From NCBI GenBank assembly GCA_964252035.1, contig OZ176203.1: a stretch of DNA of 64,000 bases. One strand, written 5' to 3'. Source of the stretch: Podarcis erhardii (taxonomy: Eukaryota). Within the stretch, counting starts at the first letter, position 1. Every line of letters starts with the position of its first letter. The notes beneath the pieces were generated by a model. It was not told the DNA's origin and searched no databases. It saw only the letters and a program-made list of their open reading frames with translations. Positions 1-64,000 of the stretch are shown in pieces. The translations under genes and the position numbers were made by a program.

Positions 1-452
1 CTACAAATGATCACAAGCCCCTCACATTGGTGTGTGTTCTTATGTGTCAGCAGCAACAACACAAGGTGCTGTTGGCCCTTCAGAAGTCATGGACTTGTAT
101 GCTGTCACCACAGCTGGGCCTTGCCATGGAGCTGTTTTCTTCTGAGTAAGGACATCCTCATTCCTTTGTTTTTCATGATCACTGGCAGTGTAAAGTACTG
201 ACATCAGATTTAAAGACATAATATTTTTTCTGGACCACCAATTTGGCAACCATATTTATGGACAATTTAACATGTCTCAAATAAAATTTACATATGGACG
301 GGCTACAGTGAGGAATGGCCTATACACTCTTTAGTGGCTGTCTTTTAAAATAGTATAGTATAAGGCTGTAAATACCTTGTTGGCTTGCACATGTCCACTA
401 GCTATTCAATCAGTGATAATAATGGCAAAGATCCCTAACCTATCATCTCTTG

Positions 453-490
453 GTATGAGCTTTCGTGTGCATGCACACTTCTTCAGATAC
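453..490 (-). ncRNA. Minimal type I hammerhead ribozyme motif (inverted arm of the palindrome)
   Basis: Exact reverse complement of 495-532. Predicted cleavage between 457 and 456 on the - strand. Confidence 0.8.
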
Positions 491-494
491 ACGT

Positions 495-532
495 GTATCT
501 GAAGAAGTGTGCATGCACACGAAAGCTCATAC
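495..532 (+). ncRNA. Minimal type I hammerhead ribozyme motif (intact core)
   Basis: GUAU-CUGAAGA-A-GUGUGCAUGCACAC-GAAA-GCUC/AUAC. Stem I GUAU:AUAC, CUGANGA core, one extra A before G10.1, stem II GUGUG:CACAC, GAAA, palindromic AGCU stem III. Predicted cleavage between 528 and 529. Confidence 0.85.
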
Positions 533-781
533 CTAGAACTAACTCAGTTGGTCTTTAAGGTGCTACTGGAAGGAATTTTTTTATTTTGTTTTGACCATGG
601 CAGACCAACACGGCTACCTATCTGTAACTATCATCTCTTATTGATCACCAGTTTCCATAGCACTCTATTTGCTTCTCATTGGTCGCATCCAAATACTTCC
701 CAACAACCTTCACAAACTACAGTTCCGAGGTTTTTTGGGGGAAAGCTGTGACTCTTAAATTTCCACAAGAATTCTTTAAAT

Positions 782-917
782 CAGGCTTCCTCAACCTCGC
801 CCCTCCATATGTTTTTGGCCTACAACTCCCATGATCCCTAGTTAGCAGGACCAGTGGTCAGGGATGCTGGGAATTTTAGTCTCAAAACATCTGGAGGGCC
901 TAGGTTGATGAAGCCTG
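782..917. mobile_element. hAT-type hairpin MITE (~136 bp)
   Basis: TIRs CAGGCTTCCTCAACCT / AGGTTGATGAAGCCTG. Perfect 8-bp TSD CTTTAAAT (774-781, 918-925). Confidence 0.85.
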
Positions 918-1026
918 CTTTAAATGTATGTGATGGATGTGCCCTTCATTGATGGCCTGCAATCCTTCATGTGAAAATCATACGATGATTTCAGTTTTTT
1001 TCTACAAGTATTACTGTAGTACACTA

Positions 1027-1106
1027 AGGCTGCAACCCTGTATATGTTTTCCTGAAAGTAAGGCTAATTGAACACAATGGGGTTTAATTCTGAGTAGACA
1101 TGCCCA
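1027..1106. repeat. Old short interspersed repeat (GGCTGCAATCCT...CTGAGTA.ACATG family)
   Basis: Its reverse complement aligns with the split copy at 22443-22760 plus 25529-25542. Other degenerate copies occur in the window, e.g. about 10400-10530. Confidence 0.5.
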
Positions 1107-1989
1107 TCATAGTAACTAAGTAGGTGTGGTTGGGAAAACAATGAAGGGCAGGGATGAATTTGGTCTTCTGCAAAAGGAAGGCATATCATGAAGCAAATGA
1201 TCAATAGCTTGAAAAAAATGTAACCAGGAGAAATGGCAAGGCCCACTTTCCCCAAATCATCTCTTTTAAATTTTATACCTTGAGAGTCTGCTCTAAAGGT
1301 ACTCTGCTCTTAACCACCTGAGCTATCACAATCTTCAGGAAAATAATGTATGGTAATTGCTGGCAAGAGTAGCCAAGTTCACTTGCAGAGTTTTTCACAT
1401 GTCAACCCAAGTGTAGTTGATAATAAGACAGAAGAATGCTTGAGGGACAGCAGTGTTTTGGAAAGCCAACAATTATCCAATGGCAGCTTAAAGTTATTAT
1501 GATCTGACAGACACTTGCCAAGGGCAGTGCATGCTAAAAATATACCCTGCACACATTCCTGGGTTTTACTACCAGGACGTTATGATGAACATAGACTGCA
1601 GCCCAACTTCAGAGTATCTTAAAATTATTACTTCTAATCACATACAGACACTTAAGCTGTGCAGTAGTTCCTGCCACCTTCATTTCCTCCCTTTGCATTC
1701 AAGGATAGCTTTAGTCTGATTGTGTTGATTGGAGCCTATTGATTCACAGAGTCTTGGGTGTTGCTGATGTTTTAAAGGAAATCCCTTGGTTCCAGCATGC
1801 AAATGGATCTCCCTGCTACCCCACATACATTAAGTACATACAGTATTGTCAGAGCATTCCATGGTAGATCTTCTGCATATCCTTTCAGGGAATCTCATCT
1901 CCTGGAATTAGTCTAGCAGTCACATGCTCAGATGGCTCAGATCTTCCACACGATGTATGTGTGTGAAAAGACACACTACAGGTATGCTG

Positions 1990-2121
1990 TGTATCTGAAG
2001 AAGTGTGCATGCACATGAAATCTCATACCTAGAACTAACTCAGTTGGTCTTTAAGGTGCTACTGGAAGGAATTTTTTTATTTTGTTTTGACCATGGCAGA
2101 CCAACACGGCTACCTATCTGT
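1990..2121 (+). mobile_element. Penelope-like pLTR fragment, 132 bp, with a 13-bp TSD
   Basis: Near-identical to 493-624. Perfect TSD TACAGGTATGCTG (1977-1989, 2122-2134). Confidence 0.85.
1991..2028 (+). ncRNA. Degenerate hammerhead motif (probably impaired)
   Basis: GTAT-CTGAAGA-A-GTGTGCATGCACAT-GAAA-TCTC/ATAC. C11.1 to T leaves a G.U pair, and G to T at 2021 destroys the AGCT stem III palindrome. Confidence 0.65.
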
Positions 2122-2151
2122 TACAGGTATGCTGGATAGAGTACCCACAGC

Positions 2152-2556
2152 TAGGGGGATCAATCTGAATTAGTTTGCACTTGAAGGTGAAGCAAACAAA
2201 TGAGCACTTTTTGAAACAATGAACAAACACAGCCCTACTATGAGATTTGCACATCTCTGAATTTTGCAGTACGAGTTCTGCCAAGTAACATACACAAAAA
2301 TGCAAATACCAGGCTAAAGTGTGCATAAAATACATATCTTTATAAACATAATCTACAAAAATGCATTATATTAGGCAAAATTGCATTGCAAAATATGTAT
2401 ATTAGGAGAAATTCACACTAAAATACCGGTGGATTTTCATGGGAACTTTTAAAAACAATATTCACCAACCAATATGGAAAAATGGAAAAAATTAACTTAA
2501 GACTAGAAAACTGAGAAAATGAGAGACACCAAAATAGATTGATTCGCCCATCCCTA
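2152..2556. mobile_element. Old non-autonomous DNA transposon (TAGGGATGGG-type terminus)
   Basis: Right end GATTCGCCCATCCCTA. Body is homologous, in opposite orientation, to 8811-9694. Left TIR is degenerate. Confidence 0.5.
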
Positions 2557-3789
2557 TCCACACCACACCTTGAAGTTTTGTATATACAAACCTTGTGGAC
2601 ATTAGCCCAGGCATTGACAATATGTGGCAGGACGCTCCTGAAGAGCTGATTCTCCTGGCTCCTATCCCTTCATTTCCAGCTTTAGGATACTGCTTGTGAT
2701 GGGCTATCTAAGTTTCTTCACAGCATGGGTACCTCTCCCCTGGGATGCACAAGACATACAGTTTGGGATGCACAACTGAGGGACTGTTCTGTGAATCAGG
2801 AAAGACTTCATTCAAATCTGTCGTTGACCATAAGCTACTGCTTACCTTGCAAGTTTGGCATATGGATTGTTGAGACAATGGCCAAAAATGTTCATTTACC
2901 CACCACTTTATGAACCCCTCCTTTCTTTCTGCCACACACCAGTTTTGGCACAGAGACTCTGACTCACATAAAGCTTGGGTACCTTGGAATTTGCTGCAAC
3001 ATCTGAACCAGGGAACTCTGGTTTAGTGTCAGGAATAAACCAGATAGTAAATCAGATTGTGGTTTATGAAGCTATGGACGAATGCCCAAATTCAGTCAAC
3101 ACATAAGAAGAGGGTGGTAATCTAAAGTGTTATTTAAATGTGAAATATTAGATATATATTTTTAGAATGAATACTGCACCACATTGTGTTTATTGTGAAG
3201 CCAAAATTATTACAAGGTTTTGCTTTCATTGTCAACATCCATATCTTCCTCTTTAACAAATGCATTTCCTGAGCACAACTGAATCAGAAAGCCATTTCTA
3301 ATAAATATTCATGATAGCCTCTCACTACCACAAGTACCTGTGTAGCAACAGCCAAGAGGGTGAAGAATGAGATGCTGAAAAGTGATCAACAAATGCGCTC
3401 TCAGTAGCAAAGGAAGAAGGCTGCAAAATCAATTCAGCTGTAGAGCCAAGATGAGATGGCTCAGCAAAAGCAAAGTGCTCAGGATTGTTTTGGGAAATCA
3501 TTACTGCAGCTTGTTTTGGAATCTAAAATACACAAGCTTAAAATGCCATGATAGAAATAATATTCTCTTTCAGCAGTTCCAGAAGAAAAAAGTGTCCTCA
3601 CTGTGAGATACTCAAGAGGCATAATGAACAATTTAAGACAGAAACACTCACCGGGGGGTGGGGGTGGGTGATGACAAATTTCAAAGATAAATACAAACAA
3701 TCTAACACTTGTCATGAAGCAAGTGATATATGGGAGAACAATCATATACCAATGAACTCTGAAGTTCATTAGCATTTACTCTTGAGTAA

Positions 3790-4060
3790 GGGGGAGCTCC
3801 CGTTGCTCGGTCCCTGCTCCTGCCAACCTAGCAGTTTAAAAGCATGTCAAAGTGCAAGTAGATAAATAGGTACCGCTCTGGCAGGAAGGTAAACGGTGTT
3901 TCCATGTGCTGCTCTGGTTCACCAGAAGCAGCTTAGTCATGCTGGCCACATGACCCAGAAGCTGTACGCCGGCTCCCTCGGCCAGTAAAGCCAGATGAGC
4001 GCCACAACCCCAGAGTTGTCCGTGACTGGACTTAATGGTCAGGGGTCCCTTTACCTTTAC
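3790..4060 (+). mobile_element. Sauria SINE, 5'-truncated
   Basis: High identity to 4750-5029. Typical 3' end GGTCAGGGGTCCCTTTACCTTTAC. Confidence 0.9.
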
Positions 4061-4664
4061 GGATGTTTAGCAGGCTTTCCAAAACTGTGGTCCACAAATG
4101 TCAGTCAGGTGATCTGTAAATATATAATAAAAATCATACACCAACTAACAGAGAACATGACAATTGTGAAAAAAGCAAAAAAAGGGGGGGGGGTCTGCCA
4201 AGACCCTTAATAATTTTGGTGTATAGGATTCCACAGTGCTATTCTTCTAGAAAACAAGGTGCCAGAACTCACCATGAATGCCTCCCTTGTTCTCTTATGA
4301 TGGCAATGGCATCCACCTGAGAGGTGCTGGAACTGAGTTCTGGTGAGTTCTTGCTAAAAAAGAAGCCCTGGGATTCCAGCCTAAAAGGATTAATCCTAGA
4401 TGGGAGTTGGGGAGAAGCACATTGAATAGCTAAGGGTCTAGAGATTCATAAAGGAAGATCCAGGTAAAAGGTGATTTGATATTTAGATAGATAAATTAAA
4501 CAAATAATTGTATCCAGTATAAGTCATACTTACAGTGGACCTCAGCTGGTGATATTCATTAATTAAATGAGTCTACTCTGAGTATGGCCAACAGATACAA
4601 CCCACAGCTTATCTGTAAAAAAAACCATATGAAGTCCATTCTATCATAGTTGAACCCTTTCTAT

Positions 4665-5029
4665 GATGCGGGTGGCGCTGTGGGTTAAACCACAGAGCAT
4701 AGGGCTTGCCAATTAGAAGGTCGGCAGTTCAAATCCCCGCAATGGGGTGAGCTCCCTTTGCTTGGTCCCTGCTCCTGCCAACCTAGCAGTTCAAAAGCAC
4801 ATCAAAGTGCAAGTAGCTAAATAGGTACCGCTCCGGCAGGAAGGTAAACGTTGTTTCCGTGTGCTGCTCTGGTTCGCCAGAAGTGGCTTAGTCATGCTGG
4901 CCACATGACCCAGAAGCTGTCTGCAGTCAAACACCGGCTCCCTCGGCCAATAAAGCGAGATGAGGGCGCAACCCCAGAGTCGGCCATGACTGGACCTAAT
5001 GGTCAGGGGTCCCTTTACCTTTACCTTTA
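4665..5029 (+). mobile_element. Sauria SINE, near full length
   Basis: tRNA-like head with A box (GTGGCGCTGTGG) and B box (GTTCAAATCC), body with GCAAGTAG.TAAATAGGTACCGC, (ACCTTT)n tail. Confidence 0.92.
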
Positions 5030-8000
5030 TGAGCTGAATAGAGAAACAGATAAAACACTGGCAACAAGCAGATTCCAGCATTTAAGAATCAAGTATGCTT
5101 TTCTTTGTTTGGTCTTATTCTGATTTGTGTTTCCCAGTCACTTTAGAGGCATGAGAAAAACAAGAAATGCGAATTTTACCTTTTTAGTGGTACCTAGTTT
5201 TTGCACACACCCCTCTCTATCCTCCATCTGGGCAAGCAATAAGCAGTAAGGAAACATTCTAGCCAAGGAAAAATATCCCAGAAGGGTGCAAAGTGAGGAG
5301 GAAGGGTGAGGAGTATGGCCTGAGAAGAGTCCTGAGGGCCAGAAAGAGATGCTGTGGACAGGCACATTTGGTCCCCAGGCCTGAGTATCCCCATCCCCAT
5401 GCAAAGTGTGATAGAACAGTGGTAGCTTTTAGATGGATTTGTGTCTATCTGATAATTTACTTTGGGGTGTGGGAGAAATGATCTGGCAAGCCAAGGATGT
5501 CCCAGCTTCTCAGCTGGGCGGTGCGAGCCTTTGATCTTAGATGACAGCAGGTAGCATTGCCCATCACTATGCCTTCTTCCAAGACCCAGCAATTCCCAAA
5601 GAGAATCTATTTAACGATGCAACTGCAATGAGCTGCTTTAGAACACACTTGTACTGTGTCGGAATGAGGACGGTAATTGCCTTCAGCTATCTAAGGAGGG
5701 TGACACTGACAGAAAACAAAAGTAAATATTTAATACTGAAAGGAGTGCATAAATGTTAAGGACTAAGTACATTTCTAGATCTGCAAGGGCAATTAACTTT
5801 TGGCCTGTTTAGATGTTGCTGGAACTGTCTACATTAATAGCCTGATTTATAGAGGATGCCTTGTAAGCTTTTGCGCTAATGCCTCTTTGATTGTACAATT
5901 GTTGGAACTATGTATGCTTGCCAGAACAATAACATTTGAAGGGCTGGGTTTTAAAGTTCACAAAAATGCAAGTGCAGAATTCATCTCTTGTGCAACTCAG
6001 AAAGGATTCTCCATATTCTGCATGACTGACCCAGAAATGCTTTTCTTTTGCTGGGGTAGGATGTTTCTGTTCTAAGTGATTGTCCTGGAGTCAAACCTTG
6101 ATTCTAAACTACAACTTAATTAACCACGATCTTAAAAAGAACCTGTTTTGCCAGCGCTTTAAGCATGACTCAGTGTCATTGTGAGCAAAGGATGCTTTGT
6201 TCAATGTAGAAACATGAAAGGGACTGACTATATCATTAGAATACGCCATATTATGTAGATTTACTTCTAGAACTTATATGTCCACCAAATGGTGGAAATG
6301 TGAGCATAATCTTACCATAGGAAGGATATCGCTGGGAAGGCAAGTTGCAGTCAACATTCCTCTTTGTAACCAGTACTGACCCATCATCCTTCCTCTTAAT
6401 GCTTTATATGCCAATCCTTTGAGATCCCATACTCCTTCGATTTCTCCTTTGCTACCTCCCTCTCTTTCCAGATTTATCTTCTCTGTTCCTTTCGACCAGG
6501 GGCAGGCAGGAAACTTTGTTCAGCCCAGTAGCCACAGTCCATCTTACACAACCATCTAAGGACAGTGGGGAAAGCTTGCAACAAAGGTGAGTGGAGCAGT
6601 GAGTGCAACTCTTATCTTTGCACAGTCAGCTATATTCCAGATGTGCAAAAGTCAAAGATTTCTATACACACCTCTCTCCATCCAGACAAGCAAAAAGCAC
6701 TGTCAGAGTCTAAGGACACATTCCAGTCAGGCCAAGCGCTTAAGGAGAATGTGGAACAGGACTTGTGATGGATTAGGTAGAGTCTCAATGGTCAGATAGA
6801 AAGGGCTGAAGGGGCACCTGCCCACAGGCTAGAAGTTCCTCATACCTGTCTTATATCTCTGTCACCTCCTCTCTTTCATCAGCCTCCAGTTATTCATATC
6901 CCACCTTTCTGTCTCTTACCCTTCTGATTCCTCTGCACTGCCTTTCCTCCCTGCTTTCTCTTACCACCTTAGCTTGGCATCTTTACTTCTGTGCCAATTT
7001 GTCCAGTCTAAATTCATCCCTCTGCCTCTCGGCATCCCGGTCTTCAATCCTGCTCAGCTGTTGCCACAGAGTTTAAAGATTTGTAATCATGCAAATGGGA
7101 CTGTATAAGAAGGTTGTTGTTGGCATCTGTCTGTCTCAGGAGGAGTGCACCTTTAAGGGGTGAAGTCAAACTGTCAGAAGGTTGAAGCACCAGCTGTGGC
7201 TGTAGAGAAAGCTATGGGAGAGAGATGGGAGAGAGATGTTTTGTTGCAGCTGGGGCAGATGGAGGCAGCTAGTTGTGTTGATGCAGATGCACCATGGTGT
7301 TTCTTCTCTCTGTGCCCCTCACAGTGGTTATTCCTCTTCTGCTCACTATTATGGACCTGACTGCCATTGGTACAAATACTTGCAGCCCTACTTATTCTGT
7401 CAGCTATACTATTTTTTAACCACTGCAGTTCTTAATAGGGGAAGTTGAGGACGTTATTCTTGGATGTTAAATGTTCCCTCCGGACTATTAAGTCTCCCTT
7501 CCTTTCAGATTTTTGATATCATAGCTTTTCTCTTGTTGGGCTGTGAGACCCCACATGCAGAACTCCATCTGTGGGCTTCACCTAGTGCTTACCTAGGGCC
7601 TTAAAGTTTTTTTTAAGTACTTTTGAGTAATCACCTTCTGCTGTTGTTTTATGCTGTTTGTTTTGCTGATGGCTGCACATTGTTTTAATACATTGCACAC
7701 TGCCTTGCAATAGATAATAAAGGACAGTATAGGAGTTTTTTTCGAATAAAGATTGCTCCAACCTGTGCTTGCAAAGTGGCTCAGTAGAAGAGGGCATGCA
7801 GTAATACAGGCATACAGAACATTATGTAGCTATGTGTTCTCAACTCAATCTACAAACCCATCAAAAAACAATTCTTACTAGACTAGCTAATTCTAAAAAA
7901 AAAAGTCAATGCATACTGAGTTGACAAGTAATTGAAGAAGTTGCCTGTGCCCGCATATCTCATGAATATTATACGGTTCAAAGTATTAGTCCTTTCACCC

Positions 8001-9015
8001 TAATTCACACACTAACAAAATTTATACAATAAATACTAAAATGAGGAAATAGTCACAAGAAATGTTATAAAATTTATCTTCATTTTTGTCAACGTTAAGG
8101 CGGTTTTAAAGCAAAATGAACACTAAATTAGAAAATAAAACGTGATTAATTGAAATCATATGTAAACTCTGGACTAGCACAATTGCCATCTGCAGAAGAA
8201 ACTCTGACTCATTAATCTCATGCGTATGTTTGAACAAGGTCCAGAGTCTAGTGGTTGTGTTTATATGATAAATTGGATGGTAAACTTGACATAACTCATG
8301 AATCACAGAAGTCAAACAATGCAGAGTCACAAATAGAAACACCATACAGTCTGCTCCCCATTCTTCTTCCTTATATATATGAAAAGAAACTTCACCATGG
8401 TCCCCACGTTGTACAATCATGTGAACCTCATTGATTTCCAAACAAATAACAGCCTGTTTGACAATGAGTTCAAATGTCAAGACAGGTCCATTGGCCTTGA
8501 TGCTTCACTGTTCAACTAGGCACACAGTCAGAAAAGGATAATTCAGTTATTCCCTCATATACATATTTATTAAGAAACTGAGATGACATTTCTCTCCCAT
8601 TTTCAGTAAGAAAGCAAATGTAACTTTTACTAACTCTGGAGAGTAGCAATATGGTTGGTGTAGGTCAATAAGCAGATAAGTTTTGAATAATGTGCCCCTG
8701 TTCTTAAGATATTTGAATTGGATGCAATCAGAAAATGTATGATATTGAAAACTAATGTAACGCCTTTGAAAATGACAGGCAGGAATCCAGGAGCTAGGGA
8801 GGCTCACAACTAGGAATGGAAGGATCTGCCAATTTCCATTCTCCAGTTTCTAATTTTTCCCAATCTTAAATTTAGTTCTTCACATTTCTACAGCAACTTG
8901 CCATTTTAAAAAAAGGAATGAACATTCATCAGCACTTTAGTTTGACTTTCTCCTAATAAACCCAGTTTTGTATGCAGTTTTAACCAATATGCATATTTTT
9001 GCTAGCAATTTTCCT

Positions 9016-9239
9016 GAGACTACAAAGCCATTTCCGACCCGACTGGGAGGAGAGGGGGTTGCAGGCAGAACCCTCCTCCCACTCACGCGGGGGCGGGACC
9101 TTGCCCCCACGTGAAGAGGGAATCCCCGGGCGTGCCTTCCACCCCACCCGCCAATCGGCAGGCCGGGGAGGTGTGGCCTAGCCCATTTAAGGCCAGGCAC
9201 GCCCGGGGACCGCCCTCTTTCACCTTTCCCGGCCGAGCG
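9016..9239. other. CpG-rich promoter-like insert of unknown origin
   Basis: About 224 bp at roughly 70% GC with many CpGs, inside AT-rich repeat DNA. Contains GGGCGGGA, CACGTG, GCCAATC and ATTTAAGG. No TSD found. Confidence 0.55.
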
Positions 9240-9290
9240 GCATTTTTGTATGCTCTTTTGAGTGATTTGTTTATGCATGCTTTCTGCTAA

Positions 9291-9520
9291 TACACTGGTA
9301 CCTCGGGTTAAGTACTTAATTTGTTCCGGAGATCCGTTCTTAACCTGAAACTGTTCTTAACTTGAAGCACCACTTTAGATAACGGGGCCTTCCGCTGCTG
9401 CTGTGCCACCGGAGCATGATTTCTGTTCTCATCCTGAAGCAAAGTTCTTAACCTGAGGTACTATTTCTGAGTTAGCAGAGTCTGTAACCTGAAGCATATG
9501 TAACCCGAGGTACCACTGTA
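9291..9520. mobile_element. Tc1/mariner-type MITE, family A
   Basis: TA ends, TIR CA(G/C)TGGTACCTCGGGTTA ... TAACCCGAGGTACCACTG. Five further copies in the window. Confidence 0.9.
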
Positions 9521-12105
9521 CATGCATTTTGTAAATACTGGTTTGAAAACTGCATTGCAAAATTCAGATTAAGTCAAGTTTTAGAGGATTTCTGCTTTGA
9601 TTTTCATAGTGTTTTGGAAGGTGTGAATTTGGCAGAGTTACCTATAAATGTGAACTGCATTGAATTTCTCCCCATTGAATTTCTCCCCATCTTCACATAA
9701 CACAGTATCTAAGTTTGTGATAGACATCAGCCATTGTCAGTGGCACAGTTCTCAGCATTGACAGGTATGCCCACCCTCACTAGGCAAATCTAGTGGTGAC
9801 AGAACTGTCCCACCCTCCACAGATCACTTTGGACAGATGGATGGCTCCTATGGTATCAATGATTCCATTCAAAGGAAGAATTGGGAGCACACTCTAAGAG
9901 CGTTCTCCCAATTCTTCCTTTCTTCCTTTGCAGTCATGGCTTGAATTCAAGTTTCCACTCCACAAATTCCTGCCAAAAACAAAATGTAACTCTTGCTTTC
10001 AGCAGGCTCCACCCAGGAGCTGCTAAGTGGAGTCGATCTCGATGGGACTTGCAGCTGGCACAGAAATAAAAAAGATGCAGAACCTCCTGCATAGAACCAA
10101 TCCCGGCAATGCTTGCATTTGGCACCAAATTCAAAAGGTGCTGAATGCAAACCCTATGCTCCAAATGATGTCATATAATGCCAGCTGTGGGGCAGACGGA
10201 TGTGGTGAGGGAAATTGTCTTATGGGCCAAACTAGGACCACTGGCAGGCTTTATTCAACCCATGGTCTGGAGGTTCCCACTTCCTAGTTTATGGCTACCA
10301 TTTGCATGTTTAAATGCAAGGCTGAGTTATGTATTTTATAAAAATGCAGCCCAAAGTTCACGTTTTACCTGGAGGTACGACTGACCCACTGAACTCAGAG
10401 GAAAATACTCTTAAGCAAACATGCATAGAACTGCAGTTGTGCAGCCCAGTTCTGTGTTTGTTTATATAGAAGTAAGCTCCACTTTGTTCAGGAAAGCTTA
10501 CTCTCAAGTATGTACTTAACAGAATTGCAGTGCTAGCCTTGCAGTTAATTATTTACTTGGGACAAGTAGCAATTCCTTCTGGGCAACTAGCCTGCTATGC
10601 CTGCTGCACAAGCTTCTGTAAGCTGTGACACATGTGCAGATGTTCTGGTCTATGGGAACCAGCGTATTATCATTCTTATTTGTCTGATGAAAAAAGATAT
10701 TGTAACAGGATGCTATTAGGACACCACATGGAGACTGAAGGCTCTTCTATTGATTCATTGCAACTATTTGGGCTTCTGCCTCCAGTTCAGTGGAATGCAA
10801 ACTTCTGTGTCATAGAAGGAGGCTTATTAAAACATGAGTCATATTGGAAAACCATTACGTATGAAAAAGAAAAAAACGATTTTGAAAATTTCCAGCCAGA
10901 AAAGTCAGACTGATAAAAACAAATAATATTTTATTGCCTTTATATAAATGACAGCAATGAAATACACAGCGCACAATCTATCCAAAATAAAGCAATTTTA
11001 AAATTATTACAATAGGAAATATTTAAGCAGGTGGTTAAGTCTGCTAGTTTAATTCAGTGGCAGTTAATAGTACTACACTTTGGCCTGGCTTGTCCGTAGC
11101 AATTGACATTCTTGAGCAGTGCTCTTCCTGTTGACTTCAGCTAAGTGTGATTTCACACACACAGAAAAGCTTTTGCATACTGAATGTTTACAACAGGGCT
11201 AGTTGCAGTTTTTTATTAGATCATGGCATCTCAGGCAGTAGGTCTCCTTAGTGGTCTTGGGAGCAATTGTACAGTTGTTCACACAAATGCCCCAGATATC
11301 CAATGGTATGGTTGTAGTGGGTACAAGCAGACCCAGCCAAATCAGTAGTAGTGAACAAATAACTGAAATAATTCCTCTAAGATCTTATATGGCAAGAAAG
11401 GAGTCTGTGATACAGAAATGGTGTCGGTCAACACTGCCTCCAGTCAAACTGGCTGGATGATTACATGAACTGTTAATGTGTCTTAGAGCCCCCCACCCCG
11501 CAAAGTGCCATTTTTAATTTCACTTGGTATGACATCAAGAAAAGTCAGAGGAACACATTTTGTTTCTTAACTGGCTGAGCCCCACCTAAACTGGGAGCAG
11601 AGCATAACAACCTCTTAGCCATTTTCCAACTCAAACTAAAGTTTTCAATCCAACACATCAGAAGCCAGCAGAGACACCCACGTTATACTGTCTTGTCTGG
11701 TATTTTACATACTGAGATTACAGGGTGAAACACAGAATGTATATATAGATGAGTAAAGGGAAACTAGGAGTTACCTAAGTAAATTAAACAGAAGTTATGT
11801 TACCAGAATAAAACCTTGTTGAAGAATGAAACATAGCACATCTTATTCTTTTATTTATGCTTGGATTTAAAATGGTTATGTTATTTGCCTATTTAACTGT
11901 GATGTAATTCAGGCACTACTTCCTGAAAACTTGTTTGCTGCAATTCTGGCTTCATCCTATTAGTTTCACTGTGTAGAATGACCTTTGCTCATTAGGTACA
12001 ATCAATTACTAGGGTGAGAGGCATCTTTAAATATTTATGAACATTTGCATTATCAAGATTACTGCTCCTCATGAAAACTGCATTAGCACACAACAACGCA
12101 TATTT

Positions 12106-12108
<3 letters not shown>

Positions 12109-12144
<36 letters not shown>
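12109..12144. repeat. (AC)18 microsatellite
   Basis: Direct reading. Confidence 0.95.
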
Positions 12145-12146
<2 letters not shown>

Positions 12147-12812
12147 TATAATACTCAACAAATCAAGATTCCCCCACCATACTTTTGCAATATGGAAATT
12201 TGGATGGAGCTTAGGGCTTACCTTTTGTTCTAGGTTTCAAATATATATTAGGAGCATGCATAGGTTGAGCAAATAGGACTGAGCAAACCTGTGTGCAGGT
12301 TTTCAGACCAAACCTTCAACCCCTTACTTCAAGCTTTGGAAAATGTGGTGCTGTGTTTTTAAATTTCATTTTAAATAGCTTCATTTCCTCCCATTGCACT
12401 ATTTTTGTTGCTCCCTGCACATTTGAACATTCTATCACTATCCCTCCCCAAAAGCACACATTGACAAATCTGTGGCTATTAGTCAAGAAAAATCAGCCAT
12501 AGTTAGCCAGTGGCCTTGATTCAAACATTTACTGCTAATAGCCCCAATTAACAATAATTCACTGCATGGCAGCTGTAATTCGGGCCTAATCCTCATGACC
12601 ATTTTCTTACAAGGTGAGCAAATTGCCTGTTGAAATTGCCCCTATTAAGCAGCAGGCAAATTTATATATAATCTATTTATAAACCCCTTTTTATTATGCC
12701 AGGCTTCGAGCATTGAAGCTGGCTTGAGCAGTGGAAACACCCAATGGACATCGAGAAAAATGGCTTTGAGGGTCAAAATGCAGAGCTAAAATAGTTGTGC
12801 TTGAACACCTTC

Positions 12813-12941
12813 CATGGGTGTAGCCGGGTTTTAAGTTGGGGGACGAAGAGCCTCAGTTAGTTTAAGTACTTTTATTGATTTACTTGATTGGGGGGGGGGG
12901 GGGAGCAGCTGCCCCGCCTGCCTCCCTTGGCTCCGCCCACG
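12813..12941. mobile_element. hAT-type MITE at the upstream edge of the PRKX CpG island
   Basis: Imperfect TIRs CATGGGTGTAGCC / GGCTCCGCCCACG (10/13). Flanks share ACACCT (ACACCTTC versus CACACCTC), a degenerate 8-bp TSD. Confidence 0.6.
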
Positions 12942-13636
12942 CACACCTCTTTGTCCAATAGCCACTGAGGTAATGAGGTCTCCCACTCTCAGACGGGGGC
13001 GGGAGGATTGCCTTGAAGACCAATCAAGGAAAATGCAACTGGCGGCGTCTAAACCTAAGGGGAAGAGAAGCGCGCGCTTCTCAGGAATTTCCACAGCTCC
13101 TCCAAAGCACCGAGAAAGGTGCACGAAAAGGGCCGGGGTGTGCGTGGGGGGGGGGTGGTGCACCCCTCGCCCTTCAGCTTCTGACAGGATTATTTTAAAA
13201 AGGAGGGCAGGGGGAGACCGCGTCAGCAGCTGCAAGAGCCATGTGCAAAAGGCAGGCAGCAGCGTTGCGGCGTGTTTTCGTTGTAAATTTCAAGCAGCAG
13301 CTCCCTCCAGCCGGTCGTTTGTTGCTCCTCCTCCCGCTTTTCTCTCTCGCCTCGCCCGCGCGCCCCGCCCTCTCTCCGGCTCTTGCCGCAGCTGCAGGAA
13401 GCCAAGCCCCGCCCTCTCATCCCCGCGTGCGACCGACCGACCGGCTGGCTGGCTGGCGGGCGGGCGAGTGAGGCAGAGAGAGAGCGAGACTCGGGCCAGC
13501 CCCATTGTCTGCGCTGAGGCGCCGGCGGGAAGCGCGCGAGGAGCGAAGGCGCACGACCGGTCTCCAGAGAGCCAGGCGAGCGCGCGCGCACATCGCACAC
13601 GCAAGCAGGCAAGCCAAGAAGCTGCGCCCGGGCGCG

Positions 13637-13720
13637 ATGCGGGGCGCCAGCCGCCGCTTTGCAGCTGCCGAGAGGCTCCCCCGACACCCGGGCCGGGCTC
13701 GGGGCAGCGGCAGCTGCTGA
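13637..13720 (+). other. Candidate upstream ORF, 27 aa (MRGASRRFAAAERLPRHPGRARGSGSC)
   Basis: ATG at 13637 with G at -3, TGA ending at 13720, 95 nt upstream of the PRKX ATG. It is a uORF only if transcription starts upstream of 13637. Confidence 0.45.
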
Positions 13721-13815
13721 AGAGGGAAGGAGGCCGGGCCGGCGCCGGCGCCCCAAACTTCGCCCCTTTGCCTGGACAGGGCGCGCCTTTTCTTCCTCCC
13801 TCCCCTCGCCGCCCC

Positions 13816-14002
13816 ATGGAGACGCTGAGCGCCGTGCGGGCGAAAGTAGGGGCCAGGAGCCCCGGCGGCTGCGAGGCGGGCGGCACCGGCGAGCCCCAGC
13901 CCGCGCCGTCTTCCAGTCCTGCCGGCCGAGGCTCTCCGGCGCACCCGGCGCCGGACTCGCCCGCTTATCGACTGGAGGATCTGGAGACCTTAGCCACTGT
14001 TG
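13816..14002 (+). CDS. PRKX: PRKX coding exon 1 (METLSAVRAK...YRLEDLETLATV-G)
   Basis: The end matches the PRKX motif YSLQDFDTLATVG. Donor GTGAGT at 14003. Phase 1 joins exon 2 to give GTGTFGRV. The start ATG is inferred from expected N-terminal length. Confidence 0.88.
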
Positions 14003-15757
14003 GTGAGTGAGGCTGGGCGCCAGCCAATGAAAAACAAAGGAAGGGGGGATAGAACGTCTGCAGCCGCAGCCGCCCCCCCATGACCACCCACCAGGTTTAA
14101 GAGGCGTCTCTGACTGGCAAGGGACACCCCCCTCCTTTTTAGCGCCCTCGCGATACGTAATTCTGGTCACCTCTGGACTCACAATGCCATACCTCTGGGG
14201 CGCTCCCTAGACCAGGTAGTGAAATACAACCTTGCGGTGTCCCTCCTTTTGGAGATCATTCTCTCTGAGAGCCAAGGCAACCGGAAAGCTGTTGCTACTG
14301 CTTTCCTTCCCCAGGGCAGAGCCCCAAAGGATGCTGCCAGCTGCTAACACTGTGCCATCTCCACAAGCATGGATGGGCGCACCTCATGCCCAGGAAACAG
14401 TTTGTTTCTTTGGCGTCCAGGCTCACTTCTTAACACGATCTGGGCTTGGTGTCTTCCTTCCTGTTTTCGTATCCGGAAAGCTTCCCCAGTACTTTTTATC
14501 AGAGAGAAACAGAACAAGCTTTTTGCAGATGGCAGTTGAGAAGCAGGCAGGTGCCCAGCGGTGCTTGAGAACTGTCAAACCCAATGTGGAGAAGTCTGCT
14601 GTTTGGTCTCTGTTTTTCTGCCAGTAGTCTGGATTTTGCCCAAATCTGTCTGGTGGCAAAAAGCTGAACTGGTTTTGTAAACAGTGTGTGGTCCTGTTTA
14701 TCCCAGAAACTACTCTGAGTTTGCAACCCACAAACCCTTTGAACAAAAATATTAGCATGTAAATTGCTCTGAGTCCTGGCGACATCATTGAGCTTTCAGC
14801 CTGTTTAACTGAATAATATGCTGTTTAAGCAGTGCATCAGTCATAACCTTATGTTGCAAGTAACTTTGATGCTTGCTTTCACAAGTGTTGTGTGTGAAGT
14901 AATTATGCAAGTTGATGTATGTTTATAGCTCTTTATGCTTATACTGAGTGTGTGCGCTCTTCCTACAGTTCGCTTGCAAATTCCATCCAAGCTCCTGTTA
15001 ATATTAAACATGGCTTGCAACTGTGGGCTTGTTCTTCTGTTCAGCGGCTCGGGTTTCATGATATCCAAAGCATTTTAGTATTGCTCACGTGATGAGCTGG
15101 AATGTGTATTCCATTTTAAAGGCAGATAATCTGTCAAATCTTAAACAGGACCCAGGACCAAGGGAGTCTTTCACTTGGACATGACTTTCTTCCCCAAATT
15201 TCCCCTCTTGAGGGATGTTTGCATCTGATCTGCGTAGATGGTTTTGTTAGCAGGCATTGGCTGCAGTGGGAGAGGAAGGAGAAGGGACACAGGGGAGGAG
15301 AGGATATGATTACAGTGCCATATGACACATGGGGAAATCTGATGTGAAATACTCTGTAAGAGAGGGCACCTGACATAAACAACCGCTGCCATTTGTTTCG
15401 ACTTAAAAGGCCCTTTCATACATTACTCTCTGTATTTTGTACAGTAGATCCCAACCTCTTGGTGCCTAGCACTGCTTAGGGTGGCGAACACCAAATAAAA
15501 CCTGCCATCAGATGAGTTCATATTTATAAAAGTACATAGGAGGGGGAGGGGCAGAGTTCCTCGTTGCATGGGTTGTATTCAGTATGGCTCTAAGGTGATT
15601 TCTTCTTGCACAACAGAATGTTCTGCTTGTCTCCTCCCCCTGGCTTTGGAGCCCACCCCCCAACTGCTCAGGATTTCCCCCCAATCCTCTGGAGCAGATT
15701 TGGGGATGGCTCAGAGTCCATGAAGGAGGAGAGAGGATCTCGTTGCATTGGCGCTAA

Positions 15758-15958
15758 TGCAGTGGTACCTCAGGTTAAGTTCCGGAGATCCGTACTTAAA
15801 CTGAAACTGTTCTTAACCTGAAGCACCACTTTAGCTAATGATGCCGCCAGAGCCTGATTTCTGTTCTCATCCTGAAGCAAAGTTTTTAACCTGAAGCACT
15901 ATTTCTGGGTTAACGGAGTCTGTAACCTGAAGCGTATGTAACCTGAGGTACCACTGTA
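15758..15958. mobile_element. Tc1/mariner-type MITE, family A
   Basis: TIRs CAGTGGTACCTCAGGTTA / TAACCTGAGGTACCACTG. Right flank TA, left flank TG. Confidence 0.9.
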
Positions 15959-17379
15959 CTTACACTAATGCACAAATGCTGCCCTTGGAGAAAAGTGTAT
16001 GACCATAAGTGTCATTTGATATAGTAAAATGAATTGGTGTAGGTTTAGGGGCACAGCCAGCCATATTGAAGATACCCCATCCCACATATGTGCATTTGTT
16101 TAGTGACAGAGTAACATCTGGTAGCAAGGAATTCATACAGGTGAATGATCAGGCTGGCAGTGAAGGGGTGTATCTCTCTGCCCCTCTGCAAGACTGTGGG
16201 CAGGAATATAGCTTGCTATGAAGCTAGTATCCTTTCTGTCTGCAGAGAAGGGTAAGACAGTAGTACATCACAGCCACAATGAAAACACAGGGTACTAGGG
16301 TCTTACCTGGCTGGTAACTTTGGGGTTTATCTACAAGATTGGCCCATAATCTTCCTGCTACAGCTCTTGGGAAGCTATATTAATTTTTTGTGCCAGTGTT
16401 ATTCTGATCAATTTGGGTCTCAGCTGGTGGATAAACAAACTGTTTTGTCTTCAAATTAAGGAATTTATAGCATGGCTTGATTTGCCTGCTAGGCACATGG
16501 TTTTCATGTAAGGTGAACCTCCTAAAAAAGTTCTGGCAACTAGGAGGGAGCTGTAAACTATATATGTGTCGAATGGGTCAAGAGGCATGATCATTATTGG
16601 ATACCCTGGGTCAACTAAGAGCGTCTGCAGTAAGGGCATCCCTGGGGGCCATGTGATAGGTTGCATCTTTCCCTCTGGCATTGGAGAGGGAGTTCTGATA
16701 TCAAAGCCTCCTTCCCCAACTGTCCCAGCTCCTTGTCCAACTGGCATTGATTGCAGTAGAGCCAAAAGGGGTGTGTGCTAGGAAGTGGCTTGGATCTGAA
16801 TGATAGAATGCCCAACATACCAACATACATACCAACAACACACCACAAACGGGTGGAAGATTTAAACACACTTCTGAACAGGTGCTAAATCTCTCCATGG
16901 GAAACAATGGGAGAGAAAATGAATACTATTGACATGATATGTGAATGGATATAGGAACATCCCTCCTTCCTTGCTTCTGCCCTGTGGGTAGAGCCAGGCA
17001 GAGCTTTGGATGGGCTGTTAGCCATCTTTGTATTTCCTGCCACCAGTTGTTCATGTATTGTGTGTATACCTCCTGTATACACCGTCTGTATACCCAGACA
17101 GTGCTAAAATACATAATGACAGTAACTCACTTCAGACATACTATCAAAGTGTTGTGACTTTCATGACTCTATTTTTATCTGTAAGCTAACCTACCTTGAG
17201 TTCTGTCATGGACAAAGGTCGGGTAGCAGTGCTAGAAACTCAGATATATAAGCTAGGTGATAAATGGCTCCTTAAACTAAGTTGACAGTCGCCAAAACGA
17301 AATGCCTCATTGCCATTTTGGGGCCAGACGCTTCGAAAGTCATTTTCAATACGACCTTTAGGTTCCTGAAATTCATTCT

Positions 17380-17700
17380 GATTGTGGAGATAAAATATAA
17401 TGGATAGGATTCTACAGAATGTGTTGCTAGTGTATGAAAACAGTCAGGATCCAAGGAATCCCCAGCATGCACCTCCAGATGGTGGAGACGTCAGGTACCA
17501 TTCTGGTGCCTGGGCATCTTTACTTGGTCACAAGTGGCTAATAGCCAGGTGTAAAATGTGCCTGGTGAATTTCAAATGCTGTGGGGTTGGAATAAAGAAA
17601 TAAAGGCTCTGCTAAATGACATTCACACATTTGAATGGGTATCTAAGCAATGGAACCCTTTGCATGCAGAGATATACACCCGTTGGTCAACTTGTTTAGA
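17380..17700 (+). mobile_element. Possible decayed L1-clade ORF2 C-terminal fragment
   Basis: Frameshifted translations SRWWRRQ..GT, GHKWLIARCK and LWGWNKEIKALLNDIHTFEWVSKQWNPL resemble the CWRC..GT / RLIARYWK / F...W.P motifs at the end of L1 ORF2. Weak. Confidence 0.3.
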
Positions 17701-17995
17701 TGCCCATGAGCAAACATAAAGAGTGAGAACTAGGAAGCTTTATGACATTCAAGGTGGGACCAGCAGGATGACATTCAGTGTGTGGACCCAATTCATATGT
17801 GTAATGTGCTTATTGGCTCATGAGTTAGTGCGTGCCTTGTTTAGAATCCTAGGATTTTGGTTTTGCATCCAAATATTTTTTCAAGATATGGAGGACTACT
17901 TGACACTTTTAAAGATGCAGTTAAACTTACTCAGGTAGACCATAACACATATTTTGATGGGGCAAAATGAGCGTTTTCCAAACAAGCTTTTGAAA

Positions 17996-18017
17996 TTTTT
18001 TTTTTTTTTTTTTTTTT
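17996..18017. repeat. (T)22 homopolymer
   Basis: Direct reading. Confidence 0.9.
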
Positions 18018-19255
18018 GCTGGAAGAAAAAAGATGAAATTACTTATTTTATTTGCTTCTTCGTGTATTTAAAGAAAACCATGTTCACACCTATGTCTTAC
18101 ATTTTCACCAAAGTTTTCCCTTAAAACATCAGTTTTATTATCCTGCAGAGTGTTATCTCAAATGAGTGGGATGGATATGCTGAGAAAATGTGTTGTGCTC
18201 TATCCATTTACTGAACATTTCAACTAGGAAACTGTCAGCTTAAAGCGTAGATTTGATCTTTAATTCTCTGAGCACTTGGGTGTCCTCCCATTGATACCAA
18301 AGGGAATTTATATAAAGTATAGCTTTGTGCACAGCAGAGGTAATATCACTCCTACATACCTAGTCAGAAATTTGAATTCTGACATGTGCTACACCAAATG
18401 CAAGCAGAACTACATATCTGCATTCATTTTGATGCTTGGAGCAAGTTCTCGCATTCATTTGATAAAACAGTATTTGTGACTGCACAAGAGAATTGAGGAT
18501 GGAGGAGGCATACTCTTCAATTAATTGAACAAATATATATATATAATCTTAAGTAGCAGTGTTTCTCTGAAGTTTGGAATTTATCTCTTCAGATATTGTC
18601 ATTATTTATGGTTCTTTTTAGTGGGTGTAACATCTGGACTGGATACAAATTTTTCTAGCTATGCCTCAAACACATGGCTTTTATTGGCAGTCAGAACTTG
18701 CAGAATAAGTAAGATCACTTGCTAGGGTTATTTGCATGATTCCCCTATGAAAAACATGGCACACTTATCTGGCAATAAACTCTCTTGAACAAAGTGGAAC
18801 TTAACTATGAACAAACATACCCTGGATTGCACTGTAAATTTGTGACATAACCAAAAGGTGTTATGGTGTTGACTTTCTTTCTATTGGCCAAACCTATAAT
18901 GTAACAATGGCTACAATTCTGTAGACAAGTTGTTTAAGTCCCATGGATTTAAGTGGGATTGAACCAGCCCAATTATGTATGCTTTAATCTTCAAAAATAA
19001 AGATCCTATTGTCATTCAGGAATCCCTGTGAATAGTTAGGAAATAGAAAATTGGCTGATACAATCCTTAAACAAGGAATTATAAAAATAGTGAATTGGGT
19101 GATTGTTTCAGCTATAGAATAAAGACACAGACTTTTCATTTCCACAACATAGCATACTGCAAAAAGGTTCAGGCAAAGGCAATTAATCCTTATGTCTTGT
19201 TTTACCCATATGTTTCCAACACAATTGCTTTCAAGTTGTACTGAGTTACACTAGA

Positions 19256-19496
19256 AACAGTCATACCTTGGTTCTTGAACAAAATCTATTCCGGAAGTCC
19301 ATTTGATTTCCAAAACATTTGAAAACCAAGGCACGCCTTCTGATTGGCTGCAGGAGCTTCCTGCACTCAAATGGAAGCTGCGTCAGACATTCAGCTTCCG
19401 AAAAACATTCAAAAACTGGAACACTTCCAGGTTTTTGGCATTCAGGAGCCAAAACTTATGAGTACCAAGGCGTTTGAAAACCAAGGTACAACTGTA
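19256..19496. mobile_element. Tc1/mariner-type MITE, family B
   Basis: TIRs CAGTCATACCTTGGTT / AACCAAGGTACAACTG (14/16). Right flank TA. Confidence 0.8.
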
Positions 19497-19500
19497 TTAT

Positions 19501-19880
19501 TACCGTATTTTTCGCCCTATAGGACGTACTTTTTCCCCTCCAAAAATGAAGAGGACATCCTGCGGTCTCCCAACCTGGTTTGGAGGCTGTCAGAGGGCTT
19601 CCCCCTCCCCCAGCCCCGCAAGCTCCCAGAGCGATGCCAAAGCTGCACGCAGCTTCGGCATGGCTCTGGATCCCGTTCTGGGGGCTGGGGCCGGGGGAAG
19701 CTCGGGCTTGCGGAGAGCTTCCTGTTCTGGGAGCTGGGGTCGGGGGAAGCTCGGGCTTCCCCCGCCCCAGCCCTGTGCCTGGGGGGGGGGATAATTCCCC
19801 CCCTTTATTTCCCCTCCCACCCAAAAAAATTTAGGTGCGTCCTATGGGCCGGTGCGTCCTATAGGGCGAAAAATACGGTA
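19501..19880. mobile_element. Young pogo/Tigger-like (Tc1/mariner superfamily) MITE
   Basis: Perfect 26-bp inverted termini including the TA TSD (TACCGTATTTTTCGCCCTATAGGACG). GC-rich interior with a 35-bp direct repeat (19675-19709, 19724-19758; 33/35). Confidence 0.9.
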
Positions 19881-20090
19881 ATTACATTTCTATCCCACCC
19901 TTCCCCCATAGAGCTCATGGCAGCATACATGGTTCTTCTTTTATCATTCTTTGTATTCACAGACCTGTGTAGTAGGTTAGGTTGAGAGACAATTACTGGT
20001 CCAATTTCACTCAGTACATGATATATCTGAATGGGGAGTTGAACCTGGGTCTGCCTGATCCTAGTCCAAGGCTCTAAGAACTACTATATG
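19881..20090 (-). mobile_element. CORE-type (MIR-like) tRNA SINE, degenerate
   Basis: Similar to 31905-32146 (GGTTAGG.TGAGAGA, GGTC, GAACCTGGGTCT motifs). Confidence 0.65.
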
Positions 20091-20131
20091 TTGAAGTTTA
20101 AACATGCTCTGATAGGTGGTACGACCTTGAG

Positions 20132-20358
20132 CAGGCTTTCTCAACTGTGGGTCCACATATGTTGGACTACAACTCCCATCATCCCTAGCTTGCAGGATCA
20201 GTTGTCAGGATATGGGTTGTAGTCCAACAACATATGGGGACCCAAGTTTGAGTCAATATTGTGGACTACAACTCTAATGCCTAACCACTTGCTATGCTGG
20301 CTGGATCGGATAGGAGTTACAATCCAAAACACATGGAGTCCACCGTGTTGGCTACCCT
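20132..20358. mobile_element. Adjacent hairpin hAT-type MITE remnants (family of 782-917)
   Basis: GGACTACAACTCCCATCATCCCT...GGGTTGTAGTCCAACAACAT internal inverted repeat, followed by a second partial copy. Confidence 0.6.
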
Positions 20359-20759
20359 GATCTTGAAAGTGCAAATTTGTCTATAGACTGGTCCACAGAT
20401 TTTGGCTACGCTTATGTAGTTAGTTGTTTCTGACTTCTGCAAAGTCCCTCTTCTCAGGGGAAGAGTTCTTTTATGTCTTGCTTTGCAACAGGCATTGAAG
20501 GAGAGCAAAAACAGCAATAGGCTCACTGCTGCTTACCTTTTCCTATGCCAGGCATGTGAAGTGGAAGAAAAGATCCACATCTCCACTGATAATCCTGAAC
20601 CATCTGGCAGTGAGAACCATCTAGCACTGAGCTTGCTGGCTCAGTCTCTCCTATCGCTTGTGCCTTTCTAAAGTTTAGAGCAAAGTAAAGACTTGATGGA
20701 GAGAATCTTTGGAGTTGGGGAATGTTGGAAAGGAAGTCTCTCCCAGTGGCCATGTTTGT

Positions 20760-20886
20760 GGCCCTGTATTGCTATTGTTTGTCACTATGGTATATATTTT
20801 TGAATTTCTATTTTGTAAACTGCCCTGTGATCCTTGGATGAAGGGCAGTATAGAAATTTAATAAATAATAATAGTAATAAATAATG
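20760..20886 (+). mobile_element. L2 3' end fragment
   Basis: TTGTAAACTGCCCTGTGATCCTTGGATGAAGGGCAGTATAGAAATTTAATAAATAATAAT, similar to the L2 3' terminus at 25450-25530. Confidence 0.7.
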
Positions 20887-21636
20887 TTACTGTCAACATG
20901 CATGTATTGTAATTGTAGACTTTAGCCGGCTAGTTTTTATGCCTATAAGATAAGAGGTCCATTGATTCAATGGGCCTTAAGTGTTGTTGAGTCCTCTTTT
21001 CCCTCAGTGGTCCTGCAGTATCTGGTCTGCAATGCACCTTTCTCTACATGCTTCAACTTTTTTGATGCCGTGAAGTACTGCTCTGCTTTTAGTGTCTGCT
21101 GCCTGACCCTATGTTTACAAGTCTCTTTGTGATATTATCCGCGAACTGTCATAGACTTCTCATCTGCTTTTTCTTGCTTTTCCCTTGTTAAAAAGGGCCT
21201 TGTATAGTTACTCAGGGAGCAGATTGCTTAAGGGCATTGGCCAAACCTTTGATTTTCTGTTCAAAGATCCTTCATCTAAGTGAAATTGTGCTGGAGGATA
21301 TTTACATTATGGACTCCTGAATGATACCTTATGGGTGCAGTGGTCACAGATCTGTAATGTTACGGCTTTTTCTTAGGGCTGAGTGAAAAGCATTCCAAAT
21401 TATCCATGCTATTTGTGGGTGACAAAATTTAGAGGGGCCATTTTTGCTTAATATTCTCTGGGATGAGGAGGTTGAATTCTCCAATAGTTTGCATAGGGGG
21501 GAAAACCAAAAAGCACAGAAAAGTCATCTTGTGATTCCCACCCCCCAACTTAATGTTAAATGAAACACTGTTGTTTATATTGATAGATGAAGGACTCCAT
21601 GTTGTAAGAGTAAGACATGAAGGAGTAGCATCAAAC

Positions 21637-21787
21637 CATAAGTGCCAACTTCCTGGGTGCCCGAGCACCCACAAAATTCCCCATGAAGGGGCCGGGCACC
21701 CACAAATTTCAGTGCCAGGATCATGCACATTGCATGGCACCCATGGCCCTGGGCACCCATGGTCGCGGGGCCAAGCTGACACTCCTG
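21637..21787. mobile_element. hAT-type MITE
   Basis: TIRs CATAAGTGCCAACTT / AAGCTGACACTCCTG (11/15). 8-bp TSD CATCAAAC / CATTAAAC. Confidence 0.7.
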
Positions 21788-22460
21788 CATTAAACCCATT
21801 TTTTTCCTTCAGCAAATATTAAACTATATTGGGCTGGATATACAGTTGTACTCAGAATTCCCCATTCTGCATACTGGGAAATTGTACCAGCTCTGTGCAT
21901 GTCCTAAATATCAAGGCAAAATGCAATGATTTCGGGGCAAATGCACATATTCCCGAGTTGGATTGTTCTGTTAACATGGAATGTTGTGATGGACCCTGGA
22001 ATCCCAAACCATTTGAATAGGTTGCAAGAAAGTTGCAACAACCCCCCACATTTTCTGAGAAATGAAACCAAGCTGGCCAGGAAAACTCCCAGAGCTTGAA
22101 TGACAAGGGAGATTGCAGAAATAAGGTGAATCTTGTAGTCACTGCACACATCTACCACAGATTCATGGAGAATTCAGGAGAACTATTCTGCTGAGACATC
22201 CTTTAACATATTTGGGTTTCTTTTTTTGTGGGGTGTATATGTGTTGTGTTCCAAAGAAAAGTATATTACCAGTTAGTTCTCAGAATGTTCCTTTTCTGAT
22301 ATATTTATCAGAGTTCAAGCCTGGTTTTCAGCCTTTTAAAAAACTATTATATTGCCGCATCTTTATTTTCATAAGTGAAGTGTTATGCTATGTTGCAGGG
22401 CATGTTCTATTAAAAGAGAAGAGGTATTGGAAAGGACACTCGCAGCACAATCCTATGCAT

Positions 22461-22718
22461 CAGAGCTTTCCAAACTGTGTGTTGTGACACATTAGTGTGT
22501 CAGCTGCAGTGTGTACAGTAGTTGTGTCATGCAAACACTCCCCACGCTCATCTCATGGCTCAAAACACTCCCCACGCTCATCTCATGGCTCAAAAGGGCT
22601 TAGTTTAACCTCTGGTTTGCTAGTAAAACTGAATTACTATGTCACGAAATGATGCAAAACTGAATTACTGTGTTGCGAAATGATGCATGTCCAAATATGA
22701 ATAGTTTGGAAAGCTCTG
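22461..22718. mobile_element. hAT-type MITE with two internal tandem duplications
   Basis: Perfect TIR CAGAGCTTTCCAAACT / AGTTTGGAAAGCTCTG. TSD CTATGCAT / CTATACAT. Homologous to 63012-63207 in opposite orientation. Confidence 0.88.
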
Positions 22719-22761
22719 CTATACATGTTTATTCAGAAGTTAGTCACATTGATTTCCATGA

Positions 22762-25530
22762 GGATTACCCTCAGTTAAATGGATTACCCTCAGTTAAACG
22801 GCATTGAATGTGTTGGCCTAGTGTGGGGCTCCGAGGTGAGCTTGGCTGTCTGGCTGGTGTACCGGCCACCTAGCACACCAGCAGCCACCCTGTCAGGCCT
22901 GCTGGAGGCGGTGGCTGGCTGGGCCTTGGAGTTCCCTAACCTATTGGTATTGGGGGACTTCAACATCCATGCTGATGCCACTCCCTCCTCACAGGCTCTG
23001 GACCTGGTGTCTTCCATGGCGACACTAGGGCTCTCCCAGTTTGTTTCGGGCCCCACACATCAAGCAGGCCACACGCTGGATTTGATCTTTGGCATCGGTA
23101 TAGATGTGATCATGTTTCCTTCAATGAAGGTGCCATGGTCTGATCACTATGCTCTGAAAGCCAGGATTGACGTTCCACCCCCACCCTGCTTGGGTGGCGA
23201 GCCAATTTGGGCTCGCCCGCAGAGGCTGATGGACCCTGATAGATTCCGTCAAGCCTTGCGGGACCTTTCTCCCCCTGGCGACTCATTGACTGAGCTTGTT
23301 GAGGCCTGGAATACCCAGCTCCTGGCAGCCATCGATGAGATCGCACCTAAGCGCCCTCTGCGACCCCGCAGAAACCGGGCTCCCTGGTTTACCGAGGAGC
23401 TCCGGAAAATGAAGCGGGACCTCAGACGGCTAGAGCGAGTATGGCGGGGTGCCCGTGACGGAGCTTCAAGAACATCTTATAGGGTTTTTATGAAAACCTA
23501 TGAGATGGCAGTGAAGGCCGCTAAGAAGTCCTACTTCTCGGCCTCCATTGCATCCGCTAGCTCTCGCCCGGCGCAATTATTTAGTATAATTCGGTCTTTA
23601 ACGTCCCTTGAAGGACAGCCAAATTTAAATAACAATTCGACACACAGCTGTGAGGCATTCGCGAGCTTTTTTGCGGAGAAGGTCTTGTTGCTCCGCCATG
23701 ACCTCCCTGCCAATTTGGATACAATAAAGGAACTGGAGGCCCCTCGACTGTCCTCGGGTTCAGTATTAGACCACTTTGACTGGATATCCCCAGCTGATGT
23801 GGACAGACTCCTCCGAGCTGGAAAGCCCACCACCTGTCCTCTCGACCCGTGCCCGTCCTGGCTGATTAGAGCGTGTCCAGACGAGGTGCGGGGCCCCCTG
23901 GGGGATATCATCAATCTGTCTCTTGGCGCTGGGACATTCCCAGGGGAACTGAAGGAGGCAGTGGTGCGCCCGCTCTTAAAGAAAACATCATTAGATCCTT
24001 TAGATCTATCCAATTACCGCCCGGTTTCGAATCTTCCATTCCTGGGTAAGGTGATTGAGAGAGCGGTTGCTGAACAGCTTGGTAGGTTTCTGGATGAAAC
24101 ATCAGCTCTGGATCCATTCCAGTCCGGCTTCCGCGCTGGTCATGGGACCGAGACGGCTCTGGTCGCCCTAACAGATGATCTCCGCAGGCAGCTGGATCGA
24201 GGCGGGTCGGGGCTGCTGATTCTTCTAGACCTGTCAGCAGCCTTCGACATGGTCGATCACGAACTCCTAGACCACCGCCTTGCCGACGTGGGGATCCAGG
24301 GCACAGTCCTTCAATGGCTGCGCTCGTTTCTCTCTGGTCGGGGACAGAGGGTGGCGCTTGGGGGGGAATTGTCATCCCGCCACTCCTTGGTGTGTGGTGT
24401 GCCCCAGGGTGCAATACTCTCCCCGATGCTTTTTAACATCTTTATGCGCCCCCTCGCCCAGCTTGTCCGGAGTTTTGGGCTGGGCTGCCATCAGTATGCT
24501 GATGACACCCAACTCTATCTGTTGATGGACGGCCACCCGGACTCGGCCCCAGACACACTGATCAGATGCTTGGAGGCTGTGGCTGGATGGTTTCGTGGGA
24601 GCCGGTTGAAGTTAAATCCTTCGAAGACAGAGGTCCTCTGGCTGGGACGGGACGACTTGGGACTGAGGGGGCAACTCCCATCTCTTGCGGGGGTGCAATT
24701 AGTGCCAGCACCGTCCGTTAAGAGTTTGGGTGTAATCTTCGATACCTCCCTCTCTATGGAGGCGCAGATTGCAGCTATAACAAAGGCGGCATTTTTTCAT
24801 CTCCGCCAAGCTAAGCAGTTGGCTCCTTACCTCTCTCGCCCTGACCTAGCCACTGTGATCCACGCGACGGTCACCTCCAGACTGGATTATTGTAACTCGC
24901 TCTACGTGGGGCTGCCCTTGAGACTGACCCAGAAACTCCAACGGGTGCAGAATGCCGCAGCGAGACTCCTTACGGGGTCTTCGCTTAGAGATCACATTCA
25001 TCCGGTGCTATACAAGCTGCACTGGCTCCCGGTGGAGTACAGGATCAGGTTTAAGGTGCTGGTTTTAACCTTCAAAGCCCTATACGGCCTAGGGCCCTCG
25101 TACCTACGGGACCGCCTCTCCTGGTATGCCCCACAGAGGAACTTACGGTCTTCAAATAAAAACACCTTGAAGGTCCCAAGCCACAGAGAGGTTAGGCTGG
25201 CCTCAACCAGAGCCAGGGCTTTTTCGGCTGCGGCTCCAACCTGGTGGAACGCTCTGTCACAAGAGACAAGGGCCCTGCAGGACTTGACATCTTTCCGCAG
25301 GGCCTGCAAGACAGAGCTGTTCCACCTGGCCTTTTGTTAGGGCGCAGCCTGACTCCCTCCTTTGGCAATCTTTTCAAGACTTTAGCTTATGGTTGCCATT
25401 AATTTTGTTTTTAACTCATTTTTATAATGTTTTATAATGTTGTATTGTTTTAGTGTTGTTAGCCGCCCTGAGCCCGGCTTCGGCTGGGGAGGGCGGGATA
25501 TAAATAAAATTTATTATTATTATTATTATA
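22762..25530 (+). mobile_element. Young 5'-truncated L2-clade LINE
   Basis: 853-codon frame, 3' UTR ending GCCGCCCTGAGCCCGG...GGGCGGGATATAAATAAAAT and a (TTA)n tail. CpGs are retained. Confidence 0.93.
22779..25340 (+). CDS. L2 ORF2: C-terminal half of the APE endonuclease plus a complete reverse transcriptase and C-terminal region
   Basis: Endonuclease motifs VYRPP, GDFN, SDH. RT motifs YRPVSNL, QSGFR, LLDLSAAFD, GVPQGAILSP, YADD. L2-type SRLDYCN and LHWLP. No stops or frameshifts. The ATG is made by the 5' junction duplication. Confidence 0.9.
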   Translation: MDYPQLNGIECVGLVWGSEVSLAVWLVYRPPSTPAATLSGLLEAVAGWALEFPNLLVLGDFNIHADATPSSQALDLVSSMATLGLSQFVSGPTHQAGHTLDLIFGIGIDVIMFPSMKVPWSDHYALKARIDVPPPPCLGGEPIWARPQRLMDPDRFRQALRDLSPPGDSLTELVEAWNTQLLAAIDEIAPKRPLRPRRNRAPWFTEELRKMKRDLRRLERVWRGARDGASRTSYRVFMKTYEMAVKAAKKSYFSASIASASSRPAQLFSIIRSLTSLEGQPNLNNNSTHSCEAFASFFAEKVLLLRHDLPANLDTIKELEAPRLSSGSVLDHFDWISPADVDRLLRAGKPTTCPLDPCPSWLIRACPDEVRGPLGDIINLSLGAGTFPGELKEAVVRPLLKKTSLDPLDLSNYRPVSNLPFLGKVIERAVAEQLGRFLDETSALDPFQSGFRAGHGTETALVALTDDLRRQLDRGGSGLLILLDLSAAFDMVDHELLDHRLADVGIQGTVLQWLRSFLSGRGQRVALGGELSSRHSLVCGVPQGAILSPMLFNIFMRPLAQLVRSFGLGCHQYADDTQLYLLMDGHPDSAPDTLIRCLEAVAGWFRGSRLKLNPSKTEVLWLGRDDLGLRGQLPSLAGVQLVPAPSVKSLGVIFDTSLSMEAQIAAITKAAFFHLRQAKQLAPYLSRPDLATVIHATVTSRLDYCNSLYVGLPLRLTQKLQRVQNAAARLLTGSSLRDHIHPVLYKLHWLPVEYRIRFKVLVLTFKALYGLGPSYLRDRLSWYAPQRNLRSSNKNTLKVPSHREVRLASTRARAFSAAAPTWWNALSQETRALQDLTSFRRACKTELFHLAFC

Positions 25531-27027
25531 GGAATGCAGCCTCAGAGGGAGACTGGGCTTTTATCTGGGGTTTTTTTGGGGGGGGGTGTGGTATGGTTGT
25601 GTTGCAAGTTTAAAAGGCTCAAATGCTATGGAAATGTAACTTTTCTTCAACAGGAAGCTAGCATATTTATAGCCTCATCCTCTTTTTTATGTTTGTGATA
25701 CACAGTTGCATCGTTTCCTTACTCCCTTTATGTCCTGAGATCTACAGTGTAGCATTAAATTTATTTATTATCTTTCTTTGTTGTCGCTTGGCACACATTC
25801 ACTGATGCAAACTATCGTAGACTTGTGTGTTTAGTTTCAAGAAAACTCTTGTTTCCTTTTGTTGAATTGTTTTGTTTTGTTTTTTTGTCACAGTTACCTC
25901 CTAGCATTGCTTAGGTTGCCCTGTGCTTAGTCTTGAAAATGCCCTCTGGAATGGGAATTGTGAGAGCATGTGAGCTTGATCATTTTCAGAGAGGAAGAAG
26001 ACTTTAAACAACACACAAACACACCATCCCGTTTTCAGTGGCTATAACTAATAAATGGGACAAATAACAGTGGAATAAATAATAGTTGAATTCAATGTAT
26101 TTATATAATTTATTATTAACTAAGTATTTTAATATCTAACCTGATCCAAAGGATTGAGCAGAGATAGAAACAACATTAATAATAGGGAGTTGCTTTCTAG
26201 AACTATGAATAAACACAATATCATCTCTCTACTCCTCAACAGTTGTTGCAATGCTAAAATCTTAAGACTGCTTTTTGTTCTTCTTTTGTATACCATAATT
26301 CGTCCCCACCACCACCACTCTCAGCTAAAGATCATCCTGTAAGCTGGTCTGCACATTAAAGCCAAACCATAGAACAAGCCTTATGTTCTTCAGTTAATAG
26401 TAGTTAAGATAACAAAATTGAGATATGAAAATTCTGCTTTAAGGTTAAGAAACAAACTGAAGCAGGTGTTTCACCTTACAGTATTGAGTTGCTCCCTTTT
26501 TATTCCAAGTTTCACATTGGTTTCTTTATGGTAACTCAATGGTTCATGTTCGAAAGTTCTACTAATGCCCTAAATAAGAATAGTGTTAGTGGATATCTGA
26601 CACAGAAAATAAAGCTGGATTGTTATGTACCATTGGTTTTCTTAGTGAGCATGGGTAATACTGGGTTCAGTTTCCCCAACCTAGAATGAACCACTCTTGC
26701 ATGATATTTTTTAACCATCAAGGACCTTGTCTGTGGAGCATTCCTTGCATTTGAGGAGAGTTATTAGCTTATATGATTCTCATTAAACCTCGGGTCAACT
26801 GTAGATAAGTTGTGCGATTATCTTTTAACAGAATGGTGCTGAAATGGAACATGTTCACAATAGTTCCGTTAATTTTTTTTTTTTCTTGAGTCACTTTCAA
26901 TGTAACTCAGTATCAAATATTAATGTATTCATTCTGGTTACAGATAGGTAGCCGTGTTGGTCTGCCATAGTCAAAACAAAAAAATTCCTTCCAGTAGCAC
27001 CTTAAAGACCAACTAAGTCAGTTCTTG

Positions 27028-27065
27028 GTATGAGCTTTCGTGTGCATGCACACTTCTTCAGATAC
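27028..27065 (-). ncRNA. Minimal type I hammerhead ribozyme motif (intact), antisense to PRKX
   Basis: Identical to 495-532 on the - strand. Predicted cleavage between 27032 and 27031. Confidence 0.85.
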
Positions 27066-27098
27066 ACTGAAACAGAAGTTTCCAGACCTTTCTATATA
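27066..27098 (-). promoter_or_regulatory. Candidate TATA box + initiator of the PLE pLTR
   Basis: The - strand reads TATATAGAAAGG...TTTCAGTG. TATATA starts at 27098, exactly 30 nt upstream of the A (27068) of TCAGT. Confidence 0.55.
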
Positions 27099-28025
27099 GT
27101 GAGAAGGTGGGGAGGGGTATTACTCAGAAGTTATAAATAGCAGAAAGATGCTATAAACAAGCTATAAATAGCAGAAAGATGCAGCAAACACACAAGTGGG
27201 AAGAAGGCCTCTTCACACAGAAGTCTTTTTTTAGAAGCAAACAATTAAAATTGGGTATGTTTCTATAGCATGAAAAATACAGATGTTGCTTAAAAACACC
27301 TGTCTTTATGTACTAAACGTATGTGTAAGGTAAAGGAAAGAATGATCCATCTCTAAAGGCTGTGGCACTCCAGAAGTCTTCCAGCTCCCATTATCCCAGC
27401 CTGCCCTTGCAGGATGGGGCTGATGAACTACAGCTTATCCACCCCTGGAATGAGGTTGAGCAATGTGTTTCTAGTAGCCAGCCAGGCACCTTTAAGAAGG
27501 TTACCAGCAGGGCAGTGGAGGTGATTGTTTCCTTCCATCCCTATGATCTGACATTCTGAGAGAAATAGCTTTTCAACATTTGTGCTGTTGCTTAATGACT
27601 GTGGCTGATTTATGTCTGCTCCACACAAATTTGCCACATCATTTTCAAAAGGCTTCTAGGGTAGCAGCTATTGCCATATTTTGGACTAATGACTTCTCCA
27701 AGTTGGGTCTACTTGTCCCTCAAAGTCATCCTGGAGTAGATCCTAAAATCAAAAGAATTCTATAGATGTGTGAGGATTGTTTAAATGTTTAAAACTATTG
27801 CCTGAGGAAGGGGTTGTGTTGACCATCCTTCCCCTGTCCTGTCAGTTAAGATTTGGTAGGCAAAAGGTCACAAAGTCTGCTTGCATTTAGAAAGGAATGA
27901 ATGGGTGAATGTTTTGCCTCTTGGCTAAAGGCAAGAGAGAGAAAACAGTTTTGAAAGGAAACATGGAACTAGTTATATGTTCCTTTGTAGACCAACCTTA
28001 TGCTAGGAGAAATGTGGCTCTAGAG

Positions 28026-28163
28026 TGGACATGGGGAACCTTTAGTTCTCCAGATGTTGCTGAACTACAGTTTCCATAATCCCTGGCTAGTGGCTATGCT
28101 TGCTAGGGCTGATGTGAATTGTAGTTCAGCAACATCTGGAGGACCAAAGTTCCCCCACTCCTG
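28026..28163. mobile_element. Hairpin hAT-type MITE
   Basis: Internal inverted repeat CCAGATGTTGCTGAACTACA / TGTAGTTCAGCAACATCTGG. Perfect 8-bp TSD CTCTAGAG (28018-28025, 28164-28171). Confidence 0.8.
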
Positions 28164-29319
28164 CTCTAGAGGAACAGTGACATCTTCTGTATTTTTCTTG
28201 ATTCTTGCCTTTTGCAGGGCAGGAGATAAATTCAGTACAGTAAATAAATAAAATTAAATAAGTTAGATTGTGTTGTATACTGGTAAACCATAATGCTAAA
28301 CTGCTGAACGTCAAATGATATTTCTTAACCACATTTATTTTTAGTATTTCTCTTTCTGCAGTGACTTGTCAGTCTTAAGTGCCTGAATTAAATTGGAGTT
28401 TTGAGCTCTGTTGCCTACTACTCAGGTTGCTCCAAGTGAAATAGCATGTTTAATATGAGTTTGAAGTAGTATTCATTCAAATCTTCCACAGATGAAATGT
28501 TCTCTGTGATACTCATTTAAACGTTGCTTTGAATTAAGCTGCAGCCCAGCCCATAATTAGGTGCAGCAACTTCATTAAAGGCAGTGGGACTTTCATTTGC
28601 TTACTTTGTGCATGGGATTGTAGCTTTGAACTCTGCTTAGTTTTGCAACATATGTATAATTTTAATAACCGGTGGACTTTGGATCATTTGCCATGGAATT
28701 GCATATTGCTTGTTGGCGTAAGAGAGCTTGCATAGCTCTGACCTGTATGATCCCTGCTCTTCTCTTGCAATATTTCATACTGATGGACAACTTGTGCTCA
28801 AAAGGCCAGTACATATCAGATTTTTGTCTGCAAAACTACATTTTAAAAAGTAAGTAGTTTGGCAACTTAATATCTGCATATGTGTGGTCCAATACACTAC
28901 CAAACCAGTTCAGCAGCATTTTCTCTGAGTTCATGTTCTGCAAGGGACAAAGCGTGGCCAGTGTTGCATTGTGGTAATATCAATGACACAACTGCAAAGT
29001 TTATTCAAGGTTTACTGCTTAACTTCCTCCAGAGTTCTCATGCAATTTTGGGAAATACAGCCAGATGTCTCTCTGTGTTTTCAGTTATTAGTGTGGAACT
29101 GACACTGCAAAGCATGTGCTTTTGTAGAGGAGACAATGCGTATTGCCCAGCCTTGCCAGTCAATCCACAAACATTACTAGCCCCAAATGTTTTTACTTTC
29201 TCATTTGATCACATATAACAAATGAACTCATATGTCTTTTTAGCACAGTTCTTGTTGTTATCTGTGAGTCGCCTTGAGTCATGTGAGGGGAAAAGGTGGC
29301 AAATTGCTACTACTGCTAC

Positions 29320-29322
<3 letters not shown>

Positions 29323-29366
<44 letters not shown>

Positions 29367-29398
29367 TGTTGTTGTTGTTGTTGTTGTTGTTGTTATTA
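29323..29398. repeat. Compound (TTA)n(TTG)n microsatellite
   Basis: Direct reading. Confidence 0.95.
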
Positions 29399-29864
29399 CC
29401 ACCAGTTGTCTAAAAGGTGAAACATATGGCCCACTTTGTCCGGAGGCAGTTCTTACACATGAGTAGAAGCCTGCTGTATGGTGAGACTTGCGCTAGAGCC
29501 CACACATATTTTCCTTGAGATCAATGTGCACAGTTAAAGCTCCAGCATTCAGCTTTCAGGCACCTTTGGCTGAGGTGTGTCTCCAGAGAACACACGTGTA
29601 AAATGGCATTGCCACTGTTATGAAGGCTTCCATACTGGATGCTGATGATATTAGGTACTGCTGTCTCTTCATGAGATCCTGGTTGCATTCCCCACCCCCA
29701 CCCCAGTTTGGCTATGAAGAACATTTTGTACCCTTCTTCTCCCATTAAAAAAGCAATATAAATTAGATGATATGGCTTTCAGGTATTGCTTGCTGATAAA
29801 TAATAAGGCGACCAATAGCTACTAATCATTTGGTTGTGTGATACTTTCGGTGTATGAGGCAATA

Positions 29865-29985
29865 TGCCTCTTAATAGCTGTTGCACTCATGTCCTATTTG
29901 TGTGCTTCTCGTGGGCACCTGGTTGGCCACTGTAAGCACAAGATGCTGAACTAGGTGGCCTTTGATCTGACCCAGTAGGCTTTCT
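29865..29985 (+). mobile_element. CR1-related 3' end fragment
   Basis: GGTTGGCCACTGT...GATGCTG.ACTAG.TGG motif. Reverse-complement similarity to 48693-48880 and 57150-57350. Confidence 0.55.
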
Positions 29986-30888
29986 CTTACGATCATGCAA
30001 AAGCACAAGAAGTTTGAAATTACAGAGATTTTTTAAGCATGATATTTCTTGTCCTTATGAATTTGAATATAATGCTTGTGGTGTCCAGGAACTGTGGTTT
30101 CCTCTCCCTTTCCCAAATCTTCCAAAGCACTTCCCCATTTGCATTTGCAGGTGTAACTTTTTATTGGTTTAGCAACAATAAAATATTATGTTTTAATTGG
30201 TCTGGTACTAAATGTATTAGGTCACAAAGGGTGTCTGTCTGGAGTATTTTGTATATGTCAATCCTGATAGGTTTCAAGTTCCCTGTGCCCAAACAGCCAT
30301 GAGTAAATTCTAAATCTCCTTCCTGTTTAGCTGAATGAGTTCTTATAGGCTTACAAAATTTTGGCAAAGTTGAACTTGTTTGGAATGACAAACATGCTTT
30401 ACTTTTGGAAGATCATAGCTTTGTTCCATATAAGAAACAGAATATCGTTGATGGAATCATGGTTTGTGGTGAGTGAATTTAAAGGAGCAGCTTTGAGTTG
30501 TTTAAGTTCCTGTCACCATGTTTTTGCCTTGCCTGTTAGAAGAATCATGTTCTGTCCCATAAGAATAATTCACTAATTATGTCTTACTGAATTCTGTACT
30601 GTTCTCCCTAATGTGAGCCAGGAGTAGCAATTTGACAATGAATTTGAAGGGGTGTGTGAGAGAGAGAGAGGGGGAGGGGGGGATACATACCATCCTTTTT
30701 TAATTCCACATATTTTTTTTATTTTTTATGCTACAGATGTGTGACCAAGATTACAAACAGAAAAGTAATACTCTTAATAAAGGTTTAAAGTTCTCCAGTA
30801 ATGCTTCAGGGAATATGTTCAAGAGACTCTTGACTGTACTGAAGAGAACAGGATCATACGCTTTTTCCCTTGTGAATGCCTAACCAGT

Positions 30889-31118
30889 TACAGTGGTACC
30901 TCGGGTTAAGAACTTAATTCGTTCTGGAGGTCCATTCTTAACCTGAAACTGTTGTTAACCTGAAGTACCACTTCAGCTAATGGGGCCTCCTGCTGCCGCT
31001 GAGCCGCTGCCGCACAATTTCTGTTCTCATCCTGAAGCAAAGTTCTTAACCCAAGGAGCTATTTCTGGGTTAGCAGAGTCTGTAACCTGAAGCGTCTGTA
31101 ACCCAAGGTACCACTGTA
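30889..31118. mobile_element. Tc1/mariner-type MITE, family A
   Basis: TA TSD on both sides, TIR CAGTGGTACCTCGGGTTA. Confidence 0.92.
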
Positions 31119-31904
31119 TTACAGTATACTGCAAGGAATTTTAGCTTGCCTGGATACAATAGCACCACTAGTAATTTGGGATACACTTTTAAAATGTGTG
31201 GGACTCCTCTGTTTTGGAATGGGCAGAACTTGTTTTGCGACATTCAAATTAGGAAAGAAGGGTGGAGAGCAAGGCATAACTTGGAGACACTTAGCTGCAT
31301 CCTCCTCCCAAGGGTGCATCAGCCTCCTTTCTTGCTGTGCACTTTAATTACTATAGCATGCACTCATTAGTAGATGGACAAGGTGTGGAATGTCTTGCTT
31401 CACATGAGACAGGCTTGAGTAGGAGGTGGGGGAGATGATGAAGGAGAAGGGAGGAAGATCCCCTTCTGATTCCTGCCTTAAAATTGTGTGAGTGAGGTCT
31501 GTCAGTTTCACTTCTGCTGTCAAAACTGGGAAGTGAGACTGACAGGGTTTGACTTCCTTCATAGTGTGAAGTGGAACTTGGAAATCTCAGTCAGTGCTGT
31601 GAGCCAGTTCCCTTCCTAAATTAAGTTATGTATCCAAGCCAAAATGAAACTAAAGGTTTCCTATGTATTTGCTTTGGACTTTTAAGTAACAAATCATTAG
31701 AAAAACAAAATGGAAAGCACAGATAATACAACCAAACATCAACCAAATGTTCACATAATGATATAAAAATGAATGGGAATATTTTTGCTCATCCCAAGTG
31801 ACAGAGGCCAGTCACATTTATACAAACATGTCTTCCATAGCACTCATAACTGTAGTGGACAAAAAAGAGGAGGGGAATTACATCTTCCCCAGAAAAATAT
31901 CTTC

Positions 31905-31945
<41 letters not shown>

Positions 31946-32146
31946 CCCATTTTGCCTCCAAGGAGCTCAAGGTGGTATACATAGTTCTCACCCACTCCAT
32001 TTTATCATCACAAAAACCCAATGGGGTAGGTTAGGCTGAGAGACTGTGACTGGCCCAAGGTCACCCAGTGAGCTTTGTGGTTGAGTGGGGAGTAGAACCC
32101 AGGTTTCCCAGGTCTTAGTCTAGCAATCTAACCACTACACCACACT
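31905..32146 (-). mobile_element. CORE-type (MIR-like) tRNA SINE with (TAA)n tail
   Basis: The - strand starts AGTGTGGTGTAGTGGTTAG (A box), has a B-box-like GGTTCTACTCC, the CORE motif CTGGGTGACCTTGGGCCAGTCAC, an L2-like tail and (TAA)n. Confidence 0.8.
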
Positions 32147-34719
32147 GTAGCATGAGTACTTGGGGACTGCTGCAGGTGGAGCACTTGTATGAGTTTAAGC
32201 CTTCTTGCAACTAATCTGTATATTTTTATGCTGGAAAAAGAATTGTTTGAAAAGTCCTAAAGAGCCACCTTACACTAGTTCATGGTGTTTAATGAAATGG
32301 AATGGAATGAAATGTTTGGTGTAGTTAATCATGTACAGGCATTAAAATGCACTCATATAATGACACTTTTTAAGTGTGAAAGCAAAAGAAAGAGGGAGGA
32401 CAATCGTAGCATAAAATGTGGCCTACGTGAATGTGCACACAGTGGAATGTTGTATGTACTTGCGGGTTTCTGGCAAGATAACACCTGCAGCACTTCACTG
32501 AGATGGAATTTGTCCTAAGGTGCTTGCCAGAGTTGAACAGGTACATACACTATTTCTAGATATGTCTACCAGATAAGAGGCATTTTAGACTACTTATTTG
32601 CTGATGGAGCAGAACAGTAACATGGAGTCCATTATCTTGTGTTGTGGCCATTGATAATATGCCTTGTCTTCAGCTGTTCTGTGTGTAAGTCTGGAAGTGC
32701 ATTTCAGATTCTCTTAACGATTTGAACTCCTGAGCAGGAAGTGAAGGCAGAAAGTGATGGCTATACTGGTCTTGTAAGATCAGTGTGTTTGACATAGTGC
32801 CTACAATAATTCATGCACTTTAATGTTCCCCTCTCTACCTTTTATATCCTGCATAATGCACCAAATAGGATGAAGACAGACACAACAGACAGACAAGAGA
32901 AGTGTCACTATTAGCATATGGCTGCACTTAATTCTAGAATTAGTTACTGTGTTCTTCTTTGAATTTTGAACTTTACAAACCTTGTGCTGGTAATCACTGT
33001 GCAGATAGTATCTGAAAGAATGCACAAAAAATGTTGTGTTTGTCATAATCCAATGTCATAATGAAATCCCTTGTCAAACACTAGCCAAAGCTGGGAATTG
33101 ATAAAACCTGATCTCCCAGCCCACATATGTAGTAATATTGCTAAGGAATGAACATTTAAAAGAGAAAATTATTCTAAATTCTGAAGCATCCTAGAGGTAT
33201 TTTGAGCCATCAGGATGTCAAGCTTTTAGGAAACTGGAGATTGCCAATTCACTCACAATATGGCAAATTTAGAACTTTCCAGGTTAGAAGTCTTGAGATA
33301 TGGAGACAGGAAGGTACATCAAAGATCAAAATGTGTGTTTATGCATGATGCAGGCTGGCTTAGATTCTAATTTGAGTTTTCCTGGTAATTCAAGTTACTT
33401 CTGCGATGTACAGGTTCTGTCTGTTTTGCAAACACCTATTGGATAGTGCCTTTGGCAATCAGTCATAAGAGTAGGGATCCACCCAAATGTTTACTTCTGG
33501 TGAACACCTGCCTATTCTGAAAAAGATGAGGAGAATCTCCAATAACTCATGTTAATTCCCCTCCAAGCCTTAGTGTGACAAAGAGAAACCATTTCCACAG
33601 CTTAAAGCTGGGGAGGAGGCAAGAGTTTGACCTATTATGGGGTGTAATAGGTGTTTTGAGTGTCTTTCAAAAGTGCAGAGTGATGTCACAATCAAGAGCC
33701 TACCTTTTCCTTCTTGAAGGAGAAACATGATTTGTGGTAGCACAAATTATGGCTTGGTACCAGGCTTATGCACAATTTTTTGGACTCCTGGGGAACAGTT
33801 ACTATCTTTCTTCCTAATGCCTCTGCTTTGTTTTATTTAAACCAACACCCTAGCAGTGAACACTTCTCTATTGCAGCATATAAGCATTTACGTAAAGAGA
33901 ATGAAAAGCTGCCCATGAGCACGACTGCTTTGTTCTCCCTTCCCAAGTGAATGTTTAACCTCTCTGATATTCACATCATATTGGTTAAAAGGGGAGTGGG
34001 TGAACATCCTTATCTCCGCAGTATGACTGTAGCTCACTTCTGTGTTACTGTGTGACTCTTCAGCTACTAGAACATAATCAAGGTTGCAACATAACCTTCA
34101 AAGTCCCTGACAGGAGTTGTAGCATTCGATCAATCTGTTCAGTTTCATGATCTCATCAGTCAGAATGTGTGTGAAACTGTTATGGCATCATGTCAATTTG
34201 ACCAATAACTGAAGAGCTTTCACTGCCACTACGTGGGAATTTGCAGTATAGTTTGAGATGCTTGAGGAGAAAAGAGATAGGACTTTTATATTACTATGGG
34301 GGGGTTTTTGTTATTGTTTTTGGTGTGTTTATATATTACTATCCAAGCAGATTGCTAAGAGTTTGATTAGCTTGCTTCTTTTCAAAAAATATTTGCAAAT
34401 TATTTTGTAACCTTTTCTAATGTAAAGAAAAGGAAGATGACTCATTGAGACTGGAGGAATTCATTTGCTATACAGTAGTGACAAAAGGGCACACAATTAA
34501 CACTTCTTCTTTTTTACTGCAATACATGCTTTGCAAATAATTACTTCTCGAATACAGCAAATTTGGCTAAATTTAAGTGGCTAAATATATCACCTTCCAA
34601 AGAGTGTGAAAATTCCTTCATCTTGATATCTAAGCTTTTACAGCTTTAAGACAAAACCTTAAGAAGTAAAGGTCTTTTATCAGTTGAACGCTTGCTTCAG
34701 GGAAGTGTTTTTTTAAATA

Positions 34720-36050
34720 TTTATATTTTATTAAGGTGGTTTCAGTTAAAAGAAATAAAGTGATATAGAAAAAGAAGGAAAAGTGAGATGGAGAAAAACA
34801 ATAACAAAGATACATATAAAAGAGAAAATGTGCAAAAAAGAGAGCAATATACGATATTCCTGTATATTCTTGTATAAATTGGGATAGTGTTATTGTCCTA
34901 GTGCTTATGTAAATGTTAATAGCGTACCACATTTTGTATAAATTCATTCCAAATTTTATATTTATCCATACAGACTACACCTATAAGCAGTCCATTCATA
35001 AACTGTGAGTGATCTCATATTGTCAGTTCATAGGATTGGAGGGAACCATATCTTTATTTTTCCAATTCCTCAGTATCAGTCTATTGCCACCATTGGGGCA
35101 CAGAAAATCCATTTGCATTGTCCCATTGATAGTTTTCATACTGCAGGTATATAGTTCAATAAAATATTCTCTGCTGAAAGATTTAACTTTTTCTGCAGTC
35201 ATAGCTACACGGTCCATCACTTTCTCCTAAAGCTTGTTATGTACAGAAAATTGTCTAAACATGTTTCAGAGAGGCATTGTCCTTGCCACATCTCCAACAC
35301 TGAGCTGTCTTAGCTAACCCTTTTTAATACAACTGTAAAGGAGTCCAATAAACTCTAAATATTATTTTCTGTTGTATTAGTCTTAATTTCAAATCTAATG
35401 ACACCTTAGGTATTGAAGTTAATACATGTCTGGGAAGCAGTGGCGTAGCGTGGGGGGTGCAGGGGGGGCCGGCCGCACCGGGCGCAACATCTGGGGGTTA
35501 GGGTTAGGGGGCGCAAATCCACGGGTTAGGGGTTGCAAATTACTTGCCTTGCCCCAGGTGCTGACAACCCACGCTATCCCACTGCTGGGAAGTTGATAGT
35601 CCCAATTCTTTATTCCAATTATCTCTTACAGTCTGCATAATGAACTTGTGTATTGTTAATAGATATCTATAAACAGTAATTGTTGGCTTTTTATTTTTGA
35701 ATGAGTGGTCCAGTTGCTCCAATATCTCTGGTATCTTAGAAGCTGAAAGGGCTGATGGCCCAAACACACTTGTTAGGAGATGTTGTAATTGAAGATAATG
35801 CCATTGGGCTGTATCTGATGATATTTTTGTCTTAAAACAGCAAAAGTATAAAATTCATCTTCCCCATCTATCAGTTGGTCCAATGTCAATACACCTGTTT
35901 CTATCTAATTTTTCCATATCAGCATCTTTAGGGAAGTGTTGGTAGCACTTAATTTGCCCCTTTTACGGGGATTCAGGGTATATATTTGTCATCTATTCCT
36001 ATTTGGCAAATTACCCCTTTTGTATCAGTGGATTCAAAATTATGTCATTA
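34720..36050 (-). mobile_element. Decayed L1-clade LINE, 3' part of ORF2 and 3' UTR
   Basis: - strand translations VRDNWNKELG, LIQQKIIFRVYWTP and RLILRNWKNKDMVP match L1 ORF2 C-terminal motifs. Several stops. Interrupted by the MITE at 35438. Confidence 0.7.
35438..35584. mobile_element. hAT-type MITE carrying TTAGGG repeats
   Basis: TIRs CAGTGGCGTAGCGTGGG / CCCACGCTATCCCACTG (15/17). Perfect 8-bp TSD CTGGGAAG (35430-35437, 35585-35592). Confidence 0.88.
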
Positions 36051-36541
36051 AAATACTTAGTGTACACTTAGACAGCACTTTGATTCAGTCCCAGTGAATT
36101 GGGGCATAAGTTGATATGCTTATAGAGGTATATGTGTTTCTATAAATGCACATTTAATAACATTAGAACCTGTCTGGCTGACGCTTGTATTAGTAAGCAA
36201 GAGGTAATATGATCATATATTGCTTCTGTGCATATTTTCTTTCTGTAAATACATGTCTTTAAGTTAAAAATTCTGAGGTTACATGTCTTCAAGTGAAAAA
36301 TTGACGTAAGCATTCATTCACCTTTTCCCACCTCATGTTGTCTGCTGAGCCGCTCTCCAGGCTGATGTGTTGACTTCCTCTTACTATGTAAAATGTATTA
36401 TTTTTATCTATTTATTCCCTCATTGGGTACAGTATGGTCTATCTGCAAGAGCAAATAATCAGGAGTTTGATTGTCTAGTGTGCTATGCTATAAGTTGAAA
36501 CAGGCCCGGCTACATCTAGCTTCTGAGTAGTTTTAGAGTTA

Positions 36542-36892
36542 GGTAAAAAAGGTAAATGACCCCTGGACGGTTACATCCAGTCAAAGGCGACTATGGGGTT
36601 GCGACGCTCATCTCGCTTTCAGGCCAAGGGAGCTTTCCGGGTCATGAGGCCAGCATGGCTAAACCGCTTCTCGCACGACAGAAAACAGAGCGCACAGAAA
36701 TGGCATTTACCTTCCTGCCGCAGCGGTACCTATTTATCTACTTGCACTTTGACAGGCTTTCGAACTGCTAGTTTGACAGGAGCCGGGACAGAGCAACGGG
36801 AGCTCACCCCATTGCAGGGATTTGAACCGTCGACCTTCTGATCAGCAAGCCCAAGAGGCTCAGTGGGTTTAGACCACAGTGCCACCCACGTC
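36542..36892 (-). mobile_element. Sauria SINE, full length, different subfamily from 4665-5029
   Basis: The reverse complement has the A/B-box head, conserved body and TTTACC tail. Confidence 0.9.
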
Positions 36893-36974
36893 GGTTTCAG
36901 AGTGTAAACCAGTTTGGTTGCACAATATTGGTGGATGACCTTGACCTTGTGATAGATAGGGGGAGTGTATAAAA

Positions 36975-37119
36975 TAGTACAGTCAGTATAGAATGAGACT
37001 CTTAGTCTCAGGGTTGTGGGTTTGAGTCCCACAGTGGGCAAAAAGATGCCTGCATTGCAAGGAGTTGGACTAGATGACCCTTGTGGTCCCTTCCAATGTT
37101 ACAGTTTCATTATTCTATG
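36975..37119 (+). mobile_element. tRNA-Lys(CTT)-derived SINE with CR1-like tail
   Basis: Head resembles tRNA-Lys-CTT (GAGACTCTTA.TCTCAGGGT.GTGGGTT.GAG.CCCAC). Tail GGACTAGATGACCC..GGTCCCTTCCAA...TTCTATG is a CR1-type 3' end. Confidence 0.8.
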
Positions 37120-38997
37120 GCCATTTGGCTTCCTCTACAAAGAAGGGGATTTTACAGGGGGTGAGCAGTGTGAGGGATGTGTGCTTTTGTAGCAACCCAC
37201 CCTTCCAATATGTGATATGGATGCTGTGTGCTAGCACAAGATACCAGCACATGCCTGTTTGAAAGAGGCACTGATGATCTAGCAACTCCTCTCTCATAAC
37301 TATATAAAAGTTGTAAGTTATTAAACAGCCACAGATGGTCAGGGTGAAGGTTTTAAAAAAAACACACACACACACATACCAAATCTGAACAGGGAATTTA
37401 AAAGTGCAAAGTATGAAACAGTTGGTGAGGAAGTGACACCCACAAAACGGAGATACCACTTTCATCCACACATCTGTCTCTTGTTACAAACCTGTTGTAG
37501 CACACACGCGCGCGCGCACACACACACACACACCAGTTTGGGTGCAGGTTGGATGCATATTGCCCAAAATTGAGCAGCATTTGAAGTGAAGAAGAGGTGG
37601 TGAGGAATCAAGTTAGTGTGGAACCAGTCATTCAGAGTTATACCCAGTGCTAATTCATACTAAGAGTAGATCTGTTGAAATAACTTGTCTTAAGTTACTG
37701 ACGTTGATTCATTTTCACTGGGTTTACTTGGTGTATTCTTCATTGGGCACCCCCTTTTATTCCTGGTGTTGGTGGGGAGATTTTGAAAATGAAATCAATA
37801 GTGTTTGGGTGGGGGTATTTGTACTATAGTTGTGGACCCTGGAAAGCTCATAGTTTTCAGTAACATTCTGAGTTTCCAATCAAAGTCTAGCTGTATCTTT
37901 TTTGTTAAATGTTGCACTGATACTATTTAAGAGTCTGAAAGCACTGTTGTATGACTTTGCAGATGATGATAGGTTGAGGTTTTTTAATGGCCATTTCCCC
38001 TCCTTTGTTGCTATGATCAAAGGGTAAAACAAATATTTTATTTTAGGAACGTGTGAATAGCAATGCCATTCAGATAGGACTCTTATGGAATGAATGGGTG
38101 TGTAACATGGTGAGTGAAATTTAGGGATTAAAGAATTGTTCGTGCATTAGTGTCCTGGCATCTAATAATGGTTTGTGTTGACATCAGTCTTCCAGGAATT
38201 ATAATTGGAATGAAACTCAGCATCACACATGCTTGTCATATTACTGGTCACACTTTGCTTATGTCTGATATCCTGTTTTCATATCTACTTGTCACTTGTC
38301 ACAGGGAAGAATCAAGGGTTCATTTGTCTAGAGAGCCATTTCCCACATCTCAGCTGTTGTGAAATGAGACACCAAAGAACAATGAGATGGCAATAAACAG
38401 GTCACTATTTTGCTGGGTTTGAACTTGTGACTTGTAGGGATGGAAATGTATACTCTGGAGCATTGTATACTCAAATTGTGGTTGAGGATGTTAACACTGA
38501 GAAAGGTGTTGACAGATCTGGTCAACAAAATGAAGCATGGCCATGAAAGCAGGATGTCAAACTTAAGAAAAATGTGGCGAGCCATATGACAGCCATGCAT
38601 GATGTCTGTGAGTTCATTGTAGTTGCAGTTCCAAAAATATCAAAGTGAGGTAAATGGTTAGTGAAGGTAAGAGTAGGATTGAAGCATGGAGAGGAAGGGA
38701 TGGTGTTTAGGAGAAGATACATGTCCGGTGTTGAGCATTGTAGGTTATGCTGGAGTTACTCAGAATGCAGAGCTGACAACATCCAGAAGATTTACATGAA
38801 AGAAAAGAGTGTGTTTCTGTAACCTATTAGCCACATGACTTGCAGATTCACCATACTTGCTGCCAAGTTCCCAGAGAAGTTTGGTTTTCTTGATTCTAGG
38901 TCTCAACTAAAGACCTGCTGGTAAAGAGACTAGCCTGCTCCCTATGGATATGGATTAGGAAACTCTGTAGCACCTCTGATGGCTGTCCTAAATATGA

Positions 38998-39037
38998 AAG
39001 GTAAAGGTAAAGGGACCCCTGACCATTAGGTCCAGTC
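38998..39037 (-). mobile_element. Sauria SINE 3'-terminal fragment (40 bp)
   Basis: AAGGTAAAGGTAAAGGGACCCCTGACCATTAGGTCCAGTC is the reverse complement of about 4988-5027. Confidence 0.8.
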
Positions 39038-39490
39038 ATTTTAATACAAACTCCAGGCTGTGAAAATTGTCCTCAACAGTTATATTGCATGGCCTGAACA
39101 AGATGAAGATTATAGAAAGACTCTTCTGTAGAGTAAAATGTCTAGAATGCACCATAGAATTGGTTGTATCTCATGGAGGCATTGGGCTTCTGCTAGTGTA
39201 AGGTGAGGCATCTCTTTTTCACTAATTCCCCACACAATTTGCAGCCCTCTGCCACACCACAAACTGTTCCAGAGGGCCCTCCCCCTCCCTTAGGAAAAGT
39301 GCATATTGGAAAGGGAGGTTGGTCTGCATTGGATGGAAGGGATCATGGAAAATCAGGTGCCATGCCTTTCACAAGTGAAACCACTTCTCCATAGCAGAAC
39401 ACCACCGTTGGATACAACCCCCGAAAATTAAATGCTTCTGTATTTTTAGCTTTTCTGAATTGTTGTTTGTCAACAGCTCATCATCCCTAA

Positions 39491-39736
39491 TACAGTGGTG
39501 CCTCGGGTTACAGACGCTTCAGGTTACAGATGCTTCAGGTTACAGACTCCACTAACCCAGAAATAGTGCTTCAGGTTAAGAACTTTGCTTCAGGGTGAGA
39601 ACAGAAATTGTGCGGCGGCAGTGCAGCAGCAATGGGAGGCCCCATTAGCTAAAGTGGTACCTCAGCTTAAGAACAATTTCAGGTTAAGAACGGACCTCCA
39701 GAACGAATTAAGTTCTTAACCCGAGATACCACTGTA
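39491..39736. mobile_element. Tc1/mariner-type MITE, family A (opposite orientation, extra 16-bp unit)
   Basis: TA TSD on both sides, TIRs, two GCTTCAGGTTACAGA units. Confidence 0.92.
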
Positions 39737-39903
39737 ACTGCAAAACCTGTTTAAGGCTAAGAGTTCTAAGGGATCGTTTGGGACATTGTATCAACTACAA
39801 AATCTCTCTGATGCTTTTGAGGAAAGGGGGGCCATTCCTCTATTAGCAGAGCCTGCATGGAGGGAAAGATGGGGCCTAGGGAAATAATGGCTTTGCTTAT
39901 CGC

Positions 39904-40072
39904 CAGAGGCAAAGCAAGGAGGATGCAGTGGGGGCAGTCCACCCTGGCTGTCATCCCTGAGGAGGGGTGACATCACTGTGAGGCTAGCCACCACTGGTGC
40001 ACCCCCGTGGGCAGCTAGCCCCGCCCAGCATGTGCACCACTTCGGGTGCCGGAGCAGCTAGCTCTGCCACTG
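39904..40072. mobile_element. Degenerate hAT-type MITE
   Basis: Ends CAGAGGCAAAGC / GCTCTGCCACTG. Possible TSD CTTATCGC / CATATAGC (6/8). Confidence 0.45.
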
Positions 40073-41034
40073 CATATAGCAAAGCTCTAGGGTGCAATTA
40101 GCTATGGTCTTGCAAGACTTGGATGTCTGTTGATATAACTGACCCCATCTAGCCACTTGGGCAACAAAGCCTGTGACTAATCACTCTGCATAAAAGATGG
40201 GAAAGGTTTTTAAAAATTCTTTTTGGCTATTAGGCTGGTATTGTTTCTTCCAGGTGGTGGTTGTGGTCTGGCTTCTGCCAACTTCAACTGAAGGGCCAGT
40301 CTGGATGGGAAAATTGCCCCCACGTTAGCATGAATAGGAAGGTGTCTGTGAAGTCCACTTTGGTTGAGACTGGGGGTGGTTTCCAGGGTTATGAAGGAAT
40401 CATATGACCATAAAGTTTTAGGTGATTCATTTGGGGAAACTACTTCACACCTGCCTCCCCTTGCTATGGAAATAGCTTACAGTCCATCAGGCATAGTTTA
40501 GGATTGAGCTTTGAAGCAGTAGTGGGACTACTGACTGCAACTGACTATCCATGCCACTCTTCCTGGCCTACTGTTTGTGATTAGGTTAGAGCCACACCCT
40601 CCACATTTGGTTGAGAATGATGTATGGAATATTATTTCAGTGGTGTGTTCATTTCAGCTATTAGTGCATAGTACATACTTCTTCCTTTTTTTACATTCAC
40701 ACTGTCTTGTTTGCACAGCACTTTGCCTGATATATCAAAGGGGACTGTGTGATGGCCACTCCTTCCCCCTGCTGTGGCAGTCGCTTCTTCATGCACTCAC
40801 ATATCTGAAAGCCGAGTGATTGAAATAGTCCTGAATGGCTTCATAGTGTTTGCAGTACATTATTTTTCTTAGTCTCTCCACTGTTTCCTTTGGCTCTTCA
40901 TAGTACCATAGCACTGTTAGTCTGTTCCCACCTTTAGAACTATGTGATCACATATGGCCATTTGACTGCATCTGGCATTCCAATGAAGAAGCACTCAGTG
41001 AAGCTGATGTTCAAATTTGCGTTCCTTTTCTATG

Positions 41035-41280
41035 TACAGTGGTACCTCGGGTTACATACGCTTCAGGTTACATACGCTTCAGGTTATAGACTCCGCAAAC
41101 CCAGAAAAAGTGTTTCAAGTTAAGAACTTTGCTTCAGGATAAGAAAAGAAATCATGCACCAGTGGCGTGACAGCAGCAGGAGGCCCCATTAGCTAAAGTG
41201 GTGCTTCAGGTTAAGAACAGTTTCAGGTTAAGAACGGACCTCCGGAACGAATTAAGTACTTAACCCGAGGTACCACTGCA
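41035..41280. mobile_element. Tc1/mariner-type MITE, family A (extra 16-bp unit)
   Basis: TIRs intact, left flank TA, right flank CA. Confidence 0.92.
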
Positions 41281-42041
41281 TTAGTCTCTTTTGTCGGAAC
41301 GATTTCCTTGCCCTTTGATGTAGATCTACCCCAAATCTCCCTTCTTCCTCCTCCTTATTTGGGTGAGGTGACTATTTTTTTCATTATTGAAGGGGTATGC
41401 AAAATTTGCTCCAGGTTTTGGACTGTTTACCATGTTGGGGCAGCAGTTTTGTTTTGTTTCCATTAGTGTGTAGTGCTGCTAAAAACTTCCATAACCATCC
41501 CACTCTACTAGTACACCTTTGAAACATTCAGTCCCCTGTAGTGTAATAGTTTGGCCCTCAAAGGCAGCTCAGTTAGCTCAAGACTGTGCCTGGAAAACAA
41601 CACCACTTGGTATTTTTCACTGAAGAAAATTGCAGCACTCTTTAAAATTAATAAGGCCCTTCCTCCTCATCTTTAATGTAGGTTCCTAAAGCTAGTAGTA
41701 GCTTTTTTAAAAGGTCCCCCCCCCCTCCGTAGTACAACCACAAGAAGATTTTACTCATTAAACACATTTGAACTGAAGTAGACAAACTTGACTACTGAGC
41801 TAATGTAAATCTTGATAACAAAGTGATAACTTTGTTGAGCAAAGCATTTTGAGTTGCACTTGTTCAACTCAAGGTGTATCTCTCAGAAGTGCTTCATGTC
41901 TGTTCCAATTCATTGCAATACAAATTTGTCCCTGTTTTTCAAATGTATTTTGGAATCTTAACCCTGAACCATGTGGATTTTAAAACAGGTGGCAATGATA
42001 TTATAGTTGCATATCCCTGGTTTGTTTGTTTTTGTAACTTA

Positions 42042-42042
<1 letters not shown>

Positions 42043-42086
<44 letters not shown>

Positions 42087-42214
42087 TATTATTTGTACCC
42101 CGCCCATCTGGCTGGGTTTCCCCAGCCACTCTGGGCGGCTTCCATAGAAACCAAAAATACAGTAAAATATCACAGATTAAAAACTTCCCTGAACAGGGCT
42201 GCCTTAATGCTTTT
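42043..42214 (-). mobile_element. L2 3' end fragment with (TAA)n tail
   Basis: TTTGTACCCCGCCCATCTGGCTGGG...CTCTGGGCGGCTT is the reverse complement of an L2-type terminus, preceded by (TTA)n. Confidence 0.8.
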
Positions 42215-43117
42215 ACTTTAAATTTGTTTACCGTAATTCTTGACAAATTAAGCTGGCTGAAAGATCACTATTGCTTAATATGTTCTGGATTGAGTGCATA
42301 TTTCTTGCTAAATTGTGGATCTGGTCAGTTTTTTGGGCAGATGTTTTGTTTATATCCAGAACTTGTTGTTATATGAACGAATGCTAGACACATTGCAATG
42401 AGCCAATTCTGAACACTATTATGTAAACAATACTGGCTATCCACGCATCTGAAGTGTTTGAGCAATGAAGGAATTACGTTCCGAGTACATAATTAAATGA
42501 CGTTGTTAGATATCACTGGAATAGTTGAGAGCTGTCAACATTTAGCAGTTTACAAAGCAAACTGAAAATACCAGTAGTTCCTCATTAAGTACTAAATTAA
42601 AATACTTGTGATAGAACTTGTTTCCCATGCTTGTGCTTGATTAAAATGAAGATAAACTTTTATAATATTTTAAGCTTCTTCTTTTTTAAAAAAAAGATTA
42701 GCTTCCTTATAACACTGGCAAAGCAGAACATTGTTCCCGTATAATACAAAGTGGTTTTTTATTGCTCTTCAACAGTAATAAAAAGCCTTTGTACATTCCA
42801 AGACTTGTGTTTGCTTTCTCAAGGACCCATTTAAGATTATTAGGTAAGATATTCTGGTGTAAAAATAACTATTCTAAGAAAGGATTCTTCTAATTCAGAT
42901 GAGTTCATTGATTTCAGATTTCTAATTCAGTTTTCAGTTTTCCAATCTTATATGTGCTGTAGACAATTTGCATAGTGGGGGATCTTACCAATTTATCAAG
43001 CTTAGGAGCATATGGTTCCTGAATGCGGCAACCATATCAATCACATATTTGCAAGCTTACAAGCCCCAATTTTGCTGACCCGACATTATGTCCCATTATG
43101 TCCCTTTCTAGCAACAA

Positions 43118-43118
<1 letters not shown>

Positions 43119-43156
<38 letters not shown>
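43119..43156. repeat. (AC)19 microsatellite
   Basis: Direct reading. Confidence 0.95.
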
Positions 43157-43158
<2 letters not shown>

Positions 43159-43199
43159 TTCATTGAAATTTCAATGTAGGAAGTGAAATGTTGACACTG

Positions 43200-43790
43200 A
43201 CTCTAAGCTGGTTGCTGGATAGGAGGTTGGAATTCTTCATCTTAGAGAGGAACACAGAAATAGTGCTCATAACAGGAACCTTGTGGAATGGAGAGAAGCA
43301 GTGGAACATAGTTTTCTCTGAATACAAACTCTATAGAAAGGATAGGGTAGGGTATCCTGGATGCAGTGTCACTCTGTTGCAATCCCAACAAGTTAAAAAT
43401 TCCCAAAGCGGCACGCTCTACTACAGAATTGGTGTGGGTGGTGATGCCAGGCCCCAATGCAAATCATGTTCCAATGAGGAAAATGAAAGTTACCACATAC
43501 TTTGGAAAAAGAAATGCAAGGAGACAATAAGGAATGCCAAATAGAATAAGAGAAGCATGAAGACTGCCAACAAAACACTATTTATTTACTCTGTGTTAGC
43601 ATGAGAAGAGCTAGGGAGACAGTTGTACCTTTGAACGATGAGGAAGTCATAGGTGTGCTAAAGGGGATTGCAAAGAAGCTGAATGAATTATTAGCGACTT
43701 TCTTCACAGCGGAAGATGTAGAGCAGATCTGTGCCTGAATTAACATTCTAGGTCTGATCAATTAAAGCAAACCATGGTGAAGTTCTAGAA
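43200..43790 (+). mobile_element. Decayed CR1 ORF2 fragment (endonuclease region, internally deleted)
   Basis: Translation EFFILERNTEIVLITGTLWNGEKQWNIVFSEYKLYRKDR resembles the CR1 endonuclease motif ITETWW...W...GY.LFRRDR. Downstream, AKKLNELLATFFT resembles the CR1 A..LN.FF.SVFT motif. Confidence 0.7.
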
Positions 43791-44942
43791 TTGGCAGTCA
43801 ATCCAGCTCTCTTTGCTGAGGGGTTATATGGTGTTGAGAGGGTATCTCAAGGGAAGCACCATACAGAGCATACAGTGCCAGGACCACGGTGGTTAAGCTG
43901 CCTCAGACCAGCAATGGCTTTAGCTGTCTTATCAGCCAAAGCTAGCCAAAGGCACTCCTAACCACTAAGGCCACATGGGCTTCAAGTAATAATAACGTTG
44001 GGTTCAGGATCACCCCAGACTGTGTACCTGTTCCTTAGTACTAGTAATGCGTGAAAACCTCATTTGGCTTAGTTTATAATGGCAAGTAAGAAACTGCATT
44101 CTGACATCCCACAGCACTGTGAACCTTATCAGAGTCTGGCTTCGTAACCATATAACTATGTTATGCAAGACAGTCCCATAGAGATTAGAAATTTGAGTGC
44201 TGGGTGGAGGGGGAAGGCAAAGTGAGTAAAAGAAGGCATGCTAAATGCTTTCAGCATCAATGTCTTGCACATTCCTGTGAGCATCAATGCTCTCCACTTA
44301 GCTAAAATGTTTACAGTATGTTTAAAGCAGCAGTTTATTGCAGCACCCTCTGTAAAAGTAAAAAAAATAAAAATGACACTAATGCTTGAGGCCTTCAACA
44401 AGCATACAATTAAAATCACAAGTTTGGAAAGGTGTGTGAGGGACCATTGTTGTCTCCTACTTTGTCATTAAAGTAGCCACTTTGCTGTAGGCAAATTTAA
44501 TAACTTCTTGGATGCATTTTCCTCAGAGGAAAATAGGATTGAGTGTAATTGGCTGAAGTCTTCAAGATAAAACTGAATTCTGTACAAAAGAGTTTGCTTG
44601 TTGTATGCTTTTTCTGTGTTAATATTGGCTCAGACACAGACATTTTTTCAGTAGTCAGTATAGAAGTAATAGGTTTGTTTTCAAGACCATGACCTTGTTT
44701 GGTCTCTCTCGTCAGGCAGAAGGCTGCTTGGGATGGTTGTGCATTCTTGCATGGCTACTGGCTTCTCTTCCACCCCTAGAGGATAGAAAGCAAGGTGGTG
44801 TGCTACGTGTCTGAAATAACCTGTCAAATTGTTTCTGTAGATTTATAAATAGCAAAGCTATTTTTATTTAATAGAAGGGTATTAGAACCTTGCTTGGAGC
44901 AAGTATCCATCATTTAGGAATGCTCTGCTGGAAGGATGGTAA

Positions 44943-45189
44943 TACAGTGGTACCTCAGGTTAAGTACTTAATTCATTCCGGAGGTCCGTTCTTAACCTGA
45001 AACTGTTCTTCACCTGAAGCACCACTTTAGCTAATGGGGCATCCTGCTGCTGCCGCGCTGCCGGAGCCCGATTTCTGTTGTCATTCTGAAGCAAAGTTCT
45101 TAACCCGAGATACTATTTCCGGGTTAGCGGAGTCTGTAACCTGAAGCCGTATGTAACCTGAAGCGTATGTAACCCAAGGTACCACTGTA
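44943..45189. mobile_element. Tc1/mariner-type MITE, family A (extra 16-bp unit)
   Basis: TA TSD on both sides, TIRs. Confidence 0.92.
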
Positions 45190-45285
45190 TAACTAGTTGC
45201 AAAAGCAAAACTTCATGCCATGGGACTTGTCACAAACATATTCCTATTATGACCATCCCAGAGGGGAGCAAAGGCTGACATTTCT

Positions 45286-45391
45286 GGCATCTACCAGTTG
45301 ATAGAGCATGAGATTCCTAATCTCAGGGTCATGGATTCAAGGCAATGTTAGGCAAAAGATTCCTGCATTGCAGGGTTTGGACTAGATGACC
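45286..45391 (+). mobile_element. tRNA-Lys-derived SINE, 3'-truncated
   Basis: TAGAGCATGAGATTCCTAATCTCAGGGTC...GGACTAGATGACC, similar to 36975-37119. Confidence 0.7.
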
Positions 45392-47740
45392 TGTGAGAAT
45401 CAACCTGTGAGAATTATTGGTTTGCACATTCGGACTCTTGCAAATTAAGAGGCTCACATAAAGTGTCTTGTTTTAGTGTTTCCCAAATCACAGAATCCTA
45501 TAAACATAGGACTGCTGGCATCACTTGACTTGCACATATATTTCTGCAAATGCTTCTGTAACAAACCTGTGCACTTCCATGCATTTCTCTTAACAACTTC
45601 TTAACACTGCTTTGCTACTATGTAATTATTTTTTTAAAAAGTTTCTACTTAACAATTGGCAGCAGAACTACTATGTTTAAAAAGTTGAACACTTAACTCT
45701 TCCACTATTTAAATCTGTAAGGGACTCACAACGGCATAGATCATTGTTTCAGTTGTGTTACTCAGGTACAGTGTTGACCAAATTATTATTTTGTTGCAAG
45801 CCCACCGTGAAAACAAGGTTGTTTACTGGTATCTGCATGCAACGTGACAACAGTATTAAGGGATTTAATCACATGTTCAATTTCCCAGGGTAGTTAGATG
45901 ACATAGTTGAATATGTTAAGAAGCCTTTTCTGAATGCTGTTTATAGTTCTATGTTTAAATCAAAGCACTGTAGCTCAAGCAGGATGTGACAAGCTACTGC
46001 TGTCAAATCAGTTTGCATTTAGAGGCTTTTTCAGTATTCCATGACTTTGCATGGCTATAGTTTTCCCGTTTATTTATTGACAAGTGTGTTAAATAACTCT
46101 TTAGCAGTTCTGCATAGAGGGAGATACATTTGTGTGGTCCTGATTTTTATGTAGCTGTGAGGAAGGCCACACCCCCCTTCATGATGATCTGTCAAGGGTG
46201 CAGATTTCATGCCCATGATGGAATGGGCTGAAACCAATGATGGAGGCAAAAGTATGCAGTGCCCCCGTCTTCTCTCTGCCACCCCACTTTCTCTGTGACA
46301 CCCCCTTTTCCTAGCTACCATCACGAAGCTAGACCAAGGGCAACATTTTCTCCCTGGATTATACACCTTAGATTATACACCTCTGTTTTAATGCATAATA
46401 ACTTATTTCTCGGGAGTAGTTGGTATATAGACAACTGTTTTATCATGCATGCATTGTACTTCATTGAAAACCATTTTAAAAGCATATAATTGAGAGAAGC
46501 GAGCTAAAAAAATTAAGCATGTAGATTCATATAGCAAATCTATCTAAGTTGCATAGCAGGAAATCTTCACCTCAGGATCAGTTTGTGGCGAGATTCTGTT
46601 TAATCTTTTAAGTTGACGAGTCTTAATCAGAGTTATGATTTGACTTCATAGGGTGGAGCTTTCCACTTAGGGCTAAAAATGCCACAAGAGTTAAGCTCTT
46701 ATCCATCTGTCTGTGCAGCTTCACATAGATGTTCCCCCTCTATGTACTTGCATTATAGCTATGGTTAACTGATGATGCTGTATTTTTAAGAATTAATAAG
46801 TGGGTGGAGTGGAAGATGAATGTGCCCTTTTTAACCTTGATGTTTGCCTCAGGGAAGCTTCTGCTTTCAGCTTCTGTCCTCATTAATTTGAATTACCTTA
46901 TTTTAGAGAACAGGATTTTGATGTGCTTCAGAAGAGTATAATCACTAGTTTAAATCTTGCGTTCAGCATTAATACATTTTTTTAAAAAAGTATTAAAGAT
47001 CTCACTCTATGTATTCATAAAAATACAGTATGGCAAGTGTAAAACAAAGAAACTTCCTAATGAGGTAAACAATGGTGTAGTAATTTGCTGCTGTATTCTC
47101 AATATGAAGATGGCAAGACAGGAAGTACATTATATGACATCCCCTGGCCTTTTGTGTTATAGTGAGTGCTATAAGTACAGAATACATCCATAATTTCCTA
47201 TGAATTTATTTTCAAACCAAGACTTTTGTCCTCCGTCTATTCCATCTATTTTAGGGTTTCCAAAAGTGGTTGATATTGACTCCCTGGGGACAGTGGGACT
47301 GGGCAGGGGATGAAATGGGGGTGGAGTGTTAAAAAGGGCAGGGGGTAAAAAAAGAAGTATACTGTGAAAATTTTAATTAGGAACTAAGAGCCTTGGAAAT
47401 AGAGGGCAAGGGCATGTACAAAAGGAACCTCTAATCTTCTATCTCATTAGGGAAGATGAAAAATACGGTATCATTATTTTCACTTGTTTTACCTCCATAT
47501 ATATGTGTATGTAAAACACGCACATTTTTATTGGTGATTGGTGATTAATAAATGTTGATTATAGATAGATGGATAGATAGATATTTCTTGACTATTTCAT
47601 GTACATTCCTAAGAATTTGGGTTGAGGTTGATGACAACTTTACAAGCTCAACAATGGGTCATTGAGTCTAAGAAGTTTGGGAAGCCAGAACTAGGCTTTA
47701 TTTCCGAGACATTGCTACAATCCAAGAAAAGAGATGGCAG

Positions 47741-47960
47741 TATTTATTTATTTTATTAAATTTTTATACCACCCTTCATCCAAAAATCACAGGGCAGTTT
47801 ACAGCATAAAAGTAAAAAATGTAAATACAAAAGAGGTTAACATAATAAAAACAAGCAAACAGAAAAACCAAAAGAACAATTCCACAAACACATTTAAGAG
47901 TCCATAGATTGTTTAATCAGTCAAAGGCCTGATTATGGAGGAACGTTTTCTGCCTGATGC
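47741..47960 (-). mobile_element. L2 3' end fragment
   Basis: Reverse complement of the same terminus type as 20760-20886 (ATACCACCCTTCATCCAAAAATCACAGGGCAGTTTACA). Confidence 0.7.
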
Positions 47961-48692
47961 CAGAGCTGGGTGCTGAATCATTTAATGTGATCAGGTTTCT
48001 GCACAGAGCAGCTTGTCTGTGGTTCCACTTGAAACCGCCACTACATTGCTATTTGTATGAATCAGGGTTTACTCTACTCATAACTAGGAAACATACCTCA
48101 TTGTGATATGGACTCTCAAGTGCTTTTAAATTAGAATGCTTAGATCTTGCCTGCTTTGCTCCTAGTTTGGTTTTGTACCTCTTCAACTGATAACCTTATC
48201 CCTGGTATTAAGTGCTCTGTAGACAGCTAGCTTTTTTCAAATGGAATGCATCTCACTTCAGAAGCATGCCTCTTGAGTTTCTTAGCTAGCAAAAGAGAGT
48301 CATAGGCTGCTCTGTGTTTATAACAGTGTGCTGCTCATCCACTCGAATGCTTGCTAACTAAATCCAACTGCAGATTTTCTTTGTCTCTCTGTGTGTCTTT
48401 TTAATGCTGGTGTACAGAAGCTGTTCCATCTGTTCCTCCTTAAATTAATTGGATTTGTTGAGAGAATTGTCAAGAAAATGAAAAATAACCAAGGGATATT
48501 GCTCTGCAAGTGATACTTAGGGTGGATATCCAATCTATGGGCAATATATGTTTGACATAGAAAATAATAGTCTGAGGACTGTGAAGAGAGTTATGGCAGC
48601 TTGGCTCCCCAAATGCATTGTTCAGCTGCCACTAGAGCCAGACCATAGCAGCTCAGTGAGGAATTAACATCTGGCTGTTAGCCCATCTTGCA

Positions 48693-48880
48693 GCAATAAG
48701 AGCATAGGAGCCTTCTGGATTAGCCACTGGTCCATCTAGTCCAACATCCTTTCCTCGCAACAGCCAACCAGATTTCTGTGTGAAGCTCACAAGCAGCACC
48801 TGAGCTCAGCAGCATACTTTCCACTGGTGGTTCCCAGCAGCTCATATTCAGAGACATGCTGCCTCCAACAGGGGAGGTAT
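48693..48880 (-). mobile_element. CR1-related 3' end fragment
   Basis: GGTCCATCTAGTCCAACATCC..CAGCCAACCAG motif shared with 29865-29985 and 57150-57350. Confidence 0.55.
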
Positions 48881-50030
48881 TTCCAGGCTGCTGAGTGGCT
48901 GTTGGACTGGGAGGAAAGCTTTTACATGCATTTGCCCTGCATTACCAACAGTTGTGCTACTAGCTGTTTCATTGTGTTTTAGATATTTTGTAAGCTGCTG
49001 CAAGGACCTCAGTTAACAAGAAGGGTATAAATATTCAAATGCACAATGTCTTGCAATGCTTTTTTTCATTTTCATCAGACTCCACAAAATGCTTAATTAT
49101 ATAAAATATATGCAATGTGCAACTTTACTCTGAGCAGCAATTTCTAGAGTGAGGGAGAAAACATAAATGGTTGCATTTAGCTCTTCTCATTTCCGATCCC
49201 TCCCTGCTGCTACAACACTCCTTCCCGTACAGAAAGAGGAACACAGATTTTTGTGCAGACAAAGCCACCCTGTGTGCTTGTCAGCATGCTGATAACTAGC
49301 CTGACCAGAGAGAAAGTTAAAAAGCACTTCAGGTACCTCTTCTTAGTATGAACAGCAAGCAAGAGAAATATGGTTATATACATTCTAGCTATTATAGAGG
49401 TCTATTGCTCACAAACCCAGCATTTAAAATGCCCCAACATCTCCAAGGAGGACTAGGAATATGTCCTGTCAAAAACCCTGGAGAGCTGCTACCAATAAGT
49501 GTAAATTGGGGGTATAGCCAACTTAATCCTTTCCAGATGTTTTGGACTATATCGGCCCCAGTCAGTACAGCCAATAACATGGGTGATGGGAGTTATAGTC
49601 CACAACATCTGATGGTCTACTTGTCTACTCCTGATGTGGATGCACCAGTGTTCCAACTTGGTATACGGTAGCTTCTTAGGTATCTGATATGCTCACATCC
49701 ATTCACAAACCCAAAGCCTAGGGAAGGGCAGTGGGCAGTAGAGGTATCTGAAGGAAGGGCTGTAGCCACTGTTGATGGATGAAGGGGGTAAAGAGTTCTT
49801 TGCCTTGATTTCTGTAGATGTGAGGGAGTAGGTGGAGCTGACTGTTTAGCCTGTTCCCTGTTAAAATTGTCATGAAGTATTTAGGATTAGAAGGGCCAAA
49901 GCTATGAAGGAATATATAATGCCTACCACTTGCTTTTATATTGATTTCTTGCATTTGTACATATCCTTATACATCTTAACTGCAAGATAATGTTCTTTGC
50001 AACTGACACATTTTGCTCTTTTATTTTCAG

Positions 50031-50199
50031 GGACAGGTACTTTTGGGCGGGTTCATTTGGTGAAAGAGAAATCAGCCAAATGCTACTTTGCATTGAAAGT
50101 AATGAGCATTCCAGATGTCATTCGACTAAAACAAGAACAGCATGTGCACAATGAAAAAGCGGTCTTGAAAGAAGTGAATCATCCATTTCTGATCAGATT
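50031..50199 (+). CDS. PRKX: PRKX coding exon 2 (169 nt; G-loop GTGTFGRV, ALK catalytic Lys, alphaC)
   Basis: Acceptor TTTTCAG at 50024-50030, donor GTAAGC at 50200. GTGTFGRVHLVKEKSAKCYFALKVMSIPDVIRLKQEQHVHNEKAVLKEVNHPFLIRL is the PRKX-type sequence. Confidence 0.97.
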
Positions 50200-52931
50200 G
50201 TAAGCTCTCTTCTCTCCCATTCCACCCCCCCCCCCTTTTATAGCTTTTGTGGCATAATGTTCAATTCTAGCATTCGATCTCTCGTCAGTTTGGATTAATT
50301 CAAAGTCTTTTGGGTGGCAAATGCTACACTTGTTTTATCCTTCTTTTGAAGAAATACTTTAAACAATATTGTGTTCATATTTTTTAAAGGGGGGGAAATA
50401 ATCTAGAAAAGCTAGGAAACAAAATGTGTTACAGAAAATGTATTTGATGGAGAACTGCTCCTTGGAACATACACAACATGATGTAGTAGTCGTGGCTGCC
50501 TGTTGTGTGTTTGATTCCACTTCAGAATGTTCCATTGTCTTTTTACTAAGGCGCAGGTGTTCACAAACTGCACTAACAGCTGTCGTGGTTAAGCAAGCAA
50601 GCAAACAAAAACTATAGTAAGGGGGAAATATGCCATAGGTGGTGACATATTAATGGAAGCTGCCACCCTTCAAATTAGGGTGATTCCTATAGCTATTAAC
50701 GATGTAGTCATGTATGCTAATTATTCAAATACGTCTACTACTACAGTGTTCCAGAGAACCCTCAACCTTCTTGAACATATTTTGGGGTGGGGTGGGGGGT
50801 GAACAGAGTGCTGCAGAAAGAAGGGGGAATCAGTGCATTCTAGGCAGAATTTTATTCATCTCTCACTGTCTTTGATGCATCTCTGACAAATCATAAGCTA
50901 ATTTTTGGTCATGCATCCCTATGTTCTTTCATGTGTTTAATAGAACAACCTAAGAGTTGTTGATAGCCTTCATTGGCAAAGAAAGGACTTTGGTTCTACC
51001 CTGACCCCAGAGGAAATGTGGCAGCAGTCCATGGAGGACTTTAATATTGACCATTGCACTTGCTGGTGGTACAGTGGATTTAACATGCCACTCTGTTTCC
51101 CTGCGTTTGAAAACTTCATGAAATCTGATCCCTGTGCATATGCTTCATTGCTTGTTTTGAATATCTTGTGGTAAAAGGTGGAGTAATGCACGCCACCGGA
51201 AATGTCAGCATTTCACTGAAAACTGATAGGAACAGAAGGGGTGTGGGTACGTATTGCAAAAGTAATTTCGACATAGCAAGATTGCTTCCTGATAAGGCAA
51301 AGGGGAGGAAGAGAATACAAAGCAAACCCAGTTAAAATGAAAAGTCCTGTCCAGTGTTCAAGTAAAGGCTCCCAAGTTAATTAAACCAGGGGGAAATGAA
51401 CGCATTAATTCTGAGCTCACCACGACTAGTTTTTCATGACAACCTGTTAAGCAATTATGGGTGAAAGAGTTTTGAAAGAGGTAGAGTGGCAAGAGAAAAC
51501 ATAAAGCAGAGAAGCACCTGATGACTGAAGAGTTATAGGATTGTTTCTAGTGGACAGCTTTGTGCCAGCAGAAAGCACATCCACTAGGAACCTCAAGCAA
51601 ACAGAACTCATACCAGATGGTGCATCCTGTTTTTACTCATTCCCTTTACCCATTATAGCTGCTGCACCCCTGAAAAACTGTTCCTGAAGATTGGGAGACC
51701 CTCAAACAACAGACTATGGTAGAGCACAAAGCGCTACCATAGGTAGGTAGGACCAGCAAAAAAAGTTGTGTCCTACCTTGCGCTTTATGCTAGCCAAAAG
51801 CGGATATAACCTGTATCGGGTGCACTGAACCTGTATCTGCTTGCTTTCTCTCACCTCCCAGTATATAGCTTTTTATTTACATGTCAATAAGTTTCCCAGG
51901 TTAAACAGCAGCAAGGATGAAAATTACTCCTTAATTAACAAAGTATAGAAATTCCTCCGGCCAGAAAAATAAAAATAAATGATCTTTTCTCAATGCAATC
52001 TACTACTAATAATAATCCATTTCCAAGTGTTTGCATAAAGCCTTACAAAACAAATTTCGAGATGGCTCACACAAGAAGAATAAAAGCAAATCTAAAAACA
52101 GATACAGTAAAACAGTTTGATAGACTAATGTATATAAGCAACATAAAAACAAGTCACAAATAAAAAAAATACAATTTAGATCTAGAGCAGATTATAATGA
52201 AATGTTAGAGGAAAGAAATGTGCATTGTCTGGGTGTTGTGACTGAAATGCCCCTTCTGCGGTAGCTGCTGCTTTTGCTGCTGCTGCTGCTGCTGCTGCTG
52301 TTACTGTTTTGTTTTTACTTTTACTTTTACTTTACTTTTATATGCCATTTATTTGCCAAAATGGCTTAAAAGCAGTATACAACTACATGATCAATTGCTT
52401 GGCAATGACACCTGAAGAATGGCCTCAAAATTCCTTAGCAGTCTGTTACTTTTATGTCTTTCCCCTGTTTATACTGGTGGTGGCACTTCATTTGTGATGC
52501 CAAAATGCACAGCCGATTAACCCATAGCTGTAATTCAATCCTGTCTAAACCAACTGAGAATATTCACAGAGCTGCCATGTGTCACGTTTCCCCCCAAATC
52601 CCCCAACTGCTTTTTGCTGTGGTGCTGTGGAGCTTCTCTTCCATTTTGAGCTATGATGCCTCTATCAACCCACAGGAGCTCCATGAGTCAATTGAGGTCT
52701 AGTGTCGGGACCTCCACAAATGCCGAAAATATCTTGAGGGGTTTCAGGCCTTGGGTGGCAGAACAGTTTCTCATGACCACACTGCTGAGCTTGTGCTTCA
52801 CTACATCTTCTGTTTTGAATATTGGAAATTCTTCATTCATATTTCAAACCCTTAAAAAACAAATCATTTTATGCTTTTCTGACAAGTTGTTCTCTTAGTA
52901 TTTTTTAAAACACGTATCTCTTTCATTGCAG

Positions 52932-53195
52932 ATTTTGGACTTACCATGATGAACGCTTTCTATATATGCTGATGGAATATGTACCTGGGGGTGAACTTTT
53001 TAGTTATCTGCGCAACATGGGACGCTTTAATAACAGCACTGGACTGTTTTACTCTGCAGAGATTATTTGTGCAATAGAATATCTTCACTCAAAAGAAATT
53101 GTTTACAGAGACTTAAAGCCTGAAAATATTTTATTAGACAAAGAGGGGCATATAAAACTCACCGATTTTGGATTTGCTAAAAAGCTGGTTGATAG
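52932..53195 (+). CDS. PRKX: PRKX coding exon 3 (264 nt; YRDLKPEN catalytic loop, DFG)
   Basis: Acceptor TTGCAG ending at 52931, donor GTAAGC at 53196. [27 protein letters not shown]...[12 protein letters not shown]...[10 protein letters not shown]. Phase 2/2. Confidence 0.97.
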
Positions 53196-55648
53196 GTAAG
53201 CTCTTTTTTTGACTGAAATTTTATTTTACTTTATTATTTTTGGGGGGTATGCAAGTATGGTGGGAAGAGGACAGAGAATGAAATTTTGAACATGACTAGC
53301 GCTATCAACCATGATTAACATTTTCAGTTTTTAGTCTGTTTGGTTAACTGCTATACATACATGCAACATGCATTAAAACATATGTATTTATATTTATTAA
53401 GAAGGTTTCACATAGCCTGCGAAAGATGACAAAGTAGGCTCCAACAGACCTTCTGCGGCAGAGCATTCAATAATCAAGGTACCACTAGATTAACATGTCT
53501 TGCAAATCCTCAGAGATTTTCTTAACTTTATATTTTTAAAAAATAAATAATTTATATACTACACTTTCTGCTAAAGGAGCCGAGGTTAGTAAGCACATCT
53601 GTGATACAACAATTAAAATTAAAATGTATTTAAAAACATAAACATCTAAAAGCAATAAGCACAGTAAATCATTAGATGGATGAGATATTATTATTATTAT
53701 TATTAATCACATTTAAAGTTTTCTAGGCTTCCCTTCAAGTTCACATATCTTACCTGGCAATAGGATCTTTCCCTACAATGTTAAAGAACTGTTGGCTCTC
53801 AGGGTACATATTACTGTATTAAATAGAGCACTGGTTAGATTTAAGATGTTGATATAAACTGGTACCTTCTCCTCATGTTGTGGAAATCATGCCTTGGTTC
53901 TTGTTGTTATTATTTATTATTACTATTTTTTATTCCTGAAATCCAAAAATACTTCTATCCCCATCTAAAAACTTCTAATGCACAAGCCAAATATATTTGT
54001 ATGTATATGAAAACAGCAATTATTGTAATTTGTGAGTGAATAAGTAGTAGTTTTGAACAAATGATGAGGGAATATGAAAGGGAGACAAAAGAGACTGCAG
54101 TTCAAAAACAGTGTAAGTATACACAAGATAGGTAGCTGTTTCATTTTGTGCTTACAACTCACCCCCACCACTGTTTTATGTAACAGGGAAACATATGAAT
54201 ATCTGTACTGCCTTCTGTAAATATCCACTCAGTATAAATACCCCTCTTGTGAAGGTTATTCTGAGACCCATGTGTGTGTGCAATCGCCACACTGTCCAGC
54301 TCACCTTTTGTGAGCACATGTGCTTTAATGTATACTTTCCCTTCACCCTAAAAATCTGTAGAAGAGCAGAAGCTCTCCCTGATCTCCAAAATTAGTATGA
54401 GAGACTTGAAAAAACAGCAAAATGAATTGCTGTCTCCCAAACCCCTCTAAGCCTTCCTCTCCAGGTCAAGGTTGGAGGAAGGGGTGATGAGCTTCCCCTC
54501 ACAATCATGTTGGGTCACAAATGTCTCAGATGCTTAGAGGAACATTGCAGAAGACCAGCAGCTGTCTACCCATCCTTGGTGAGAAAAATACAACTTTGCT
54601 CTCCATCCATTAACTTCTATGGATGCAGGTTAAAAATATTAATTGACCAACAATTATTGCTAAAGCTTAGTGAAATTGGCTCACTTAATTTAATACCTTA
54701 AATATGCAGTCCTACCAAAGCTACACATTTTTCAGCCTTGCTTCTTTCCCTGCTACTGAAATCAGACAGTGTAAAGTGCTTTTTCTTATTCGTATTCTGG
54801 ATAAGGCAGTGTGCATATGATTCCAGGTTATCTCCTATCCAGACAGTACGGTGCATATATTTGGCAGTAGCTTGTCCTAAAAACATGACATGAAATCTAG
54901 ATGTTTGAAATCTAGATGTTTTTCAGTCTGATTCGTTAGGCAAAAAAATGATATCTAGCTCTTTAAATTTTTAACTAGCATTCTTTTTTATGGAGGAATG
55001 ATTGGTATTGCAATGCTAAGCTAGATGGAATGAGAAAGAAAAAGGTTTACATACTGCAAATTACTGACAATCTTTTGGAGTTATTTGGGAAATATATGTT
55101 GCAACAGAGTGGTTTGATCTGTGTTCTCTTGTTTGTTTGCATCTCTGAAGTTGGCCTTGCAACTGCAGAGAGTTTTAATGTTTGTTTTTAACTTTGTGCA
55201 GAAGTCACAACTTGTCGTCAGCTTCCTGGAATGTTTGCATTCGGATTTTCAAAGTATTTTGTATAAGCATGGAAAAAAATTGCTCTGTCTTCCATAGAAA
55301 GTTGTGTAGGTGCTGGTTACAATATTACTTTTAGAAGTGATGAGCAGATTATGCCTTCATTAGGAAGTCAATTTTACTGTTGAATCCAATGCATACTGAA
55401 CAAGGCTTGTAAAATATCATCAGGTTGCAGGTAGCCAGATTGTGAGTCAACTTGTACTCCAGAAATAAATGAAGATTGCCTCTGTATCCTAATGAGGAGG
55501 CAGCAAGCCTTCGTTAGATAGATATTTTTTAAAGTAAAATACTATACAGGTATTAATCTATACCCAGTTACATTTGAGGACAAGCATTGCTTACAAAAGG
55601 TCTGGTTAGAGATAGAGGATATGAAGCTGTTGGCTGTGATCCACCCAG

Positions 55649-56452
55649 GAGGGGATGAGTCCGCCTATCGGGACGAGGTGGAGCGGCTCTGTGTTTGGTG
55701 TGGAGAGAACAATCTGGCTCTTAATACAGCTAAGACCAAGGAATTGGTGGTGGATTACAGGACAAAAAAGGCGGTCATTCAGCCCTTGTATATCAACGGG
55801 GAACGGGTGGAGAGGGTGGCGGAATTCAGGTTTTTGGGAGTGACTATCGATCAGGGCATGACTTGGAGCGCAAATACCACTGCTCTGGTGAAGAAGGCTC
55901 AGCAGAGAATTTATTTCCTCAGACTTTTAAAGAAGAACAATCTGAGTGAGAAACTGCTGGTGTCCTTCTACCGAGGCTCCATAGAGAGCATTCTCACATA
56001 CTGTATTTGTGCTTGGTTCTCCAGTTGTACAGCTAGGGAGAAGAAGGTGCTCCAGAAGGTCATAACCACAGCCCAAAGGATTATTGGTCATCCTCTCCCA
56101 TCTTTGGAAGAACTGTACGGTTCCCGTTGTCTTAGGAAAGCAAACAACATCATGCAGGATTCATCTCACCCGGGATACAGTCTGTTTGCACTACTGCCTT
56201 CTGGCAGGAGATATAGAAACATCAAGTCAAGGACAAATAGACTGAAAAATAGTTTCTATCCAAGAGCTGTGGCCTTTTTGAATGCTGTAACTCGATAGTG
56301 TGACCTGGAAGTTTGATGGGTGTGGGTGTGGGTGTGGCTGGAATGTGGTTTGTTTGGTTGTTGTTGCTGTTTTGCTTTTGTTGTTTTTTTAAGGGATGGC
56401 ATCCAATTTCGTTGCACTGTGCAATGTTGCACTTGTGTAATGACAATAAAGA

Positions 56453-56499
<47 letters not shown>
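55649..56499 (+). mobile_element. 5'-truncated Rex1/Babar-clade LINE with (CTAT)n tail
   Basis: Stop-free frame GGDESAYRDEVERL...KKAQQRIYFLR...YRGSIESIL...LLPSGRRYR...NSFYPRAV to the stop at 56298, which is the post-YADD part of the Rex1 RT. 3' end ACAATAAAGAATCTATCTATC. Flanked by a 42-bp direct repeat (55607-55648, 56500-56541). Confidence 0.9.

Positions 56500-56500
<1 letters not shown>
56452..56500. repeat. (ATCT)n tail of the Rex1 element
   Basis: Direct reading. Confidence 0.9.
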
Positions 56501-56501
<1 letters not shown>

Positions 56502-56699
56502 GAGATAGAGGATATGAAGCTGTTGGCTGTGATCCACCCAGAGTCGAGCATTTATAACCCCCCCCCCCCCGGTAAGAGTTAAGTGCATTCTTTAATCAAT
56601 GGGATTGACACGGGCTTAATGTTTGGCTGGATCACAGCATTTGTGGGATGTTGGCAATGCATGTATGCTCCTCAGTATTAACCACATTCAAAATGTAAA

Positions 56700-56936
56700 T
56701 ACAGCAGTACCTCGGTTTACAAACTTAATCCATTCTAGGAGTCCGTTCCTAAACCGAAACAGTTCTTAAACCAAGATGTGCTTTCCCATATGAGGCCTCC
56801 TGCCCCCCGGTGGCCTTCCACCATTTGGATTCTGCTCTTAGACCGAGGAAAAGTTCTCAAACTGGGACACTATTTCTGAGTTTGTAGACCAATTCATTCT
56901 TAAACTGGACTCTTCTTAAACCGAGGTACCACTGTA
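56700..56936. mobile_element. Tc1/mariner-type MITE related to family A (divergent interior)
   Basis: TA TSD. TIRs CAGCAGTACCTCGGTTTA / TAAACCGAGGTACCACTG (16/18). Confidence 0.85.
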
Positions 56937-57149
56937 GTCCATAACTCCCCATCCCATACTCTATAAGGTGTTTTGTCTCCCATGTATCATCAGTGAGCTT
57001 AGAAGTATACCATCTGACAAGGGAAGATCTAAAGTAAGATACTGGGTGTTTAAGTTTACTTGCAAGTTCAGTTCTTCCAGAAGGTGAATATTACAGGCAT
57101 ACTTACCTAAAAGGCAGACTGCCCACCATTACTGGTCCTCTTCAGCTTC

Positions 57150-57350
57150 ATGAGGCTGCTGGAGAGAACTCTTATAAGACTACCCTGTCCTCACAGTGGC
57201 CAGCCACATGCTTATGGAAAGCACAATAGGAGAACCAGAGTTCAGTAGTACTTATGATTCCCAGAAACTGGTATTCAAAGGCATCCTTCATCCAACAGTG
57301 AAGGTGGAACATAGCCGCCATGGCTAGTAGCTTTTGAAAACCTTGTTTAT
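57150..57350 (-). mobile_element. CR1-related 3' end fragment
   Basis: CCTGTCCTCACAGTGGCCAGCCA...CTGGTATTCA...CATGGCTAGTAGC motif, similar to 48693-48880. Confidence 0.5.
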
Positions 57351-60300
57351 ATATTTAAAAATACTTGCATGCTGAAATTTCATTTTTTGAAAAAATCAAA
57401 ACAGTTTACAACAACGGTTATGCAATTAAAAAACCACACAAAAAAGATCATCAGCTTACTATTATGGGAAACGTTTATCTCAATTTTCTGCATCAGCCTG
57501 GCAGTAGAGAAAAGTTTTCAGCAGAAGTCTGAAGGTTAATATGGAAAGTTGCTGCTGAAGAGCATTCCATGAAAGTGGACCACTAGCATTGAAAGCTGGA
57601 TTTTGCATTGAGGTCAAATGAGCCTCACCAATTCAAGTAAAGCTCCTACAAATGATCTCATTGATTCAGCTGGGATATAGTGCCTATGCTCTATGTGCAA
57701 GGATTCTTCAGCAGCCCAAAAATATGGAAACTGCTACTTGAAAGCAGAAAGTTTGAAAATGACTTCTGTAGCTTTTAGTTTGGATGTTAATACAATCTTG
57801 ATTGGAGACTATATTTAACTGAAGGTACAATGTGAAAGTTCTACACCTGTGGTCCACATTCTTGCCCACCCCCTCACCAGAGCTGAGTGTTTTCATAGCC
57901 CTCTGGTGAGAGCAAGGAGAGGACCCCTAGCTTTCTTCTGTAGCTTGGTGCTGGGAAAGGGAACCTCCTGTGGAAGCACAAAGTCAGGCAGTGGAGCTAA
58001 ATGGAAGGCTTGCTGTAATACAACTGAAAATAGGAATAAATCTATTTTAGTCCTATGTGAGAAAGAGCCACCAACTATTAGGCTGTGTGTGTGTTAAGTA
58101 AAACCATTGCTCATTATTACAAGGTCAAGCTCCTGGATAATCTGCCTTGTTGTGTTATCCTTTGTGCAACAGTCATGACTCAGTGTCTCTTGGGCATCTT
58201 TCGTCTTTATGCTTAGTGTGATTTACTGGGGAACTGAGGGGGATTAAGTAGGAGGGCAGATGACTACAGAGCAGTTGGTGCTTGATTCATGCTGATAACA
58301 GATTGCGGTGTGTGTGTGTTTTTAAGGTTATGAGTGCCACAGTGTTTACAGAAGCAAAGGCGACTTTACTCTGTAGGTGAAATGCCATCCAGCAGATAGG
58401 CCCTAGGTTATGAATGGCCTGTCAAAAGCTAAGCTGCCTCTCTACCTGGAGGCTGAAACCATCCCCTTCTCACTGTGATAGTTGCCTGTTGCTGTGCAGA
58501 ACACAGTTGCAGTCTTCCATATATTTTCATGAAAGTAAACCCACTAAACACAGAGAGACAGGGTTATTAGGTGAACAAGCCAATGATTGCTCTATTAATC
58601 ATTGATGGTTGAGACACTGGCTGAAGATTGATAGAACACAGAAAGGGCCTGTGACACATTCACAACACTGTAAGCCCACCTTGGCAACAGATGTGACCAA
58701 GTCTTGCTCACCGCTGCCACTTCTACACATGGGAAAAGTTCACAAGGTATTATTTCCCTGTGATCCAAGTCTTGCAGTGCTGACTACCCAGCATCTGGCC
58801 GTGAGAATGGACTGGATATGGGACAGTTCATTTAATCCGTATAAGGCTCAGATAAGGCTAGCTAGCAGCTTTTGTGACTTGCAGTAGTGGCTTCAGCTGA
58901 TGCAGAGCATAGTATCCTCATGGGGTTGGATTGCAGAGAGCACATTGCAACTGTTAATTGGCTCCCTGTGCATGCACACACATGCCTGCCTATGAACTGC
59001 TTGTGTACTAAATGCTGCAGATACTATCACCTCTCTGATTTTACATTGCAGCTGATTCTTGACATGGCAAGTGTTTTAGCATCCTTGGGCAAAAAGGATG
59101 AGAGGGAGCTCCAGCTCATCCTCTGCAGAGGAAGATAGTGGGTTGGGGATTGTGTCTATAGTTGCATGGGGCTTCAGAGGGCTCAGTGCAAATATGAAAA
59201 GGACTCCTCTCCCCTTTCCAGCTGCAAGCTACAGAGGAAGGATGCGGCTGGAAGTTTTAGTAACAGAGGGTGCAGAACATCTTAATGGGACAGCACAGAA
59301 ACAACTCTGTTCCCCTCCTGCAGCTCCAAAAGATTGGGCTGAAGAGGAGAGCAAGGCATAGCCCCTTCTTCCAGTGGAGGTCCAGCACAAGGCTACAGAC
59401 TAAGGAAGCAATGCTCTGTACATTAACTTGGGAGAACGCCCCGCTGGACACCATGGGAGTAATGTTTGAATAGACTTGTAGTCAAAACCTGGGGACCCTT
59501 GAAGATGGATGTTGCTTAATGACTGCCTTGGATTAAAAAAAAATATATATCCTAGAGACTTGCTAAGTTCAGGCTTTGAAGCAATATTTAAGTGCTGCAA
59601 TACTGCTTTGTTTTATTTGGCATGCTTTTTTGGGGACGGGGGTGTTAAGCAGCGATAGGGCAATTTTAATCCTGATAATCTATTCTGATGTTTAATATTT
59701 TATTGATCTATTGAGTTTTGAATTTAGTGTTGCTATTGGGCTGAGGTTCTTAGGAAGGAGGTTAAAAAAAAATCCAATAAGAGGGATTTTTCATTTTTTC
59801 AAAGGTAATAACATGAGGAAACAATGTATCATAAATTCAGAACACTTCATTCCTTCTAATTTGAATATACAGTTTTCCAGGATGGATGGATTTTAAGTGA
59901 AGCGTGGTTTATATCCAGATTTAAATTGCCAAGCAAAAAATTCTCATCTAAATACTGTACTTGATTTAAATCATTTTTAGTTTTTGTTTTTGCAATATCC
60001 TTATTTTATTGGAAGCATGTTACTAGCCAGTTGCTGGAATAACTAAAACATGATTGTTTGTAAATAAATATAGCCTAAGTACAGACATTTTTTAAAAATT
60101 TCAGGAAGCATTTTAAGTAAACTTTCCTGGATTATGGTTAATTTTAACTCATTTTTAATCTTTTGCATCTCTTTTATAACTTCTTGGTACACAGCTTAGA
60201 AACTACAGTAGTAAGCAATATATAAATTGTTGAAGTAAGTAAATGCAATCTTAGAAGTAGGCTTGAAATTGCATAAATTGCAGAATTATTGCCTCAAAAA

Positions 60301-60769
60301 AAAGAGATTGGGTATATTTGGTCTTTAGTTTGGTACACTCAGAAATATTAAGTGTGATTGCTCATTGGGACAGCTTATAACTCTTATATTAAACTGGGAT
60401 AAGTTCCTATAGAAAACTTGGAATGGTAGAGTGCATTATCCTCTGGGAGCTCTAACCTAGCTGCTGTGTAGCATATAAGAGAGTTTTAAATCCAGGGTTG
60501 TTTCTAGCTTCAAATAAGTATTTTAAACGGATTAGTGATTGGCCCTTGGCTACTTTTTGCAGTGGAGAATGTTTTTTATGCAGCATGTGTTTGATCTCTA
60601 AAACTTTTAAAAAGGAGCTTGCCTTGTATAAATTCGCACGGTCCACTTACATTGTGACAAAAGTCTTCATATGCATAGTGTATTTATTGGCAGCTGTGAT
60701 CGGTTGAGTAGATCTTGTAGATGACAGATTACTATAACAGTGTCAGTAAGAATAGATAGCCAATGTAAA

Positions 60770-60870
60770 TACCCTCCAGATGCTGTTGGACTACAACTCC
60801 CATCAACCCTGACCAGTGTCCATGCTGACTATGGCTGATGGGATGTGGAGTCCCAGCAACATCCAGAACA
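60770..60870. mobile_element. Hairpin hAT-type MITE remnant
   Basis: CCTCCAGATGCTGTTGGACTACAACTCCCATCA...GATGGGATGTGGAGTCCCAGCAACATCC, family of 782-917. Confidence 0.6.
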
Positions 60871-62291
60871 CACCATATTGTCAATCCCTGCAGCTCTTAT
60901 TAAAGTATGCTACCCAGTGTACAAGCATTAGTGCTGCTATGATTTCCTGTTTTCAAAAGTTGATTTTGAACTTCATATTGAAGAGTGATGTTAAGTTCAA
61001 ATGTGCAGAAGTTGATAAACTTCTAGTCAGGAGTTGATGTTGTGCCTTAAAAAGGCAGACTTGATCATTATCTTTCTCATAAAGGAGGAAGAGGAGACCC
61101 ACCATAGAGTATATAGATGGTCTTTTCAAAATCTGTCAGTTATCTAGATCAGGGAGCTTCCTGGAGTTTGGTCAGACAAGCTCAAGGATTTCACAGATGC
61201 TTGTTCACAGTTTCTGTGAGCTTCCTTGGGTTTTTCCTTGGTTCTCTATAGCATTAAAATTATCCTTGTTTGCATAACTCCAGTGTAAATTACTTTTGTC
61301 TGGGACTAAAGTAAATTGAATCTACCAGCAGAGAAATGCCCTCAAAATCTGTTTGATTAGCTTTTCTATTCCAGTAAAAGATTCTCCCTCATTAAAACAG
61401 ACACGTGTGCCTAAAAAGCAGCTTTATAAGTGGATTTGCAGAATCTTGGTGTATATTTTGAAGTAGAGAATAACATCAGGTGTGCAGTTAGGCTCATTTT
61501 GTCATTCATGCACTCACTGTCAACGGGACACATTCCTATTCCGTACTAGATAATTACAAATATGGCTACATCATTGATTAAGATAGTTATCGTAAATATA
61601 TTTTCTTCTTGTGCTAAGTCGAGGTCTTCTCTCTTTTTTGTAAATTTTGTTCAAAATACCTAGCTTAACCTATTAAATACTTACTAGTACAGCAACAGGT
61701 TAGGAATCTGATTGGACAGAATGGTCTGGTGGCCAAAATCCCTGGGATAAAATCAGTACCATTTGGTTCTGGGTACACTGTTATCCCTGAGCTGTGACCA
61801 AGCATTTGTGGCCATTTTGCTTAAGCCTCCTGCTTCAGGTGATAAATTGGAGTTCTGCTCCACTTAGTCTGTGAGAGTTACTGCTCACTTGCTTTCAGTG
61901 TGGAGTATAAACATTTAGGAGGAAATTCTAATCGTATTCACTAAGTATTAACTTCATTTATCTATCTTTTTGTAATCTTTTATATATTCTCATCCATAAC
62001 AATACCAAGGTGGTTTACAACCTTTAAAAAAACCCAATAAACAAAAATGTTAAACTAATATAAGCAGCATTACAATAAATACAAATAACCATAAATTCAG
62101 TAACCAGAACAGTTCTCAGAGCCTCATCAATTTTATAAGAGGTTATGCCATTTATATGGGATTGTAACGTGGCTGTGATTCTCCTAAAACTTTAAACATG
62201 CTGAACTGTTTCTGATTACAAGCCTTTAGGTCTTGGGTAGCCCAGTTTCAATGAAAGCTTAATCCATCACAAATATGAAATGTAATTTTAG

Positions 62292-62441
<150 letters not shown>

Positions 62442-63011
62442 TAAGTTGAATGGGGAATATAAAATTAAGTGAAGTACGGATATTTTTCGTTTTCTCACAG
62501 TGTACTAATATGGAAAATCTGGTTCTTTTACATGTCCCAGCTTTGCTTTCGTGTTGTGTGGAAAAACAATTTTGGAGACAGAAAATGAGACTGTTCTGCA
62601 CAACATCAGCATACTTAACTGCACAGAATTCCCGTCTTCTAAAATTGAGATGATAAATATTTGTTTCCTTGTGAGAAAACAGTGCCTTTTAACATTCAGT
62701 CTCGTGGTATTACGTATCCATGGGAGACTCCCACACAACTGGAACAACATCTAAGTGACCTAGGCATATGGTTGGGACTAATTGTGTGTGCCTTTCCCAT
62801 GCAATAGGTAGTGGCCCCTTCCTGGCAAGGTGCCAGTTTCATAGAATAGAACCATGTAATTGGTGCCCTCATATGGCTGAATTGTTTGTGGCAGGAGTAG
62901 GGGACCCGTGGCTTTGCAGATGTTGTTGCATTGCAGTTCCATCATCCCTGATCATCAGCCATCCTAGTTGGGGTTGATAGGAGCTGGAGTCAAATAACAT
63001 CTAGAGCTTTC

Positions 63012-63207
63012 CAGAGCTTTCCAAATTTTTCATGTTGATGACACACTTTTTGGACATGCATCATTTAGTGACACAATAATTCAGTTTTACTAGCAAACCG
63101 GAGGTTAAACTAACCCCTTTCCAGCCAGGGAAGTGCATTCACATGACACATCTACACACTGCAACTGACACACTAACATGTTATGACACACAGTTTGGAA
63201 AGCTCTG
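63012..63207. mobile_element. hAT-type MITE (family of 22461-22718) nested in a hairpin MITE spanning about 62880-63240
   Basis: TIRs CAGAGCTTTCCAAA / TTTGGAAAGCTCTG. Flanks ATCTAGAG / ATCTAGAC, with a 10-bp slippage duplication (AGAGCTTTC) at the left junction. The host resumes as CAGTCACAGGTTCCCCATCCCTG. Confidence 0.85.
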
Positions 63208-64000
63208 ATCTAGACAGTCACAGGTTCCCCATCCCTGTTTTAGATACATCCTGTAGCCATGTCATAGCCACCCATAGACAAATGCAAGAATATTTCAGTT
63301 GAGTGATGATTCAGGGGCACATATATTACCAGTAACTTGGAATTCAAAAAGAATCCCATGTTCATCACTTAGAACCACTTGTGTCATTGGGTGGTAGGTT
63401 TCATGCCTTGCTAACTAGTTTTAATTGAAATAGATCACACTTTTAATTTTAAAAAATCAATACATCTTTTAAAAACATTCTCACATTTATTTTAAGAAGT
63501 TTTAACTCATCAGGCATGCTCTTTTCAAAGAGAATCTGTTTTGGGAAAAGAGAACAAATCCCACCTATGCATTCAGTATTTCAGTATGAGAAGATACATC
63601 TGATAATCTTATGTTTCTATGCTAGATTGGGGCTCGTGCTGTTTGAGTTTGTTGGGCTTCTTGCTGGTACCTGTTGAATCAACATTTTTTGCTGCATGTA
63701 CACCTCTCTGTGTGTTACAGCGAGAATATTATAATTCAATATCCCATAAATCCATGAATATTTGAATCCACTAGATGGCAGCATTTTCAGAATAATGCGT
63801 AGATGATTTAACTAGCTTTGTTGCAGAAAGGCTTTCTTAGAAATTTCCTACACTAGTTAAAGATAAATTTGTTATGCAGGCATTTGAATTAGATTTATCC
63901 CAGCGAAGTCAATAGGGTTGGATCCAAGTTAGGTGAACTATATTCTCATTGAGAAATTATGATTTCAGTTCAGCTAACTTAATCTAGATCTAATCCTTTG

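What the first reader, a model, noticed from the sequence alone, without database searches (positions are those of the whole stretch)
452..27130. Candidate mobile ~132-nt hammerhead-headed RNA unit derived from a Penelope pLTR (SINE/retrozyme-like)
Seen: three copies share the same 3' end (CTACCTATCTG at 624, 2120 and 26941). The long copy places a TATA box at -30 and a TCAGT initiator (A+1 = 27068) 3 nt upstream of hammerhead stem I. The two short copies begin at +2 (493) and +2/+3 (1989/1990) of that predicted transcript. Each has its own TSD (11-16 bp and 13 bp), so they are independent insertions. Both keep the ~36 nt upstream of the predicted cleavage site. Known: PLE pLTRs carry minimal hammerheads that cleave poorly as monomers and better as dimers. 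Inference: the short copies are full-length cDNAs of an uncleaved ~132-nt RNA that starts at the pLTR promoter and is mobilised in trans by a Penelope RT/GIY-YIG protein, i.e. a non-autonomous ribozyme-headed family rather than random 5' truncations.
Basis: partly seen in the sequence, partly recalled or inferred. Interest (0 to 1): 0.8.

Follow-up and report, generated by a model that had tools for sequence, protein, structure and literature searches.

The report
Hammerhead-headed Penelope run-off mini-copies
Three ~130-base insertions are the last module (hammerhead ribozyme to reverse-transcription start site) of a very abundant, still active lizard Penelope-like retrotransposon. Most copies in the genome begin at one fixed base just in front of the ribozyme, which most likely marks the element's transcription start rather than a separate small mobile RNA.

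Summary
Three copies of a 129-133-nt unit (493-627 +, 1989-2121 +, 27067-26937 -) share a 5' start within 1-2 nt and a 3' end within 3-4 nt. Copies 1 and 2 have private TSDs of 12 and 13 nt. The head is a minimal type-I hammerhead built like the tested Anolis PAc ribozyme, though Rfam does not detect it.

Contigs of public runs show copy 3 is a 220-nt insertion, absent at the same site in three other samples, so it is recent. It carries 63 nt of conserved upstream family sequence with GC-box, TATA and initiator. Summed word depth is 10^4-10^5 times single copy and drops 4.0-4.5-fold exactly at the hammerhead's 5' edge. In two RNA libraries the drop is 24-fold.

The "132-nt RNA" and the self-propagating SINE-like family are not needed. 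Published PAc biochemistry places the 3' end at an internal reverse-transcription start, so the template RNA runs past the copy's 3' end. The short copies lack the promoter.

Best reading: run-off cDNAs from the start site to the promoter-proximal priming site. No start site was mapped directly and no autonomous partner was found. The scan's first readers noted similar elements elsewhere in this genome.

The parts
440..451 (+). Copy 1, left target-site duplication (ctatcatctctt)
   Evidence: Exact repeat of 628-639.
452..492 (-). Copy 1, inverted arm: reverse complement of unit positions 1-41, with an intact hammerhead on the minus strand (core 486-457). Its outer end overlaps 4 nt of target (tctt = rc AAGA of unit positions 42-45).
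   Evidence: blastn 492-448 vs unit 1-45; descriptor scan; 82-nt perfect hairpin, -73.8 kcal/mol.
493..627 (+). Copy 1, direct unit. Hammerhead: stem I 495-498/529-532, core CUGAAGA 499-505, stem II 507-520, GAAA 521-524, AGCU 524-527, cleavage predicted after C528. T-run 575-592. Stem 547-554/602-609 holding the AC-rich strand. 3' end CTATCTGTAA(C).
628..639 (+). Copy 1, right target-site duplication
1977..1989 (+). Copy 2, left TSD tacaggtatgctg (its last G may be the element's first base)
1989..2121 (+). Copy 2, unit, 98.5% identical to copy 1. Hammerhead has C11.1->U and AGCU->AUCU.
2122..2134 (+). Copy 2, right TSD
26937..27067 (-). Copy 3, unit (91-93% identical to copies 1 and 2; 5-nt shorter T-run). 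Hammerhead core to cleavage site 27061-27032, cleavage predicted between 27032 and 27031.
   Evidence: 3' boundary fixed at 26937 by the empty-site joint and by the loose-end class at 26937.
27068..27130 (-). Copy 3, upstream pLTR segment shared with many other copies: CCCCTCCCCACC (27117-27106, about -49 to -38), TATATAG (27098-27092, about -30), initiator TTCAGT (27070-27065, A = 27068).
   Evidence: Word depth 1.7-2.0 million at 27080-27092 against 99 single-copy. 44 contigs continue past 27130 with one conserved sequence (agreement 0.86) that contains CCAAT. Motif background.
27131..27156 (-). Copy 3, 5' junction filler: 26 nt, of which 20 (gcatctttctgctatttata) duplicate the adjacent upstream target at 27163-27182. 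No canonical TSD.
   Evidence: Joint 26936->27157 skips 220 nt with 'both = 0' in X1, X4 and X16; repeat search.

Best explanation
The unit is the 3'-terminal module of a Penelope-like element (PLE) family of this lizard. It consists of a minimal type-I hammerhead, about 70 nt of spacer with a T-run, and a stem-loop holding an AC-rich strand, and it has no poly(A).

The proposed steps are:
1. Promoter-bearing source copies (pLTRs with CCAAT, GC-box, TATA and Inr) are transcribed by Pol II from a start 1-4 nt in front of hammerhead stem I. The uncleaved ribozyme is therefore the extreme 5' end of the RNA.
2. The PLE RT/GIY-YIG protein nicks AT-rich DNA and starts reverse transcription internally, about 130 nt downstream of that start. 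This is the equivalent of the PAc +111-119 sites.
3. When priming uses the promoter-proximal site, the cDNA runs off the RNA 5' end after about 130 nt. The result is TSD-flanked 129-133-nt copies (copies 1 and 2).
4. When both target strands prime, two run-off cDNAs meet head to head and give a spacerless fold-back (copy 1).
5. When priming happens on a pLTR that lies downstream in a longer or tandem transcript, 5'-truncated copies keep promoter sequence (copy 3).

The short copies lack the promoter, so they are by-products, not masters.

Shown: the anatomy, the TSDs, the sharp genome-wide 5' edge, the conserved upstream sequence, the recent insertion of copy 3, and the stronger drop in RNA. 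Inferred: the TSS itself, the internal priming (by analogy with PAc), the twin priming, and the dead-end status.
For: - Same 5' base in three independent insertions, and private TSDs for copies 1 and 2.
- Spacerless palindrome centred exactly on that base, with 4-nt microhomology at the arm's outer end.
-, empty site: a 2252-nt X1 contig with 0 mismatches, an X4 contig and an X16 contig all lack 26937-27156.
-, DNA depth: 8.76M at 27040 against 1.96M at 27080 in X1 (4.5-fold), and 4.0-fold in X4.
-, loose ends: 27065 (67 and 55 contigs) and 26937 (76 and 78 contigs) have unrelated AT-rich flanks, whereas 27130 continues into conserved sequence.
-, RNA: the drop across the same edge is 23.7-fold (X16) and 23.9-fold (X18).
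-, cleavage site: depth does not rise 3' of the predicted cleavage site.
- TATA+Inr at the right spacing is rare by chance, 1.8e-4 per position.
- PAc biochemistry (PMC11167929): internal RT start at +111-118 in an AC-rich stem-loop, RNA needed to +172, both DNA strands cleaved and extended, product length follows the RNA 5' end through the hammerhead, and uncleaved RNA is the dominant substrate.
- The PAc pLTR also has TATATATT plus a CCATACC initiator about 11 nt before its hammerhead.
- The hammerhead layout is identical to PAc's: CUGANGA, one extra nt, stem II, GAAA, a palindromic 4-mer, then C at the cleavage site.
Against: - No direct TSS data (CAGE, 5'-RACE or raw reads). Contig word depths are neither copy numbers nor expression levels, and a few loci may dominate the RNA ratio.
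- The modal genome-wide 5' end is 27065 (+4), and A27068 is never included in short copies.
- D. virilis Penelope has a TATA-less internal promoter (PMC2377424), so an upstream TATA promoter is not a general PLE trait.
- Unlike PAc, this module is non-coding in the PAc-equivalent frame (stop at codon 18). The analogy is therefore imperfect, and the sources could be non-coding elements.
- No RT/GIY-YIG ORF shares the window.
Confidence: 0.55

Rival explanations
1. The promoter-hammerhead-priming-site module is an independent non-coding, Pol II-driven, non-autonomous retroelement (a PLE parasite, retrozyme-like or SINE-like). Its own promoter-bearing units, possibly in tandem, are the masters, and an unrelated autonomous PLE supplies the protein in trans. 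The 130-nt copies are then its commonest product.
For: - The module is closed in the frame where PAc's ORF starts and has no ATG-led frame.
- Summed word depth of 10^4-10^5 times single copy is far above typical autonomous PLE counts.
- Joints show tandem arrangements (27065->26978-26987; 27065->26937 with a 23-nt spacer).
- The upstream-bearing copies seen in RNA are mainly a variant (27081G/27087T) that is 0.25% of the DNA depth. This fits a few dedicated source loci.
- A 2026 preprint derives animal retrozymes from PLE pLTRs and treats monomers as non-transposing offspring.
Against: - No master was seen, and what lies upstream of the 93 nt of known pLTR sequence is unknown.
- The short copies themselves lack the promoter.
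- The copy boundaries are not at the ribozyme cleavage site, unlike retrozymes.
- There is no Pol III head, and the internal T-run is incompatible with Pol III.
Confidence: 0.25
2. The common 5' end is a reverse-transcriptase stop, not an RNA end. The enzyme stalls or dissociates at the 5' edge of the folded or protein-bound hammerhead on longer templates.
For: The edge coincides with the first base of stem I. About a fifth of the DNA word depth at the ribozyme persists upstream of the edge (1.96M at 27080 against 8.76M at 27040), so longer templates exist. A strong stop would also make both twin-primed cDNAs end at one base.
Against: - A structure-induced stall is expected on the 3' side of a helix, before it is unwound, not after the whole ribozyme has been copied.
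- In PAc in vitro, product length follows the RNA 5' end at -126/-145, through the ribozyme.
- A stall does not explain the correctly spaced TATA/Inr or the about 5-fold stronger drop in RNA than in DNA.
Confidence: 0.1
3. The RNA 5' end is real but is made by processing of a longer transcript (an unknown nuclease or another ribozyme conformation), not by initiation.
For: PLE hammerheads are proposed to process tandem transcripts (PMC4209133; PMC6765202). RNA is depleted upstream of the edge.
Against: The hammerhead's own cleavage site is 36 nt further 3' (after C528 / 27032). No excess of copies begins there. No second ribozyme motif lies upstream. The promoter motifs are an unexplained coincidence under this view.
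Confidence: 0.07

Closest known systems
Poseidon_Ac (PAc), the Penelope-like element of Anolis carolinensis, and its pLTR/hammerhead/'tail' module (Frangieh et al. 2024, PMC11167929)
   Same: - Minimal type-I hammerhead of identical layout.
- Fixed 3' end without poly(A), about 120-130 nt downstream of the ribozyme's 5' edge, in or next to an AC-rich stem-loop.
- AT-rich targets.
- Uncleaved RNA as template.
- A TATA-like box plus initiator shortly upstream of the ribozyme.
   Different: - No sequence similarity beyond the ribozyme core and a CAACAC-type motif.
- PAc's ORF starts inside the ribozyme, whereas this module is non-coding in that frame.
- A dominant class of copies starting at the ribozyme's 5' edge is not described in the parts of that paper read here.
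Single, dispersed minimal hammerheads of truncated PLEs, and PLE inverted 5' arms (Cervera & de la Pena 2014, PMC4209133; Craig et al. 2021, PMC8557442)
   Same: Widespread single min-HHR motifs 'probably related to truncated PLEs'. Pairs on opposite strands. An inverted 5'-truncated copy adjacent to the insertion.
   Different: Here the truncation is not random. It falls at one base that matches a predicted start site, and the palindrome centre lies on that same base.
Animal non-LTR retrozymes (Cervera & de la Pena 2020, PMC7229834; Li, Clavereau & Pollet 2026 preprint)
   Same: Non-coding, hammerhead-bearing, derived from PLE pLTRs, presumed to be mobilised by PLE proteins. Dispersed monomers exist.
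   Different: Retrozymes are tandem units bounded by ribozyme cleavage sites and yield circular RNA. These copies are single, TSD-flanked, start 36 nt upstream of the cleavage site and end at a priming site.
Schistosome Sm-alpha/Sj-alpha SINE-like hammerhead retroposons (reviewed in PMC6765202)
   Same: A short interspersed element in which a promoter is followed by a hammerhead.
   Different: As I recall, those have a Pol III-type tRNA-like promoter inside the element. Here the promoter is upstream, of Pol II type and not carried by the short copies. No tRNA-like head was found, and the internal T-run would act as a Pol III terminator.
L1 twin priming (inversion with 5' truncation; Ostertag & Kazazian 2001, from my own knowledge)
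   Same: Copy 1: the second target strand primes internally by microhomology and gives an inverted arm inside one TSD.
   Different: Both cDNAs run to the very end of the RNA, so the arms meet without deletion or spacer. The element is a PLE, whose protein extends both strands in vitro (PMC11167929).

Membership tests
Penelope-like element (PLE) insertion product | Minimal type-I hammerhead with a very short palindromic stem III | tested here: met
   CUGAAGA, one extra A, a 5-7-bp stem II, GAAA, AGCU, C at the cleavage site and a 4-bp stem I are present in copy 1 (both arms) and copy 3. Copy 2 is mutated. The layout matches the PAc ribozyme.
Penelope-like element (PLE) insertion product | Fixed 3' end without poly(A), set by internal RT initiation near an AC-rich stem-loop downstream of the hammerhead | tested here: met
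   The 3' ends fall within 3-4 nt (624-628, 2121, 26937) and there is no A-tail. Stem GUUGGUCU/AGACCAAC is predicted. The loose-end class at 26937 has unrelated flanks. That this is an internal priming site is inferred from PAc, not shown here.
Penelope-like element (PLE) insertion product | Variable-length TSDs, AT-rich targets, and frequent inverted 5' arm or tandem arrangements | tested here: met
   TSDs of 12 and 13 nt; inverted arm in copy 1; AT-rich flank consensus and tandem joints. Copy 3 has an atypical one-sided 20-nt duplication.
Penelope-like element (PLE) insertion product | A cognate RT + GIY-YIG ORF sharing the same pLTR | not testable with these tools
   No PLE ORF is in the window. 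The 853-aa ORF at 22779-25340 is an APE+RVT_1 LINE. Collection scans and a peptide search found no further copies.
Hammerhead ribozyme (Rfam Hammerhead families) | Match to a curated covariance model | tested here: not met
   No hit at the gathering threshold on the whole window, and none at E<=10 on 26800-27300. I would expect minimal PLE variants to fit these models poorly, but I did not check this.
Hammerhead ribozyme (Rfam Hammerhead families) | Self-cleavage activity | not testable with these tools
   Needs an in vitro assay. PAc's equivalent cleaves only with its protein. The computed domain-swapped dimer (-12.7 kcal/mol) is no better than two monomers (-13.6).
Non-LTR retrozyme | Tandem units delimited by hammerhead cleavage sites, giving unit-length circular RNA | tested here: not met
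   Copies 2 and 3 have one ribozyme each. Copy 1 has two, on opposite strands, not in tandem. Boundaries lie 36 nt upstream of the cleavage site and at a priming site, within TSDs. Circular RNA was not testable.
SINE | Internal Pol III promoter (tRNA, 7SL or 5S head) and a LINE-type 3' tail | tested here: not met
   ARAGORN found 0 genes and Rfam found nothing. The T-run at unit positions 83-100 would terminate Pol III. There is no poly(A) or LINE-like tail.

The most novel reading that the evidence does not exclude
The promoter-hammerhead-priming-site module is a self-sustaining, non-coding, Pol II-transcribed parasite of lizard Penelope-like elements. It is currently active (copy 3 is absent from other individuals). 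Its commonest product, the ~130-nt start-to-priming-site run-off copy, has reached tens of thousands of copies. The same start-site-then-hammerhead geometry in PAc would then mean that the long-unexplained PLE hammerhead works as the 5'-terminal structure of the transcript rather than as a cutter.
Probability: 0.25. Interest if true: 0.65.

Novelty: new variant of a known kind. Interest (0 to 1): 0.5.

Why it matters
What PLE hammerheads do, and where vertebrate PLE transcripts begin, are open questions (PMC8557442, PMC11167929). In this family the genomic record acts as a natural 5'-end map:
- Most of the word depth over the ribozyme (about 78% in X1, 75% in X4) stops at its 5' edge, at one position 1-4 nt after a TATA-positioned initiator.
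- The copies there keep the 36 nt upstream of the ribozyme's cleavage site.
- The depth profile gives no sign of copies starting at the cleavage site, although rarer loose-end classes were not listed.

This extends to living lizards the in vitro conclusion that uncleaved RNA is the substrate. It suggests that PLE proteins very often prime at the promoter-proximal site and so produce dead-end mini-copies that make up a visible share of the genome. It also offers a concrete, cheap test (CAGE or 5'-RACE). For annotation, these units should be read as PLE products, not as a new SINE or retrozyme.

Tried and rejected
- Rfam at the gathering threshold and at E<=10 found no hammerhead or any other family at the copies.
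- Whole-window blastn found no further copies or fragments.
- A search for a PLE ORF in the window found only an APE+RT LINE. GC-rich ORFs at 12.8-14.6 kb have no Pfam match.
- Exact-pattern scans of metagenome, prokaryote-genome and viral contig collections gave nothing, or 20-mer chance hits only.
- A protein-collection search with the 44-aa ORF across the unit, meant to reach lizard contigs, found no candidates.
- Earlier-findings look-ups by sequence and by 'GIY-YIG ORF' words were blank.
- I first assumed copy 3 was an old short copy with chance flanking motifs. The empty-site joint and the depth profile rejected that.
- I considered a coding reading (frame 2 is open for 41 codons). I rejected it because there is no ATG, the stretch is T-run encoded, and copy 3 has a 5-nt indel there.
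- I considered Pol III transcription because of the A-box-like TAACTCAGTTGG. I rejected it because there is no B box, the motif lies about 45 nt from the start, and there is an internal terminator.
- The loose-end classes at 26972, 26978 and 26981 look mostly like alignment breaks at the indel-prone T-run. Whether some are 'tail-less' 3' ends about 30 nt short could not be settled.
Full report
WHAT IS THERE

The window holds exactly three copies of a 129-133-nt unit: 493-627 (+), 1989-2121 (+) and 27067-26937 (-). Copies 1 and 2 are 98.5% identical to each other. Copy 3 is 91-93% identical to them and has a 5-nt shorter T-run.

All three begin homology at the same base, the G of GTGTATCTGAAGA. 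Their 3' ends fall within 3-4 nt (CTATCTGT / CTATCTGTAA(C)), with no poly(A).

Copy 1 is flanked by ctatcatctctt (440-451 and 628-639). Copy 2 is flanked by tacaggtatgctg (1977-1989 and 2122-2134). These are independent insertions.

Copy 1 also carries a 41-nt inverted arm (452-492). The insert is therefore a spacerless palindrome centred at 492/493. The outer end of the arm overlaps 4 nt of the target (tctt = reverse complement of AAGA at unit positions 42-45).

THE HEAD OF THE UNIT

The head is a minimal type-I hammerhead:
- stem I GUAU/AUAC
- core CUGAAGA plus one extra A
- stem II GUGUG-CAUG-CACAC
- GAAA
- the self-complementary AGCU in place of stem III
- C at the cleavage site, 36 nt from the unit's first base

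A descriptor scan finds this motif only at 499-528 (+), 486-457 (-) and 27061-27032 (-). Copy 2 is mutated (AUCU, C11.1->U).

Rfam finds nothing, at the gathering threshold or at E<=10. The layout is nevertheless the same, element by element, as the ribozyme of Poseidon_Ac (PAc) from Anolis. That ribozyme cleaves in vitro when its protein is present (PMC11167929).

The rest of the unit folds into a stem GUUGGUCU/AGACCAAC that holds an AC-rich strand close to the 3' end. The overall fold is no more stable than shuffled sequence (z = 0.5).

GENOME-WIDE EVIDENCE

I laid Logan contigs of four public runs on 26300-27800 at >=85% likeness. X1 is the best DNA holder, X4 is a related species, and X16 and X18 are RNA libraries from two studies.

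(a) Empty site. A 2252-nt X1 contig matches 26300-26936 and 27157-27800 with no mismatch and skips the 220 nt in between. An X4 contig and an X16 contig do the same. Copy 3 is therefore a recent insertion of 220 nt, absent at the same site in three other samples. It consists of three parts:
- the unit (26937-27067)
- 63 nt of upstream sequence (27068-27130)
- a 26-nt filler (27131-27156) whose 20-mer repeats the adjacent upstream target at 27163-27182
It has no canonical TSD.

(b) Abundance. 25,807 X1 contigs were laid. Summed word depth is 3-8.8 million over the unit against 99 in the unique flanks. The tool warns that this is not a copy number. Three copies in 64 kb would extrapolate to the same order for a genome of about 1.5 Gb, a size I assumed from the about 1.2-1.6 Gb of contigs per DNA run.

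(c) The upstream 63 nt are family sequence. Depth there is 1.7-2.0 million. 44 X1 contigs continue beyond 27130 into one conserved sequence (agreement 0.86) that contains a CCAAT motif in element orientation.

(d) The step at the ribozyme's 5' edge. Depth is 8.76M at 27040 and 1.96M at 27080 in X1 (4.5-fold). It is 2.10M and 0.52M in X4 (4.0-fold). The best-supported loose-end classes with unrelated AT-rich flanks are 27065 (5' end; 67 and 55 contigs) and 26937 (3' end; 76 and 78 contigs).

(e) The same step in RNA. It is 23.7-fold in X16 and 23.9-fold in X18. The upstream-bearing contigs in RNA are mainly a variant (27081 T>G, 27087 C>T) that makes up 0.25% of the DNA depth.

(f) The cleavage site. 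Depth does not rise 3' of the predicted cleavage site, as it would if many copies began there. It is instead higher over the first ~40 nt of the unit. That fits frequent inverted arms like the one in copy 1.

(g) Ribozyme-core variation. The only variants above 10% are the two CpG transitions at 27039 and 27040.

PROMOTER-LIKE LAYOUT

In element orientation the conserved upstream sequence carries:
- CCAAT at about -84 (from the loose-end consensus)
- CCCCTCCCCACC at -49 to -38
- TATATAG with its first T at -30
- TTCAGT with A = 27068, 3 nt before stem I

A TATAWA box correctly spaced from a BBCABW initiator occurs at 1.8e-4 per position and strand in this window.

The PAc pLTR given in the paper's File S1 also has TATATATT followed 31 nt later by the A of CCATACC, 11 nt before its hammerhead. 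I read this by eye. It suggests that the geometry is shared by two unrelated-looking lizard PLE families.

HOW IT MOST LIKELY WORKS

Frangieh et al. showed the following for PAc:
- Reverse transcription starts internally, at +111-118 of the ORF that begins inside the ribozyme, in an AC-rich stem-loop.
- RNA up to +172 is needed.
- Both DNA strands are cleaved and extended.
- Product length follows the RNA 5' end through the ribozyme.
- Uncleaved RNA is the dominant substrate.

In PAc the span from the ribozyme's 5' edge (-9) to the priming sites is about 120-128 nt. Here it is 129-133 nt. I therefore read the unit as 'start site to priming site'.

Pol II starts 1-4 nt before stem I of a promoter-bearing copy. 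The PLE protein primes at the promoter-proximal internal site, and the cDNA runs off the RNA end. This explains the three copies as follows:
- Copy 2 is the plain product.
- Copy 1 is the twin-primed product: both target strands primed, both cDNAs ran off at the same nucleotide, and they met head to head.
- Copy 3 was primed on a pLTR embedded in a longer transcript and was truncated at -63.

The short copies lack the promoter. By analogy with PAc they also lack the 3' recognition RNA. They should therefore be dead ends. The preprint by Li et al. takes the same view of retrozyme monomers.

Shown: the anatomy, the TSDs, the sharp edge, the conserved upstream sequence, the recency of copy 3, and the RNA/DNA contrast. 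Inferred: the start site, the internal priming, the twin priming, and the dead-end status.

RIVALS

(i) A non-coding, promoter-bearing, non-autonomous lineage is the source. The module is closed in the PAc-equivalent frame. Tandem joints exist. A rare variant dominates RNA.

(ii) An RT stop at the ribozyme's 5' edge. This is unlikely. Stalls occur before a helix is unwound, not after. PAc RT reads through the ribozyme in vitro. A stall also leaves the promoter motifs and the RNA contrast unexplained (0.10).

(iii) RNA processing rather than initiation. The ribozyme's own cleavage site is 36 nt away and shows no excess of copy starts, and no second ribozyme lies upstream (0.07).

COMPARISON AND NOVELTY

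Already known:
- single dispersed minimal hammerheads from truncated PLEs, inverted 5' arms, pLTR promoters and internal priming (PMC4209133, PMC8557442, PMC2377424, PMC11167929)
- pLTR-derived non-autonomous hammerhead elements (PMC7229834; 2026 preprint)

The unit fails the tests for a retrozyme: boundaries are not at cleavage sites and there are no tandem units. It also fails the tests for a SINE: no Pol III head, an internal T-run and no A-tail.

What I did not find in the papers read here is the discrete 5' terminus at the ribozyme's edge, its coincidence with a TATA/Inr start, and the dominance of start-to-priming-site mini-copies. I rate this a new variant of a known kind, with moderate interest.

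First readers of this scan noted many similar Penelope/hammerhead fold-backs and one 'hammerhead at the extreme 5' end of the transcript' elsewhere in this genome. These notes are unchecked and are not independent support.

LIMITS

- All genome-wide evidence comes from one call on assembled contigs, not reads.
- No start site was mapped.
- The autonomous partner was not found.
- The species is known only as a lizard, and only from earlier unchecked notes.

Noticed in passing
window 22779-25340 (+): Intact 853-aa ORF with RVT_1 (E = 1.9e-36) and a weak Exo_endo_phos_2 match. It is an apparently young non-LTR (LINE) element, not a PLE. RNA runs X15-X20 held 10-12% of the sampled words of 24500-29500, possibly this element's 3' end (not checked).
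   Followed up: partly
window 13000-14500: CpG-island-like block (GC 63-74%) with long overlapping ORFs on both strands and no Pfam match. Plausibly a host-gene promoter and first exon.
   Followed up: partly
window 55621-56298 (+): 225-aa ORF with a Pfam ALKBH8_N match (E = 5.7e-20) over residues 82-123. Its nature was not examined.
   Followed up: no
window 27081 and 27087 (table 3): In both RNA libraries a large share of the upstream-bearing family contigs carry 27081 T>G and 27087 C>T: 71% and 78% of depth in X16, 40% and 54% in X18. This variant is only 0.25% of the DNA depth. A few specific loci seem to supply most promoter-region RNA.
   Followed up: no
window 26978-27065 (tables 5 and 5c): Many contigs join the unit's 5' edge (27063-27065) directly, or through 1-6 nt, to the T-run of another unit (26978-26987), or to a full 3' end after 23 nt. 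These are head-to-tail arrangements with a roughly 90-nt period, reminiscent of the retrozyme-like arrays noted elsewhere in this genome.
   Followed up: no
window 26972-26981 (table 7): Loose-end classes in the T-run are mostly indel alignment breaks. The X4 consensus, however, keeps only about 9 element letters before turning AT-rich, so some copies may end about 30 nt short of the usual 3' end. That would be a possible counterpart of the two PAc priming sites and the 34-nt 'tail'.
   Followed up: no
Poseidon_Ac consensus, positions 2617-2667: The Anolis PAc pLTR has TATATATT, and 31 nt further on the A of a CCATACC initiator, 11 nt before the hammerhead's stem I. This is the same promoter-then-ribozyme geometry as here. 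Read by eye only.
   Followed up: partly
window 22536-22597 (+): A roughly 31-nt direct tandem duplication (cactccccacgctcatctcatggctcaaaa...) lies about 200 nt upstream of the LINE ORF.
   Followed up: no
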